Positions 1 through 64,000 of a stretch of DNA of 64,000 nt are shown here, one piece after another. The position numbers and the translations under genes are program-made. The notes under the pieces were generated by a model. The model worked only from the letters and a program-made list of their open reading frames with translations, was not told the DNA's origin and did not search any database. How positions within the stretch are numbered: the first letter of the stretch is position 1; the number at the start of each line of letters is the position of its first letter. This DNA is from a virus (Duplodnaviria > Caudoviricetes): positions 4,498 through 68,497 of the IMG/VR virus record IMGVR_UViG_3300039431_000490; one strand, written 5' to 3'.

Positions 1-2
1 GA

Positions 3-296
3 GCAAATATCAAAACTGTAGGTGGAGTAGTCGGAACTTCAGGAATAGTTAGATTATCCGAAATAGCATTATCCAGACCAGTAATAATAGCAGAATCATG
101 TGCCAGTCAAACTGCTTTAAAGAATCTTGCTAAAGTCGGTGCTACTGAAGAAGAGCTTAATTCTTATAAGAAATCTTTAAAGGAAGCTTTAGGTACTTAT
201 AAGTGGGCATACCAGTATATACCAGCAATAGTAGGTGGAATTAAAACACTTGCTGGTGGTGGTATGGTTTATGCTGGAGTCAAGAAAAATAAATAA
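3..296 (+). CDS. 5'-truncated Gly/Ala/Lys-rich protein, probably of the same putative head-internal cluster
   Basis: Frame 3 is open from the window edge to TAA at 294-296 (my translation ...PAIVGGIKTLAGGGMVYAGVKKNK). The hydrophobic Gly-rich segment and basic tail resemble neighbouring ORFs. Confidence 0.7.
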   Translation, partial: ANIKTVGGVVGTSGIVRLSEIALSRPVIIAESCASQTALKNLAKVGATEEELNSYKKSLKEALGTYKWAYQYIPAIVGGIKTLAGGGMVYAGVKKNK

Positions 297-308
297 AATT
301 AAGTAACT

Positions 309-605
309 ATGATATATTTCGATCAAGAAACTCGAGCATTTACTGGAGGAGCTACATTAACTAAGGAAGCTTTCGGTAATCATAAACTATCTGGTACTAA
401 ATTAGCTGATCAATATTCGAAAAATAGAGCACTTGCACTTAAAGGTCGTACTGCAAGTCAGTTAATTAAAATGCGTAATCCTCAAATAAGTGGATATAAT
501 ATAACTGATAGTAGAAAAGCATTTATTAACTCTGCTTTAGCTAAAAGAAATTCAAATCTAACTAAATTAGGTATTCCGATGCCTTCAAATGCAACTAAGA
601 TATAA
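309..605 (+). CDS. Small basic protein with shared leader MIYFDQETRAF (putative head-internal protein)
   Basis: ORF track; leader nearly identical to those of ORFs at 3196, 3651 and 4146. Confidence 0.7.
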   Translation: MIYFDQETRAFTGGATLTKEAFGNHKLSGTKLADQYSKNRALALKGRTASQLIKMRNPQISGYNITDSRKAFINSALAKRNSNLTKLGIPMPSNATKI

Positions 606-737
606 TCATACTCCCTCTTAATTGAGGGAATATGATCCAACTGAGCCCTATTCTCAGTAACTGGGTAAAGGTCCGGAAGTCATGAGCCGGACCTCCAGTT
701 TTAAGTAATAGGGTAATATAATTAATAGGGTAATTAT

Positions 738-1745
738 ATGAAAACTATAAGAATCAATGAAATTGATCTAATCTCCTATAGTGAGATTAATTTAAGAAAA
801 TTATTTACTAAAAGTAACTTAGATTATGTAAATTTCTGGCAAGAATATGTAATCTATTGCATACATAATGATGTAAATGATAAATCTTATATAGGTCAAG
901 CTAAAGATTTCTTCGGTAGATTCTTATTTGATGGAGAGTTAAGTCATTTCAATGGATACTTAGATCATAGAATAAATGAAGGTGGATATATCTTATATAA
1001 AGCATTAGATAAGTATAAATCCAGATCATTTACAGTACATATAATAGATGAAGCTAATTCAGATCAAGAACTTAATCAAAAAGAAAAATATTGGATTGAA
1101 AAGCTTCATACTTGTATATATGATCCAGTATGTTGGGGATATAATATGACTTGGGGAGGAGATGACTGTAGTCAACTTCATAGTGATAAAGCTTGGAAAT
1201 CGAGAGCTGTGAAAGGTAATGGTGATGTAGCTTATATGCTACATACTCCTGAAGCAAGAATTAAAGCTGAACAGACTTGTATTTCTAGATATGGAATGAC
1301 TAGTCAGGATTTAATGAATTTACCAGAAGTAGCATCGAAAGCTATAAGAAAGTCATTAGATACTAGATCAAAATTATATGGAGATAATGGAGCTGGAGCC
1401 ATGAATACTACTGAAGTTTGGAAAGCTAAAGCTTTAGCTTGGGGTGGAGATGTTATGGGTCCATGTCATACTGAGGAAGCTATTAATAAAAGAGTTGCTT
1501 CTAGAGTATTAGGTAATATACTATCATATATAGATTGGCTGCACTCTGAAGGAGCTCCTAATAATATTACTTTTGAAATTTATTGGAATTGGGCTGACGG
1601 TAAGTGGAGTGATTCCAATTTTTTAGGCCATCTCAAAAGTATATTGAAATATTTGGAGATTATGAGGTTGGATCATCGATGGACCGCAGAGTTAGATAGT
1701 ATATTTAGTGAATTAGAGTTAAATAAAGATAAATATTTAGTATGA
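738..1745 (+). CDS. Free-standing GIY-YIG homing endonuclease (Seg-like)
   Basis: VIYCIHN...SYIGQA (GIY-YIG variant), conserved R, 'ELNQKEKYWIEK' Glu helix and 'GYNMTWGG' motif; C-terminal HT.E..K repeats resemble DNA-binding modules. Confidence 0.9.
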   Translation: MKTIRINEIDLISYSEINLRKLFTKSNLDYVNFWQEYVIYCIHNDVNDKSYIGQAKDFFGRFLFDGELSHFNGYLDHRINEGGYILYKALDKYKSRSFTVHIIDEANSDQELNQKEKYWIEKLHTCIYDPVCWGYNMTWGGDDCSQLHSDKAWKSRAVKGNGDVAYMLHTPEARIKAEQTCISRYGMTSQDLMNLPEVASKAIRKSLDTRSKLYGDNGAGAMNTTEVWKAKALAWGGDVMGPCHTEEAINKRVASRVLGNILSYIDWLHSEGAPNNITFEIYWNWADGKWSDSNFLGHLKSILKYLEIMRLDHRWTAELDSIFSELELNKDKYLV

Positions 1746-3193
1746 GTCAGATCAGATTTTCTTTAGGATTATTTGATACTACTAGTTTAGCTGCAGATGG
1801 ATCAAATATTCCAAGAAGATCATGTGAGGAATATTTACAGTCAGCTAAATATAAAGAAATGATGAGGAATAAAACTGCCATAGGCGGTTTAACTCATAAA
1901 GATAGGAAATTAAGACCTGAGTTGAAAGGTATAGTTGGAATGGATGATCAACAGATTATCAATGAAAATGCCTTATTTTATATAACCAGACTTTATTTCA
2001 AAGAAGGTAGTAATTTTCTATATGCTGACTGCGAAACTTTCGATCCGGATTTATTTGCAGGTAAACGACGTGAAAATATCTTAAATTTACAAGGTCAACT
2101 ACTATCTGGAGTACGGATGGCAGTATCTGTTGTTATTCAAGCTTTATGGTCTAAACGTGGAGTTGCTGAGAAAATTATTGCTATTAAAGGTGCTGATTTT
2201 ACTCAAAATCCTTCATTTAAGGGAGCTGGAATGACAGGAGATATTAAAGTGTTTTCAGAGATTCTAGATGATAAGTATTCAGATGAAGAGATTAAATCTT
2301 TTAGCAATACTGAATATGATCTAGTGACTAAAGCTTATAATCTGGAGTCCGAGATAAAAGTATATTCTGAAGGCGAACCCCTCTTCGAAGGAATTTTAAA
2401 GGCTTATCCAGATCAAAAAGAGTTCTCATATAATGAAATAGTGAGATTCTATGGTCAAGGAAGTGAACAAGAAAAAGATGTTCGAGATAAACAAGGTTAT
2501 TATGTAACTCGCGATAAATTGGCTGAAGCTAAAACTAATCGAGGTGAGTTACCAGATGAAGATCCTCTATATAAGCAGATACAAGAATATGTAGATGCTG
2601 ATGATAGAGAATCTCTACAGTTAGCTTTCAAGTCAAATCGCAATACAATCCAAAATCTTGTAAACGCAGTTCCTAAAGATGATCCTAATCGTGAAGAACT
2701 AATTAAAAGTAAGATTGCTGAATTCCTAGAGAATAATCCAAATAAAGAATATTCTCAAGCATCTACAGTTGCTGAAAGAATCCGTACACAGGAGCAACCT
2801 AGATATACTAAATTTGCTAGAACAATTAAAGTTTATAAACAATACTGGACTGCAAATAAGCTTTCTGATCTTCAGAAATATCAATGTAAGATGTTATTCT
2901 TACAAGATATCAATATGATGATCAAAGAAGTTCTTCCATTAGTAAAGAAAGGTCAGACATTTAACTCACTGTATGGATTAAATCAGTATGGAGCTGAGAT
3001 AAAAGCTTCTGCTCTTACATTATCTAACTCATATCGAAAACTGCTGATTGCAGAAGGTATGATGAATTTTGTACCGAAAGGTATATATGGAGAGTGGGTA
3101 ATCGATATCAGTGATTTCTATCAAAAACTTCTCCAATTTACTTTTGGTGAGCAACTTTCAGAAATTCAAATTAATTTGATTAATTTAAAATAA
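1742..3193 (+). CDS. Prohead (head maturation) protease, T4 gp21/HK97-type fold, with long C-terminal extension
   Basis: 'AIGGLTH' (His), 'SGVRMAVS' (Ser) and 'ADFTQNPSFKGA' (Asp/Pro-Ser) align in order and spacing with the gp21-like LGELNHP / GVSSRG / D.V..PS motifs. Confidence 0.75.
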   Translation: MSQIRFSLGLFDTTSLAADGSNIPRRSCEEYLQSAKYKEMMRNKTAIGGLTHKDRKLRPELKGIVGMDDQQIINENALFYITRLYFKEGSNFLYADCETFDPDLFAGKRRENILNLQGQLLSGVRMAVSVVIQALWSKRGVAEKIIAIKGADFTQNPSFKGAGMTGDIKVFSEILDDKYSDEEIKSFSNTEYDLVTKAYNLESEIKVYSEGEPLFEGILKAYPDQKEFSYNEIVRFYGQGSEQEKDVRDKQGYYVTRDKLAEAKTNRGELPDEDPLYKQIQEYVDADDRESLQLAFKSNRNTIQNLVNAVPKDDPNREELIKSKIAEFLENNPNKEYSQASTVAERIRTQEQPRYTKFARTIKVYKQYWTANKLSDLQKYQCKMLFLQDINMMIKEVLPLVKKGQTFNSLYGLNQYGAEIKASALTLSNSYRKLLIAEGMMNFVPKGIYGEWVIDISDFYQKLLQFTFGEQLSEIQINLINLK

Positions 3194-3195
3194 TT

Positions 3196-3648
3196 ATGAT
3201 ACAGTTTGATCAAGAAACTAGACAGTTTTCAGCAGAAAGTGTCTACAAAAAATATAATAAGAAATATAAGAAATTACGGGATCAAGGTCATAGTCATGAA
3301 TTAGCTATTAAAAAACTTAATAAGCAAGCTAATGCTAAATCTATGATCGGTGCAGCAGTTTCTGGATCTGCTATTGGATGGGGATTAAGTAAACAAAGTG
3401 TAGCTGATACTCAAAGAGCTGAATTAAGAGGTATTAATAAAGGATTAGCTTCAGTTGGAAAACCTAATGCTAAAGTACGAATTAATGGTAATATACTAAG
3501 TAATCCTGATAAATATTTTGAAAAGAAATCAAATAGAGGAGGGATGTTAGCTCTAGCTGGATCAATTACTGCAATTGGTTCAGCTGCACGAAGTGCTAAT
3601 CGTATCAAAGCTATTAAGAGAATCGATAAAGAAAATAAAGATAAATAA
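3196..3648 (+). CDS. Basic Gly/Ala-rich protein with leader MIQFDQETRQFS (putative head-internal/ejected protein)
   Basis: ORF track; shared leader; two Gly-zipper-like hydrophobic stretches. Confidence 0.7.
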   Translation: MIQFDQETRQFSAESVYKKYNKKYKKLRDQGHSHELAIKKLNKQANAKSMIGAAVSGSAIGWGLSKQSVADTQRAELRGINKGLASVGKPNAKVRINGNILSNPDKYFEKKSNRGGMLALAGSITAIGSAARSANRIKAIKRIDKENKDK

Positions 3649-3650
3649 TT

Positions 3651-4121
3651 ATGATATATTTTGATCAAGAAACTAGGCAGTTTTCTTTGACAGATGGATT
3701 AAAGAATGCTAGTGCAGCGATCGGTCATGCAGCTAGAACTTCTACTGAAAGACAGTGGGAAGTAGCAGGAGCTGCCGGTCGAGTTGCATTAGGACTGGCT
3801 CAGCGTAAACAACTTCAGAAGAAATACGAAGAGCAAGGAATGGATCCAAATAAGGCTGCTAAGAAAGCTAAGAAAGAATCAGGCTCGGTCGTAAAGAATG
3901 CTCTTAAAGGTGGAGCAGAAGGATGGGCAGCTCGTAAAGCTGGACGTATTATGGGTCTTAATGCCACTTCTGAAGATCAACTAAAGATGGCTAATCGTGA
4001 AAGTAAATCACTTGATACTAAGTTAAGAGCTGCACGAGTAAATGCCAAAAATATGGAAATGGCAAATAAGATTAAAGCTGCTAATAAGCTTAAAGAAAAG
4101 CAATTAAAAAGTTTAAAATAA
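3651..4121 (+). CDS. Basic Ala/Lys-rich protein with leader MIYFDQETRQFS
   Basis: ORF track; shared leader. Confidence 0.7.
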   Translation: MIYFDQETRQFSLTDGLKNASAAIGHAARTSTERQWEVAGAAGRVALGLAQRKQLQKKYEEQGMDPNKAAKKAKKESGSVVKNALKGGAEGWAARKAGRIMGLNATSEDQLKMANRESKSLDTKLRAARVNAKNMEMANKIKAANKLKEKQLKSLK

Positions 4122-4145
4122 TAATCTATAACTAGTTATAAAATT

Positions 4146-4613
4146 ATGATTTCAGGTATTTATTTTAATGAGCAAACTCGTAGTTTTGCTTTAATTAATG
4201 GTGAGGGAGTATCATCTTCTGATATCCGTAACTCAGAAGAGTATAAAAATCTTCGTAAATCAGGTAAAAGCGTTAGAGAGGCATATGATACGGTAGTCAA
4301 TAAGTTGACTGCAGCTTCTAAAGCTAAGGATGCAGCTAAACTTCAAAAACATCTAGATGGTGTGCGAAATCCTGGTAAGAGAGTTGCTGCGATTAAGAAT
4401 GCAGAAATTGCAAACCTAACAAAACAGAATCAAGCTCTCACTGCTACTAATGCTTTACAAGCTGCTAAATTAGCTAAGTATAATAAGAATATGAAGACTG
4501 CTGGTATCGCTGCCGCTGGTACACTTGCAGTTGGTGGAGCTGCTCTCGCTGCTAAGAAGATCATTGATAAGCGTAAAGCTGATAAAGCTGCTGCTGAGAA
4601 AAAGAATGCTTAA
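4146..4613 (+). CDS. Basic Ala/Lys-rich protein with leader MISGIYFNEQTRSFA
   Basis: ORF track; leader variant; C-terminal hydrophobic helix AGIAAAGTLAVGGAALAA plus Lys tail. Confidence 0.7.
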   Translation: MISGIYFNEQTRSFALINGEGVSSSDIRNSEEYKNLRKSGKSVREAYDTVVNKLTAASKAKDAAKLQKHLDGVRNPGKRVAAIKNAEIANLTKQNQALTATNALQAAKLAKYNKNMKTAGIAAAGTLAVGGAALAAKKIIDKRKADKAAAEKKNA

Positions 4614-4668
4614 TTCTATAACTGTCGAGTGGATTGATTTCCACTCTTCAGTCTAATTATATACGAAA

Positions 4669-5511
4669 ATGACTGAAACTTTTAGTGAGATTAGAAATTA
4701 TAGGAACTCTGATTTTAAATCACTTAAAAATAAGCAGGTAATCAATTATTTAAATAAATTATCTAGAAAAGGTGATAAGGTAGTAAGAGTATCAACTAAG
4801 GGTAATTTTATTAAAATTGATAGTGATTTAAAACATTATAGAAATAGTATTAGTCAGTTAGGTGAAATAAATAATTTAACTGGATTTGCATTAGTAAATC
4901 GTAGAGGTGAAAAACCAATATTTTTAGACACGTCTAAACATAATCTAAATCCAGTAAAAAGATCAAATTATCATAAGTCACCTAAAACTGCTAATAAATC
5001 CCATCCAGCTACAATTTCAGGTCCGAGTTATAAAGGACACAAACAGTCTGGATTACTTACTTATAATAATCTTACTGGAGGTATAAATAACCAAAGTTAT
5101 CAACCTACTACTAAAATGACTAATAATAATCTAGTTTCATATACTAAACAATTTGCATATTCTAAGATTGGAAATGCATTATCAACATCTAAAGCTTGGA
5201 TAAATTATGGTGCAGATAAATTTGCACGTAATTCTGAAAGTATAGCTCATGCTGCTGGTAATGCTGGAATGATTTTAGGAGCAGTTGGTGGAACCATGGG
5301 AATTGCAGCTTCATTAAGAAATGACCAATTTAATGTGGTATTTAAACTTAATGGAAAAGTATTTAATCCAACTGTTAGAGCTAAATCACCAAATGATGCA
5401 GTTACTAAAGTAAAAGCTAAACATCCAGGAGGTGAACACTATCGTGCATTCAGAATGCCTCATCAAGATGAAGCAGCACAAGATTACAAAGAAGCTTTAG
5501 AAAATGCGTAG
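4669..5511 (+). CDS. Basic hypothetical protein; possible internal start at 5116 (MTNNNLVSYTKQFA)
   Basis: ORF track; internal LVSYTKQFA matches the start of ORF 6525 (LVQYTKNFT); Gly-zipper segment follows. Confidence 0.65.
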   Translation: MTETFSEIRNYRNSDFKSLKNKQVINYLNKLSRKGDKVVRVSTKGNFIKIDSDLKHYRNSISQLGEINNLTGFALVNRRGEKPIFLDTSKHNLNPVKRSNYHKSPKTANKSHPATISGPSYKGHKQSGLLTYNNLTGGINNQSYQPTTKMTNNNLVSYTKQFAYSKIGNALSTSKAWINYGADKFARNSESIAHAAGNAGMILGAVGGTMGIAASLRNDQFNVVFKLNGKVFNPTVRAKSPNDAVTKVKAKHPGGEHYRAFRMPHQDEAAQDYKEALENA

Positions 5512-6532
5512 TCAAATTATAGGTGGAGTATCTGGTGGATTCTTAGGTGGAATTACTGGGATATTATCACAAAGGAATTATGAAGATAAGCTGCGACTGG
5601 AACATCCGGATTGGGATGAACGTCAAATCCGTAAAGCAGTTAATATCAGAAAAATCAAGGCTGCAGCTATAGGTTCAGTTACTGGAGGAGGTTTAGGGGT
5701 TGCTGGAGGATATGGATATAATCAACTACCAGCTACATCTAGAAAAGTACCATTCGGAGTAAAGTTCAAGTCTCCAGTTCAGTCAACTAAAAATAGCTTA
5801 CAAAGGAATTCTTCTAATTTAGCTAAAAAGACTGGAACAGTAGATCATGATATTGAATCAAGACTTCCTAATACCAGAGATAATCATCCACGTCCAGAAA
5901 GACGTCCATATTTAGGTAAAGGTAGATCTGAAGCTTATCAACGTCAAGCTGAGGTAGTTTATAATGCTAAAGAACGTTATAAGTCAATGGCTGAATCCGG
6001 AGAGTATACTATTAATAGTCCAGAATTAACTGAAGCTAAGAGAGTCGCTGACCTTGAATATAAGAGATTGAGAGCTATGCCTGAATTTGAAGGCACTAGA
6101 GATAGACTGATAGTGCATCCAAAATATAAACAGGGTCCATCTCAGATTGAGAAATTTAATCAGAGATTTAATAGATCTAGACTAACTCAGGTATCTCAAC
6201 CTAAATCAACTAATCCAAAGGATCCTAAAGATCCTGGAAACGGATCACTAGGATTCGATCCCTCACAATTATTCGGAGGTAACGTTAACGTAAAGAAGTC
6301 CGATATCATAAACTATACAGTTTGGTTCTCATCTTCAGATCGGGTAGTTTGTATGTTTTATGATAAAGGTGAAGGAACTGATCACTTAACTAAACCTTGC
6401 ACCTTAATTGAGGTACCAAAGATTAAACGAGAATTTCAAGATAAAGCTAAACGCAGTCATTGGAGAATCGTTGATTTGGTAGTTGCTCAAGATATGGATG
6501 AGATTGATGATTTAATAGAAGAATATGAGTAG
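5504..6532 (+). CDS. Hypothetical basic protein with N-terminal Gly-zipper segments
   Basis: ORF track; GGVSGGFLGGITG and GSVTGGGLGVAGG motifs. Confidence 0.7.
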   Translation: MRSQIIGGVSGGFLGGITGILSQRNYEDKLRLEHPDWDERQIRKAVNIRKIKAAAIGSVTGGGLGVAGGYGYNQLPATSRKVPFGVKFKSPVQSTKNSLQRNSSNLAKKTGTVDHDIESRLPNTRDNHPRPERRPYLGKGRSEAYQRQAEVVYNAKERYKSMAESGEYTINSPELTEAKRVADLEYKRLRAMPEFEGTRDRLIVHPKYKQGPSQIEKFNQRFNRSRLTQVSQPKSTNPKDPKDPGNGSLGFDPSQLFGGNVNVKKSDIINYTVWFSSSDRVVCMFYDKGEGTDHLTKPCTLIEVPKIKREFQDKAKRSHWRIVDLVVAQDMDEIDDLIEEYE

Positions 6533-6755
6533 CTTAGTTCAATACACGAAAAATTTCACTCGTGAGAAAGTTTCTCAAAGTGATATGAATAAAGCTGAGA
6601 CTTCAGGAGTAGTACAGAAGAAACCTAATGGTAAATGGGGAATCATTTCCAAACAAAAAGGTGAGTGGTGGGATGCAGATTATGAAACTGAAGAAAAGGC
6701 TAATAATGCGCTCAAAGCTTATCATGCAGGTAAATGGTTTCAACCTAAAAAATAA
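6525..6755 (+). CDS. Small hypothetical protein with leader MSSLVQYTKNFT
   Basis: ORF track; overlaps the upstream stop. Confidence 0.7.
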   Translation: MSSLVQYTKNFTREKVSQSDMNKAETSGVVQKKPNGKWGIISKQKGEWWDADYETEEKANNALKAYHAGKWFQPKK

Positions 6756-6804
6756 ATTCACTTTCCCACTTGATTGTGGGTTAGTGACCTAAACTTTATT
6801 GAAC

Positions 6805-7491
6805 ATGTATACATTTCAGGATCCTTTCGCAGCTGATACAGCGAAGTATAAGAAAATGCTTGATGAAGATTCTCAGAGAGAACCTGAAGTCAGAATGAAG
6901 ACTGCGGATGAAATCCTAAGTAATTCGACAGTTCCAGGTTTACCTCCATCGGTATACCGAGCAATAAAAGATCAGCAAGCTAAACTAGATGCTGATAAAG
7001 AAAAGAAAAATAAAGTAGCTCAAGCATTCAATCAATTATTTGAGGATCTTAATCAGAAATATGGTTTAAATGTACATTTTACGTTTGATGATTATAATCA
7101 AACTTTATCGTACATGATTGAACCTACGAATGCCAGAGCAATGGAACTCTATATATCTGATGCCTATTCGAAGTTTAGGGTGATGATGTATGGGCAGTTT
7201 CTTAATAGCCTGGCTTTACTTTCTGCTCAAATTCTTGATCCTGCATACTTACTTTCTGAAAGTATGACTTATGATCAGAAATTGGATACTATGGAGCGAC
7301 TCTTCTCATTTATGAATACAATGGAAGAAATTAATGAGAAGATTCATATTAGTGATGTCCCACTTAAACTAGAGAAACTTACAAGTGATCAACGTCCTAC
7401 TTATAAACTGGATGACCCTCGCGTACGGCAGTTTATGGAGGATACGTTCAATGAAACTAAACAAATTGCTCAAAAACCTGATGAGCAATAA
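6805..7491 (+). CDS. Hypothetical protein (helical)
   Basis: The track starts at TTG 6799; ATG 6805 is preferred. Confidence 0.7.
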
Positions 7492-7574
7492 TTTTTTACT
7501 CGAAGAGTGAACGAAATGTTGAAAACCTTAAAGTTGGGAAAGTTGAAACACAATTTAAATCTATATTGAAAGTT

Positions 7575-9746
7575 ATGGCTACATACGAAAATCTAAAAGT
7601 ATTTGATGATCTTTCTAGCCTTAGAAGATTTCTTGGTAACGCATTTTCTTACCGAGTAGATGATGAAAATGAAAAAATCTACTGGGTAATTGAAAATGAA
7701 GGTGACGAGGAAGTACCTTGTAGTACCTCTGCTTACATTTCATTTGATGTAATGAATGGAAATGTTCCTGGTGCTGGTCAAGTAGGTCCAACAGGACCTC
7801 AGGGACCTCAAGGAGAAAAAGGTGAGAAAGGTGATAAAGGTGAAAAAGGTGAACCTGGTGACGGTCAAGTAGGACCTACAGGTCCTCAGGGACCTCAAGG
7901 TGAACAAGGATCTCAGGGACCTCAAGGTGAAATCGGTCCAACTGGTCCTCAAGGTCCCCAAGGTGAACAAGGTATTCAAGGTATCCAAGGTGAGCAAGGA
8001 CCTCAGGGACCTAAGGGTGAACAAGGATTACAAGGTGAACAAGGCATCCAGGGTCTTCAAGGTGAAGTAGGTCCAGTTGGTCCACAAGGACCTCAAGGTG
8101 AGCAGGGTATACAAGGACCTCAAGGTGAAAAAGGTGAACAGGGAGCTCAGGGTATTCAAGGTGAGAAAGGTGAGAAAGGTGATCCAGGTGAAGGATTCAA
8201 AATTTCTGAGTCTTTCAAATCTGAGGAAGAGATGAGAGCTGCTAACGTAGTAGCTGGTCATTTCTATATTATACTTCCTGATGATAAGTCTGCTGAAGAA
8301 TATGGTTATGTTTACATGTACACTGGCAGTGAGTTTATGTTTATCGTAGATATGTCAGTTGCAGGTGAACAAGGTATTCAAGGACCTAAGGGTGAACCTG
8401 GTGATCCAGGTGTTCAAGGACCTGAAGGACCTCAGGGTATTCAAGGTCCAGAGGGACCTCAGGGACCTAAAGGTGATCCAGGTGAGCAGGGTATCCAAGG
8501 ACCTCAAGGTGAAGTAGGTCCAGTTGGTCCACAAGGACCTCAAGGTGAGCAAGGACCTCAAGGTGAGCAAGGACCTCAAGGAGTTCAAGGTGAACAAGGA
8601 CCTAAAGGTGATCCAGGTGAGCAGGGTATCCAAGGACCTCAAGGTGAACCAGGTCCTGCAGGTATACAAGGACCTCAGGGACTTCAAGGTGAAAAAGGTG
8701 AAAAAGGCGATCCAGGTGAAAAAGGTGAAAAAGGCGATCCAGGTGAGCAAGGTCCAATAGGTCCTCAGGGTCCTGCAGGTCAAGATTACGATGCTGAGAA
8801 ATATGCAGCTCTAGTCGCTCGCGTCGAAGCTCTTGAGGAACTTTATAAAGCAGATCACCCAGTTGAAGTAGATTCTGTTGAATCATTCAAATCCGCTCTT
8901 CAGTCTGGTGAAAAATATATTAAGTTAACTGATGAGTTAGATCTCAGTGAGAGACTTGATGTCACTAAGGATGCAGTAATTACTCTCGACTCTAATATCA
9001 ATGAGTCAGCTCAACTTGGACTTGTTATAAATAATGGTGCTAAAGTAACCATAAAGGGACTTGGTACTATTAGAAATACCGTTGCAGATGGTTATGCTCT
9101 TGCAGTTGCTGGCGGATCTGAATTGACTCTTGATGGTGGAATCAATGTCAAGTCCGATCGAAATATCGGTGCAACAGTATCTAGTAACTCTAAGCTGATC
9201 GTTAATGATGCTAATATGCAATCTCAGGAATGCAATATCTTTGCAGGTTCTAAGAATGCTGAAGTAGAAATTAATGGAGGTACTTTTGAAACTGTAGATA
9301 ATGCAGTAGTCATGGGTAATGGTAATGCTGGCAATGAAGGAAATCACATTGTTATTAATGGTGGTACCTTTAATGGTCACATTACTTCATCTGGTTACAT
9401 CGCTTGTGGTATCTATGTACCAAATAATGATATAGTAGAAGTCAATGGTGGTACCTTCAATATCGAAGGTGGTTGTGGTATCTGCGCACGTGCTGGTCAG
9501 GTAACTGTCGGTAAGGATGCAGTTATTAATACCACTGGAGATACTGTAGGTAAGGTAGGTGACTCAAGAGTCGTTGTACCTTGCTCCGCAGTTGTATTCG
9601 ATGCTGAAGCTGCTTATCCTGGACTTGATGCAGATGCTAAGATCATCATTGAAAATGGTGCTCAGCTTAGCTCTGAAGATAGCCATGGTGCAGTTTATGA
9701 GCTACCAGTCGGTGCCGATCCTTCAAGAATCGTTGATAATCGATAA
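7575..9746 (+). CDS. Collagen-like fibre protein (Pro/Gln/Glu-rich G-X-Y) with C-terminal beta-helix-like domain
   Basis: Two long GPQ/GEQ/GEK blocks; C-terminal repeats of 'V.INGGTF' typical of right-handed beta-helix folds. ATG 7575 is preferred over TTG 7566. Confidence 0.85.
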
Positions 9747-9818
9747 TCTAAATAACTTAGGAGCTCCTAATCGAGCTCTTAAGTTCAACAAACCTTTTTA
9801 TTTTAATATTTTGAAATT

Positions 9819-10127
9819 ATGGCAGAAGTAAAATTTACTCCATTGGAGAAGCTAACAACTGAGGATGTTAAGAAAATGATCATCCACTCAACTCGTAGTT
9901 CTATTCGTCGGGCAGCTGCTATTAAGCCTTTCACAACAGTTCCTGCAACTGATGAGTGCCCTACTCTGACCTACATTCATGAGGTTGATCCTGTGACTAA
10001 AGAAGAGAGCTATTCAATTCATGCACTTTCAGCTGATATTACGAGGTTCCTCCTTCTTCAGCATGTAGAAGATGGCAGTTCATCTGATTCTTCTGATGAT
10101 TCAACCGACAGCTCTGATGATATTTAA
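9819..10127 (+). CDS. Hypothetical protein, paralog of the N-terminus of the next ORF
   Basis: TPLEKLT..IIHSTRSSIRRAAA vs TPLTKLT..ILHSTISSLRRAAA; acidic Ser/Asp tail. Confidence 0.75.
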   Translation: MAEVKFTPLEKLTTEDVKKMIIHSTRSSIRRAAAIKPFTTVPATDECPTLTYIHEVDPVTKEESYSIHALSADITRFLLLQHVEDGSSSDSSDDSTDSSDDI

Positions 10128-10138
10128 TATCTGAGTTT

Positions 10139-10897
10139 ATGAAAGATTATCAGGTCACTCCATTAACGAAGTTGACTCCTGATGACATTGATAAGCTCAT
10201 TCTTCACTCTACCATAAGTAGCTTACGTAGAGCTGCTGCAGTTACACCTAAACTTATCAGGGTAGAGGGTAACCAAGAAATCCCTACGATATACTATATT
10301 AAGGGTGTAAGAGATCCAGAAGTGCAGGACTGGACAAAACATGCTCTAGTTGTTGATGTACAAAGATACCTCTTACGAAATGGAGTTAGCTCCGATGATA
10401 GTGACGAATCACAAGATTCAGGAGATTCCGATGATTCTCGTGATGATTCTTCAGAGGATACCGAATATGCTCGTTCTCGTATAATTTATGATGGCTATAC
10501 TGGTAAAGGTTCCATTTGGAATGAACCAGTTAATCAAGGTGAATTTAATGAGGAATTGAGATTTGCTGGATGTAATATCCGGTATAATGAGGTTGATGGT
10601 GAGGAAGGTTATTTCATTGGAGTATTTGTGATAGCTGACTCCGAAATGGTAGAAAAATTCCAAAATGGAATTGTTGAACTACCAGATGACTCAAGGTTAC
10701 CAGTTCATGAGGCATTCAATGAATTCTATGAGGGTCAACCTGCAATCCATTATTATTGTAAAATTGAAGATCTAGCTAATACTGGTCCCGAATTTAGATT
10801 TAATATCAAGTGGGATAAGGATTTTGAAGAGAGTTTCATAGCAATAGTATATGGAGAAGATCAAGATCAAGATCATGCATGCCATCTTGAAGATTAA
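10139..10897 (+). CDS. Hypothetical protein; N-terminal domain paralogous to ORF 9819, Asp/Ser linker, beta-rich C-terminal domain
   Basis: ORF track and direct sequence comparison. Confidence 0.75.
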   Translation: MKDYQVTPLTKLTPDDIDKLILHSTISSLRRAAAVTPKLIRVEGNQEIPTIYYIKGVRDPEVQDWTKHALVVDVQRYLLRNGVSSDDSDESQDSGDSDDSRDDSSEDTEYARSRIIYDGYTGKGSIWNEPVNQGEFNEELRFAGCNIRYNEVDGEEGYFIGVFVIADSEMVEKFQNGIVELPDDSRLPVHEAFNEFYEGQPAIHYYCKIEDLANTGPEFRFNIKWDKDFEESFIAIVYGEDQDQDHACHLED

Positions 10898-10963
10898 ATA
10901 AACTAAGTAGTGGAGATTGAGCTCTCTGCTACTTTCAAATTAATATATAAACTTACATATACA

Positions 10964-11359
10964 ATGGCAGAGCGTATTATATTGAAAGAATGTGATAAGA
11001 ACAAGAGCCAGTCAGAGATTTCGATTCCTAATGGCTCTACATTCAAGCTCACATATCATTTTACTCCGCTAGGGTATTCTCCATTTCCAAAAGTTGAATT
11101 AAGCATGTTTGACATGACTGCAGCTTTCTGGATTTATGGAAGAGAAAGTGAGGTAATAGAATTCACTAAACCTAGCATCTCAAATGATAGAGTGATTATT
11201 AATCAACAAGCTTCAACCGTCACGCTCCTATTCAGGAACTATACATTAAAGACTGGTAAGCTCTATCAACAGTTAGAATTCAAAATTATGGATCCTACTA
11301 TTCCAGGCGAATGGGCTGAGGAAGATTATGATGGATTTACTGGTATAACACTTAAATAA
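10964..11359 (+). CDS. Hypothetical structural protein, possibly BppU-N-like adaptor
   Basis: The track's GTG start (10910) lies inside an intergenic hairpin; ATG 10964 is preferred. The product call is weak recall of the beta-strand pattern. Confidence 0.5.
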   Translation: MAERIILKECDKNKSQSEISIPNGSTFKLTYHFTPLGYSPFPKVELSMFDMTAAFWIYGRESEVIEFTKPSISNDRVIINQQASTVTLLFRNYTLKTGKLYQQLEFKIMDPTIPGEWAEEDYDGFTGITLK

Positions 11360-11367
11360 GGATCAGT

Positions 11368-12222
11368 ATGAGCGTAGTAGTTAATCAAGGAATATGGAAC
11401 CCAATGTCATCAGAGATGATGTTTGAGGTTGGAATCCCAGTACGAATTCATCCAGGTCCAGTACCACCAGTACCTCCAGGTCCAGGTCCTCAGCCACCAC
11501 ATCCAGGTCCAGGTCCAATGGGACCTCAAGGTCCTCAAGGTCCAAGAGGTCTTCATGGTCATGTAGGTCCTGCAGGTCCAACTGGTCCTCAAGGTGAGGC
11601 AATGAAACCTGCTGGAATTGTTAATAATATAATTGATCTACCAGCAGTCGCTGAGCCAGGTACTATTATTGCAGTAGCACTTGGTCGTACGGCAGTCTAT
11701 GAGGGAGCTTCATTATATGGCTATGTCGATCATATGCTTGGTGATCCTGGCACTCCAGATAGAGCTTGGAAATGGATGGGACCTTTAGGAATAAGAGGTG
11801 AAGTTGGTCCTACTGGTCCTAAGGGTGAAGATGGAGCTATAGGTGAGCAAGGTCCACAAGGTGAAATAGGTCCTACAGGTCCTATTGGTCCAACTGGTCC
11901 TAAGGGTCCAGCTGGAGGTCCTACTGGTCCTAAGGGTGACCAAGGTGAACGTGGTGAATCCGCTTATCAGATAGCAGTTCGTCACGGATACTCTGGGACT
12001 GAAGATGAGTGGCTTGAATCTCTTAAGGGTGAGTCAGCTTACCAGATTGCAGTCCGTCATGGATTCGATGGAACTGAAGAAGAGTGGTTAGCATCACTTA
12101 AGGGTGAAAAAGGTGAAAGCTACAAGATTGAAGATACTGTAACAAAGGTAGAGGAGTTACCTGCCGAAGCTCCTGAAGGTACCGTTATTATAGTGGCAGG
12201 GAAATTTGAATCAGGTAATTAA
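11368..12222 (+). CDS. Collagen-like protein with two [22 protein letters not shown] repeats
   Basis: G-X-Y runs and a duplicated 26-aa module common in phage collagen-like proteins. Confidence 0.85.
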
Positions 12223-12224
12223 TT

Positions 12225-13754
12225 ATGGCAGATCAGATATTAGATGTTTTCGGAAATCCCATCGATCCTAGTGAAGCTTCTCTTTATTCTTATGTAGGAG
12301 CTGGTAAAGGTGATGAAGGGACTCCAGGTCAGGCCTGGAAATATATCGGACCTGCTTCAATTAAGGGTAATCCAGGTGAGGTAGGTCCTACAGGTCCTAT
12401 TGGTCCTCAAGGTGAAGTTGGTCCAACTGGTCCAATGGGTCCTACTGGACCTAAAGGTGATACTGGTGCTACTGGTCCTAAGGGTCCAGCTGGAGGTCCT
12501 ACTGGTCCTATGGGTCCTACAGGTCCTCGTGGTGAAAGTTATCATATCAGTGCAGTAGTAACAAATGTTGAGGAGTTACCAACTGATGTTGAGAATGGTA
12601 CAGTATATTTAGCTCTTAGAGGTTATAAGCCTACTAAATTAATTCCTAGTGGTTCAGTACCAATTGTAGATTGGGATGAAACTGCACCACGTGAGGAAGT
12701 TCCAGTACCTGAAGATGAGAGAGTTTATGAAGCATCATTATATGCATTTGTTGGTGCAGGTAATGGTGATTATAATACTCCAGATGCTGCATGGCGTTAT
12801 TTCGGTCCAGCGATTAAAGCTGGTCCTACTGGTCCTGTAGGTCCAATTGGTCCAACTGGTCCTGTAGGTCCAACTGGTCCTCAAGGTGAGAGAGGTGCAA
12901 CTGGTGAACCTTTTAAGTTTGCAGTTAGATATCAGTCTATCAGTGAGATGGAGCATGCAGATGTATCACTACTTAAGGATGGTGATTACTGCTTCATTGA
13001 TGCTGGTGACAGGACTTCTGAAGAGTATGGTAAAGTATACAAACTCGAGAAGAGGACTGGATATGTACCTGTATGGAGGTGGGTAGTTGATACTTCAATT
13101 AGAGGTCCTAAAGGTGAAGATGGTGCTGTAGGTCCGACAGGTCCTAAAGGTGAATCCGGTGAGCCATTTAAGCTTGTAGCAAAATATGAGTCAATAGCAG
13201 AAATGCAAGCTGACTTCCTCAATCCATATGTAAAGCAAGGGCAGTATGTAATTATTGATACTAAACGTGCTGGTGAGGAAGATAATGGTAAGGTATATGT
13301 CAAAGGTGAAGTCGAATGGGAGTTCATCTGTGATATGTCAGACTTTGAGATCATAGGTCCAAAGGGTGAACCTGGAATCATAGTTTTCCATACAGTTGAG
13401 GAAGCTGAGCAATACGCAGCTGAAGCTCATGATGATGCTATAGGTTTATATGTATCAGTAATTGATGAGTACAATAAGATAACTCTGTATGCAATAGGTA
13501 GAGATAAGAAATTGCTTATTGTAAGTGGTGAGATGGAAGTTCCAGTTGGAGCTCCACCAATGGTTATTCAACATCACTTCAATCATAAACCTCATGTCTT
13601 ATTCTGCTTACCTACAGTTCTTGAATCCTATGATCGTACTCTTCAAATGATGAGAGTTGCTGAAGTTGATGTATACTATAAATCTGATACGGAGGTTGTA
13701 CTAGACTTCAATGAATCAGACTTAACTCAATCTGGTAGAATATTCTTAATCTAA
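12225..13754 (+). CDS. Collagen-like protein with interspersed globular modules
   Basis: GPT/GPQ runs; duplicated GEPFK...Y.SI.EM...YG/NGKVY modules. Confidence 0.85.
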
Positions 13755-13757
13755 ATT

Positions 13758-14891
13758 ATGCAAATAATAGTTCAGGGACTGAGAATAACGACGCAGTGCC
13801 GATATGTAAAATTTACTGAGGCTAAATACTTAAATATTTATGAAGATGGGGACACTTCATGCCTGTATATTGAATTCCCACGCGGATTTTCATCCGGACA
13901 TATAGTTGATAAGCGAATCGAAGTTCTCAGTCCTCTTGAACTACATGAGGAGGATTATATAAAGGTCAAGAACCCAGTATTTAATCTTAATGGATTAAAA
14001 TTCACTAAATTAAGTACTAGACCTTATACTTTCAGTCAATTCATAGTGGGGAATCTGGATAGATTCATAATGAATTACGATGAATATCATTGTGAAATTT
14101 TAATTCCAGAATCCCTTCTATGGTCGACTGATAAATATAAGTGCTTGATTACTAAAAATCCTTATTTAAAAATCCTTGACTGTAAAGGTCTTAAAGACCT
14201 TAGAACTTTCAATGCTATTAGATTACTGGATAACGATTTTAATCTGAAATCAGATAATAAATTCATATTCCAAACTAAAGCAAAATATGAAAAATATCTA
14301 CTTAGTATGATCGATGTACAAGAGTCTTTCATTACTAAGTTAGAAAGGAGAGTCAAGGATTATGGTTTAGAGTTACTGAGTCTTCCTATTGATCAGTATA
14401 AAAAGAATGTCAGTAGGGTAACTTATAGATTTACTGATCTTTCACGGCAGTTAAATTATAAGTCTGACTCTAATCCACTGAGATTTATGACATTACAGTC
14501 AGCTCATATAGATTTTAAATTATCTACACCTGATTTAGTCATATATAATGACTTTATTAATAGATATCAAAATCTAGATTTACTGACTAACTTTACAGAA
14601 TTTTATACTGAAGATAAGTTAGGAAGAAATTGGATTTCAAGTATTTGGTGGAGTCCAATCGATACTTCATTCAACCAAGACTATGCAGTAGATGAGCAAA
14701 ATAATGTAGCTCATGAAGCAGGATTTTCCTGTGATGTTAATTACCAAATAGTCTATGATCAACGATATAGAGATATACAGCAGTCAATTATGGAAGTATT
14801 AGCCATGGCTGAAACTCAATCGAAGATCGAGTATAAAGAAGAAAATGTTATTAATACAATTATTTTAGATACCATAGTCGAGGTTTTATAA
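13758..14891 (+). CDS. Hypothetical protein (structural cluster)
   Basis: ORF track only. Confidence 0.7.
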   Translation: MQIIVQGLRITTQCRYVKFTEAKYLNIYEDGDTSCLYIEFPRGFSSGHIVDKRIEVLSPLELHEEDYIKVKNPVFNLNGLKFTKLSTRPYTFSQFIVGNLDRFIMNYDEYHCEILIPESLLWSTDKYKCLITKNPYLKILDCKGLKDLRTFNAIRLLDNDFNLKSDNKFIFQTKAKYEKYLLSMIDVQESFITKLERRVKDYGLELLSLPIDQYKKNVSRVTYRFTDLSRQLNYKSDSNPLRFMTLQSAHIDFKLSTPDLVIYNDFINRYQNLDLLTNFTEFYTEDKLGRNWISSIWWSPIDTSFNQDYAVDEQNNVAHEAGFSCDVNYQIVYDQRYRDIQQSIMEVLAMAETQSKIEYKEENVINTIILDTIVEVL

Positions 14892-14892
14892 C

Positions 14893-16098
14893 ATGGCACT
14901 AAATTATTCGGATACACTAACTCCAATTGCGGAGTTAAATGATGAGAAATGTAAATATCTACTTGCCATGGATGAACAAACCAATGCACTATTGGTTAGT
15001 CCAAGGATTTTAGATTGTACATTAAAACATCCATCTGATGCTATAGCATCTGAAGATCAAACTGAAAAGTATAAGTTATTGTCAGTGCAATCTGCTAAAG
15101 CATACTTAGATGGGGATGAGACTCATGAGAGTATATTCACTTCTCAACTTAGAGGTGCACAAGGAATACAAGGTCCTCAAGGAGCTACAGGAGCTAGAGG
15201 TCCAAAAGGTTTAGATATAGTAGGTAGTATTGGACTACAAGGTAGTACTGGAGCTAAAGGTATACTTGGAGTTACTGGACCACAAGGATCTACTGGACGT
15301 AGTGCAGTAGGAGCTCAAGGTACTACTGGAGCTAAAGGTATTCAAGGTATTACTGGACCTGGAGGTGATAGAGGAAGTTCAGGTTCTCAAGGTATAACTG
15401 GAAAAACCGGATATTCAGGTACTCAAGGTATAACTGGGGATAGAGGTGTACTAGTTGGAGGTGGAAGTGATGGACCTCAAGGACCTACAGGACCTCAAGG
15501 AGCTACTGGAGCTAAAGGTCTAACTGGTAATAAAGGTATTGATTCTCAATCTCAAGGAATTGAAGGTGCTCAAGGAATCAATTATGATGATGCTCCTAGA
15601 GGTGCTAAAGGATTGAGAGGTGATAGAGGTGCTAAAGGTGGAGGTTCAGCTGGTGCTCAAGGAGCTACCGGAGCTAATGGTCCCGATGCAACTCCGGATA
15701 TTGGAGCTAAAGGATCTGTAGGTAATGGTGGACCAGTCGGAGCCAAGGGTCAAACTGGTACTACCGGTAGTACTCCGGCTGCTGGAGCTAAAGGTGCAAC
15801 TGGGACACAAGGTGTAACTGGTAGTAAAGGTAACACTGGAGCTAAGGGTTCTACTGGTAATATAGGTAGTCCTGGGAGTACAGGTGATAATGGAGCTCAA
15901 GGTCCTACTGGAGCTAAAGGAGTATCTGTTGGAGCTAAAGGTCTTACTGGTAGTACAGGTGCTCAAGGTATTACTGGAAGTGGTAATACTATTGATTTAG
16001 CAGCAATATTTGGAATATCCAATATACGTAATTGTAATGTTACTATTAGGGTAAACTCTAATTATATTTATGCTAGTAGTGGATTCATAATGAATTAA
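14893..16098 (+). CDS. Thr-rich collagen-like fibre, paralog 1 of 3 (401 aa)
   Basis: 87-aa N-domain, GAQ/GIT/GAK repeats, short C-terminal domain ending YASSGFIMN. Confidence 0.85.
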   Translation: MALNYSDTLTPIAELNDEKCKYLLAMDEQTNALLVSPRILDCTLKHPSDAIASEDQTEKYKLLSVQSAKAYLDGDETHESIFTSQLRGAQGIQGPQGATGARGPKGLDIVGSIGLQGSTGAKGILGVTGPQGSTGRSAVGAQGTTGAKGIQGITGPGGDRGSSGSQGITGKTGYSGTQGITGDRGVLVGGGSDGPQGPTGPQGATGAKGLTGNKGIDSQSQGIEGAQGINYDDAPRGAKGLRGDRGAKGGGSAGAQGATGANGPDATPDIGAKGSVGNGGPVGAKGQTGTTGSTPAAGAKGATGTQGVTGSKGNTGAKGSTGNIGSPGSTGDNGAQGPTGAKGVSVGAKGLTGSTGAQGITGSGNTIDLAAIFGISNIRNCNVTIRVNSNYIYASSGFIMN

Positions 16099-16107
16099 TC
16101 TTAGAAT

Positions 16108-17316
16108 ATGCAGTTACAATATACAGTTCAAACGCCAACTGCAGTTAAAATTTCTGAGATTTCTAAAAAATCTCCTATACTGCTTGGCATAGATAACGAT
16201 GAAAATCAGAAGTCAGCTTTATTTGATATAGAAGCTGTACTCTATAATAAATTATATGATAGTTCTGGTAATCTAAAAGATCTATCTAACGCTGATGGTA
16301 CTGATTTAGTTACAGGTGAACAAGTTACTCAATATATACGATCTGAATCTGGAAGTTCATCTAAAGGAATCACAGGTCCTCAAGGTAATATTGGAATAGT
16401 AGGTTATACCGGACCTAATGGTGATGGTATACAAGGTATAACTGGAAATCAGGGAGTACAAGGTACAACTGGTCAACGTGGCTTCGAGGGTAGACAAGGT
16501 CCTAGTGGAACCACTAGTCAGGGACCTACTGGAGCTAGAGGATTACAAGGTATCACTGGAGCTAAAGGAAAAGAAGGTGGTAAAGGACCTCAAGGAGTAA
16601 CTGGAGCTAAAGGTATACAAGGAGTTACTGGAACTAGAGGAGCTAAAGGTCCCGATGCTGGATCAAGTACCGCTGGTGCTCAAGGTGTAACTGGTCATTG
16701 CTGGATTGGAGCTAATGGTCCTACTGGAGCTCAGGGTGCTACTGGTGCTCAAGGTATAACTGGAAATAGAGGTCCAACTGGAAGAAGTAAAATTGGACTT
16801 CAAGGTGTAACTGGAGATAGTGGTGAAGATGGAGAAGCTTCAGCTAAAGGTGCTCAAGGTATTACTGGTACACCTAAAACTGGAGCTCAGGGAGTTACTG
16901 GAAATAAAGGTTCTACTGGATCTCAAGGAATTACTGGATCCACTGGATCCGCAGGAAGTAATAGTCAAGGTAACCAAGGTTCTCAAGGAGTTACTGGAGC
17001 AAAACTTAGTGGATCGCAAGGTATCACTGGAGCTCAAGGAGTTACTGGATTCGGAGCTCAAGGTATTACTGGTAAAGTTGGAGCTAATGGATTATCAGGC
17101 TCTCAAGGAGTAACAGGTACCAGCGGATCTCAAGGTATTACTGGAGCAGCTCAGTACTCTGGATCTTCTTTAAATAGTGCAGTTTTGAGTGCGTTAGCTT
17201 CATTGCTTGACTGTGGTACCATATCGGTTAGAAGTGATGGATCACTTCAATTTGGTGGATCAGTATCTATTGGAGTAGACAATACTTACGCTAAAGGTTA
17301 TTATGAATCATCATAG
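16108..17316 (+). CDS. Thr-rich collagen-like fibre, paralog 2 of 3 (402 aa)
   Basis: Same architecture; ends [10 protein letters not shown]. Confidence 0.85.
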
Positions 17317-17321
17317 AAGCT

Positions 17322-18533
17322 ATGTTAAATTATACTGTTAAAGTTCCGTTAATTAGTACTCTTCGTGAGAGTAAGAGTTATAGAGGACTGACGATTTTTG
17401 GTATAGCTAGAAGTGAAGAAAATCAAGCAGATTATATTCCAGGTTTATTGAATGTATCCGAAGCTTTATCTTCACAGTATATTACCGAGATGTCGTCACC
17501 AGTAGGATCATTAACTGGCTTGATGGATTCAACTGGTATAGTTCAATACATAAATGAAAATATAGGTACACTACAAGGTATTACTGGTGCTACAGGTAAA
17601 AGTGGTGTCCAAGGTATAACTGGATCTAGAGGTAACTCAGTTCAAGGTGTTACTGGATTAACTGGTATTCAGGGTATAACTGGATCTATTGGACCAACTG
17701 GACCCCAAGGTATTACAGGTCCAGATGCTCAATCCGATGATTCCAGTAAAACTGGAGTTCAAGGAGTTACTGGGTATCAAGGTGTTCAAGGACCTGTTGG
17801 AGGAGCTACAATTATAGGAGATCAAGGATACCAAGGTATCCAAGGTATAACTGGAGCTAAAGGACTTAAAGGTACACAAGGAGCAACTGGTACTGCTGGA
17901 TCACAAGGTTCTACTGGAGCTAAAGGTATAGCAGTACAGGGTATAACTGGTACTAAAGGTCCAAATGGACAAAATGGTCTAGTTGGAGTCCAGGGAGTTA
18001 CGGGCATCAATGGTACTCAAACTCAGGGAGCTACCGGAGCTAAAGGACCTCAAGGAGTAACTGGAATCTCTGGATCCCAAGGTATGACTGGAGCCAAAGG
18101 TGTAGCTACTCAAGGTACAACTGGTGGTAAAGGTCCGACTGGTTCACAAGGTGTTACCGGAGCTAAAGGTGCACAAGGAGTAACTGGAAGTAGCCTTCAA
18201 GGAATTACTGGAGCTAAAGGTGCTACTGGTGGTACTGGAGCTCAGGGTGTAACTGGTAGTAAGGGTCCTACTGGAGGATCAGGAAAAGGTCCTAAAGGGG
18301 TAACTGGAGCTCAAGGAGTAACTGGAGCTCAAGGAACTACCGGTGCACGTCCAGCTCAAGGAGTTACTGGAGCTAAAGGACCTGGATATGCAAGTAAACA
18401 AGCAATCATTGATGCTTTAAGTGCAAATGGAGTATCTATATCAGTATCAGGTACCGATGTCACAATAAGCATCTCAAAAGATATTCATATCAATGGTTCA
18501 TTAACATCTGGTAAATTCTTTGTAGTAGAATAA
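17322..18533 (+). CDS. Thr-rich collagen-like fibre, paralog 3 of 3 (403 aa)
   Basis: Same architecture; ends [10 protein letters not shown]. Confidence 0.85.
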
Positions 18534-18585
18534 AAAAAACTAATATTAACAACTAATATATTTAAACTTTATTTCAGGTTAAATT

Positions 18586-20922
18586 ATGGCAGCAAAACTT
18601 TTCTTAACTGACATTAATCTTAATGGTAATAAGATTCTCAACTTTGAGATTGATCTTGCTACCAGTGAGTCACTAAGTCAAAAGTTCAATGAGCAAGCCT
18701 TAGAAGCAGCCGATCAATCTGTTGAGGTAACTCCTGGTTCTACTACCGGTGATGTTACTACTGCCACTAAGGTTAAAGTAAATGTTAAGAGCGGAACTAA
18801 TGATCTTAAGTTAGATTCTGCTAATGGTCTTTATGTTAATCCTTATACTGGTGATAATGCTACTGTTGAGGTTACAAATAATATCATCAAGGTTAAGGAT
18901 AACGTATTTGATGCTAAGGGTGCAGCAGCTACTGCTGAATCTAATGCTAAGTCCTATGCTGATGGTCTGAAGGATCAGGTTATTGGTACTGCTTCCGACT
19001 CTAAGGATGCATCTACTATTCTTGGTGCTAAGAAGTACGCTGATGATAAGGCTACATCACTTATTGGTTCAGCTTCTGATGCCTCAAGTGCTAATACAAT
19101 CAATGCAGCTAAGAAATATGCTGAAGAGCAAGCAGCTTCTGCTGGTACAGATACAGCTGCTGAGGTAGTAGGTCAGGCAAGTGATGATAAGGATGCTGAG
19201 ACTGTGTATGGTGCGAAAGCTTATGCTGATGATAAGGTAGCAGCTGAGACTTCTGCACGTGAAACTGCAGTTACTAATGCCGTCACTGAAGCTAAGGGTT
19301 ATACTGACTCTGAGATTCAGAAACTTGATTCTGAGGTTAATGCTGGTGCACTTGGTGCAAAGGACGCTACTGCAATGGCAGGTGTCCAGGTTCTTACTGG
19401 TGTAACTGAGGTTGATGGCAAGCTCACCGCAGTCTCTGATGCAGCTGCTGATAAGTATGGTTCAGCTGAGAAAGCTCTCACTGATGCTAAGGCTTATACT
19501 GATGCTGAAATTCAGAAACTTGACGTTGATGATGCAGCTGTTGAAAATCAGTTCGTCACTGAAGTCAAGGAAGTTGATGGTAAAGTACAGGTTCAGCGTG
19601 CACGTCCTACTGCAGCTAACATCTCCGTTGCAGCTCTTGATAACATTTCAGCAGGTGATCTACAGACTGTTCTCGGTGCTCTCGAAGATGCTATCGATGC
19701 AGGTGGTACTGGCTCACTCGTAACTATTACTGAGAATGCTGGTTCCGGTGATGTACTTAAGAGCTATACATTCGCTCAGGGTGGTACTAATATTGGTACA
19801 ATCTCTATCCCTAAGGACTTCCTCGTTAAGAGTGGTACTGTAGAAGTATGTACTACTGCAGATCAACCGGTCGCAGGTCTACAGCCTGGTGATAAATATC
19901 TTGATTTCGTTATCAATTCTACTGATGGTGCTGGTACCGAGTCACATATTTATATTCCAGTCCAGGATCTTGTTGATATCTATACTTCTGGTAATGGTAT
20001 CAATGTATCTGCATCTAATGTTATTAGTGTAGTTCTTGATCCTACTACTGAAAGCTTCCTTTCTGTAGGTGCTAATGGTATTAAGCTTGCAGGTGTTCAG
20101 GCTGCTATCGATGCAGCTATTGCAGCTCTTGATTCTTCAGTTGCAGCTGGTACTCTTGGATCTGCAGGTTCAGCCATTGCAGGTGTCCAGGTTCTTACTG
20201 GTGTAACTGAGACTGATGGTAAACTTACTGCAAAGACAGATGTAGCTGCTGATGCTTATGGCTCCGCTCAGAAAGCATTAGATGATGCTAAGGCTTATGC
20301 AGATGGTAAGATCAGTGGTCTATCTGAAACTACGAAGTCTGCTTCCGGCACCCCTGCCAAAGCTGGTACTATGGTTGTCAGCTCAGTTACCACTGAGAAT
20401 GGTCAGGTTAAGTCTGTAGGTTCTGTCGAGGTCGAGAAAGCTGGTGCAGCCGCTACTGCTGAGCAGAATGCTAAGAGTTACACTGATGCTGAGATTCAGA
20501 AACTCGACTCTTCAGTATCTGCTACTGCTACCGCTCCAGCAGCTCCTGCTACTCCTGCTATCGCTGGAGTTAATGTCCTTACAGGTGTTACTGAAGCCGA
20601 TGGTAAGCTTACAGCTAAAACTGAAGTTGCAGCTGATGCTTGGGGTTCAGCTCAGAAAGCTCTCAATGATGCTAAAGCATATACTGACGATCAGATCGCT
20701 GATGCAGTCGGTTCTGGTATCCATACTTATATTGCTACAGCTTCAAGTGGTAACTCAGTTACTATTCTTAAGGCTGATCATAAGTGCGGTGACTACCCGA
20801 TCGTTGCTTGCTATCTTGGTGGTCAGGAAGTCGTTTGCAATGTTGCAGTTGCATCTGGTAATGTTACGGTTAGCTGGAACGGCACTCTCAGTGAGACTCT
20901 CACTATCAAGCTCGTTGGCTAA
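18586..20922 (+). CDS. Ala/Asp/Thr-rich fibre-like structural protein with internal repeats
   Basis: N-terminal DINLNGNKILN; three GVQ/NVLTGVTE.DGKLTA repeats and many AK.YAD/YTD coiled-coil repeats. Confidence 0.75.
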   Translation: MAAKLFLTDINLNGNKILNFEIDLATSESLSQKFNEQALEAADQSVEVTPGSTTGDVTTATKVKVNVKSGTNDLKLDSANGLYVNPYTGDNATVEVTNNIIKVKDNVFDAKGAAATAESNAKSYADGLKDQVIGTASDSKDASTILGAKKYADDKATSLIGSASDASSANTINAAKKYAEEQAASAGTDTAAEVVGQASDDKDAETVYGAKAYADDKVAAETSARETAVTNAVTEAKGYTDSEIQKLDSEVNAGALGAKDATAMAGVQVLTGVTEVDGKLTAVSDAAADKYGSAEKALTDAKAYTDAEIQKLDVDDAAVENQFVTEVKEVDGKVQVQRARPTAANISVAALDNISAGDLQTVLGALEDAIDAGGTGSLVTITENAGSGDVLKSYTFAQGGTNIGTISIPKDFLVKSGTVEVCTTADQPVAGLQPGDKYLDFVINSTDGAGTESHIYIPVQDLVDIYTSGNGINVSASNVISVVLDPTTESFLSVGANGIKLAGVQAAIDAAIAALDSSVAAGTLGSAGSAIAGVQVLTGVTETDGKLTAKTDVAADAYGSAQKALDDAKAYADGKISGLSETTKSASGTPAKAGTMVVSSVTTENGQVKSVGSVEVEKAGAAATAEQNAKSYTDAEIQKLDSSVSATATAPAAPATPAIAGVNVLTGVTEADGKLTAKTEVAADAWGSAQKALNDAKAYTDDQIADAVGSGIHTYIATASSGNSVTILKADHKCGDYPIVACYLGGQEVVCNVAVASGNVTVSWNGTLSETLTIKLVG

Positions 20923-20981
20923 TATACTATATTTGGAGGTGATTGAATTCACCTCTAAATTCTATAAGATTAATAATAATT

Positions 20982-21164
20982 ATGTCAAATTATACTAAAC
21001 AGGTAAAAGTAAATTTAGACTTGAATAACAATCAGATATCTAATGCAAATTTAGTTGATTGCACTTTAGATGGAATATCGATTATAGTTTTAACCTCAGA
21101 ACAGTATAATGCGATATCAGTTAAAGATCCAAATACTTTATATTTTATAAAAAGATCATCATGA
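20982..21164 (+). CDS. Small fibre-associated protein
   Basis: The track's TTG start lies in a hairpin loop; ATG 20982 is preferred. Contains NLDLNNNQISN and the LTSEQYNAISVKDPNTLYFI motif seen in phage fibre proteins. Confidence 0.65.
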   Translation: MSNYTKQVKVNLDLNNNQISNANLVDCTLDGISIIVLTSEQYNAISVKDPNTLYFIKRSS

Positions 21165-22417
21165 TAGCATTTTATGATTCTAAGTTGGTAGCTATAAAAC
21201 TTGGTACACTTGATATCAGTAAAGTATGCTTGGGATCTACTGAAATTTGGCCTAATTCAGAAATAGATGCTCACTCAATTTCTATAGAAGGTCCAACGAA
21301 TATCATTGGAGAAACTAGTAATTTATCAGTATTATATGATAATACAATTCCAATTACTACTGGAGTTGGTTGGACTATTTTTTCAGGAAATGAATATGCA
21401 ACGATTGATGCAACTGGATTAATTACTATTAATTCAATTGCGGATGATAATGAAGTTGTCATCAGAGCTTCATATGGAGATTTAAGTGCATTTAAAACTG
21501 TAAGAGTAACCTATCGAGTTGGATCAACTACTGAAACTGAAGTAGAAACTGTTACCGATGAGGATGGAAATACCACTACTACAGTTATCTCAGTAGTTAC
21601 TAATGAAGATGGATCTAGTGAACAAAATTCAACTTCCACTACTTATGATTTTAGTGGGAATATCACTGGTACGTCAGAAAATACTACTATAAATAATGTA
21701 GATGGGTCCTCGACTAGTACAACCACGAATTATGATGCCAGTGGGAATCCAATCGATACAGTTAATGAATCTACTGATACTTCAGGAAATGTAGATACTC
21801 AGAATATAGAGTACGATGAAAATGGAGATCCAACAGTAACTGGATATACAATTGATACTTCAGCTAATCCTGATGGTGAGAAGGATATTACAGGTGATGG
21901 AGTTAATACAGGATTCTATCCATTTGATGGTGGTGATGGATTTGAATTGCACATAAGATTCAGATCTGTTAAGACTGAACAACCTAATCCCCCGATCGTA
22001 GTAGATACTGAAGATACTAGTAGTTATTATCATTTTACTATTTTAGCTTCTAAGGATCCAAATGTTCCTTATTCAGGTTTTCACATACGTTGGACTTTAA
22101 TTAAGAATAACTATAGAACAGGAAATATTGTATTTGGATATAGAGGAAAAACAGGTAGTGCAACAAATAGGAATCTAGCAATATCGACTCATAACGATGA
22201 GTATGATTATACTATAGCATATGATCCTAAATTAAAGAAGTATCCAAGTAAGTTTAGATGTCAAGATAATCTAAATGGTTCTGCTACGATCACTTTGAAT
22301 ATTGATTTTAATCCACTTGATATAGGATTCACATTAGGATACAATATTAATCAGCAAGGAAAACCTTATCGTTATTCTAATGTACAGATTTATGAGTTTT
22401 CAATAACTAAGTTATAG
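21161..22417 (+). CDS. Putative fibre/adhesin-associated protein with Ig-like domain and Thr/Asp/Asn-rich repeats
   Basis: 'SISIEGPTNI...VGWTIFSGNEYATIDATGLIT' Ig-like (Big_2-type) pattern; repeated D.DGN/SGN units. Confidence 0.6.
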   Translation: MIAFYDSKLVAIKLGTLDISKVCLGSTEIWPNSEIDAHSISIEGPTNIIGETSNLSVLYDNTIPITTGVGWTIFSGNEYATIDATGLITINSIADDNEVVIRASYGDLSAFKTVRVTYRVGSTTETEVETVTDEDGNTTTTVISVVTNEDGSSEQNSTSTTYDFSGNITGTSENTTINNVDGSSTSTTTNYDASGNPIDTVNESTDTSGNVDTQNIEYDENGDPTVTGYTIDTSANPDGEKDITGDGVNTGFYPFDGGDGFELHIRFRSVKTEQPNPPIVVDTEDTSSYYHFTILASKDPNVPYSGFHIRWTLIKNNYRTGNIVFGYRGKTGSATNRNLAISTHNDEYDYTIAYDPKLKKYPSKFRCQDNLNGSATITLNIDFNPLDIGFTLGYNINQQGKPYRYSNVQIYEFSITKL

Positions 22418-22600
22418 TATAATTAAATTTATCATAACTTGGGAGTCCTTAATTAGATTCCTATGTCATTTAATAATGGTGATATTATTAGAGTAGATAG
22501 TGATTCAGAATCAGATACATTTACTATTTAAATGTATATAATTTAGGGATTCATGATAGAGTCCCTAAGTTCAAACTTTATTAATAAATCTTCCAAAATT

Positions 22601-23602
22601 ATGAACCTGAGCAATTTATTTCCTGGAGGATTAGCAAGATGCGCAGTAAAAGAGGGAGTTGGAAAATTATATCCAATAATTTTTGACTTTTCACTCGATA
22701 AAGCTGCAGCTATAATGAATCCTTCAGTTTTTAATGATGGTGGAATAATTCGTGCATGCGTAAGAGGTACAAATTATACTCTTGGACATTCAGAAAAGAA
22801 TTTATTCCCACACTGGGCAGGACCTTTACAGTACATTCATCCAGAAAATGACGTGAGATTAGCTACAGAAAATTTCATTGTTGATTTTGATGATGACTTC
22901 AATGTAACTAAAGTTCGTTACTGTAAGATGCTTGAGCTTCATCAAAGGCAGTGGGATTTCCATGGACTAGAGGATGGACGTTTATTCCGTTGGAATGGTA
23001 AACTCTTCCTTTGCGGTGTCCGTCGTGATACTACACCTAATGGTCAAGGTAGAATGGAGCTCTCTGAATTTATCTTAAATGATACTGAAGCTCTTGAGAT
23101 AAATCGAATGCGAATACCAACTCCAGGTAATGGTGATGAGTACTGTGAGAAGAATTGGATGCCAATTCTGGATAAACCTTATCACTATGTTCGTTGGGCA
23201 AATCCACTTGAGATTGTAGAATATTCTCCAGAAACTGGACAGACTGAAGTTAGGATGAGTAAGATAAATCCTGACTTCCGTCAAGATGTTCGTGGAGGTT
23301 CTCACGTAGTAAGATATAAAAATTACTACATTGCTATGGGTCATACAGTTGAGCTATGGAAACCATATGCAGGTGAGAAAGATTCTATCTATCATGAACA
23401 TTTGATGATCTACGATACGGAGTTCAATTTAATTGCAATGACTGATGATTTCAAATTCATTGATGCTTATATTGAATTCTGTTGTGGAATGGCTTTTGAT
23501 AACAATGGACAGTTGCTTATCTCTTTTGCTGAAATGGATAATAATCCATTTATTCTTAAGCTTGATCCAGATTGGTTAATCAATAAAGTACTGGAGGGTT
23601 AA
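22601..23602 (+). CDS. Five-bladed beta-propeller glycosidase-like protein (GH130/GH43 clan-like)
   Basis: Motifs NPSVF, GLEDGRLF, EKNWMP, RGGS, IEFCCG. The track start (22553) is in a hairpin loop; ATG 22601 is preferred. Confidence 0.7.
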   Translation: MNLSNLFPGGLARCAVKEGVGKLYPIIFDFSLDKAAAIMNPSVFNDGGIIRACVRGTNYTLGHSEKNLFPHWAGPLQYIHPENDVRLATENFIVDFDDDFNVTKVRYCKMLELHQRQWDFHGLEDGRLFRWNGKLFLCGVRRDTTPNGQGRMELSEFILNDTEALEINRMRIPTPGNGDEYCEKNWMPILDKPYHYVRWANPLEIVEYSPETGQTEVRMSKINPDFRQDVRGGSHVVRYKNYYIAMGHTVELWKPYAGEKDSIYHEHLMIYDTEFNLIAMTDDFKFIDAYIEFCCGMAFDNNGQLLISFAEMDNNPFILKLDPDWLINKVLEG

Positions 23603-23605
23603 ATT

Positions 23606-24598
23606 ATGACATTCGATAGATCAGTTTTAGATAGACTAATCAATCTGGAAAATCCAGTACTTGATTACTTATATGTAGCGGAAGAATATATGAAGATCAA
23701 TCAGTATACTGCGGCATTCACGTACTATATGAAGTGCGCTGAGGCTACAGATCCTGAAAGTGATTTCAATATTCGTTATCACTGCTTATGCTCCATTTCG
23801 TATATTTATTGGACTTTAGATAATAGGTGGAGAGGAGCTATACAGTATGCTAGACTAGCAAAAGCTGAATGTCCTGATAGACCTGAAGCATATTATTTAC
23901 TTTCACTTGAACTCTCATATTTTCTTTATGCTGATAATGAGTATGAACAGGGACGTTGGAGTGAAGTATATGAAAATAGCAAAATAGGAGCTTTATTTGC
24001 TAAAGCTAATCCCCAACCTAATTCAAGATATTATCATGGATTAGATGGATTATTAGTTAAATATGCTGAAGCTCTTCTTAGAATAAATCGAATGGATGAA
24101 GCCAAGGAAGTTATGCAGATGAAAGATTATTCAAGTCTAACTTATCAGTTTGATATTGAATGTCGTGACTTCATGTATGATGAACTTCATATCACTCCAA
24201 AACTTCCATTTAACTTAGAAGAGTTTTTCAATTCAACAGAAAAGAAGAATTTCTTAGAGCTAAGGTCAGGTAATATCCTATTTAATTCAGAACCACTTGA
24301 AGATGCTGGATGGCAAGGGACTGCTGTATCTACAAGCATAGATGATACTAATAAGTTTAATCTCCAAAGGCAGTCAAAGTGTATTTACAGTGAAGAATTA
24401 ATTAGAAGATATGAGGATATCCTCGGTGATCATAATCTGATTTCTAAAATTGGAGCTTTGATTATACCGGAACTCAATGTATATTTGAACTCCGATCTAC
24501 ATGACTATAAATTTGAAAGAATTTATAGCATAGTTGATGCTGATTTAGAATTAGCTGGATATGAGAAAGTAGCACCGAATTGTTGGAAATTAAAATAA
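23606..24598 (+). CDS. TPR-repeat protein with degenerate FkbM-like methyltransferase remnant at C-terminus
   Basis: TPR helices (AAFTYYMKCAE, CPDRPEAYYLLS); 'NFLELRSGNILFNSEPLEDAGWQGTAVS' resembles FLEIGA...LE..GW.GI. Confidence 0.55.
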   Translation: MTFDRSVLDRLINLENPVLDYLYVAEEYMKINQYTAAFTYYMKCAEATDPESDFNIRYHCLCSISYIYWTLDNRWRGAIQYARLAKAECPDRPEAYYLLSLELSYFLYADNEYEQGRWSEVYENSKIGALFAKANPQPNSRYYHGLDGLLVKYAEALLRINRMDEAKEVMQMKDYSSLTYQFDIECRDFMYDELHITPKLPFNLEEFFNSTEKKNFLELRSGNILFNSEPLEDAGWQGTAVSTSIDDTNKFNLQRQSKCIYSEELIRRYEDILGDHNLISKIGALIIPELNVYLNSDLHDYKFERIYSIVDADLELAGYEKVAPNCWKLK

Positions 24599-24660
24599 TT
24601 AGAGTAACCAGGTTGATTCCTGGTTATTCTACTAAATAAATAATAAGAAATTTTCAAAAT

Positions 24661-27006
24661 ATGAGAAAGAATATCTATGTAGATATTGACATGAATGGTA
24701 ACAGTATACTAAATGCACAATATGTACAAGGTACTGCTGCCAAGATCAAAGGAAAGTTTATCTTTAAAGTGGATGACTCTACCTACGAATTCGATGGTTC
24801 TCAGGATGTTACTATATTCAAGTCTGATATTATTGGAGATTCGATTTTAGGTGCGAAGTTATCCAATGGAACCAGTGTTCCAGTTGTAGATGGAGTTTTA
24901 CAAATTACAAGTACCTTAGGTACACAAGGTGTAACTGGTAATCGTGGAGTCCAAGGAATTACTGGTAGTATAGGTCTACAAGGTATTACTGGACAACAAG
25001 GTGCACAAGGAGTCACTGGATCTCAAGGTATTACTGGAGCTAAACCTGCTCAAGGAGTTACCGGAGCTAAGGGTATTCAAGGAGTCACTGGAAATCAAGG
25101 ACCAGTAGGATCCACGGGTATTCGTGGAGATCAAGGAGCTCAGGGTGTAACTGGATCTAGAGGTGCACAAGGTATGACCGGAGCCAATGGTACCGCAGGT
25201 GCTCAAGGTATAACTGGTAATAAGGGTGTACAAGGAACTACGGGTGCTCAAGGTATAACTGGTCAACAAGGCTTAAAAGGTGTCACTGGATTACAGGGTG
25301 TTACTGGAGCACGTCCAGCTCAAGGAGTCACTGGTTCTAAAGGACCAACTGGATCACAAGGTATTACTGGACAACAAGGCGTACAAGGTGTAACTGGTAG
25401 TAAGGGTCCTACTGGATCACAAGGTATCACTGGAGCTCAGGGAGCTACAGGTGCCACTGGATTGCAAGGTGTTACTGGTGCTCAAGGTATAACTGGTAGA
25501 GTAGGTACTCAAGGTATAACTGGTAATAAAGGTCCTACTGGATCTCAAGGTATCACTGGTGTTACTGGATTACAAGGTGTAACTGGTGCTACTGGTATTA
25601 GAGGTACTCAAGGTGTTACTGGTGCTACTGGACTACAAGGAGTAACTGGTGCTAAAGGCGTAGTAGGAAATCAGGGAGCTCAAGGTATAACTGGTAAAAT
25701 TGGAGCTCAAGGTGTAACTGGTGGTAAAGGTCCTACTGGATCACAAGGTATCACTGGTGCTAACGGAGCTCAGGGCACTACAGGTGCTAAGGGTGTAGTT
25801 GGTAATCAAGGAGCTCAGGGTGTAACTGGTGCTCGTATACAAGGTGTAACTGGAGCTAAAGGTCCAGTTGGTTCACAAGGAGCTACCGGAGCTAGAGCTC
25901 AGGGTGTAACCGGAGCTAAAGGTCCAGTCGGTTCACAAGGTGTTACTGGTGCTACTGGACTACAAGGAGTAACTGGTGCTACCGGTATTAGAGGTGTTCA
26001 AGGTATAACTGGAGCTAATGGTGCTCAAGGTGTAACTGGAGGTAAAGGTCCTACTGGTGCTACTGGAACTCAGGGAGCTACTGGAGCTAGAGTTCAAGGT
26101 GTAACTGGAGCTAAAGGTCCTACTGGCTCACAAGGTGTTACTGGTACAAGAGTACAAGGAGCTACAGGAGCTAAGGGTCCTACTGGTGATACTGGAGCTC
26201 AAGGAGCTACTGGAGCTAGAGCCCAAGGTGTAACTGGAGCTAAAGGTCCTACTGGTAGTACAGGAGCTAATGGTGCTCAAGGAGCTACAGGAGCTAAGGG
26301 TCCTACTGGTGGTACTGGAGCTCAAGGAGCTACTGGAGCTAGAGCTCAGGGTGTAACCGGAGCTAAGGGTCCAACTGGTGGTACAGGAGCTAATGGTGCT
26401 CAAGGAGCTACCGGAGCTAAGGGTCCTACTGGTAATACCGGTGGTACTGGTTCTAGGGGTTCTCAAGGTACTACTGGAGCTAAGGGTCCTACTGGTAATA
26501 CAGGTGGTACTGGTTCTAGTGGAGCTCAAGGTACTACTGGTGCTAAGGGTCCTACTGGTAATACTGGTGGTACTGGATCTAGTGGAGCTCAGGGAGCTAC
26601 AGGAGCTAAGGGTGCTCAAGGTGCTACTGGAGCAGCTGGGTATACTATTGATTCTGGTGGTACAGTTTCTAACTCCATTGCACAAAGATCAGGTACAGCT
26701 CTATATGCAGCTGGAGGATTCTTCCAGTCATCTGATATAAGGCTAAAGACTAATATTGAAGATATAGAAGTTGAAGGAATGTTAGCTAAATTAACTAAAC
26801 TTCGTACAATATATTATCAATTAATAGGTCATGAAGATGATCCAGTTCAAATTGGTCTTATTGCTCAAGATGTACAAAGGGATTTCCCTGAACTAGTAAT
26901 TACCGGTAAAGAAGATGGTATCCTAAGAGTAGCATACAATAAACTTGCAGTTTTAATCTTAGTAGCTATCGATGAGCTAATCGAGAAACTCGGGATAAAA
27001 CTTTAA
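24661..27006 (+). CDS. Thr-rich collagen-like tail fibre with C-terminal peptidase S74 intramolecular chaperone
   Basis: About 580 aa of G-X-Y; '[16 protein letters not shown]...[16 protein letters not shown]...V.Y' is the canonical S74 signature. Confidence 0.9.
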
Positions 27007-27057
27007 TATATAATTAGCATCTCTTAATTGAGGTGCTAATTTCCAAGTAATATTATT

Positions 27058-27372
27058 ATGAAAAGATTTGCAGTTATACTCACAACTATACTATTATTAG
27101 TAGTAAGTTGTGGTCCAACTAAAAGACTTCAATATTTTGAGCCAAGATACTCAAGTGGACAAAATGTTGATGTATACTACATAATAGATAGTGTAGTAAC
27201 TGCTGATAACCTTAATATGGTTGATATTGATAAGTGGCTTAAGAGTAATTTAATTACTAATAAGGGTGCAATCAATATCATGACATATGATGAGGTTAAA
27301 GATAAAAGGATGTATATCTTGACAGTTATACAAACAGATTCTTTATACTATTATAAATATCGAGTAGAATGA
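27058..27372 (+). CDS. Putative lipoprotein
   Basis: Basic N-terminus, hydrophobic core and lipobox-like VVSC. Confidence 0.7.
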   Translation: MKRFAVILTTILLLVVSCGPTKRLQYFEPRYSSGQNVDVYYIIDSVVTADNLNMVDIDKWLKSNLITNKGAINIMTYDEVKDKRMYILTVIQTDSLYYYKYRVE

Positions 27373-27965
27373 GATCATTTGGTTGTGTAAAGAGTACCTT
27401 AATAGGTACAGAATATACTATTCGGAATCAAATGAGATTATTCATACCCGAACAGTATAAATTATCGAGCTTATGTCCAATTGCAGATCAGGGAGATAAA
27501 CCTATATGTGTATCAGAATCACTATCAGAAATGGTAAGGTATTCACTACACTTCTATAGAACTAAAATTAACTTTCCTGATGACATTTTTTATAAATTAG
27601 ATAAAACTGCTAGCTATGAAGGTATGCAACCTAAAACTGCCTTCGAGATATTAGTCCGTGGTATGGTTCCTGGACTTAGAAATAGATTCAGTCTATACGC
27701 TAAAGTTCCTAGTGTGCCATTAATTAAAGATTGTATCCTTAATTTCGGACCAGTAATGTTAGCTCTTCCAGCAAGATCATATGATAATGCATTCTGGAGG
27801 GGTGGATCATTACTCGGAGGCCATGCAGTTGTTGCAGTTGGATGGACTAAAACTGGAATTATCATAAAGAATTCTTGGGGAATAACTTATGGTAATGGTG
27901 GATATTATGAACTTCCTTATGAAGAGTCAAATCAAATTTGGGAATCTTGGACGCTAATTAAATAA
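27369..27965 (+). CDS. Papain-like cysteine peptidase (C1 family)
   Basis: DQG..PIC (Gln/Cys), GGHAVVAVGW (His), IIKNSWG (Asn), GNGGY. Confidence 0.85.
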   Translation: MRSFGCVKSTLIGTEYTIRNQMRLFIPEQYKLSSLCPIADQGDKPICVSESLSEMVRYSLHFYRTKINFPDDIFYKLDKTASYEGMQPKTAFEILVRGMVPGLRNRFSLYAKVPSVPLIKDCILNFGPVMLALPARSYDNAFWRGGSLLGGHAVVAVGWTKTGIIIKNSWGITYGNGGYYELPYEESNQIWESWTLIK

Positions 27966-27995
27966 TTTTTAACATTTTAATCATATAATCGTATT

Positions 27996-30317
27996 ATGGC
28001 AGTAACAAAAATCTATGAACCATATGTACGGGTTAAAGAGGTAATCAGAGATTATCCTACTCTCCTGAACATCGATGGTACATGCAACATCGGAGGTGTC
28101 ATTGTTGCTCCAACAGGTCCTCGTCTTGCTTTTGTTAATGGACCTCAGGATTTTCTGGACAAATATACCATTGATGGTAGAGTTCCTCGCAATGCTGACA
28201 TTACTTTCTTAAATGCTTATTATCTGTCATTCTCTGCAGGTTTGGTTCTTGCACGTTCAATGAATACAACTGCTGTTGATGGATTATTCTTCACTGTTGA
28301 GAATCTTACTCTGTACAAGATGTTCATCGAAATCGATGAAGAAACATTATGGACAGTTAAAGTAGGTGAGAAGTATTACTTCTATAATGATAAGAGTAAG
28401 AAGCCTAAGGACTTCTATACTCGTATGAAGAATAAAGATCAGGATGATAAGGCAGTCGAATGGATTGCAAATAATGATGAGGAAACTTTCTTAGCTAAAG
28501 ATGCAGCAATTTTTGTTGATAGCTTACAGGCACTTGCAGTAGCTATTAATGAAGCTGATGAAACAGCGGAAGCTAGTTATGATGCATTTGCTGGAGCAAT
28601 TGTATCAAAGAAAGATCTTTATTCAGCTAACATGAATTCTTATGGACTTACCATTGAAAATGGTAAGGCTGGAGGTTATTCTAATGGCGTAGTACTCAAA
28701 GCTGAGCACCTACTTTATAAAGATAACGTAGCTCTAACTAATCAGTATGATATTACTTTTGCTGATGATGCTGTAAATACCGATGGCAGCTTTAAGAAGA
28801 GCTTTATCTTTACATTCGGACAATCAGCTTACTATCATGGTGCAGTTGATCGTTCAGCATATCAAGAGTATAGCATCCTTAAGGTTGATACTGTTGCAGA
28901 AGTTTTAGCTTCTATTAATGGATACGCTGGAATTGCTGCAGGATATGAGTCCAAAGATAATTATAAGAAGATCAATATTTTCTGCAGTGATGGAAATGAA
29001 ATCTATGCAGAAGATGGGAAAGATCCAGATGGAGTAGCTTACAATGTAATCACTACTTCTGATGATTGGGTTGAGATCCATACTGATTACAATACTAATA
29101 AGAAGCTCTTTGAGGTCTATCCAGATGATCCTCAGGAAGGTAACAATTTCCGTCTTGCAGTCGGTCCAGATGAAGGGACTCTATTCTATCTCACTCTTAA
29201 GAATGAGAAAGATGAGCAGGATACCTATGAAGCATCCTTACTATCTGATGGACTTGATTCTGCAGGTGTAAATGCTTACATTGAGAATCTTAATACTCTG
29301 AGAATTGGTTATACTTTCTTAGTTAACCAAGACTTTAAATATCAAGATTTCGAAGTCGGTGAAGCTTCTATTGAGCAGATTGAAATCAAGATCAATCAGG
29401 CGTGGTCATTCGGTGACTCTGGTTTAAGTCTTGAGTCTTCTAAGGATATGGCTTGCCGTGTAAATGGCTTGTACGTTCTTGAAGATCAGGAACTTTATGA
29501 TATCGAGTACCTATCCTCATTTGGTATAGTTGATCTACAGTTCATCAAGAATTATACTTTAGTTGGTAAGAATAACTATTGGTTCACTCCAGTTGATATT
29601 CCTTGGAATCGTACCAATAAGAATTCCATCAAGCAGTATTTCTTGAATGTAGATAATACTTCTAATGTACTTGCAATTGGTCCATTCGATAAGAATACTG
29701 GTTTGACTGGCTGGATGTTTAAGCTTGCTCCTACATCACTTTATTATACTAAGGTAATGAATAATAGAGCTGCTAATTCAGAGTATGCTCCAGTATTTGA
29801 CATCACAAATGGTATCCTTGATTATACTAACCCTTACTACCTACTTGGTGCAGATGAGCGTGAAGCTCTTCTTAACTTCAAGTGTCCAGTAAACTTTGTT
29901 AAGTATAATCAACGTGCAGATGTCTATTATTTCAATGATAATAGAACTCACCAGACTGCTGCTAATCCTGCGGGTGAGGAACAGAATCGTCGTCTCATCA
30001 ATAGAATCAATAAGGATCTTAAGAGGATCCTTGAGCCATTCAAGGGACGTCTAAATACTGTTACTACTCGAATGGATGTTGAAACAGTTATTGACCGTTA
30101 TTTCCAACAGTATATTCTTCCTCAGAATTACACAGTCGATGCTTATGATCGTAAGTGTAATGAAGAGAATAATACTCCGGATATTATCACGGCTAACAAG
30201 CTTAAGGTCTGGGTTGGTGTACGTCTGAATAATGCTATTAAGTATATTGATGTACTTGATGAAGTATTTGCTATTGGAATGGAATTCGATAGCAACCTGG
30301 CACAGTCAGCTTATTAA
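27996..30317 (+). CDS. Contractile tail sheath protein
   Basis: N-terminal EPYVRVKE; C-terminal 'EEQNRRLINRI...CNEENNTPDIITANKLKVWVGVRLNNAIKYI' sheath signature. Confidence 0.85.
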   Translation: MAVTKIYEPYVRVKEVIRDYPTLLNIDGTCNIGGVIVAPTGPRLAFVNGPQDFLDKYTIDGRVPRNADITFLNAYYLSFSAGLVLARSMNTTAVDGLFFTVENLTLYKMFIEIDEETLWTVKVGEKYYFYNDKSKKPKDFYTRMKNKDQDDKAVEWIANNDEETFLAKDAAIFVDSLQALAVAINEADETAEASYDAFAGAIVSKKDLYSANMNSYGLTIENGKAGGYSNGVVLKAEHLLYKDNVALTNQYDITFADDAVNTDGSFKKSFIFTFGQSAYYHGAVDRSAYQEYSILKVDTVAEVLASINGYAGIAAGYESKDNYKKINIFCSDGNEIYAEDGKDPDGVAYNVITTSDDWVEIHTDYNTNKKLFEVYPDDPQEGNNFRLAVGPDEGTLFYLTLKNEKDEQDTYEASLLSDGLDSAGVNAYIENLNTLRIGYTFLVNQDFKYQDFEVGEASIEQIEIKINQAWSFGDSGLSLESSKDMACRVNGLYVLEDQELYDIEYLSSFGIVDLQFIKNYTLVGKNNYWFTPVDIPWNRTNKNSIKQYFLNVDNTSNVLAIGPFDKNTGLTGWMFKLAPTSLYYTKVMNNRAANSEYAPVFDITNGILDYTNPYYLLGADEREALLNFKCPVNFVKYNQRADVYYFNDNRTHQTAANPAGEEQNRRLINRINKDLKRILEPFKGRLNTVTTRMDVETVIDRYFQQYILPQNYTVDAYDRKCNEENNTPDIITANKLKVWVGVRLNNAIKYIDVLDEVFAIGMEFDSNLAQSAY

Positions 30318-30433
30318 TTGATATAACATGAATTTTTGATCTCAAAGTTCAGGTTCAATAAAGTTTATTGAGATCATTCTCCCAGTGGATTGAGTTTCAC
30401 TGGGAGTTCCTAATAAATATAAATATTCTAATA

Positions 30434-32800
30434 ATGGCAGTAAAGGTAAAAAATAATATCTATACTGACCTTGATATGCATAATAATAGAATCATCCGAG
30501 TAGGAGAGATTCAAGGAACTGTTGATGCTGTAGAACATTCTCTAACAGTTGCAGGTTCGAGTGCATATGATGGGTCATCTGAGAAAACTGTAGTTTTAGA
30601 ATCAGATGAATTCCCTCAAGTAAGAAGAGTTACTTGGCAGGGAAATCCTGTAACAGTAAGGAATGAAATTGCTGAGTTACCTTTTAATGAAGTTCAAGGT
30701 ATCACTGGCAGTAAGGGTGCTCAAGGAGTTACCGGATCTAAAGGATTCCAAGGTATAACTGGTGCATCTTATAAAGGTAATGTCGGTGCTAAAGGAAAAA
30801 CTGGTAGTACCGGATTAAATGGTGTGCTTGGAGCTCAAGGTCCAATTGGGAATATAGGTGATAAGGGTATATTAGGTCCTCAAGGTTTTACTGGTGATCA
30901 GGGTTATGTTGGTAACAATGGTCAAGTAGGACTACAAGGTTTTACTGGAGCTAGAGGATATTCTTATACACAAGCAGTAACTGGAGCTAAAGGTACTCAA
31001 GGAGTATCAGGTGCGATAAATAAAGGAATTCAAGGAATTTCTGGTACCCAAGGTTTGACTGGAAATATTGGTGCCCAAGGATTAACAGGTATTAATGGAG
31101 CTCAAGGTCAAGTTGGAGCTCAAGGTATAACTGGTGCACCTAATCAAGGTATAACTGGTGGTAAAGGTCCTACTGGAGCTCAAGGAGCTACTGGATCCAG
31201 AGTGACTGGTACCCAAGGTCTTACTGGACAGACTGGCTCTACTGGATTAGTAGGAGCTAATGTACAAGGTATTACTGGACAGATTGGATCGATAGGAGCT
31301 CAAGGTATCACTGGTGCACGTAAAGCTCAGTGGAATGGAGCTCAAGGTTATACTGGATTGAGAGGTATAACTGGAGCTCAGAAACCTCAATGGAATGGAG
31401 CTCAGGGAACTACAGGAGATCAAGGTATTACAGGATCAGTAGGAGCTAATGTACAAGGAACTACTGGAGCTAAGGGTCCTACTGGAGCTCAAGGAGCTTC
31501 AGGAGCTAGACCTAATTCAATTATAGGTGCTCAAGGTACTACTGGACCTGGTGGATCAACTGGAATTCAAGGTGTAACTGGAGCTAAACCTGACTGGACT
31601 GGAGCTCAAGGTTTAACTGGTGATAAAGGTTCTACTGGAGCTAAACCAGATTGGACTGGAGTTCAAGGTTTAACTGGTGATAAAGGTTCTACTGGAGCTA
31701 AACCGGATTGGACCGGAGTTCAAGGTTTAACTGGTGACAAAGGTTCTACTGGAGCTCAAAAACCTAAGTGGAATGGAGCTCAAGGTTATACTGGATTAAG
31801 AGGTATTACTGGAGCTAGACCTAATCAGATTACGGGTTCTCAAGGTACAACTGGAGCTCAAGGTATTACAGGTACCACTGGAGCTAAACCAGATTGGACT
31901 GGAGTTCAAGGTACCACAGGTAACACTGGAGCTGTTGGAGCTAATCCAGGTAATTGGATTGGAGCTCAAGGTCAAGTTGGAGCTCAGGGTACAACTGGTC
32001 CAGTAGGAGCTAAACCAGATTGGACTGGAGCTCAAGGTCCTATTGGAGCTCAAGGAGCTACTGGAGGTAGTCCTAAGGGAGCTCAAGGTTTAACTGGTGA
32101 TAAAGGTACCCAAGGTACTACTGGAGGCAGTCCTAGAGGAGCTCAAGGTTTAACCGGTAATAGGGGAGCTCAAGGTGCTACTGGAGGTAGTCCTACGGGA
32201 GCTCAAGGTCTTACTGGTAATAAGGGTGCCCAAGGAGCAACTGGAGGCAGTCCTAGAGGAGCTCAAGGTTTAACCGGTAATAGGGGAGCTCAAGGTACTA
32301 CTGGAGGTAGTCCTAAGGGAGCTCAAGGTTTAACTGGTAATAAGGGAGCTCAAGGTGCTACTGGAGGTAGTCCTAAGGGTGCTACTGGATTATCTGGTAA
32401 TACAGGTGCAACTTATCCTTTTAATCCGGATAAGACTGGATCGGTATCTAATTCCATTGCTCAAAGAAATGGTACAGCTCTATATGCAGCTGGAGGATTC
32501 TTCCAGTCATCCGACCTTAGAATAAAGAATATTATATCAGACTTCAATCCAGTTGATTTACTTAAAAAGGTACATCAATTAAGAAAAGTCTACTATAATT
32601 GGATAGCTAATCCTGATGGTCCACGTGAAATCGGTGTACTAGCACAAGATATTCAAAAGATTGTTCCAGAAGTAGTATCCACATCAGAGGATGGTACTTT
32701 AGCAGTTGATTATGATAAACTCAATGTGGTTGCACTCAGGGCATTTAATGATCTGGTATTAAATCACATTTTCAATCATGAGTCAGCTAGGCTTTATTGA
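30434..32800 (+). CDS. Thr-rich collagen-like tail fibre with C-terminal peptidase S74 chaperone
   Basis: G-X-Y repeats; 'FFQSSDLRIKNII...IGVLAQDIQKIVPEVV...VDY'. The track's TTG start precedes an intergenic hairpin; ATG 30434 is preferred. Confidence 0.9.
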   Translation: MAVKVKNNIYTDLDMHNNRIIRVGEIQGTVDAVEHSLTVAGSSAYDGSSEKTVVLESDEFPQVRRVTWQGNPVTVRNEIAELPFNEVQGITGSKGAQGVTGSKGFQGITGASYKGNVGAKGKTGSTGLNGVLGAQGPIGNIGDKGILGPQGFTGDQGYVGNNGQVGLQGFTGARGYSYTQAVTGAKGTQGVSGAINKGIQGISGTQGLTGNIGAQGLTGINGAQGQVGAQGITGAPNQGITGGKGPTGAQGATGSRVTGTQGLTGQTGSTGLVGANVQGITGQIGSIGAQGITGARKAQWNGAQGYTGLRGITGAQKPQWNGAQGTTGDQGITGSVGANVQGTTGAKGPTGAQGASGARPNSIIGAQGTTGPGGSTGIQGVTGAKPDWTGAQGLTGDKGSTGAKPDWTGVQGLTGDKGSTGAKPDWTGVQGLTGDKGSTGAQKPKWNGAQGYTGLRGITGARPNQITGSQGTTGAQGITGTTGAKPDWTGVQGTTGNTGAVGANPGNWIGAQGQVGAQGTTGPVGAKPDWTGAQGPIGAQGATGGSPKGAQGLTGDKGTQGTTGGSPRGAQGLTGNRGAQGATGGSPTGAQGLTGNKGAQGATGGSPRGAQGLTGNRGAQGTTGGSPKGAQGLTGNKGAQGATGGSPKGATGLSGNTGATYPFNPDKTGSVSNSIAQRNGTALYAAGGFFQSSDLRIKNIISDFNPVDLLKKVHQLRKVYYNWIANPDGPREIGVLAQDIQKIVPEVVSTSEDGTLAVDYDKLNVVALRAFNDLVLNHIFNHESARLY

Positions 32801-33221
32801 ACAACTTCTAGATAATACTAATTATCTATATGGAACCATGTTGAAGCAGTTCGCATGGTATAAAAAAGTGATGGGTACCAAGGTAACAGTTACTCGTATC
32901 AAAGAAAGAAATAAGTATAAAACTGTATTCGGTTCGGTAGCAAGCTCTACTATTCCAGATGACAGTGATGCTGAGAAATTCCAATATACAGTATTAATAT
33001 CTCTTAATGATATGTTAAGACTGTATCAAGAAACCTCAAACTCAATGACTTTCTATGATAATGAGGATAAACTTGAACTTGGTGATATCTTATCATTTTC
33101 ACGTAAAGATATGCAGTATAAATTCAAGATTACTGAAATTCAAACTTTCTCAGAAGCAGATAATGTACTGAGACAGTATACAATTGCAGGTCTTGCAGAT
33201 ATCGAAACTGGAATAAAATGA
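32778..33221 (+). CDS. Hypothetical protein (possible neck/head-completion beta-barrel)
   Basis: ORF track; pattern 'LELGDILSF...YKFKITEI' is typical of head-tail joining proteins (weak). Confidence 0.55.
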   Translation: MSQLGFIEQLLDNTNYLYGTMLKQFAWYKKVMGTKVTVTRIKERNKYKTVFGSVASSTIPDDSDAEKFQYTVLISLNDMLRLYQETSNSMTFYDNEDKLELGDILSFSRKDMQYKFKITEIQTFSEADNVLRQYTIAGLADIETGIK

Positions 33222-33910
33222 GAATATTATTACTACTTCTTCAAATATATTTCTTTGGATTTGCAGGGGTGCCTAATAAGGTACCCCTCGAACCAAAGAT
33301 GAGTAATCCAATTAAAGCTACTCAATATATTTCAGATTATAGTGTAAAAGATCATATTCCATTAATGGTTTATTATACCATTGAAGATGAAAAGTTACAA
33401 GGTTATGGAAGATACAATTTCCATGTGGAGCTTTATAATAAAACTGCACAACCTTCTGACTATAATTATAGTGGGTATGATCGAGGACATATGTTCCCAT
33501 CAGCTAGTAGTAATAGTTATACTGCTAACTATGAGTCATTTGATATGGTAAATATGTGTCCACAGTTACCAGGATTTAATCGTGGAATCTGGAAAATTAC
33601 TGAAGACTTTGAAAGGAATAACTGTTACCCACTTGCTCATGTCATTTGTGGAGTAATATTGCATGGAAGTGAGAAAACTTATAATAAGATTACAATTCCA
33701 GAATACTTCTATAAGATTATTTATAATCCAACTGAAAATGCCATGATAGCATTCTTACTGCAGCAGACTACCACTGGTAATCTTAAATCTTATGCAGTAA
33801 CAGTTGATACAATAGAACGTTTAACTGGAAAAGACTTCTTTTATCAACTCCCTTATTTTCAGCAATCGCTACTAGAATCTAAAATAGACTATAACAAGTG
33901 GAATTGGTAA
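33218..33910 (+). CDS. DNA/RNA non-specific endonuclease (NucA/Serratia-type, beta-beta-alpha-metal) with hydrophobic N-terminus
   Basis: GYDRGHMFPS, NMCPQLPGFNRGIW and IPEYFYKII motifs. Confidence 0.9.
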   Translation: MRILLLLLQIYFFGFAGVPNKVPLEPKMSNPIKATQYISDYSVKDHIPLMVYYTIEDEKLQGYGRYNFHVELYNKTAQPSDYNYSGYDRGHMFPSASSNSYTANYESFDMVNMCPQLPGFNRGIWKITEDFERNNCYPLAHVICGVILHGSEKTYNKITIPEYFYKIIYNPTENAMIAFLLQQTTTGNLKSYAVTVDTIERLTGKDFFYQLPYFQQSLLESKIDYNKWNW

Positions 33911-33983
33911 AGCTTGAAACTAATCATTATATAGGCAGTTACTATTAATTTAGTGACTGCTACCTAATCAATTAAATTAAATT

Positions 33984-34154
33984 ATGAGACGTAAAGATGT
34001 TAAAAGTCCACGGGTTATTTCAATGCCTGTGAATGGAGAGAATCATACTCCTAAGAGCACTCCTAAAGTTATAGCGATGCCTGTAAATGGAGAGAATCAT
34101 ACTCCAAAAAGTACTCCAAAGGTAATCCCGATGCCAGTTAACGTTGAAGAATAA
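33984..34154 (+). CDS. 56-aa peptide made of ~2.7 tandem 18-aa repeats (not in ORF track)
   Basis: AATTATG start; MRRKDVKSPRVISMPVNGENHTPKSTPKVIAMPVNGENHTPKSTPKVIPMPVNVEE; repeat differences are mainly at third codon positions. Confidence 0.75.
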   Translation: MRRKDVKSPRVISMPVNGENHTPKSTPKVIAMPVNGENHTPKSTPKVIPMPVNVEE

Positions 34155-34156
34155 TT

Positions 34157-35992
34157 ATGTCTAGGTTATCTATATCAAAATTACTCTCGAGGTCTACAGT
34201 TAAAATGCCTGAAAATAACCGAGAAGAGGTTAAATTTGATGTAGAAGGCGTACGTAAGACTTCAAGTGATAATCCAGATGGTCCTAAATATACAGAGAAA
34301 ACTGTAAATCTACCATCAAGTGAAACTCAAGGATATACTCCTGATGTTGATGCCGAATTCGAAAGAAATTGTAAAATAGTTGCAGATACACTAGGAAAAT
34401 ATAAACAGTGGAAAAATGATCCTGAAGGTTATATATCATTACTAGGTGGATTAGTACAACCTAAACTAACTGGAACACTAGCTCAAATGGCGGACAATCT
34501 TAACTTTCTAAGGTATGAGAGTACCGATATAGTTAGAATGCCTAAATATATGCAGTATGAAGATCAAAAGACTCTTTCTACTGCACTAAATGCTATTAAA
34601 ACTACCCTTGGTAATGTTACTGGTCAAGTATCAACAAACTATGATCTTTTAAGGTCAGTTTATGATAATGACGTCCGTGATGGTGGAACAGTAGCGAAGA
34701 GGGTTGCGAAAGGTATTATGCAGACTCTTGGTAAAGATATGCTGAAGAAGGAATTTGAGAAGTCACGTCTCAGTCCTGCACTTCCGGCATCTCTTGCTCA
34801 GGGTAGTATGTATCAAGTATCCGGTAAAAATGGTACTTTAGGTGGAGCTATCCTTGGTTCACTATGGGATATGGTGAGTGGGAAAGGTGATATCAAAGGT
34901 GGAGATGTGATATATAATCAAGCTAAAATATCTGAAGATAGTAGAGCTGCTAATTATACCAAATTTGCTGATCCATACCTAGGTGGTAATGCTAAGAAAT
35001 TAGGAGATACTATTGCAGATGTTCAGAAATTTTTATCTGATGCTGGATACATGGCTGGATATAAAGATTATGCTGGATTTGAATTAGGTTCGAATCATTT
35101 ATGGAAAACAGAAATTTATCCATATAAAAGTAAACATGGGGATACATGTACACCTCCATTACCAGCATATTACTTACCAGCATTATGGACTACTTCAGAT
35201 AGATATGATTCTTCAAGACCTAAGAGTGATATATTACTAAATGCTCTTAATTTAAATTGGGATTATGAAATTCAAAAAACTGTAGCTAGATTAGAGCCTA
35301 ATGAAGTAAAAGATTTAAGTGATAAATTTGTTAATAATTTAATTTCAAATTTATCAGCTAGATTAGGATTTAAGTCATCTTCTAATAGAGCTATAGGAAA
35401 TGAATGGAGACAATTTAGTTTCTCAAGGAATTGTCCTGTAGTTTCATATGACTTGAACTTTGGTACTATGAGGACTGAAGCTCAACAATTATTTAATGGA
35501 AGTGCTATAGAGATTTTCAGTGGAATGCAATATAATGCTACTTTAAATTTATCTATTATTGATGATGTATATCAAAGTATGCATAAATATTGGACTCACT
35601 ATATTAACTCTATCTATGATATTAATACTCATTCAATTGCTCCATATTATAATATGGCATTTGAGATAGTATTAACTATATTCAGATCAGCTTATAAAAT
35701 TAATCAGAAATATAGATTTATTGCAGTTCCAATTGAATATACTCCAAGATTAGATGGACAACAGGATCCTACCGAAGCTAGAATTGATATGACTTTCGGT
35801 ATTATTGGACTGATTCAACCAGATGGTAAATCAAAGAACCTATATCGAGATGAAAATATTTCTAGAGGACAATCAGTAAATACAAGATATGGTATGCCTG
35901 CTGCAGATAATGAGGTTCAATACACTGATCAAGATCCATCTGAGCTTACTTGGCAAGATATCATGATCAATATGGGAAATAATGAGAAATGA
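34157..35992 (+). CDS. Large structural protein with probable C-terminal tube-like (gp19/gp48/gp54-type) domain
   Basis: C-terminal strand pattern 'ATLNLSIIDDVYQSMHKYW...FEIVLTIF...YRFIAVPIEY' parallels tube folds (inference). Confidence 0.5.
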   Translation: MSRLSISKLLSRSTVKMPENNREEVKFDVEGVRKTSSDNPDGPKYTEKTVNLPSSETQGYTPDVDAEFERNCKIVADTLGKYKQWKNDPEGYISLLGGLVQPKLTGTLAQMADNLNFLRYESTDIVRMPKYMQYEDQKTLSTALNAIKTTLGNVTGQVSTNYDLLRSVYDNDVRDGGTVAKRVAKGIMQTLGKDMLKKEFEKSRLSPALPASLAQGSMYQVSGKNGTLGGAILGSLWDMVSGKGDIKGGDVIYNQAKISEDSRAANYTKFADPYLGGNAKKLGDTIADVQKFLSDAGYMAGYKDYAGFELGSNHLWKTEIYPYKSKHGDTCTPPLPAYYLPALWTTSDRYDSSRPKSDILLNALNLNWDYEIQKTVARLEPNEVKDLSDKFVNNLISNLSARLGFKSSSNRAIGNEWRQFSFSRNCPVVSYDLNFGTMRTEAQQLFNGSAIEIFSGMQYNATLNLSIIDDVYQSMHKYWTHYINSIYDINTHSIAPYYNMAFEIVLTIFRSAYKINQKYRFIAVPIEYTPRLDGQQDPTEARIDMTFGIIGLIQPDGKSKNLYRDENISRGQSVNTRYGMPAADNEVQYTDQDPSELTWQDIMINMGNNEK

Positions 35993-38619
35993 GTAAAATA
36001 ACCTTAAAATCTATTACTGTAAATAGATCAATTGAAGGTGATCCATTTACCTATGTGGGAGCAGTAGTAGATTCAGACTCTGGTTATCTGCTTCCCAAAT
36101 TATACAAGTCTACTCAAGAACTTGAAACTGATCTAGGATCATTTAAATATGATCAAATGTACAAAAACCTAATCATAAATGGCGTACCTACATGCTTGCT
36201 CCCAGTTACTACTCCTGAGAGCAAGTATGCAGTATGCTCATTACGATTAAGTAATGATCCAGATAGAGTTTTAGGTGTAACTCATCCAAAGAAATCCAAA
36301 AGATATCAATATCAAGAAAGACCTGATCTTCTTCATTTAAATACTCATCCCGAGTATACATTATCGGAGAATGATATCAATCAATTTGATTTTGATGAAA
36401 AAACTTTTGGTTCAATCCTCGATCTTACTGATGTAGCATTAGAGGATCTAAATACTTCTCCAGATCAATACGCCTACTGGTTAGTGATGGATACTGGTGG
36501 ACGTCTTCAGATGTTTTGTTCAGAATACATTAGTGAAGATGAACAAGGTAGAGATATTAGAGGTAGAAGTATCCGAGGTATAACAACTTCGGAATATACA
36601 TATTTAAATAACGATGCTGATTATTTTCAATTTAATCCATCTCAATTAATTACTTGGAAAGATATACTCACTGATATCAAAACTCGTTGGAATAACCCTG
36701 ATGGTGATTATTTTAAATATAATCGCAGTTGGTGTTATGACCTAACTGATCTGATAGTTGATTATGTTCGTGAATTTTGCACTGAGCATAAAATGCCAAG
36801 TGAAACACTTGAAAGTAATAAAGAATGGTTCAAGCAGTTAATTGAAGAATCTTGGATTGAAGATTTCTGGTTAGTATCAAATCGTAGAGTTGCTACTATA
36901 TTAGAACAAGTCGCTGATTCATTTGAAGCTGACGCAGTTCTAACTAAAGATATGGTGGTAGCTCAAGTACCCTCAAGGGTACCTGAATTGCATAAGCTCG
37001 TATTTACTTTTCATAAACCTTCAGTGAAAGTAAGTAGGTCTTATCTTCCAGGTGTAAAAGTTCAGACTATGAGAAATTATACTCAAGATAGACTTTGTGA
37101 GTTTACTGAGCGTAATAAAGTAGTAGAATTTTATGCTAAGATGAAAGGTCCAGCTGGGCAGAAAATTCAGATTACAATTGAAAATGTCAGATACAAACCT
37201 GAATTAAAAAATATAACTATTACAAATGGATTAATTACCGAATTCTATACGGTATATACTACTAATATCGATGGAAAGACTTATGATAGTGACGTTATCT
37301 ATTTTGGTGACATTACTAAGCAGTCACAACTGGTTGAAGTAGTGATATTTAACTATGATGATGAAGGTAATTATATTGATGATAAATATTGGGATGAAGA
37401 TCATAATAAACCTTATAATGAAGATTATAGGAGAGGTTTAGATTATGATGAATCTGGTGAAGCTTACGTGAATCTTGATCTTGATATTCCAACTGGTACA
37501 TTCTATCTTGATAGGATTACTGATGAGGAGGTCGTTGATAGTGACTATTATGATTCACTAGATATTTTCAAAGGTTCAGATTGGTATCCAGATTTATTCC
37601 TTATTCATGAAGTAAGAGGTAAGTTGAATGATGATGTAGATTATTTTGATAAGATCTTGGAGGTTATTGATCAACCAAACTTAGAATATAATCGACTATC
37701 ATCCTCACTGTATTCAAGTGCTCTTATCAATCTGGATTATAGGCAGTTGAATCGTGAGTACACATCTTTATGTACAAGACAGTTTACTAAAGATAATCTA
37801 AGTCAATATATTGGTAGGTATTGTCAGCGTAAGGATAGTAATAATCGACTCTTATATTTTCATGGAAAAGTATTTATTGATGGAGTAGAATATCCATCAT
37901 TTTATCCTTATATTTATAACCTTCTTACTCAAGATTATTTGGAGTATAGTGCAGTTAATTTCCGATATAATCCATTTAAATTGGAAGTTGGAAACTGTAT
38001 ACCTATAAGTCTTGAGATAGAGGGTGATAAGACTGATCATACATATTCTAGAGTTGAGTGCATAGAGATAACATATCTAAAAGAAGTTGATGATACTCAA
38101 ACATTAATAGGATTTAGATCTAAAGATGACGAAGAGGGGTCCGAACAAAGATTCGGAATTGTGACTCAAGAAGAATTCTGGGAGATAAGTCCATTAAATG
38201 TTGAAGATGATGAATTCGTAAAGCCATCAGAAGGAGTATTTTATAGAATAAATTTCATGGAATATCTCCGAGATTGTCAGATCAATTACTTGATGTATGA
38301 TAACTTATGGTATTTCTGGGAGACTCTTAATGAACCTTATGGACAGTCATCATATTTCATCTTAAGATATATTGTATCTAAATATTCTCGTGAACTTGCA
38401 AAGATTCGTCATGAATTAACTGGTTTAGGTAGATGGGAAGTTGAAGATAAGCTACAAAGATTAAATGCTTATGTTTCTAGTAATCTTAAATTAGTTGAAG
38501 ACTCTGAATGTATAACAGACTACGATGAGCCAAATAACAAGTGCATAGTTCATTTTGAGATAATTGTACCTAAACTAGTAAATAAAACATATTATTTGAA
38601 TTTTATTTTAAACATTTAA
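35989..38619 (+). CDS. Second, divergent tail sheath-like protein
   Basis: N-terminal 'VGAVVDSDSG...STQELETDLG', central 'FYAKMKGPAGQKIQITI', C-terminal helix-helix-strand-strand ending in LNFILN; lies directly upstream of the tube gene. Confidence 0.55.
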   Translation: MSKITLKSITVNRSIEGDPFTYVGAVVDSDSGYLLPKLYKSTQELETDLGSFKYDQMYKNLIINGVPTCLLPVTTPESKYAVCSLRLSNDPDRVLGVTHPKKSKRYQYQERPDLLHLNTHPEYTLSENDINQFDFDEKTFGSILDLTDVALEDLNTSPDQYAYWLVMDTGGRLQMFCSEYISEDEQGRDIRGRSIRGITTSEYTYLNNDADYFQFNPSQLITWKDILTDIKTRWNNPDGDYFKYNRSWCYDLTDLIVDYVREFCTEHKMPSETLESNKEWFKQLIEESWIEDFWLVSNRRVATILEQVADSFEADAVLTKDMVVAQVPSRVPELHKLVFTFHKPSVKVSRSYLPGVKVQTMRNYTQDRLCEFTERNKVVEFYAKMKGPAGQKIQITIENVRYKPELKNITITNGLITEFYTVYTTNIDGKTYDSDVIYFGDITKQSQLVEVVIFNYDDEGNYIDDKYWDEDHNKPYNEDYRRGLDYDESGEAYVNLDLDIPTGTFYLDRITDEEVVDSDYYDSLDIFKGSDWYPDLFLIHEVRGKLNDDVDYFDKILEVIDQPNLEYNRLSSSLYSSALINLDYRQLNREYTSLCTRQFTKDNLSQYIGRYCQRKDSNNRLLYFHGKVFIDGVEYPSFYPYIYNLLTQDYLEYSAVNFRYNPFKLEVGNCIPISLEIEGDKTDHTYSRVECIEITYLKEVDDTQTLIGFRSKDDEEGSEQRFGIVTQEEFWEISPLNVEDDEFVKPSEGVFYRINFMEYLRDCQINYLMYDNLWYFWETLNEPYGQSSYFILRYIVSKYSRELAKIRHELTGLGRWEVEDKLQRLNAYVSSNLKLVEDSECITDYDEPNNKCIVHFEIIVPKLVNKTYYLNFILNI

Positions 38620-38623
38620 ATAC

Positions 38624-39226
38624 ATGGCTAGCAATTTATTTCTTGATGCAAAAGAGTTGATGCTTCAGAACGATGGTCTAAATTACATCAATTATGAAAC
38701 ACTCTCTGAAAACAACAAAGAGTTCCTTCGTTCAGATGTATGGGACTTCTTCTGGTCTCAACCAGCTGCCGCAGTTTATTTCCCAGGTAATGCTATGTTA
38801 CGTGCTCGTACGCAAGCAGTTAATCCCCAGTTTCCTGTTCAACTTGGTCAGATGACGGCTATAATCCGTCAATTCCAGCTTCAACAGACTACTATTTCTG
38901 GTACAACTGCAGGCTCCATTTCAATTGATTATAATGATCGTGAAGATCAGGCTATATTAGCCTGGCTAGATGACTGGCGTGATAAATGCGGTGATCGTGA
39001 GCATCGTTACGCTTTCCGTAAGGAAGATACTATAGCTCAGGGTCGACTGACTATCTACAATTCATCTCGTAAGCCTATCCGTATCTATGACTGCCTAACT
39101 ATGCAGATTACTGATCCAGGTAATGGTCTGAACCCTTCACTTAACTCTGATGACCCTCAGAATGTTGGTCAGGTGAGTGCGACATTCTCATTTGAGCACT
39201 TTAAGCTTGCTTGGAAGAATATCTAA
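38624..39226 (+). CDS. Tail tube protein (T4 gp19-like)
   Basis: 200 aa; 'ISIDYNDREDQAILAWLDDW...GRLTIYNSSRKPIRIY...VSATFSFEHF' pattern; synteny. Confidence 0.75.
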   Translation: MASNLFLDAKELMLQNDGLNYINYETLSENNKEFLRSDVWDFFWSQPAAAVYFPGNAMLRARTQAVNPQFPVQLGQMTAIIRQFQLQQTTISGTTAGSISIDYNDREDQAILAWLDDWRDKCGDREHRYAFRKEDTIAQGRLTIYNSSRKPIRIYDCLTMQITDPGNGLNPSLNSDDPQNVGQVSATFSFEHFKLAWKNI

Positions 39227-39397
39227 TAAGACTAAACGAAATGCTCACAACCTTATACTTGTAAGAGGTTGTAACTTTGTCGTAATAAACTACTGTCAGC
39301 CTATTGATTTAGACTGGCAGTTCCATAACATTGGATACTTGATACTATACTGTTAACCTATAAGGCTAGGTATGTTCATGTAAGGTGATATTATGTC

Positions 39398-39432
39398 AAG
39401 GGTAGCAACATAGTTTGTTACCCTTTACTTTT
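39398..39432 (+). terminator. Probable intrinsic terminator downstream of tube gene
   Basis: AAGGGTAGCAA-CATAGT-TTGTTACCCTT stem followed by TACTTTTT. Confidence 0.6.
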
Positions 39433-39475
39433 TATCATTCCAATCTAGTACTAACCAATTATAACATTCAAACTA

Positions 39476-39634
39476 ATGGCAGTCTGTTGGACTTGTAAAA
39501 AGGAAACTGTTGGATGCCCTAGGAGTGAATATGAAAGAAGGACTTTAACTTGGTGTCCTTACTATATTTATCGACCTGGGAGCGATGAACCTGATCCTGA
39601 TAGGAAATCAAAAAGAAAATCTAAGAAAAACTAA
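39476..39634 (+). CDS. 52-aa Cys4 peptide with basic tail (not in ORF track)
   Basis: MAVCWTCKKETVGCPRSEYERRTLTWCPYYIYRPGSDEPDPDRKSKRKSKKN. Confidence 0.6.
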   Translation: MAVCWTCKKETVGCPRSEYERRTLTWCPYYIYRPGSDEPDPDRKSKRKSKKN

Positions 39635-39687
39635 TTTTCCACTCTCCTGATCGAGAGTGGATTAACCATAAACTTTATTGAACAAAA

Positions 39688-40575
39688 ATGCATATATTAT
39701 GTCAAACATTGCCGAGTGGTAAACACTATCCATTCGAGTCAATTGAGGTCAAGCCAATGACCTTCGCTCAGGTACTAGAATACCTTGAAAATGTACCTGA
39801 TGATAAAAAGAATCCAATTGAAAGGTATTATTTCGATTACTGCATTGTAAAAGATGAAGATCCAAATGTAGATTCATTACTCCTGATTGATATGGAATAT
39901 GTGATTTACATGAAGAAAGCATTAACAGTGGCAGAAAACCTTGAATACAATTCAGAGATAGAATGCCCACGTTGTGGTGAACATCTTCACTATCATGTAA
40001 GTCTTGCAGGAATCGAATGGAATCATATGGATTCTCAAGCTCTTATGGGACTTGATATCATGTTTGGAGGTCAGATGATGACAGTTAGAATGCCTACTGT
40101 CATGGAATTTATGGAAGTCTTTAAGAAATACCGACTGTATAAGAAGGTTACTGATATGCGTATAATCAAGCTTATCAGTTTATTCGAGCAATCAGGAATG
40201 TATCTTCAAAAGATTGAAACAATGGTTGTAAATGCTACTTATAAAGATGTAGCAGCTTTATTCATGTTAGATGGCATATATTTCAATTTTGTTAAGCCAA
40301 TGCACCTTACTTGTAGTAAGTGTGTAGAGATGTATCAACCAACAGATCGGGAGATCTTCGATGCAAAAGCTAAAAATAATATCAAACCAGAGGATGATCT
40401 CCCCGAGGAATTAATGTATCAACTTAAACTGGAACATGGAGGCATCGAGATAGGTCTTGAAGACGTAGTCTCGTCATTTTTTCGTGATATCAATGAAAAT
40501 AACTCCCTTACTCCAGAAGAAATTATTCCTCGAAAAGTACGCGAAGATGCAGAATATCGAGATGTATACGATTAA
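39688..40575 (+). CDS. Tail/baseplate hub assembly chaperone (T4 gp26-like) with two CxxC motifs
   Basis: CPRC and CSKC; 'VRMPTV' motif; position between tube and tape measure. Confidence 0.65.
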   Translation: MHILCQTLPSGKHYPFESIEVKPMTFAQVLEYLENVPDDKKNPIERYYFDYCIVKDEDPNVDSLLLIDMEYVIYMKKALTVAENLEYNSEIECPRCGEHLHYHVSLAGIEWNHMDSQALMGLDIMFGGQMMTVRMPTVMEFMEVFKKYRLYKKVTDMRIIKLISLFEQSGMYLQKIETMVVNATYKDVAALFMLDGIYFNFVKPMHLTCSKCVEMYQPTDREIFDAKAKNNIKPEDDLPEELMYQLKLEHGGIEIGLEDVVSSFFRDINENNSLTPEEIIPRKVREDAEYRDVYD

Positions 40576-40672
40576 CTATATCAATAGATATTGGAATGTA
40601 TATAAGAAATATCTTGAAGATAATAAAGATAAAGATATAGACTTTCCTGAATTTAAGATTAATTTTAAATAA
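40484..40672 (+). CDS. Small ORF overlapping the chaperone 3' end in the +1 frame (gp51/gpT-like extension)
   Basis: Frame 2 is open from 40469 to TAA 40670-72 and could be reached by frameshift or started at ATG 40493. Confidence 0.65.
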   Translation: MISMKITPLLQKKLFLEKYAKMQNIEMYTINYINRYWNVYKKYLEDNKDKDIDFPEFKINFK

Positions 40673-40720
40673 TGGAACTGCTCAGTTGATTCTGAGCAAT
40701 TCTTCTAAAATATTTTTATT

Positions 40721-43700
40721 ATGGGATTACTAAAAGCAGGATTTAATATTGGAAAAGGACTGGTAGTCGGGCACATCAAAGATAAAATAAAAGATACTGT
40801 ATCCAATAAAGTTGAAAATGTAGCTTTTGGTCAAATGACCAAAGACATGTCTGACTCATCAGTTGAACTGCTACAACAGAAAGCTCATAAGCTGCAAGCA
40901 TCAGGTAATAGCTTCGGGAAAATCAGAGGTTATTACATGGATAAAGCTGCGACTAGAGAAAAATATAAAAGACTTCGTAAGGAACTCGGTAAAGATGAGT
41001 TTAAAAGACGTGGTTTAGCTTATCAAGAGAAACAAGATAAGCAAAGATTAAAAGGTGCACGTTCTGAAGCTCGTAGTTTAACTGCGATCTGGAAGAATGG
41101 TATCCAATCAGTTTTCACTTTACTCGGTGCCACATTTAGAGCAGCTAATACTGATAAACGTCCTAAACTTACGAATTCTAAGATTGAGTTAAATACTCAG
41201 TTAGAAGTTAAATCAGCCGAAGCTAAAGCTCAGGCTCAACAAGCTCGTGATGTAGCTGCAAGTATTAAGATTCCAGCTCAAGCTTCCAATGATAACTTAC
41301 GAGAGGTTTATGCTAGATCAAAACCAGTCGAGCAGAAACTTGATACTATAATAGATCAACTTAATACTCTTAACAAAGAACAGAATGATACTCGAAAGAA
41401 TTCATTGGAACTAGTTAAGATAAATAAAGCAGACTTTGAAGCTAAAGCTAATCGTCAAGATCAGCTATTAAATTCTCTTCAAAGAATGCAATCAAAAGTT
41501 GACAGTACTGTTCAAAGATCTGAAGACTCAATTAAAAGGGTAAAGACAGCTAAGATCAGTCCACTCGAGATTGTAAGTCAAGTTGGGATTGGTGGAGTTT
41601 TGAATATATTCAAACTTCTTAAAACCATCATCGGTGATCTTAATGCAGCTAAAGCTCCTGAATTAACTGGTGAGGTTGAAACTAAGAAAGCTACACTAGA
41701 TGCTATATCTGATTTAAAGAAAGATCTTAAATCAATTCAAAAAGAAGAGGGAAGTGAAGGTCAAGTACAGGTAATTCAACAACAAATGGCTGATCTAAAT
41801 AAAAGTCTGTTATTAGATCAGAAGAAGTTTAAAGAATTAACCACTCGACAGTTACTTACAGCAGTTTCAACTGTCAAGGAATCTGACTTATCACGTGCAG
41901 AAAATACTGAGATGCTTAGAGTACTAGCTCAAAAGCAAGAAGAATTATCTGAAACTGATAAGCAGCTTCTTAAAGCTAGGATTGAAGAACAGAAACAAAA
42001 ACTTCTTGATAAACAGAAAGATCTAGTTAAGAAAAAGTACGAAGATCAGATAAAGAAACTTGAGTTAAAATTAGCTGATACTGAGTTTAAGGGTAAAAAG
42101 AGAACTAAACTTGAAAATAGACAAGCTAAACTTAAAGCTAAAATTGAAGATGCTAAATTAACTAAAGAGGCTAAAAAGCAATTAGAAGGATCCAGATTTA
42201 ATCTTATTAAGAGATTAAAAGATAGAAAAGAAAAGAAACAAGAAGGTACACTTAAAGAACTTCTTTCAGTTACTAAGAAGATTCACTCTGATCAAAAGAA
42301 GAATTTTTGGGGCATTTTTAAAAAAATTGCTACATTTGGAGGTATAGCTGCCATTATTTATGGAATAGTAAAAGGAGGTCAAGGAGTTACTAGATGGATT
42401 AATGAGCACCTTTTTAAACCAGTAAAAGATTGGTGGAATGAAGAAGGTGGTATCGGAGAATCTTTAAAAAATTGGTGGGAAGGTCCAGATGGAAAAAGTG
42501 GGGCATCTGCTAAAATAACCTCATTTTTTACTAATCTATGGACTCAAACAACTGAAGCTATACCATTACTTAAAAATATAAGTGAAATTATCTCCAAATT
42601 TTGGAAAAAATATTCTGGAGAAGATGTAAGAGATCAATTAGCTAAATCCACTGGATTGGATACAGTAATTGATACTAAAAAATACAATGCTGATGAATTG
42701 CAGCAATTAAATAAAGTAATCTCTGATGGTAAGTTCACTGAAGATAGTTTAAAGCAGTTAGAAAGTGATTCAAGTACTAAGGATTTAGCTGCTAAGATAA
42801 AATCTAATGGAGATTATACTAAACTAGTTACTGCTGATGAAATTGGTAATAGTTTTGTGAGAAAAGTTGGAGTTAGTAATGAACTTGGATCAGCGAGTAC
42901 CACAAAAACTATGATATCTGATGCTGCTAGTACGAAAACAGGTAAAGCTGTTACAACAGTAGCTTCAGTTGGAGGAATGGCAGCTGCAGGTGGAGCTATT
43001 GGATCAGTAATTCCAGGAGTAGGTACTGCTATAGGTGCAGGCATAGGAGCAGCTTTAGGATTAGTAGTAAGTGACTACTTAAAGACTCAAGCTCATCTAA
43101 ATTCTTCAGATGTATTATCTAAAACTGACGAGATTAAAAATGGATTATTATCTAAATTAAAAGATATTGATTCAGATCACGATGGCAAAATTTCAATTAA
43201 GGAATACGAATCAGGTAAAGGAATTTTAACTAATGATGATAAGTTTTTCTTAAAAGAATTATTCAAAACTCAAGAAGGTAAAAATTTACTTGAATCGCAA
43301 GTTTCAACTAAATTGAACCAAGAGATTGCTGGATACTATCCCCAATATAAGTTAGAAGGGATGGGAACTCTTACTAAAATGGGAGTACAGCAAGCTCAAC
43401 GTGATGTGGACTACATGAATCTAGCTACTGATAAGAATTTACCTTGGTATCGAAGATTAATGTACTCCATGGCTGGATCACATGCTGGTAGATGGAATGG
43501 AGGTATTACATTACCTGGGGAAACTACCTGGTTAGGTGATGCTGGAAAGTCAGAATTGGCTGTTACTCCTAAAGGTGATATTATAGTATCACCTCCTACT
43601 ACAACTAAATATGATTTTCCTGCTGGAACTAAGATTTATCCTGATGCTAATGCGATATTAGCTAAAGTTCCAAAAGTAGTACCTGATCCGATACAATATC

Positions 43701-45211
43701 TTAAAGAAAATCCAAATTTACTAAAAGATGGTAATCCTAGATTACTAGAAACTGGTAAAGAGGATCGGGATTCATCTTGGTGGCCTAAAAAAACACAAGA
43801 TCAAGCTATAAAGCAATCAGATGGAATTACTGATGATCTTGCTGCTCGTCAAGCCTATTTAATGAGGTGGACTCAAGAGAATATGGGACTCACACCTGAG
43901 CAGTCAGCTGGAGTAGCAGGTGTATTTACTGCTGAGTCAAGAGTTAAACCTAATATATATGGAGGAATTGAAAAATACTCTGAAAAAGAGCATCCTGATA
44001 TTCTAAAGTATAGAGCTAAAGGTATTAAATATTTACCAAATGGATATGGAGCAGGATTAGCACAGTGGACTAATACTGATGACTTTAAACATTATGGTAA
44101 ACCTGGATTTAATGATACTTTTGGTTGGAAAACTGATATTCTTAATAGTATCAATGCAAATCGAGTAGCAACTGGAAGACCTAAAGTCACCGCAGTTGAA
44201 AATTCTTCAATGGATGATCAGTTAGTAGCCTTTAAGGATTCGATTGAAACTGGACGTAAAAAAGGTTTCTTAGAAAAATTGAAAGCTGCAAGAACTGTCG
44301 AAGATGCCACTGATGTGATGTTAAGAGGTTATGAGAATGGTGGTAGAGGATCACTTGCATCCAAAGAAGCTATTGATAAATATACCTGGGCAGGTGGATA
44401 TGCTGGATCAATGAAATCTAGAGTTGGCCATGCTAAAGCTGCTTTAGCTAATTGGAAGCGATTCGAAGGGATGCCAATCAATATTGAAGAGCATCTTGGA
44501 GATATGTCAGATGGAATGGGTAAAGGTAGAAAAGATAGAGGTTCTTATAAAGCTGAAGATGCTGGAGAATGGTATCAGAATATGGGTGGCAAGATTAGTA
44601 ATACAATTACAGATATAGTTGGAAATATCAAAGATTGGATTACTGGTAAGTCAGCTATAGCTGGAGAAGCTCTTTATGGTTCAGCTAATTCAGATGATGG
44701 ACTACTAAAGAAACTAAATGTATTTTGGGGTAAACATGTAGGTAAATATGTAGAAGGTAGAGATAAAAGAGTTAAAGTAGATGAATTTGGGAATGAAATT
44801 CAACCTAAGTCTAAAGAAACTCAAAAACCTACACAGATCGCTACTCAGTCTACTTATACCCCGGAAGGCAGTCCGGATTTTATAGGATCTAGGCAACAAT
44901 TATTCCAACCAGTAAAGAGTCCATTAATTCAAGCTAAAGTTGAAGCAACTCACAGTCCAGGATTAGCTGGAATTAAATCTCCAATACTAACTCCAGATAC
45001 TGAAGCTGGACCTCAACAATCAGCATTAGCTAAACAATTGGAAATAATGAATAACATTGATCGCCAGCTCAATGATCAACCTTGGAATATGTCACGTGAT
45101 AATGGCACTTCTATTGGACAAATCAGAGGTGGTGATACTAATACTACTATCATCAATAATAATATGGTTATTGATGATGCTAAAACTGTAGAAATGCGAA
45201 ATAATCAATAA
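40721..45211 (+). CDS. Tape-measure-like protein with phage tail lysozyme (Phage_lysozyme2-type) domain
   Basis: Long helical Lys-rich body; Gly-rich hydrophobic segments; 'GGITLPGETTWLGDAGKSEL...PAGTKIYP' TMP module; 'SAGVAGVFTAES...GAGLAQWT...RGYENG' lysozyme motifs. Confidence 0.85.
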   Translation: MGLLKAGFNIGKGLVVGHIKDKIKDTVSNKVENVAFGQMTKDMSDSSVELLQQKAHKLQASGNSFGKIRGYYMDKAATREKYKRLRKELGKDEFKRRGLAYQEKQDKQRLKGARSEARSLTAIWKNGIQSVFTLLGATFRAANTDKRPKLTNSKIELNTQLEVKSAEAKAQAQQARDVAASIKIPAQASNDNLREVYARSKPVEQKLDTIIDQLNTLNKEQNDTRKNSLELVKINKADFEAKANRQDQLLNSLQRMQSKVDSTVQRSEDSIKRVKTAKISPLEIVSQVGIGGVLNIFKLLKTIIGDLNAAKAPELTGEVETKKATLDAISDLKKDLKSIQKEEGSEGQVQVIQQQMADLNKSLLLDQKKFKELTTRQLLTAVSTVKESDLSRAENTEMLRVLAQKQEELSETDKQLLKARIEEQKQKLLDKQKDLVKKKYEDQIKKLELKLADTEFKGKKRTKLENRQAKLKAKIEDAKLTKEAKKQLEGSRFNLIKRLKDRKEKKQEGTLKELLSVTKKIHSDQKKNFWGIFKKIATFGGIAAIIYGIVKGGQGVTRWINEHLFKPVKDWWNEEGGIGESLKNWWEGPDGKSGASAKITSFFTNLWTQTTEAIPLLKNISEIISKFWKKYSGEDVRDQLAKSTGLDTVIDTKKYNADELQQLNKVISDGKFTEDSLKQLESDSSTKDLAAKIKSNGDYTKLVTADEIGNSFVRKVGVSNELGSASTTKTMISDAASTKTGKAVTTVASVGGMAAAGGAIGSVIPGVGTAIGAGIGAALGLVVSDYLKTQAHLNSSDVLSKTDEIKNGLLSKLKDIDSDHDGKISIKEYESGKGILTNDDKFFLKELFKTQEGKNLLESQVSTKLNQEIAGYYPQYKLEGMGTLTKMGVQQAQRDVDYMNLATDKNLPWYRRLMYSMAGSHAGRWNGGITLPGETTWLGDAGKSELAVTPKGDIIVSPPTTTKYDFPAGTKIYPDANAILAKVPKVVPDPIQYLKENPNLLKDGNPRLLETGKEDRDSSWWPKKTQDQAIKQSDGITDDLAARQAYLMRWTQENMGLTPEQSAGVAGVFTAESRVKPNIYGGIEKYSEKEHPDILKYRAKGIKYLPNGYGAGLAQWTNTDDFKHYGKPGFNDTFGWKTDILNSINANRVATGRPKVTAVENSSMDDQLVAFKDSIETGRKKGFLEKLKAARTVEDATDVMLRGYENGGRGSLASKEAIDKYTWAGGYAGSMKSRVGHAKAALANWKRFEGMPINIEEHLGDMSDGMGKGRKDRGSYKAEDAGEWYQNMGGKISNTITDIVGNIKDWITGKSAIAGEALYGSANSDDGLLKKLNVFWGKHVGKYVEGRDKRVKVDEFGNEIQPKSKETQKPTQIATQSTYTPEGSPDFIGSRQQLFQPVKSPLIQAKVEATHSPGLAGIKSPILTPDTEAGPQQSALAKQLEIMNNIDRQLNDQPWNMSRDNGTSIGQIRGGDTNTTIINNNMVIDDAKTVEMRNNQ

Positions 45212-45258
45212 AGTTATAGGCATATTAATTTATGCCTATATCTCTAAAATATTAAATT

Positions 45259-46197
45259 ATGCCAAAAGATTTAAACTTCTTTTACGAACAGCAACTATTT
45301 AATGATAAAACTTCCTGGAGATTATTCCCAGATCAGGAGGCAGTAAGTGTTAATAAGGATGGACAAAAAGCTACTAAAACTATCGGCAAATATTCTGATA
45401 GTCCTTTGATTAGAGGTATTGTTACTGAAACTAGTTTTGGATTTAGTACTGAACATAATTACTCTGGACCTGAAGATGTGGGTGGAATTGGTAAGCTACT
45501 CCAAGGTGCAGCTGGAATGGCAACTAATTTTTCTCAAGCTGCAGGAATGATTGGAGGTGGAACTAATGACTTACTGCAAACTGTTACTGGGAAGGGTTTA
45601 GATGAACATATTAAAGACATTAGAGAGAAAACAACAACTGAGTCTAATGGAGTTAGTATGATTGGTGATATCCTTGATTTTGCAAGAAGTCATGCTGGAG
45701 GAGCATTTATCACCAGTTATGATTATATCAAGACTTTCAAGGGAACTAGTACTAACTTTGAATTACCACAGTTAGAAACTAGGATATACCATGACTTACC
45801 TACAGTAGCTGGAGCTACAACAGTTAAAACTGCCGTAGAGAAATTGAATTTAGCTTTTATTGGAGGTATTTCTGAGAATATACAATTATTTGCTTTTCAG
45901 GAAGCTCCGAATAAATATCTACCTTCATTTAAAGGAATTCCAAAGAGTAATGAATCGGATCCCATCCCAGGTACTTTCTTATTAAAGTACGGACCTTTTC
46001 AGATTCCAAATTTATTAATATCTAATTTCAGTATTAGATTTTCTACATTTTATGTCAGAGAAGGACTTAGATCAAATAAAGAATCTGGAGTCAAAAAAGG
46101 TGAATTTCTTTATGCTGATGTAAAGATAACATTAATGCCTTGTACTTATGTATCACGGGATCTTCTAACTTCAGTGATAAAAAATCTAAGTTATTAG
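45259..46197 (+). CDS. Baseplate/tube-initiator-like protein
   Basis: Follows the tape measure; 'IPNLLISNFSIRFS...YADVKITLMP' tube-fold pattern. Confidence 0.55.
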   Translation: MPKDLNFFYEQQLFNDKTSWRLFPDQEAVSVNKDGQKATKTIGKYSDSPLIRGIVTETSFGFSTEHNYSGPEDVGGIGKLLQGAAGMATNFSQAAGMIGGGTNDLLQTVTGKGLDEHIKDIREKTTTESNGVSMIGDILDFARSHAGGAFITSYDYIKTFKGTSTNFELPQLETRIYHDLPTVAGATTVKTAVEKLNLAFIGGISENIQLFAFQEAPNKYLPSFKGIPKSNESDPIPGTFLLKYGPFQIPNLLISNFSIRFSTFYVREGLRSNKESGVKKGEFLYADVKITLMPCTYVSRDLLTSVIKNLSY

Positions 46198-46199
46198 TT

Positions 46200-46520
46200 A
46201 TGTTTAAAAGGTCTAGATCATATGCAGTGAGTGGAAAAGTAGATCCAGAACGTTTTATTGAAAATATTAATGACGTCAGTGATCTAGCTAACTCTGACTT
46301 ACTATATAAATTAGATCAAGAAATGGAAAGTAGAAGGTATTATGAAATTACCAGATATGAGTATAGAATTGATCTAATTGCTCGAGAAATTTATGGTGAT
46401 ATAGATTACTCTTGGATCTTAATGTATATAAATAGATTAGATGTTACTGATCTAGTAAGAGGTCGAAAGATTCAATATATTCCACCAGATATTCTTGATG
46501 AAATAATTTCACTTGCATGA
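46200..46520 (+). CDS. Baseplate wedge protein, gp53/LysM-like
   Basis: 'EYRIDLIAREIYGDIDYSWILMYIN...IQYIP'; ATG 46200 is preferred over the track start 46140. Confidence 0.75.
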   Translation: MFKRSRSYAVSGKVDPERFIENINDVSDLANSDLLYKLDQEMESRRYYEITRYEYRIDLIAREIYGDIDYSWILMYINRLDVTDLVRGRKIQYIPPDILDEIISLA

Positions 46521-47497
46521 GTAAAATATTTAAATCTTATGATAAATCTGAATTCTATATAAATAATTTATTTGAATTAAATATAGATATTCACAATATC
46601 AAGATTACAGAAAGTTTATTTGGTGATATCCCTACAATAGAACTTCAATTTAATTGTGATCCTGATGACCTTAAAGATTATAAGATAAATAAAGTTCTAA
46701 CTGGCACGCTAACTAGTCCAGATGGATTTACAAATACAATAAATGGATTCATCTATAAGCTTACCCTAGACCTCAATGAGGTAACTATGGGAATAATGAA
46801 CTGTGATCCAGAGTTTACTAAAAATAAAGTTGTATCAAAATATCTAAAAATAGATAATGCTGTAGATTCAACTTGGAAACGTGGGAGATATATTGAAAGA
46901 AAAAGACCTCAAGTAAAGACTGATATAAACTTTGCTGATGATGGACTGCATAGTATATATCAAAGGATGGAGTCAAATTATACATTCTGCAATAGATTAT
47001 GTAGATCATATAAACATAATACAGTTTATGGATTTCTATTTGATGGATTAAGATTTCTAGATCTAGATAATCTTGGTACAGAAGAATGTGAGGTACATGA
47101 CCAGTCTGGATGGAAATTAATGAACCCTCCCCAGTGGTCTGACTCTAAATTCTATGATAATGATGTGGATTACATTGACTATAATCATAAGAGTCCAGAG
47201 TATGAATTAGATCCAAATCACACCATTGTCAGTCTTTATGGACGTCAAGTTGTAGTAGACTCAATATATAAAGAATTAGTTGGTAATTTCTTATATAATG
47301 ATAGATTATCTCATTCTAAACAAGTTGCTAACTTTAAATGTCATTACTTAGATAAAGTTCAGGTTGGAGATTATTTTAAACTCAAATCTAAGCAAATCGA
47401 ATTTAATGATGTATTCTTATCAAAGAGAATAATTGAATTTAGGGAATCTTCTACAGAGGTTTCTTATGAAGTAAGATCAATTAAACCATGGAGTTAA
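46517..47497 (+). CDS. Baseplate hub protein (gp27/late-control D-like)
   Basis: Size and synteny between gp53-like and spike genes; 'YQRMESNYTFCNRLC' region. Confidence 0.55.
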   Translation: MSKIFKSYDKSEFYINNLFELNIDIHNIKITESLFGDIPTIELQFNCDPDDLKDYKINKVLTGTLTSPDGFTNTINGFIYKLTLDLNEVTMGIMNCDPEFTKNKVVSKYLKIDNAVDSTWKRGRYIERKRPQVKTDINFADDGLHSIYQRMESNYTFCNRLCRSYKHNTVYGFLFDGLRFLDLDNLGTEECEVHDQSGWKLMNPPQWSDSKFYDNDVDYIDYNHKSPEYELDPNHTIVSLYGRQVVVDSIYKELVGNFLYNDRLSHSKQVANFKCHYLDKVQVGDYFKLKSKQIEFNDVFLSKRIIEFRESSTEVSYEVRSIKPWS

Positions 47498-48114
47498 AAT
47501 TTGGAAAAGTAACCGAAATTGTTGATTCTAATAAATTTATAGTAAAGTTTACTGTTGAAGATGACATTGAAGATGCCGTAGCATATCCAATTGATACTTT
47601 TGATGAGCCTAATGTAGGTGATCCAATTCAAATATATGGAATTGATACTATCTTTGGAATGTCATTTGTATATCAGAAACAAAGGCTATTTGATCATACT
47701 AGAATCAAACTTGGTGAACAAATGGTTGATGTCACTGATCATAATGTAACCATTACTTCAGCACTAGAAACTGAAGATGACGGTACTTACGGTGATTCCG
47801 ATGACGGTGTAAAAGTAGCAACTGGCAAAGGACGTACTATTGAGATTGATGCTGATGGTAAAATAGTAGTCCATTCTGGAAAAGACACTGAAGTTACTAT
47901 TGATAAAAATCTTAATATTGAAGTAAAAGGTGCAGCAAAAATAAATGTAACTAATAGCTGTGAATTAAAAGCAAGGACAGTTACTGTTGATACTAAAATA
48001 CTTCAAATTAAGGGTGCAAAGAATGTAGCTCCTAATCCAACTGGAGGTCCATTCTGTGCCATTAAAGTATGTCCATATACTGGATTACCTCATACTGGTG
48101 ACGTAGCGATGTAG
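47488..48114 (+). CDS. Central spike protein (gp5/gpV-like)
   Basis: N-terminal OB-fold (FGKVTEIVD...EPNVGDPIQI), beta-helix-like strands, C-terminal CAIKVCPYTGLPHTG apex. Confidence 0.75.
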   Translation: MELKFGKVTEIVDSNKFIVKFTVEDDIEDAVAYPIDTFDEPNVGDPIQIYGIDTIFGMSFVYQKQRLFDHTRIKLGEQMVDVTDHNVTITSALETEDDGTYGDSDDGVKVATGKGRTIEIDADGKIVVHSGKDTEVTIDKNLNIEVKGAAKINVTNSCELKARTVTVDTKILQIKGAKNVAPNPTGGPFCAIKVCPYTGLPHTGDVAM

Positions 48115-48116
48115 TT

Positions 48117-49328
48117 ATGAAAGTACAGTTAGATAGAACTTCTATATTATTTGAAGCTAATGGTATAGAGAGTCAAAAACAATCACTTGCAGATAGTGGA
48201 TTTATATCTATTAATGTTGATGGTGTAGATGATCTTAATGCAGTAATATCTGGTTCAGTTCCAATCCCTGGTATGTCAGTTTCAATAGACAAAGTCCCAG
48301 TACAAAAATATAATGTTGGAACAGATTATGAAATTACTACATATAATGTAAAATCAATTCATATTACAGTACCTGAAAATACTAGTGAAGAACCTATTCA
48401 GCAGAAACCAGTAAAAATTCAATTTACTGGTAAGGCTATCTTCCTAGATCCAGCCACTGAACTATATACCCTGATTCCTGCTGGAACTGATGTTCAAACA
48501 ATTGAGGTTACTCAATCTGCTAAAGAATTACAAATCGATGATGTTGATACCGGAGCTGCTGAGGATGAAGGTTCTTGTAGTATGGATGACTATGCAAGTG
48601 GTAATAATGCTGGATTCGTATTTGAGTTAGTTCTTGGGGTAGCAATGCCTGGAATAGTTGAATTAATATCTCAAGTTAAATCAATGGTGACTACCGAAGT
48701 TGAGTCATTGACTAAAGATATTAGTGAAACTATAAAGGAAATTAAGGATGAGCTATTATCAATAGATGATATGCTTAAACAAAAAGATCTTACTGAAACT
48801 AAACGTCAGCGACTTCTAAAAAAGAAAGAAAAACTTGAAAAACAAATCCAAGATCTTCAACAAGAATTAACTGACAAAGTTAATGACTTAAAAGAAAGAG
48901 CTCAACAATTACAACAGCAAGTACAGGATCAAGTAAAAGGGATAGTAGAAGGTAAAGGTAATCTTGGAATAGAAATAAAGAATCACCTTAAAAACATTAA
49001 AGATCAATCAGCTATCGTAATTAAAGCAATTCCTAAATTAGTAGTTAATGCTGGAACTGCTATTATTGAGCCAATGACCGCAATCACAGCTTGCGCAGTT
49101 GGTCCTTGTGTAACTGCTACGAATCCTGGACAGATACTTGGTACACTTACTAGACTTGGTCAGCAAGCTACAGCATTAAAAGAACCTATAAGTAGTCTGA
49201 AACAATCTGCAGAATTTCTTCAATTTAATGGAGATGTTGGTAAAAAGTATGGATTAGATAAAGTATTGAAACCAATTGAAATAGTTGAAAAAGGAATTAA
49301 TACAATTGCTAAACTTACTGGCAATTAA
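48117..49328 (+). CDS. Hypothetical baseplate-region protein with long coiled coil
   Basis: ORF track; Lys/Gln/Glu heptads. Confidence 0.7.
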   Translation: MKVQLDRTSILFEANGIESQKQSLADSGFISINVDGVDDLNAVISGSVPIPGMSVSIDKVPVQKYNVGTDYEITTYNVKSIHITVPENTSEEPIQQKPVKIQFTGKAIFLDPATELYTLIPAGTDVQTIEVTQSAKELQIDDVDTGAAEDEGSCSMDDYASGNNAGFVFELVLGVAMPGIVELISQVKSMVTTEVESLTKDISETIKEIKDELLSIDDMLKQKDLTETKRQRLLKKKEKLEKQIQDLQQELTDKVNDLKERAQQLQQQVQDQVKGIVEGKGNLGIEIKNHLKNIKDQSAIVIKAIPKLVVNAGTAIIEPMTAITACAVGPCVTATNPGQILGTLTRLGQQATALKEPISSLKQSAEFLQFNGDVGKKYGLDKVLKPIEIVEKGINTIAKLTGN

Positions 49329-49371
49329 TATTGGTTATTAAGTTAACCAATATTATCTAAAATATCATAAT

Positions 49372-49701
49372 ATGAAATATTTATTATCATCAGGTAGTAC
49401 AACTACTGATCTAGTAGAATATATAAAAGACCTAATAAAGATTCATCTACTTATTAGGATAGATGAGGTACCATACTGGGATGGTGGTTCAGATGACCTT
49501 ATTAGAAAGATAAAAGAAGGTGAAGTAGAGTCACAAATTAGAACTACCATGTCCAGTGTAATCACAAAAATTCAATCTAGATTCACAGTTACAAGTTTAA
49601 ACTTAGTAAATGTGAAAATAGAAGGTTCTATAGCAAAAGTAACAGTTAATATAGAGGGTAACGAAGAAGTCTATGGCATTGCTATCCAAAAGAACAATTA
49701 A
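49372..49701 (+). CDS. Baseplate wedge protein, gp25-like
   Basis: 109 aa; 'IKIHLLIRIDEVPYWDGGS' and C-terminal strands; precedes the gp6-like gene. Confidence 0.6.
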   Translation: MKYLLSSGSTTTDLVEYIKDLIKIHLLIRIDEVPYWDGGSDDLIRKIKEGEVESQIRTTMSSVITKIQSRFTVTSLNLVNVKIEGSIAKVTVNIEGNEEVYGIAIQKNN

Positions 49702-51361
49702 TGAAAAATTAAAAGCTATCGCTGAAAATCATAATATGACTGGTGATAGCGTAGAACTCTTGATAGATGAGCTCACGTACTCTCTATATCATGAACAACT
49801 TGAGATTGCAAATGCATTACAAGAGGATAACCTATCAACAGCAGTCTTATTAAACTCTAAGATTCGCAGTTGTATGAATGTAATGTATTCAGTATATCGT
49901 GGGAGAAATGTTCGAGTTAGATTAGAGTTCTTGAATGATGTTAAGCTGATAGCTGATAAGTATGATGTTCTATATAGATCTAATACATTTAAAGTTTATG
50001 CAGCTGAATCATTTGATCTTCCAGTACGTCAATTCGATGCTAATGGTGGATCACAACCAAATGTAATTATTGGTATTTTAGCTACAAAAGATCTACATGA
50101 AAATACAATTCAGATTACTGAATCTAATCGATATTATGTAGATTTTAAGTTAAACCGAGACCTCCTCGCCAACTTATCAGAAGATGTCCAAATATTTTAT
50201 GGATATGATGAAGATCACTTAAAAGAATATCCAATTACTCGTGACTTCTATGACTTCATTAAACAGGATAAAGATGAAAATGAGGAAGATGGATATAGAC
50301 CTTCATTATTTGTACTAACTCTACCAGATTATGGTATAAGAGTTTATCGTAGAGGATACTTTGATACCAATGCACTCATAAGAATTAGAGCATTTCATTA
50401 TACTACTGTGAATGATATCAATTCAGATGAGTTCGCAAAAATTCAAATCCCAGGTACTCAGTTGGTACAGTATGTTGATGGAGAGTGGAGAGTCGGAGTA
50501 AGAGGTACTCTATCAATTGATAATGTAGTATTAGCTGATGAGTATATTACTGTAGATGAAAATGGCTTCCCTGCAGCTCAATGGAAAGGTAATAAGATAA
50601 TTAAGAGTATAACTCAAAATTACAATGGTAATGGAGTTATTCGAGAGGTTTCACGTGATAATGAAAGATCTCTAATGTTATCAGCTAATTACTATGAAAG
50701 ATTGCAAGGTCAGATCCTATCTAAATCCGATATTAACCTATTATTCAATGAATATTTCATTGATAAAGTTCATAGCTCTATTAGTTGGTATGATGGTACT
50801 GAGGAGTTTGCAAATGGAAAGGTATTCTTATTTTATATTCCAAGAATATTAAGAGATACAATTGATGATGGTCCGGAATTTGATGAATTCCGTAAGAAAT
50901 ATGGATCATATTTTATTTCGACCCAGTTAGTACCTCAACCTGCAAAAAGTATTACAATTCATGGTAGTATAACACTATATGTGAATGATACTCAAGGAGT
51001 TAGTGATCAAATTGACGCAATCTACAAACAGTACGTTAATCAACTTAATGATCCTAATAAATATAATAAGATAGGATCGGAAAATAATGATCTTACTAAC
51101 GTATTTCAACCGAAGAAAATCTTCAGTGCTATCTCTAAATTAGAGAAAGTAAGTTATATTGATGAACTAGTCTATACTGAATTTACTGATACTGAGAATG
51201 GTACTGTGATATCTGAACAATATTATGGAGAAGATTTAGCTAATGGCATGCCTCCAAGATATGTACTCGAAACGATTGGAGACGTACAGGTTAAGGTTCC
51301 AACATATTATGTATTTAGTATAGATAAAGTATTAAAATCTAATAATGAAATTATATCTTGA
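49673..51361 (+). CDS. Baseplate wedge protein, gp6/gpJ-like
   Basis: N-terminal 'ELLIDELTYSLYH...NLSTAVLLNSKIRSC...YSVYRG' pattern; synteny. Confidence 0.65.
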   Translation: MALLSKRTINEKLKAIAENHNMTGDSVELLIDELTYSLYHEQLEIANALQEDNLSTAVLLNSKIRSCMNVMYSVYRGRNVRVRLEFLNDVKLIADKYDVLYRSNTFKVYAAESFDLPVRQFDANGGSQPNVIIGILATKDLHENTIQITESNRYYVDFKLNRDLLANLSEDVQIFYGYDEDHLKEYPITRDFYDFIKQDKDENEEDGYRPSLFVLTLPDYGIRVYRRGYFDTNALIRIRAFHYTTVNDINSDEFAKIQIPGTQLVQYVDGEWRVGVRGTLSIDNVVLADEYITVDENGFPAAQWKGNKIIKSITQNYNGNGVIREVSRDNERSLMLSANYYERLQGQILSKSDINLLFNEYFIDKVHSSISWYDGTEEFANGKVFLFYIPRILRDTIDDGPEFDEFRKKYGSYFISTQLVPQPAKSITIHGSITLYVNDTQGVSDQIDAIYKQYVNQLNDPNKYNKIGSENNDLTNVFQPKKIFSAISKLEKVSYIDELVYTEFTDTENGTVISEQYYGEDLANGMPPRYVLETIGDVQVKVPTYYVFSIDKVLKSNNEIIS

Positions 51362-51971
51362 TAAAAAGATTGAGTCAATTCCTATATTTCGTGACTTACT
51401 TATTTTATTAAGAGATTTCTATCAGGATAAGGTAGTAAAAGATAATCTTCTAAAAATAGAAGATATTCCTGCACTCAATAAGCTTTATGACCCAGTTCGT
51501 GATTTTATTGAATTTTATGTAAAAGGTTCTAAGCTTTATATGAGTCCAGATAGAATAACTTTTATCGTCAATGCTTTATATAAAGCAAAAGGAGCTCCTC
51601 AGATATTCGATATTATGGAGGAGTTCCTTGAGATAAAAGTAGAATGGACTTACAAATTCCCAGTTATATCTGTTTTAAGATTATCTGAATTACGTTTAAG
51701 CGATATTCCTACTTTTCTTGATAAATTAGAGAATGCTCTTACTTATCTAATTTACTTTACAGATCTTACTCTTGAATTAAGGAAAATTACACTGGTATTA
51801 GATGGACACATTCTTGAGTATGTTATGGGTGCGTATGAAAATTACAACATTCATAATATTATTGCAAGGAACTGGGCATCAGAGTCAGAGTCAATTATTC
51901 CATCAGAAGAGTATACTTCTGAATTTAGAATACAAATTAAGTATAACGATTTTATAGATGAATTCAATTAA
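51345..51971 (+). CDS. Baseplate protein, gp7/gpI-like
   Basis: 'ALYKAKGAPQIFDIM' motif; follows the gp6-like gene. Confidence 0.55.
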   Translation: MKLYLDKKIESIPIFRDLLILLRDFYQDKVVKDNLLKIEDIPALNKLYDPVRDFIEFYVKGSKLYMSPDRITFIVNALYKAKGAPQIFDIMEEFLEIKVEWTYKFPVISVLRLSELRLSDIPTFLDKLENALTYLIYFTDLTLELRKITLVLDGHILEYVMGAYENYNIHNIIARNWASESESIIPSEEYTSEFRIQIKYNDFIDEFN

Positions 51972-52692
51972 CCTCACTGGTGAAGTAAAGTGGGTAAAAT
52001 ACACAACTGAATCTGGTGAAGATACTGTCGTTGAGGTAATTAATTCTCCAACAATAAATCACCAGCTATTATCGATGACATATGCATATAATTATGATGA
52101 AGAGATTGAACCTCTTCAAGTCATTGATTTAGAAGGACTTGATCCTAGCTTACTCGGGATTAAGGAACTGGCAGCTATGAATAAGGTCTTGGTGATGCAG
52201 TCATCTAGTGAGGAAGCTGATAATAAGTTCGAGTTTAAGTCGCTTCTTGACTCGAACTCCATTACTACTATCGACTTACCTAAACACATAGCTTTAGTAG
52301 AATTTTATGATTATAATTGGAATCTTGTTTCAAGTATTGATTTTGAGTCAATGGGTGAATATTACTTGAATTCAAGAAAACTATTCATATTAACTTACTC
52401 TGCAAATCAGATAAATAATGTAAGTCCTGAAATTCATGAAAAGATGATACATCCACATAAAGATGTAAAAACTCTAATTCTGACTATCAGTGATATCGAT
52501 GAAATGCAGCAAGTAGAGGATCTAATCAAGAACTATATCTTTCTTCCAACAAATACACTCTTAGGTGATAAAGATGAAGCTTATGAAACTGATATGGCTG
52601 AGGGTGAATTCGCTGATACTAAGTATATTCTTGGAGTTAGATCTGGAGATAATATTCATGCAGTAATTAATTTCAAGGAGATTGAACTATGA
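51958..52692 (+). CDS. Hypothetical protein (baseplate region)
   Basis: ORF track. Confidence 0.7.
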   Translation: MNSINLTGEVKWVKYTTESGEDTVVEVINSPTINHQLLSMTYAYNYDEEIEPLQVIDLEGLDPSLLGIKELAAMNKVLVMQSSSEEADNKFEFKSLLDSNSITTIDLPKHIALVEFYDYNWNLVSSIDFESMGEYYLNSRKLFILTYSANQINNVSPEIHEKMIHPHKDVKTLILTISDIDEMQQVEDLIKNYIFLPTNTLLGDKDEAYETDMAEGEFADTKYILGVRSGDNIHAVINFKEIEL

Positions 52693-53057
52693 GTCAAATG
52701 ATTAGAACTTGGACTAAGGGACTTGCAGTAAAACCTCTTGAAGCAGTAATATTTGGATTATCAATCTACATCAATAATACTAATAAGGTATTAATTGATG
52801 ATGTTCCAGGAGATTACGAAATGTCTGACACATCTTATCCGATCGCTTGGCAACAATTAAGAGGAGGTCATCCGGATGCTGATAAAATGCCGATCCTACA
52901 TAATGAAGAATTCATTTATTTTGATGATGGGAGATTAGTCCCAACAACAAAAGGTGATACTTCAAAAGATGGATTTATGATGACTGAGATTCGGGCATTT
53001 TTTAATGATACTGCTGGTGATTTAGTATTTAATACTGGAAACTGGACAAGATTATGA
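52689..53057 (+). CDS. Hypothetical protein
   Basis: ORF track; contains a PIAWQQ motif shared with ORF 54215. Confidence 0.7.
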   Translation: MSQMIRTWTKGLAVKPLEAVIFGLSIYINNTNKVLIDDVPGDYEMSDTSYPIAWQQLRGGHPDADKMPILHNEEFIYFDDGRLVPTTKGDTSKDGFMMTEIRAFFNDTAGDLVFNTGNWTRL

Positions 53058-53242
53058 GTGGATTTAAAGTACCGTATCTTGATTGGATAATTTGCAATAC
53101 CAAGATATATGAATTTAACTCCAAAATAATTTATAATCTTGGAGATATAGCGACGATAGGCACTTCCGTTTATCGATCACTAGTAAATAATAATGTTGGA
53201 CATCATCCATCAGAAACTAAATATTGGTTTAGAATCGTATGA
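53054..53242 (+). CDS. Small protein with CBM5/12-like aromatic module
   Basis: 'FNSKIIYNLGDIATIGTSVYRSLVNNNVGHHPSETKYW' pattern. Confidence 0.55.
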   Translation: MSGFKVPYLDWIICNTKIYEFNSKIIYNLGDIATIGTSVYRSLVNNNVGHHPSETKYWFRIV

Positions 53243-54252
53243 TAGTTAACGGAAGACCTATTACAGGTTTATTTATATATGACTCACAGGTATCTTATAC
53301 TAAGGGTGATTTATTCTTGGTATCAGAATCCTATACATTATATGTAGTTCACCAGGATTACTGTGGAGCTTTGAATGGTCCACCTGAAACCTCATCAGAA
53401 TACTGTACTGAGTATAATCAATTTCATTATGGTGATGCTGATAATCTAAGTGAATCCGACTTAGTATTAGGTAGTACTCTTAATAGTATTCTAAATAAAC
53501 GATTCAGTGGATTGTCAGGTAATGGTTATCTTGCAACAATTAGAAAAGTTACTGTAGATCAGTTAAACTCTTTACGTGATACTGGTGCATATGAGATTTT
53601 CTTCGATGATTCAACTGAAAGTGAATTCGGAGATACTAAGCATGCCATTCTGAGAGTTTACAAACTATTGAGTAACAGTATCTGTCAAGAGATTCTCGAT
53701 TTTGAAAATGGGATCATCTATTTCAGAGTTCTTGGAGAAGATGATACTATATGGACTACGGATATACTTCCAATAAATAATCAAGCATATCTTAAATTTA
53801 GAGATAATGCAAGATATTTCTTAGAGGAAGTTAAAAAATACGTTCAGGCTAAGAAAAGTTCCGAAGAGATGCTCAGTAAATTTAATTATGCTGGGCTTAC
53901 TGAATTTGAAGAACTCAAAACTGACTTTATTAATAAGAATACCTGTAGCTTGAGTTCATCAGTATTGACTCTAACTAGAATTGATGATGTTGTATATCAC
54001 TTCATTATCAGTAAAAAAGTTGAAGCTACCGATGGAGTCGAGAATACAATTGAACAGTTCCCAGCTACATATTACCTGACTCAGAATATGAATCAGGATA
54101 ACATCATCCAATTAGATGATATACAAGATAGTTGCTCAATTAAAATCAGATCTGGTATAATTGAAGTTAGCTTCTCTATCAGTTCTGATGATGAATATAG
54201 GGTAGAATACGTTTATGTCTCAAATCCAAAACGAAAATCTGAAGTCTATTAG
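53239..54252 (+). CDS. Hypothetical protein; N-terminal Y..GD module like the previous ORF
   Basis: ORF track; 'YDSQVSYTKGDLFLV'. Confidence 0.7.
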   Translation: MIVNGRPITGLFIYDSQVSYTKGDLFLVSESYTLYVVHQDYCGALNGPPETSSEYCTEYNQFHYGDADNLSESDLVLGSTLNSILNKRFSGLSGNGYLATIRKVTVDQLNSLRDTGAYEIFFDDSTESEFGDTKHAILRVYKLLSNSICQEILDFENGIIYFRVLGEDDTIWTTDILPINNQAYLKFRDNARYFLEEVKKYVQAKKSSEEMLSKFNYAGLTEFEELKTDFINKNTCSLSSSVLTLTRIDDVVYHFIISKKVEATDGVENTIEQFPATYYLTQNMNQDNIIQLDDIQDSCSIKIRSGIIEVSFSISSDDEYRVEYVYVSNPKRKSEVY

Positions 54253-55459
54253 ACCTATATTTGAGATATCATTATTTACTGAAGAGGTTCAGCAATCTAG
54301 ATTAATACATGAAAAGGAGTTCTTTTATATAGAGAATTCAAAGTTAAAATTTGGTGATCTAGATGTACTAAGATCGAGAGTTGCTGATAATGTATTAGAT
54401 GTAATATATCTCAATTCATTACCATTAACTCTAAAAGCAGTAACTAATTATATTGATAAATATATCAAGTTTGGAGGTGAGTATCCATTATTTGATCTCG
54501 GAGGTAATGTAATTGACTTTGAAAATGGATATAAGATGAATGATCTTATTCCAGAAGAAGTTAATTATAATAGATCCCCAATTAGATGGAGACAAGTAAA
54601 CGGATCACAAAGATACCAAGATGATAGTGATAATCCGATATTATCTCATATAGGTTCTCGGCAACAATCTGATCCATCCATCAATTTTAATATGGAAGGT
54701 CAGGAAGGTGATGAAGTTTTAGATGATATTATCTTAGAACTCTCTCAACAAGTTGAAGAATTAGAGGGATTAATTGAAACTGGTGAAGATATTCTAGAGG
54801 TTGTAGAATATGGTGACATATCAGATTATATATCTACAAAAACTTTAGTTAAATTACCTGAAGGATTCGAAGGGAATAAACCTATTACTTGGCAACAATT
54901 AGGTGGAATAACCTATGATGATCAAAAGAAAAATACCACATATCAAAAGAAGATTATGTACTTCGATGATGGTGGAGATAATCTTGCACAAAGATTAATT
55001 TCTGGAGATTATTTACTTGATATCATAATTAACTACAGACTCGATATTCACGGTCGTAAGCCAGTTAAATGGCGCCAATTTAATGGATCTGAATCATATC
55101 AGGATGAAGATTATAAAAATGTTTTATCCGAGCTAAGAGTTTCTGATGGCGACTTCAGTGTAAATTTCGATGATGGACTTGGAAGGATATTTAAAATCAA
55201 TTATGAAACTGAGGATGGTAGCAAAATACCGATTACTTGGAATGGATTTCATGTAACTACCGGTGACCTTGCAGAATATACTGCATCATTCAGAATTCAT
55301 GCTATTCCTGGATTTATCAGATTCGGAAAATTATTTATAATTGAAATTTCAGAGGATTCAATAATAGTATATCCTATTAGCAGTGATATCCAAGAATATC
55401 TTATTATTTCATGTAAGGTAGTATGTAAAAATCTACCTCAAGTTCAAGAAGCACAATGA
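54215..55459 (+). CDS. Hypothetical protein with internal duplication
   Basis: PIRWRQVNGSQRYQDD / PVKWRQFNGSESYQDE repeat. Confidence 0.7.
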   Translation: MSQIQNENLKSIRPIFEISLFTEEVQQSRLIHEKEFFYIENSKLKFGDLDVLRSRVADNVLDVIYLNSLPLTLKAVTNYIDKYIKFGGEYPLFDLGGNVIDFENGYKMNDLIPEEVNYNRSPIRWRQVNGSQRYQDDSDNPILSHIGSRQQSDPSINFNMEGQEGDEVLDDIILELSQQVEELEGLIETGEDILEVVEYGDISDYISTKTLVKLPEGFEGNKPITWQQLGGITYDDQKKNTTYQKKIMYFDDGGDNLAQRLISGDYLLDIIINYRLDIHGRKPVKWRQFNGSESYQDEDYKNVLSELRVSDGDFSVNFDDGLGRIFKINYETEDGSKIPITWNGFHVTTGDLAEYTASFRIHAIPGFIRFGKLFIIEISEDSIIVYPISSDIQEYLIISCKVVCKNLPQVQEAQ

Positions 55460-57027
55460 TTACAAAAATATTAGGATCAGTAAGTGATTTTATCAACTGT
55501 GATAGGATAGCCTTTATTGGGATGCCTAATGATGAGATCTTAGTTGAATCTAAGATCTCTACCTATACAGTTTCATACTTTACATTAGAACGTGACGATG
55601 TAAAAGTAAAAATGAGTGAAAGATATGAAGATGAGGATGGGAATGAGTACTTTAGATTTAGGTTTACAAAAAGAGATGAGAATGATGAAGTTATCATAGT
55701 GGATGGAAAAGCTATACTTGATGACTTCATTGGCACTCACCTAGTCATGTATAATGCAACTGGTGAACCTTTAGGATTTGTTGATCTTACTCAGAAGATA
55801 AACATAAGAGCTTATGGCATTTGGGAGATAGATCTTGCGATGGAATACGATATTGAAATTCAAAATGTTGAATTCAATGTCAATATAGATTACAAAGAAC
55901 ACATAATTTTAACTGGCACACATGAGGTGCATCATCGACTTCAAGAAGTTGATATGGCTAGTGAGCGTGCAGTTCGAAGTTCTGAGGTGAATATCTATAC
56001 CCGTAGAAAATCATTTACAAAGAATTTAATTGAAGCTCTTCATGATAATCGAATGATGTTTAGGTATTCTGGTAAGGTATCTAAATATTTAAATGATAAA
56101 GATCTTGGAAATGAATTGACTGAGATAGAATTAGGTCAAATCAAGATGAATGAGTATACCTTAAGTAGTGGGGAATTAGATCTTGAAAATGAATTAGTAG
56201 ATATTGTAAGGTCCGAAGGTTCAGATTATCTAATTAGAATAATTAAAGGAGCACTACTAAGTATACAAAAATTAGTAGCTAATCAAAGTTCAGGTAGCGT
56301 AACTGAACCTACGATGTCATTTGAAATTCCAATATCATCATTATCTCAAGTAGGTGGAAATATCGTGATAGATGATACTGGAAAAGTATATGATTTCAGG
56401 GAGTTAGTAAAAGGAACTTCAGGTAATTTAGATCTGTATGTCCATACATATCGACTACAAGATGGTTATAATTCTGAAGATAATATAGATGTAGATGAGA
56501 AAGTTAAAATTGCTGACTCCACAAGATTTGTTAAAAATCCATTTACTAAAGAATTACTGGCATGTCAAGTAAATTCTAAAGGTCATTGGATTCCGATGAA
56601 TCTTGAATTAGAAAAAGTAATCTCTGATTTTGGTGGAGCTACATTTACTGATAGAATTATTTATGCAGCTCCAGGTTTTTTAGTTTCAGTTAATAAAAAT
56701 ACCCAAAATATCAGAATCTTTAATTATAAACATCCAGGATATTTTAAGGGATCTGAATTAGTAAGTGAGTATGAGGACTATATATTACCTTCCAGTGCTA
56801 ACTTAATACCAATTACCAGAGATTTAATATATTATCCAGATGCATATAAGTTATTATTACTATCAGAGTATTCAATAAAAGAATATTCAGTTAGTGATTA
56901 TAAGTTTAAAAACTTATCTAGATTAATCAAAACCTTTGACTATGAAGTTAAAGATTACGTTATACTGCCGATAGCGATGGATGGATGTTTATATACATCC
57001 AATGGAACAATTTTAAGAAAATTATAA
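55456..57027 (+). CDS. Hypothetical protein
   Basis: ORF track. Confidence 0.7.
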   Translation: MITKILGSVSDFINCDRIAFIGMPNDEILVESKISTYTVSYFTLERDDVKVKMSERYEDEDGNEYFRFRFTKRDENDEVIIVDGKAILDDFIGTHLVMYNATGEPLGFVDLTQKINIRAYGIWEIDLAMEYDIEIQNVEFNVNIDYKEHIILTGTHEVHHRLQEVDMASERAVRSSEVNIYTRRKSFTKNLIEALHDNRMMFRYSGKVSKYLNDKDLGNELTEIELGQIKMNEYTLSSGELDLENELVDIVRSEGSDYLIRIIKGALLSIQKLVANQSSGSVTEPTMSFEIPISSLSQVGGNIVIDDTGKVYDFRELVKGTSGNLDLYVHTYRLQDGYNSEDNIDVDEKVKIADSTRFVKNPFTKELLACQVNSKGHWIPMNLELEKVISDFGGATFTDRIIYAAPGFLVSVNKNTQNIRIFNYKHPGYFKGSELVSEYEDYILPSSANLIPITRDLIYYPDAYKLLLLSEYSIKEYSVSDYKFKNLSRLIKTFDYEVKDYVILPIAMDGCLYTSNGTILRKL

Positions 57028-57692
57028 TGTACATCCGTTATACAAGAACATTTATTCAAAAATTGACAATTCCACAGTATCCATTGAAAGGATTCTATGG
57101 TACTTTCCAGTCAGCTCGAGGTGGGTATTTTGATAACGACTTAACTAAATATAATTCATCATCTAAGTTGGTGATGAATACAGTAGTTTATAAGGATTTC
57201 TTTAGAATAAGTTTTAAATTAAATGGCTTAGATGAGAGTAACCATGCAAACATGTTGTATCTATATGCGATTGACATGTTTAAGTATGATGATGCTACTC
57301 AATGGGAAAGTCGAAAGCTTACCTCGCAATTAGCTGGAATTATATATCTTCAGGATGATGACTTAAAACCTGAAGATGGAGAAGAGTCACATGAAGATCT
57401 TGTAAGAATAAATACTGTTAATATCCTTAACTTCTATCCAAAGGTTGGAGATACTTTATATCCGATAAAAGCAAGTTTTCATGCATTAACTATGAGACGT
57501 AACCCTAGTATGGGACACTATGCCGAACCCCTCTTGGGACAGGTTAATGCTTATAAATATGAGGATAATGATCATTACCTTTTAGATAAAGGATCTGGAC
57601 TTCAGAAACTGAAAGATCAACTTCCATATCAAAAAGATGCTGAACTTTTAGGTGACTGGTGTGTGACTACAAGTGGTTTGATACAATTATAG
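57027..57692 (+). CDS. Hypothetical protein, last gene of + strand block
   Basis: The track starts at 56985; ATG 57027, overlapping the previous stop, is preferred. Confidence 0.7.
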   Translation: MYIRYTRTFIQKLTIPQYPLKGFYGTFQSARGGYFDNDLTKYNSSSKLVMNTVVYKDFFRISFKLNGLDESNHANMLYLYAIDMFKYDDATQWESRKLTSQLAGIIYLQDDDLKPEDGEESHEDLVRINTVNILNFYPKVGDTLYPIKASFHALTMRRNPSMGHYAEPLLGQVNAYKYEDNDHYLLDKGSGLQKLKDQLPYQKDAELLGDWCVTTSGLIQL

Positions 57693-57711
57693 GATTAAAG
57701 TGTATATTTTT

Positions 57712-57744
57712 GAATGGCTCAGCTTAGGCTGGGCTATTCTTTTT
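57712..57744 (+). terminator. Intrinsic terminator ending the + strand block
   Basis: 12-bp stem GAATGGCTCAGC/GCTGGGCTATTC, loop TTAG, then TTTTT. Confidence 0.85.
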
Positions 57745-58107
57745 GTACTGTTCAGGCGTTTTTACAAGGCTGAAACCCTTATCCTTGGATAAGAGTATCC
57801 AATACTCTTACCTTAGGATAACACGTTATCGAGCGGTCGAAAGCCTCAATTAGAGGTGAAACCTCCAAGTATAACTTGATGTTTCATCTTTTATATTAAA
57901 AGACCTCTCGAGGTCAAGAATATTAAATATAATTTAATATCCAATTAATATTTATAAGAATCCTTAATTGGGTTTCCCTCTATGGGAATATTGTCACCTC
58001 CAAGTCTGTATATTATATTTTACTGCATAGCTTACAAATTAGCTTTGCAGTTATTTTTCTGTTCAAAATTAAGCCTGGAAAAACGAACAAAAAGAAAATC
58101 CAGATGA

Positions 58108-58140
58108 TAAAATGGAGGATGACCCTAAGGCCACCCTCCA
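58108..58140 (-). terminator. Intrinsic terminator ending the - strand block
   Basis: Minus-strand TGGAGGGTGGCC-TTAG-GGTCATCCTCCA (with G.U pairs) then TTTTA. Confidence 0.75.
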
Positions 58141-58145
58141 CAGTA

Positions 58146-58634
58146 TTATCCTAAAAGTTCAAGAACCCGATCGACAGTTTCATTTTCTCCATGAGAATAA
58201 TCTTCTGTAAGCCAGTCTTTAATCTCATTAAGGTCACAGAAACTCATTAGTTCATACCTTTTAGCTTCATCCTCGTACTTTCTAATTAGCTGATTCTTAT
58301 ATGGATCCATTGTTCCGAGATCATTCCAGACTTCAAGAATTTGGACTGCCATTTCGAATTTTGGATCATCCTTAATATGACTCCAGTAGTAATTGCGAAT
58401 ATGGTCGATATCAGCTTCACACTTAAGAGCTCCAATTTTATTTTGAAGTTCCAAGTAAGATTCGAGTCTATGAGAATCTACTATAATAAAAGTAGTATCA
58501 TAGTTTCCATCTTTGAACTCTTGTACAGCTTTTAGGAAATTATCTTCATCGAACTTCCTAATCCATTTTCTACCATTTAACTGCTCATGCCAGTCAAGGA
58601 TAACAAAACTTTTATCTTGAATTTTCATCACCAA
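58146..58634 (-). CDS. Hypothetical protein
   Basis: ORF track. Confidence 0.7.
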   Translation of the reverse strand: MVMKIQDKSFVILDWHEQLNGRKWIRKFDEDNFLKAVQEFKDGNYDTTFIIVDSHRLESYLELQNKIGALKCEADIDHIRNYYWSHIKDDPKFEMAVQILEVWNDLGTMDPYKNQLIRKYEDEAKRYELMSFCDLNEIKDWLTEDYSHGENETVDRVLELLG

Positions 58635-59926
58635 CCGTAATAAGATTTTCTAGGAATAAAGTCAGACCATATCACTCCATGTCTACAATCATGTGTATTT
58701 TCTTGATTAAGAAATTTCACTTTTCGATAATCAATTTGATCCAGTGGAGTATCAGGGAATTCTTCTTCTGCAATGTGTACCAAAGCTGCATAAATAATAT
58801 ACGCTCCAGTTGCACATGTCATGTCATCAAATAGATCCATTGAGAATTTGTATTTTTCATAAGTTTCGACATCACCTCCGATGAAATACGGAGGAAATTC
58901 ACGAACTTCATTAGAATCTGCTATAAATTTCTCAATGTACTCAATCGACCTAAGCAGTCTTCTAAAATCAGATTCATCCAGTCTTCGAATAAGCTCAATT
59001 ACATTGACATGATCTGAGAAGATACAATCTGTTGGATCCCATCCGGTATCTCCATCATTATTCCAACGATATTGTAGCCGTCTACATTCATTAAGAAGCT
59101 CACCATATATAGTATTAGCTGGACCACTTGGAGGAAACATGTGAACTGCAACTGAATCGAATCCAATATACTTATCAAGTACAGTTTCGATTGATCTAAC
59201 TACATGCTCATGATGATTTCTTCTATCACTATCTGTTAATCTTGGATAAAATGATAGATATTGAAGGAGCTCATCGCAGTAATATCCACTTTGATTATAA
59301 TATCGATCTGATTCGATGATTTTAGTCATTTCTTCATCTTCAAGAATTATTTTTATTAATTGAGAGATGAAGTCTCTATATTCTCCATCAGGTGAATATC
59401 GATTTCTTCCATAAATTTCAGATTCTAGGAACTCTTCCAAACCTTCATTACCTACTACTATATTTTCTAAGTGATTTTCACGCTCTATCTCATTTATCCT
59501 ATCTCGAATAGTATTGAATACCCAAGAATAACCTTCGACAAAGTTATTTAGAATATTATAAAATTTATAATTAAATTTATAATCTGGATCTAGTCCAACT
59601 GACTTGAGAAGTACTGATTGGACTTCATCATCTAATTTAGAAGTCCTATATCTAATATTACTTTTTATGACACGTTTATCATATGCAGTTAAGTGCACTT
59701 GAGGCATGTCAATGTATTTTTCAATACTTTCAGAGATTTCGACCCTTTTATTAGCAAACTCATTTTTAAGTTCGAGGCACTTTTCATACTTATTCTTATT
59801 AGATAGTAAGTCTTTTAGTAATGCCTGTCCATCGATTGTTTTACCTTCATATGTGATAATAGTTTCATTTCTTTTAATTTCAAAACTATAATCACAAACT
59901 TGAAGATTAATAACATTTTCTTCCAT
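58628..59926 (-). CDS. Hypothetical protein
   Basis: ORF track; preceded by the AAAACCAATTACAA leader. Confidence 0.75.
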   Translation of the reverse strand: MEENVINLQVCDYSFEIKRNETIITYEGKTIDGQALLKDLLSNKNKYEKCLELKNEFANKRVEISESIEKYIDMPQVHLTAYDKRVIKSNIRYRTSKLDDEVQSVLLKSVGLDPDYKFNYKFYNILNNFVEGYSWVFNTIRDRINEIERENHLENIVVGNEGLEEFLESEIYGRNRYSPDGEYRDFISQLIKIILEDEEMTKIIESDRYYNQSGYYCDELLQYLSFYPRLTDSDRRNHHEHVVRSIETVLDKYIGFDSVAVHMFPPSGPANTIYGELLNECRRLQYRWNNDGDTGWDPTDCIFSDHVNVIELIRRLDESDFRRLLRSIEYIEKFIADSNEVREFPPYFIGGDVETYEKYKFSMDLFDDMTCATGAYIIYAALVHIAEEEFPDTPLDQIDYRKVKFLNQENTHDCRHGVIWSDFIPRKSYYGW

Positions 59927-59950
59927 TTGTAATTGGTTTTATAAGTTAAT

Positions 59951-59996
59951 AAAAAAAAAAAAACCTACCCTCCAGATCTGTGATCCTTTGGGTAGG
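59951..59996 (-). terminator. Hairpin plus T13 tract (probable terminator)
   Basis: CCTACCC/GGGTAGG stem with a large loop containing AGATCTG, followed on the minus strand by 13 T. Confidence 0.65.
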
Positions 59997-60016
59997 CTAC
60001 ACTTAATTTAATTCCA

Positions 60017-60115
60017 CTACTTAGTTTTCTTGTCAGTTAGAACTTTAATTACTGCAGCAGCAATTGCTCCAATTGTTACAAGAACATCTAAGACTTTCTC
60101 GACTGTAATACCCAT
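60017..60115 (-). CDS. 32-aa single-helix membrane peptide (not in ORF track)
   Basis: MGITVEKVLDVLVTIGAIAAAVIKVLTDKKTK, ending TAG. Confidence 0.55.
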   Translation of the reverse strand: MGITVEKVLDVLVTIGAIAAAVIKVLTDKKTK

Positions 60116-60187
60116 TACACAAATTAAATTAAAGGATTAAACATTAGTGCTTGGATGGTTATTACAGAACATGAATATTAAATTAAG

Positions 60188-60511
60188 TTATCTCTTAGTT
60201 ACTATGATGTGAATGATATCATCTTTCAGAATAATATCGGTAACTTCATAGATTTCGTCATTTTTCTTACAAATTACTTGTTCAGTAGAATGAGAACTGA
60301 AGTATTCTAACCTAAAACGGTCGAGGGTATCATAGATTAACTGATTCAATGTACATCCATAATCATACTCAGTTAATTCGATCTCAATTCCTTTACCTGG
60401 ACCTTTGTAACGAACTGAGTATCCAAAATTTTGAACACCCATCACAGTACAATCTCCATGACCTTTCGATCTAATTTCACAGAGACTTCTTAAAAATTGC
60501 TCGATTACCAT
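60188..60511 (-). CDS. Hypothetical protein, similar architecture to ORF 60513
   Basis: Both start M..++L+..LC+IRS and contain 'L.+LIY'. Confidence 0.7.
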   Translation of the reverse strand: MVIEQFLRSLCEIRSKGHGDCTVMGVQNFGYSVRYKGPGKGIEIELTEYDYGCTLNQLIYDTLDRFRLEYFSSHSTEQVICKKNDEIYEVTDIILKDDIIHIIVTKR

Positions 60512-60512
60512 A

Positions 60513-60887
60513 TTAATATTTCAATACGACTTCTTTCTTACCTCTATAATCTATTAACTCAACTAACTTTATAGGTTTACTTTCAACTAAAGAATTTAAG
60601 TTGTATGGATTAAAGTAAACTCCATTATGGTAATCTGTATTGGCATCCCAAGCGAATACCATGTCGATCAACATATAAATCAACTCATCCAGTTCGCATA
60701 CAATTCGTGATTTCGGTGAACTTTTGGATGAAGTTAACATCACTCCACTATTAGTTGGCATTTTAGCTATATATACTGCACTAACTGGATCACCAAATAT
60801 AGTAACGTGAGTAGTACCTGGTACCTCTGATCTTATCTTACATAAACTTTGGATAAGGTCATTTACATTCATATCTCCTGTTATCAT
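60513..60887 (-). CDS. Hypothetical protein
   Basis: ORF track. Confidence 0.7.
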   Translation of the reverse strand: MITGDMNVNDLIQSLCKIRSEVPGTTHVTIFGDPVSAVYIAKMPTNSGVMLTSSKSSPKSRIVCELDELIYMLIDMVFAWDANTDYHNGVYFNPYNLNSLVESKPIKLVELIDYRGKKEVVLKY

Positions 60888-60905
60888 ACTAAATTATCTT
60901 ATTAG

Positions 60906-60956
60906 AAAAGGGTCACCCTCACCATGAAAGAGCTTTGGGGAATTATTGAGTGACCC
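60906..60956 (-). terminator. Possible terminator
   Basis: GGGTCAC/GTGACCC stem followed on the minus strand by TTTTC. Confidence 0.45.
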
Positions 60957-60965
60957 CAGGTGATC

Positions 60966-61247
60966 TTAAGCAAGCTTCAGAAGTAGATAGATCACCAAAA
61001 GAATAATAGAGAAACCTGGTAGAATCAACTGCCTGATCCCTTCGAGGAGGTCTTGGGGAGATAAGCACTCAACTGCCTGAGTTACATATTTCCTATCCTT
61101 GAACTGCTCATAGAATCCCATTTTAATATGAAAATCCATCGGCAGTGAAGCTTTAAAGTTGGCTATTCCAAATCTATTCACCAGTACTGATACTAGTATT
61201 AAGATTAGTACTATCCCAACTATTAAATCAATGATCAATTTTTTCAT
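60966..61247 (-). CDS. Small membrane protein (2 predicted TM segments)
   Basis: Hydrophobic N- and C-terminal helices. Confidence 0.7.
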   Translation of the reverse strand: MKKLIIDLIVGIVLILILVSVLVNRFGIANFKASLPMDFHIKMGFYEQFKDRKYVTQAVECLSPQDLLEGIRQLILPGFSIILLVIYLLLKLA

Positions 61248-61248
61248 A

Positions 61249-61449
61249 TTAGTATTGATTATATACCTCTACAGCATCATCAAGACGTTTTGTAACAATC
61301 TTGACCTCTTTATTGACATAAACCAGATAGTCTACCTTTGGTAGTTTCTGCTGTACAATAATCATTATCTCGATTCTTTTATACCCATCTGATGCTACTA
61401 CATTAGTGATGGTCATATAGCAGTCAGAATTCTTAATTTTATGTCCCAT
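61249..61449 (-). CDS. Hypothetical protein
   Basis: ORF track. Confidence 0.65.
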   Translation of the reverse strand: MGHKIKNSDCYMTITNVVASDGYKRIEIMIIVQQKLPKVDYLVYVNKEVKIVTKRLDDAVEVYNQY

Positions 61450-61454
61450 AATTA

Positions 61455-61667
61455 TTATTGGTTTAATGGTTTGTTGAAATCATGTTCCATGTAGATCTTG
61501 ATAGATCCACCATAGGTGAGTTTGATGTTATCTTTGACCTTATTTCTAGCTTCTTCCTCAGAGTGAGCTAATACTGAAGTATGACCTTCAGCATAAGAGA
61601 TAATTCCACAACAGTATACATCGATCCTGAAGTGAATTCGATAGACTTTTGGTTTCTCAGTTTCCAT
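61455..61667 (-). CDS. Hypothetical protein
   Basis: The track starts at 61721; ATG 61667 (METEKPK) avoids overlap. Confidence 0.6.
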   Translation of the reverse strand: METEKPKVYRIHFRIDVYCCGIISYAEGHTSVLAHSEEEARNKVKDNIKLTYGGSIKIYMEHDFNKPLNQ

Positions 61668-61674
61668 ATTATCT

Positions 61675-61893
61675 CTAGCTAAAAGTTCCACTATTACCAT
61701 GGCAGTCAGACCAGTAACCAATATTTCTTGGATTATCTGGATGATAATAATGTTCTACTGTCATTACAGCTGCCATTTCATGGGGATGTTCCATCATGTA
61801 TTTCATGCACTCTTCTTCCGTCCCCGAATTAAAAAGAGTACTATCGATATAAGAAGTATTAACATGTGTTGCTCCAGGTTTAATTGTTGCCAT
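61675..61893 (-). CDS. Hypothetical protein
   Basis: The track starts at 61986; ATG 61893 (MATIKPG) minimises overlap. Confidence 0.6.
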   Translation of the reverse strand: MATIKPGATHVNTSYIDSTLFNSGTEEECMKYMMEHPHEMAAVMTVEHYYHPDNPRNIGYWSDCHGNSGTFS

Positions 61894-62329
61894 TTTCTCC
61901 AAAAATAATGTCCGTAAGTTTCTTAGTTTTAGAAGGTTTGAGTGGACTAAGTAATGGTTCAATCCACTTTCCTGGATGACGACCATCAGTTACCAACTGC
62001 TTAATCTCAATAAGCCAGTTCTTATTCCAAGATCCAAGGCATTCATTAAGAGCATCAGTCGCACTGCCCCAGAAGCTGTGAACATAAAAGGTACTTTCAC
62101 GGAGTCCAGAATTGAATTTAGCTCTAAACCAAGTCATTCTCTGGTTTTCTTCAAAACTCCATTTAGCTTTAATAATCCGTACTGGATTTTCACTAATAGA
62201 ATCTACTTCTTCGATGTTATTCTCAGTAACACCCCAATGATTGAGAATTGCAGTACCAACTGCTTCTTCAATTGACTGAGCATTAAGAATATAATACTCG
62301 ATTCCTTTAAGTTTATAAATTGGTCTCAT
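61880..62329 (-). CDS. Hypothetical protein
   Basis: ORF track; preceded by the AAAACCAATTACAA leader. Confidence 0.7.
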   Translation of the reverse strand: MRPIYKLKGIEYYILNAQSIEEAVGTAILNHWGVTENNIEEVDSISENPVRIIKAKWSFEENQRMTWFRAKFNSGLRESTFYVHSFWGSATDALNECLGSWNKNWLIEIKQLVTDGRHPGKWIEPLLSPLKPSKTKKLTDIIFGENGNN

Positions 62330-62354
62330 ATTGTAATTGGTTTTATTTTTAATA

Positions 62355-62741
62355 TTATGGAAGTCGATCTTTACTTGAAGCTAAGATTTCATAACCCCAA
62401 AATGTTGATATCATCACACGTTTGATTTCAGTTGAGATATACTTTTGATAGTGATGTATGAAATCGTATTCTACTGGACTGATAGCATTTCCTCCGAATT
62501 TAATCCATTCCAATACTACCCAATTTAATTTATTTAAAAAATTTGGATCGAGATTCAATGGATCACAGTTAAGTTGATTTGACTTAGATCTGTATAGGAG
62601 ATTCATTATATTTAGATAACTTAGATCTGGTTTTTCTAAGTTTTTTGATTCAAGTTCAGAGATTACTTTGGATTTTATTTTTTCAAACTTGTGTTTTTCT
62701 ATCTCATACTTGATCTCTTCTTTAGTTTTAACTTTTTTCAT
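62355..62741 (-). CDS. Hypothetical protein
   Basis: ORF track; preceded by the AAAACCAATTACAA leader. Confidence 0.7.
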   Translation of the reverse strand: MKKVKTKEEIKYEIEKHKFEKIKSKVISELESKNLEKPDLSYLNIMNLLYRSKSNQLNCDPLNLDPNFLNKLNWVVLEWIKFGGNAISPVEYDFIHHYQKYISTEIKRVMISTFWGYEILASSKDRLP

Positions 62742-62767
62742 ATTGTAATTGGTTTTAAATTGTTGAC

Positions 62768-62804
62768 AAAAATAAAACCCAGTCAGATCTCACGACATGA
62801 CTGG
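62768..62804 (-). terminator. Hairpin plus T-rich tract downstream of tRNA-Leu
   Basis: CCAGTCA/TGACTGG stem, loop TGTCGTGAGATC, then GTTTTATTTTT. Confidence 0.6.
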
Positions 62805-62837
62805 AAAAATAAAGGGAAAATTTGTTATTTTAATTTG

Positions 62838-62923
62838 TAGCTCCTGTGGGACTCGAACCCACACAGCCTATGCAGGCCATCAGGGCTTAAACCTGACGTG
62901 TCTACCAATTCCACCAAGAAGCC
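62838..62923 (-). tRNA. trnL: tRNA-Leu (UAA), long variable arm, no encoded CCA
   Basis: GGCTTCT/AGGAGCT acceptor, TGGTAGAC D-loop, TCAGG-TTTAAGC-CCTGA anticodon arm, GGTTCGAGTCCC T-arm. Confidence 0.95.
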
Positions 62924-63020
62924 GTTGAAGGAACTGTCCGCATTTCGCAACGAAGACAGTTTGATTTAACGTGTACTAAAACCTAAACCTTCAAAAATGA
63001 CTAATCACAACATTTGGACG

Positions 63021-63095
63021 TGGAGCGGAAGATGGGATTCGAACCCGCGACTTTTAGCTTGGAAGGCTAACGCTCTACCACTGAGTTACTTCCGC
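63021..63095 (-). tRNA. trnG: tRNA-Gly (UCC), CCA encoded
   Basis: GCGGAAG/CTTCCGC acceptor, TTAGC-CTTCCAA-GCTAA anticodon arm, GGTTCGAATCCC, 3' TCCA. Confidence 0.95.
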
Positions 63096-63124
63096 TTAAA
63101 TGGGAGGATTACCTCCCATGTTAC

Positions 63125-63406
63125 TCAGAGCTCACCTGACTTACGAAGCTGATCTAGGCAACCTTCGATGCAATCATATAGATTGTTACCTTTAATTACC
63201 TCATAATCAGTCATAGCAGTCACCGTAGCAAACTGCTCATTTTCATCATCAGGATCATAACATCTGTAACTTGGAACTCCATACATTCCAAGTCCATTGA
63301 CTAGATTCATGATCGCAACTGAGTAAGACCTTTTAGAACCTGATCCAATCTGGATCACGCTCAAGCAGAGGTCGACGCTTTTCTTTGTGTTGAGTGGAAT
63401 CAGCAT
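63125..63406 (-). CDS. Hypothetical protein between tRNA genes
   Basis: ORF track. Confidence 0.65.
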   Translation of the reverse strand: MLIPLNTKKSVDLCLSVIQIGSGSKRSYSVAIMNLVNGLGMYGVPSYRCYDPDDENEQFATVTAMTDYEVIKGNNLYDCIEGCLDQLRKSGEL

Positions 63407-63469
63407 CGTTTTTGATGTTTTGGTTTATATTAAGATAACTCAACACTGAACAATTAAATAATAAAATAA

Positions 63470-63613
63470 AAATATCCTAAATTTCTCGAGAATACCTTAA
63501 GCTAATTTATGGCCTTCACCCTCTCATCGAGAAGGTCAGCCACTGTAGACGATTCTACAGCAATCGCACTTGTTATCAAGATGTTATTAACTTAAGATAA
63601 ATTTAGGATATTT
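63470..63613 (-). ncRNA. Candidate structured RNA directly 3' of tRNA-Thr
   Basis: 15-bp perfect closing stem, 11-bp inner stem with G.U, and internal hairpins; no ORF. Confidence 0.45.
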
Positions 63614-63615
63614 AG

Positions 63616-63688
63616 AGCCGATTGTTGGACTTGAACCAACGACCTGGAGATTACAAATCACCTGCTCTACCAGCTGAGCTAAATCGGC
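63616..63688 (-). tRNA. trnT: tRNA-Thr (UGU), no encoded CCA
   Basis: GCCGATT/AATCGGC acceptor, AGCTGGTAGAGC D-arm, TTTGTAA loop (one U.U mismatch in stem), GGTTCAAGTCC. Confidence 0.92.
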
Positions 63689-64000
63689 ATTATAGGTTAT
63701 AAGCGGTATCTAGTTCTTTGCCTAGCTTACCACTTCACTTCCCCTAAGTAGCTAATCTTAGTATGCATCCTAATTTCACCAAGTTTCCTTCAGCTTTACT
63801 TCCACGAAGGCAAGCTCCTCATATACTTTTATATACCGATACCCCGAATTATTTTTACGGAGCCAATCACCGGTCGAGCTAACTTGTGGCGTTAGTATCC
63901 TACAACTGGAACCAAGGTCGACTGTTCCAAGTTGTGCTCAATTTAAAATTAACTGCTCTAAATTTACCTACCGTCCACAGTGCGAACTGACATAAATTAT

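Follow-up and report, generated by a model that had tools for sequence, protein, structure and literature searches.

Results

Hairpins between late-gene units

The window analysed here is a 64,000-nt stretch of DNA (bases 4498-68497 of a 68,497-bp record) from an uncultured rumen jumbo phage, in which RNA hairpins of fixed size, about twenty in the family, lie between the late-gene units. The whole record was covered by an unbiased hairpin scan. All 17 sense-strand hairpins listed in the original prediction were present, and the scan added three full members, one in the window (55532-55565) and two upstream of it (520-553 and 2809-2842 of the record, L001). The sites in the window and the three tRNA genes used as comparators are listed below.

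606-639, plus strand: member; 12-position helix, loop TTAATT (618-623), tail TCCA; 39 bits with covariance model R1
4622-4655, plus strand: member; loop TTGATT, 2x2 internal mismatch, tail TCTA; ATG 16 nt past the C
6758-6791, plus strand: member; loop TTGATT, 2x2 internal loop, tail CCTA; -16.3 kcal/mol, z -4.4
9755-9788, plus strand: member; loop CTAATC, 13 bp, tail TCAA
10905-10938, plus strand: member; loop TTGAGC, tail TCAAATTAAT, resembling the tRNA-Leu trailer ACAAATTAAAAT
20931-20964, plus strand: member; loop TTGAAT (tRNA-Gly T-loop TTCGAAT minus C56), tail TCTA
22437-22470, plus strand: weak variant; loop TTAATT, mismatched closing pair, C at +13; missed by model R1
22541-22574, plus strand: member; loop ATGATA, 13 bp, tail TCAA
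24601-24634, plus strand: member; loop TTGATT, 13 bp, tail ACTA; -19.4 kcal/mol, z -5.6
27012-27045, plus strand: member; loop TTAATT, tail TCCA; ATG 15 nt past the C
30378-30411, plus strand: member, 3' of the sheath gene; loop TTGAGT (tRNA-Leu T-loop TTCGAGT minus C56), tail TCCTA
33933-33966, plus strand: member; loop TTAATT, tail CCTA
39292-39325, plus strand: member; loop TTGATT, one C.A mismatch, tail TCCA
39397-39430, plus strand: looser member; helix of 11-12 bp, loop CATAGT, tail ACTTTTT, resembling those of relatives L124 and L130
39635-39668, plus strand: member; loop CTGATC, tail ACCA
40674-40707, plus strand: member, 5' of the tape-measure gene; loop TTGATT, tail TCTAAAATAT; ATG 16 nt past the C
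45213-45246, plus strand: member; loop TTAATT, tail TCTAAAATAT; ATG 15 nt past the C
49326-49359, plus strand: member; loop TTAAGT (tRNA-Thr T-loop TTCAAGT minus C56), tail TCTAAAATAT, resembling the trailer TCTAAATAT
55532-55565, plus strand: member absent from the earlier list; loop TTGAAT, tail CCTA
62837-62923, minus strand: comparator tRNA-Leu; T-loop TTCGAGT; 3' context A73 then CAAATTAAAAT
63021-63095, minus strand: comparator tRNA-Gly; T-loop TTCGAAT; 3' context T73 then encoded CCA
63615-63688, minus strand: comparator tRNA-Thr; T-loop TTCAAGT; 3' context T73 then CTAAATATC

The added member at 55532-55565 lies 75 nt past the stop codon at 55459, within an over-extended ORF call. The ATG in the loop of the hairpin at 22541-22574 is a gene start in the ORF caller's listing. 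The earlier site at 22441 exists, but only as the weak variant given above. A minus-strand hairpin at 63100-63119, 4 nt upstream of tRNA-Gly, had also been counted in; it is not a member, having a 7-8 bp stem, a loop that can close to a tetraloop and a G at +14.

Enrichment and covariation

Hairpins with at least 11 of 12 pairs (G.U allowed), an N-T-R-A-N-N loop and a C at +14 were counted on both strands. The sense strand held 15 of them and the opposite strand none, whereas 100 local shuffles gave 0.14 on average and never more than 1. With all 12 positions paired and the same loop and C, nine were found as compared to 0.01 in the shuffles. The hairpin family is thus confirmed as real and far above chance, as had been predicted. 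In the covariation analysis 93.9% of the cells were paired, in comparison to 45.5% after shuffling and at most 45% with the partner slid, and all 12 stem pairs varied on both sides. At the Rfam gathering score the three tRNAs were the sole matches in the window, and the hairpins matched no family.

Helix, loop and tail

Pairing across the 20 members was seen at 75-95% for positions 1-12, dropping to 45% at position 13 and 5% at position 14. The stems had been described as 5-13 bp long, but every member has a helix of 12 bp when 1x1 or 2x2 mismatches are allowed. Pairing stopped at 12-13 bp and no lower stem was present, leaving the helix short of the about two helical turns of an RNase III site. 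The stems are unrelated in sequence, each of the 12 positions being filled by three to six kinds of standard pair, and the closing pair also varies (A-U in 9, C-G in 6, G-C in 4). In the loop, U at L2, R at L3 and A at L4 are found in all 20 members and Y at L6 in 19; L1 and L6 are identical in most members (U/U, C/C, A/A).

The most conserved base was a C exactly 14 nt after the loop (19/20), the top column of the alignment with 2.3 bits. It belongs to a tail with the consensus T-C-Y-A-A(-A), in which A is found at +16 in 18/20 and a full CCA in 5/20. By itself the tail is uninformative (144 and 179 matches on the two strands at the member-median score), so recognition must include the helix. 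No conserved upstream box was detected in the 20-member alignment, where each column from -45 to -14 held less than 0.7 bit. The non-canonical pairs had been counted as about 12 G.U to 4 C.A; the actual ratio in the sense strand is 17:4 (binomial p about 0.004). The lean towards the sense strand was right, and it indicates that the fold acts in that strand, most simply as RNA.

Genome placement

All but two of the sense-strand gaps of at least 40 nt hold a member. The hairpins come 1-20 nt past stop codons, like 3' elements, and the distance from the conserved C to the next ATG is never below 15 nt, being 15-16 nt in 8/20 and reaching more than 100 nt. As noted earlier, the members carry no U-tracts; the two terminators that face each other where the block ends (57712 and 58108) do. 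An intrinsic terminator is a G+C-rich hairpin with a direct U-tract, a form that the members, whose tails read T-C-Y-A-A-A, do not have. A candidate antisense element is also present in this late block.

Assembled RNA contigs gave a weak hint on transcript ends: those of two studies end at 30382 and 30385, 5-8 nt into the 5' arm, and those of two more RNA runs share a single end position within the 5' arm of a member in a relative, although such contig breaks can also stem from reverse-transcription bias or from differences between strains.

Likeness to the tRNA genes of the phage

When C56 is taken out of the T-loops TTCAAGT, TTCGAAT and TTCGAGT, the resulting TTAAGT, TTGAAT and TTGAGT are exact hairpin loops, found at 49338, at 20943 and 55544, and at 30390. 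The helix corresponds to a coaxial acceptor and T-stem helix of 12 bp. This is the length of the tRNA acceptor and T-stem stack that is measured by RNase P and related enzymes (PMC4919913), and minihelices of this stack are RNase P substrates (PMC11221534). The hairpin loop departs from a 7-nt T-loop (U54-U55-C56-R57-A58-N-Y with G53-C61 closure) in having 6 nt, no C56 and a variable closure. Past the helix, the C at +14 and A at +16 follow an unpaired discriminator, as do CCA or the trailers of the local tRNA genes, whose 3' contexts are T73-CTAAAT (Thr), A73-CAAATT (Leu) and T73-CCA (Gly).

C74 directly past N73 was found in all 15 tRNA genes of this phage and its complete 201-kb relative G001, as compared to 7/12 in unrelated viral loci. 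In G001 this C follows the discriminator in all 12 tRNA genes, and none of them encodes a full CCA. Phage tRNA genes with C74 but no CCA are fairly common in any case (5/12 controls), which counts against the tRNA-mimic reading discussed below. The 12-bp length, the C at +14 with its tail, the spacing of at least 15 nt to the ATG and the likeness to tRNA T-loops and trailers were absent from the original prediction, and these four features carry most of the information of the element.

Relatives and phage-encoded enzymes

A covariance-model search of related phages was successful in part. L128, L122 and L150 keep the helix and the N-C tail and show compensatory stem changes at orthologous sites, among them the L128 ortholog of the hairpin at 30378-30411, whereas the complete relative G001 gave no match. 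The more distant L124, L125 and L130 carry GNRA-like tetraloops or other loop sequences with helix length and C tail kept, so the loop is not the sole thing read. In L125 and L130 some of the equivalent gaps are filled by ordinary U-tract terminators.

Searches of the phage record and of G001 turned up no RNase Z, no RNase III and no CCA-adding enzyme, and host enzymes would therefore be used. G001 encodes an RNA polymerase beta'-like ORF (PF00623, E 5e-20); sigma-70 and T7-type RNA polymerase were searched for and neither was found.

Discussion

A proposed tRNA-minihelix mimic as punctuation

The original prediction of a specifically recognised, strand-specific, single-stranded element used across the late block is supported, apart from the central role given to the loop. 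Among the four functions that had been proposed, an RNA processing or stabilisation site fits best. Our preferred reading, held tentatively and with somewhat less than even confidence, is that the hairpins are a tRNA-minihelix mimic directing endonucleolytic punctuation of the late transcripts. The sense transcript would carry an RNA hairpin that imitates the acceptor/T-arm half of a tRNA, made of a 12-bp coaxial helix and a U-turn loop resembling a C56-less T-loop (U54 U55 R57 A58 N59 Y60), and then an unpaired "discriminator" and C74-N-A tail as in the phage's own tRNA genes. Long late transcripts would be cut at the base of the mimic by a nuclease of the tRNA-maturation type measuring the 12-bp helix. 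For the 3' side the candidates are an RNase Z-type enzyme or another trailer nuclease, and RNase P may act at the 5' side. Cleavage would leave a protective hairpin at the end of the upstream message and give the downstream message an A/U-rich leader no shorter than 15 nt, which would suit a host that does not use Shine-Dalgarno sequences.

Several observations speak against a mimic. The loop has 6 nt as compared to 7 in a T-loop, the G53-C61 closing pair is not kept, and the usual identity of L1 and L6 is explained equally well by a U-R-A-N tetraloop with a mismatched closure or by a generic U-turn (Y-U-N-R). The loops differ in the three distant relatives, and G001 lacks a match to the model. 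Bacterial RNase Z is suppressed by cytidines directly past the discriminator, and most enzymes of this type call for a 5' end that is already mature (PMC7479834), so that a plain RNase Z cut of an mRNA-embedded hairpin with C74 is not obvious. Polymerase-specific signals are also a serious alternative, since this group of phages has an RNA polymerase beta'-like protein of its own.

The C4 RNA of P1/P7 and the CI RNA of P4 are examples of phage transcripts that RNase P processes, each of them a single RNA. Unlike an RNase P cut, the weak contig hint puts the hairpin on the upstream RNA. Intergenic hairpins set mRNA ends genome-wide at the RNase III sites of T7, where the hairpin stays as a 3' stabiliser, and under the "hairpin rule" of Mimivirus; these hairpins need a double strand of some 20 bp or more and conserve neither loop nor tail. 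The helix described here differs in stopping at 12 bp, and the phage has no detected RNase III gene. It shares features with the t-elements of plant mitochondria and the tRNA punctuation of animal mitochondria, where partial tRNA mimics, some of them simple stem-loops, stand between coding regions. At plant-mitochondrial t-elements and "acceptor-stem-like stem-loops" the mRNA ends coincide with the ends of the mimic, which has been attributed to RNase P/RNase Z (Forner et al. 2007, PMC1920247). T-elements are organellar, few per genome and mostly degenerate cloverleaves with a true GGTTCRANYCC T-arm, whereas the phage family has about 20 copies in 68 kb of bare 12-bp minihelices with a 6-nt, C56-less loop, and cleavage is here a proposal. 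RNase P minihelix substrates (3' RCCA; PMC11221534, PMC4919913) share the acceptor/T-stack length and the single-stranded tail with C74, but they are artificial models, and in the phage hairpins position 75 is C in only 5/20.

Alternative explanations

The main rival, clearly less probable than the mimic, takes up the earlier suggestion of a factor-dependent terminator, read here as specific to a factor or a polymerase. The hairpin and its A/U-rich tail would be a terminator or attenuator of the phage's own multisubunit RNA polymerase, or of a bound factor, coupled to restart: the hairpin would stay on the RNA as a 3' stabiliser, and short-leader messages would start from a compact promoter overlapping the tail (T-C-T-A-A-A-A-T). 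The polymerase ORF of G001, found with neither sigma-70 nor a T7-type enzyme, agrees with this, as do the sense-strand G.U bias, the ATG 15-16 nt past the C in 8/20 and the classical terminators in equivalent gaps of L125 and L130. Jumbo phages with such polymerases have genome-wide terminator motifs of intergenic hairpins with a short A/U motif, namely hairpin and TTAT at 61 sites in phiKZ (PMC10914365) and a similar motif in 201phi2-1 (PMC11512511). The phiKZ terminator conserves the stem sequence CCYCCCC...GGGRRGG followed by TTAT (PMC10914365), whereas here length, loop and a single C are conserved; with unrelated stems and no TTAT, a terminator of the phiKZ type was rejected. Members also lack a U-tract although the phage uses such terminators at 57712 and 58108, an exact 12-bp stem, conserved loop and C at +14 are needless for termination, the tail holds too little information for a promoter by itself, and the likeness to tRNA T-loops and trailers is left unexplained.

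Binding of the loop by a protein of the phage or its host, or by a second RNA, is an improbable explanation, in which a Y-U-N-R U-turn would serve as translational operator, stability tag or antitermination site and not as a cleavage signal. The conserved loop on variable stems fits this motif, which is that of fast-pairing antisense loops, and the candidate antisense element lies in the same block. But the distance to the ATG ranges from 15 to over 100 nt, which does not suit a translational operator well, the invariant C and exact helix length are unexplained, and relatives that keep helix and tail have unrelated loops. Two specific candidates were rejected. A CsrA/RsmA binding hairpin does not agree with the absence of GGA, L4 being always A and no member having G at both L3 and L4. 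The boxB-like antitermination signal proposed earlier (lambda nut site) is a misfit, given about 20 copies, no boxA, no GNRA-like pentaloop and no 5-bp stem anatomy.

Still less credit is due to a hairpin promoter acting as DNA, where the inverted repeat would extrude and a polymerase start at the conserved C-Y-A at its base. The N4 virion RNA polymerase, with three early-region promoters read as template-strand DNA (5-7 bp stem, 3-nt loop with a central purine), and the AR9 polymerase, whose promoter is read on the template strand, are precedents, and the phage group has its own polymerase. As in N4, a hairpin with free stems stands at a fixed relation to a functional site; the distance from its base to C-Y-A is constant, and a pyrimidine-purine step is often seen at transcription starts. 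The N4-type promoter of the original prediction is nevertheless disfavoured: the hairpins occupy about 20 late-gene sites, have a 12-bp stem and 6-nt loop, show a 17:4 wobble bias for the sense (non-template) strand, and trail stop codons by 1-20 nt as 3' elements do.

Because the hairpins reproduce the acceptor/T arm and the 3' tail found in the tRNA genes that the phage itself carries, they would, judging from sequence, most likely mark the end of one message and the start of the next. Such a punctuation device has not been described for phages.

Results

Hairpins were enumerated without regard to loop sequence, and the sense-strand set was cut at a folding energy of -7 kcal/mol or lower. 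Loops of 6 nt formed the largest class in this set (31 of 102 hairpins), and in 18 of the 31 the loop read [ACT]-T-[GA]-A-[ATG]-[ACT]. All listed sense-strand sites of the original prediction, which had proposed a family of hairpins with N-T-R-A-N-N loops, were present in the enumeration. Beyond that list there were two members upstream of the window and one at 55532-55565; two members, at 22449 and 39304, are imperfect. The enrichment over shuffled controls at issue in the prediction was also found, with an N-T-R-A-N-N loop and a C at the fourteenth nucleotide after it (+14) as the criterion.

Hairpins with an N-T-R-A-N-N loop and C at +14, observed and in 100 shuffles keeping local composition
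At least 11 of 12 pairs: observed 15; shuffle mean 0.14; shuffle maximum 1
12 of 12 pairs: observed 9; shuffle mean 0.01; shuffle maximum 1
Opposite strand, at least 11 of 12 pairs: observed 0

In a gap-free alignment of 19 members, standard pairs filled 93.9% of the pair cells, as compared to 45.5% after shuffling and at most 45% with the partner slid, and changes on both sides were found in all 12 of the 12 pairs. A covariance model of the family (R1) recovered the members except for the weak variant at 22441; on the other strand it gave nothing convincing (61001-61042 at E 0.55). The hairpin family is real, strongly non-random and strand-specific. The loop-N12-tail pattern was also searched in viral_contigs, where it matched at least 118 stretches; among the matches listed none had a stem (best 8 of 12 pairs), and they were put down to chance.

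The stems had been described as variable in length, but all of them proved to be a 12-bp helix in which small internal mismatches are allowed. Pairing among the members was 75-95% at positions 1-12 and dropped to 45% and then 5% at positions 13 and 14. Of all columns in the element, the one with the most information (2.3 bits) is the C at +14, which lies outside the hairpin and is found in 19 of 20 members; it is preceded by T at +13 in 14 of 20 and followed by Y and by A at +16 (18 of 20). The distance from this C to the ATG of the next long ORF was never below 15 nt and was 15-16 nt in 8 of 20 members. All sense-strand gaps of at least 40 nt hold a member except those before 7566 and 18586, and the genes between members abut or overlap. 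Wobble pairs read in the sense strand were G.U in 17 cases and C.A in 4 (binomial p ~0.004).

Several other signals were considered and dropped. The tail alone gave 144 and 179 hits on the two strands and by itself is therefore too weak a signal; its PWM, tried as a free-standing promoter or leader motif, was not specific. The possibility that the loop TTGATT is a -35 box was abandoned because only 14 bp separate it from the TAAAAT-like hexamer and the loop is missing in relatives. The Bacteroidota -7 promoter motif TAnnTTTG was not enriched (72 matches, 68 expected).

The hairpins were compared with the three tRNA genes of the window:

tRNA-Thr, minus strand: T-loop TTCAAGT; acceptor stem followed by T, then CTAAATATC
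tRNA-Gly, minus strand: T-loop TTCGAAT; acceptor stem followed by T, then CCA
tRNA-Leu, minus strand: T-loop TTCGAGT; acceptor stem followed by A, then CAAATTAAAAT

Without C56 these T-loops read TTAAGT, TTGAAT and TTGAGT, each of which is exactly the loop of a hairpin. The hairpin loop invariants, U at loop position 2, R at 3, A at 4 and Y at 6, correspond to the tRNA invariants U55, R57, A58 and Y60, and the hairpin tails (e.g. TCTAAAATAT and TCAAATTAAT) resemble the trailers of the window's tRNA genes. In the complete relative G001 a C without full CCA directly follows the discriminator in 12 of 12 tRNA genes. Together with the window this makes 15 of 15 genes (window 62837-63688, minus strand; G001 102757-126213) with C after the discriminator, versus 7 of 12 tRNA genes in unrelated viral loci, and a full CCA is present only in the window's tRNA-Gly. 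In phage tRNA genes, a 3' context limited to C74 may itself be a functional signal. The stacked acceptor and T-stems of tRNA measure 12 bp, a length gauged by tRNA-processing enzymes (PMC4919913), and acceptor/T-stem minihelices serve as RNase P substrates (PMC11221534).

The virus record, of which the window covers bases 4498-68497, is linear, 68,497 bp long and about 34% complete (CheckV), and nearly all window proteins are orphans against Pfam and PHROGs. The few recognisable proteins identify the phage as a myovirus:

Window: collagen-like tail fibres
27996-30317: tail sheath
39688-40575: baseplate-hub-like protein
40721-45211: tape-measure protein with a lysozyme domain

As the only IMG/VR relative, G001, is a complete 200,937-bp genome with terminal repeats, the phage group is jumbo and the window's record is a fragment. 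Megablast against phage records gave no match, and a 342-aa protein (5504-6532) found no relatives in viral_contigs and only two short contigs elsewhere. Relatives of the sheath are frequent in gut and rumen assemblies, and runs containing window sequence were mostly bovine gut metatranscriptomes. The genes have A/T-rich leaders without Shine-Dalgarno sites, which would suit a host from the Bacteroidota. One sheath relative (44% identity) is on contig L126, which has the same gene order at 57% G+C; the hosts of this phage group therefore differ widely in base composition. Hairpins of the family were not seen in L126.

In contig L128 (67% sheath identity) the orthologous hairpin downstream of the sheath gene retains the loop (TTGATT) and tail (GCTAAT), and the changes in its stem are compensatory. 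Clear members were also found in L122/L123 and L150 (44% identity), with loops TTAAGT, TTGATT, TTAACT and TTAATT and N-C-T-A tails. In L124, L125 and L130/G001 hairpins of 12 bp (13 bp where the loop is a tetraloop) precede N-C-T-T at some gaps; their loops differ (GTGA, GAGA, TAGT, TTAGTT and 7-nt loops), and there are other gaps with ordinary U-tract terminators. Since the distant relatives keep helix length and N-C tail with other loops, these are the widely kept part, and the T-loop-like loop marks the window's own clade. The terminators at equivalent positions point to RNA 3'-end formation as the shared role. R1 had no match in G001 at E <= 10, and in an unbiased hairpin scan of that genome C stood at the equivalent place in 19-23%, about as expected from composition; the full family is therefore clade-specific.

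The RNA data are assembled contigs with one depth figure each and no DNA run alongside, and gaps in them prove nothing. Contigs from two studies end at 30382 and 30385, inside the 5' arm, and at a relative's member two runs stop at one 5'-arm base and a third reads through; both are at best weak hints. Contigs L127, L002/L003, L148, L151 and L152, which end at or near hairpins, call for equal caution. Uncovered stretches around the hairpins at 24613, 33945, 39647, 22553 and 27024, and differing depths of hairpin-bounded units, were set aside as evidence for these reasons.

Other features were noted beside the members. Between the sheath stop and the member at 30390 lies a second hairpin:

30337-30345 / 30368-30376: stem of the second hairpin, with a 22-nt loop AGTTCAGGTTCAATAAAGTTTA

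Covariation is seen in its stem, and the relatives L127, L128 and L147-152 share the core TTCAGGTTC. Exact complementarity of its loop and 3' stem extends over 16 nt of the leader just before the ATG of the baseplate-hub-like gene 39688 (39668-39683) and over 15 nt just before the ATG of gene 6805 (6790-6804), with 10-11 nt of complementarity to two more leaders (18563-18573 and 22573-22582). The word AAACTTTATT occurs 5 times against 0.55 expected. The hairpin is a candidate antisense regulator, carried in a 3' UTR, that would act on the translation of late genes.

Two ORF starts are mis-called because of hairpins: the ATG at 22553 belongs to the loop ATGATA (likely true start 22603), and the ORF from 55456 passes through the member at 55532-55565 (likely true start near 55612). 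The gap 605-738, before a weak GIY-YIG-like gene (738-1745), holds a member at 606-639, two unrelated hairpins and a duplicated TAATAGGGTAAT; it resembles the insertion of a homing-endonuclease cassette that brings a leader of its own. Just two sizeable gaps on the sense strand lack a member: 18534-18585, with CTAATATT twice and the shared leader word AAACTTTATT, and 7492-7574, with TCTATATT 14 nt upstream of the ATG at 7575 and a decayed inverted repeat around TTGAAA. The minus-strand hairpin 63100-63119, which had been counted with the family, is not a member. It has 7-8 bp and a loop G-UAAU-C, and lies between the stop of ORF 63125-63406 and tRNA-Gly, 4 nt ahead of the first tRNA base; after an RNase P cut at the tRNA, the upstream message would end in this hairpin.

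Discussion

The most fitting description of the element is that of a punctuation hairpin resembling a tRNA arm. It is a variant on known processing signals of tRNA-like type, with a mechanism that is only proposed here. We slightly doubt, yet prefer, the reading that it is a tRNA-minihelix mimic directing endonucleolytic punctuation, as it is the only reading that explains the exact helix length together with the loop invariants, the C and the parallels with tRNA genes. The mimic would combine a helix of 12 bp with a T-loop lacking C56 and an N73-C74 tail, and would recruit host tRNA-maturation nucleases to late polycistronic transcripts, giving units with a protective hairpin at the 3' end and a minimal A/U leader at the 5' start. 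That the jumbo phage punctuates these transcripts in this way, with some 20 or more bare mimics per 68 kb and host nucleases, is put forward more tentatively. Known bacterial RNase Z is disfavoured by C74 and the long 5' extension (PMC7479834), and RNase P uses C74 but its cut would fall 5'.

The main rival, a terminator and restart signal of the phage group's own polymerase, seems to us unlikely. In G001 an ORF of 1069 aa carries an RNA polymerase beta' domain (PF00623, E 5e-20; G001:C1:26179-26574, locus L146). The group probably has its own multisubunit enzyme, and conserved terminator motifs occur in phiKZ-like phages (PMC10914365, PMC11512511); however, the ruler-like length, the loop and the likeness to tRNA would be left unexplained. 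RNase Z, RNase III, CCA-adding enzyme, T7-type RNAP and sigma-70 were not found in G001 or the window's record, and for the latter this proves little because it is only ~34% complete. Below these two readings we place a DNA hairpin promoter and a loop-binding regulator. A 5'-terminal protective hairpin, with the promoter upstream and the mRNA beginning with the hairpin, was also considered and set aside; no contig begins within a hairpin, which is not decisive.

No description of such an element in a phage was found in the literature searched. If the rival is true, the element defines where an uncharacterised RNA polymerase of rumen jumbo phages terminates and restarts. On either reading the rule of 12 bp, N and C improves gene-start calls in such genomes, two in this window. 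If instead the minihelix mimicry is functional, it would be the first genome-scale tRNA-like punctuation outside organelles and would parallel, in a bacterial virus, the tRNA punctuation of mitochondria. The phage would then set the boundaries, stability and leader length of its messages without promoters or classical terminators for each unit, which would be new for a phage. The element offers a compact (~35 nt), sequence-free and structure-defined processing tag for hosts without Shine-Dalgarno-led translation, probably Bacteroidota.
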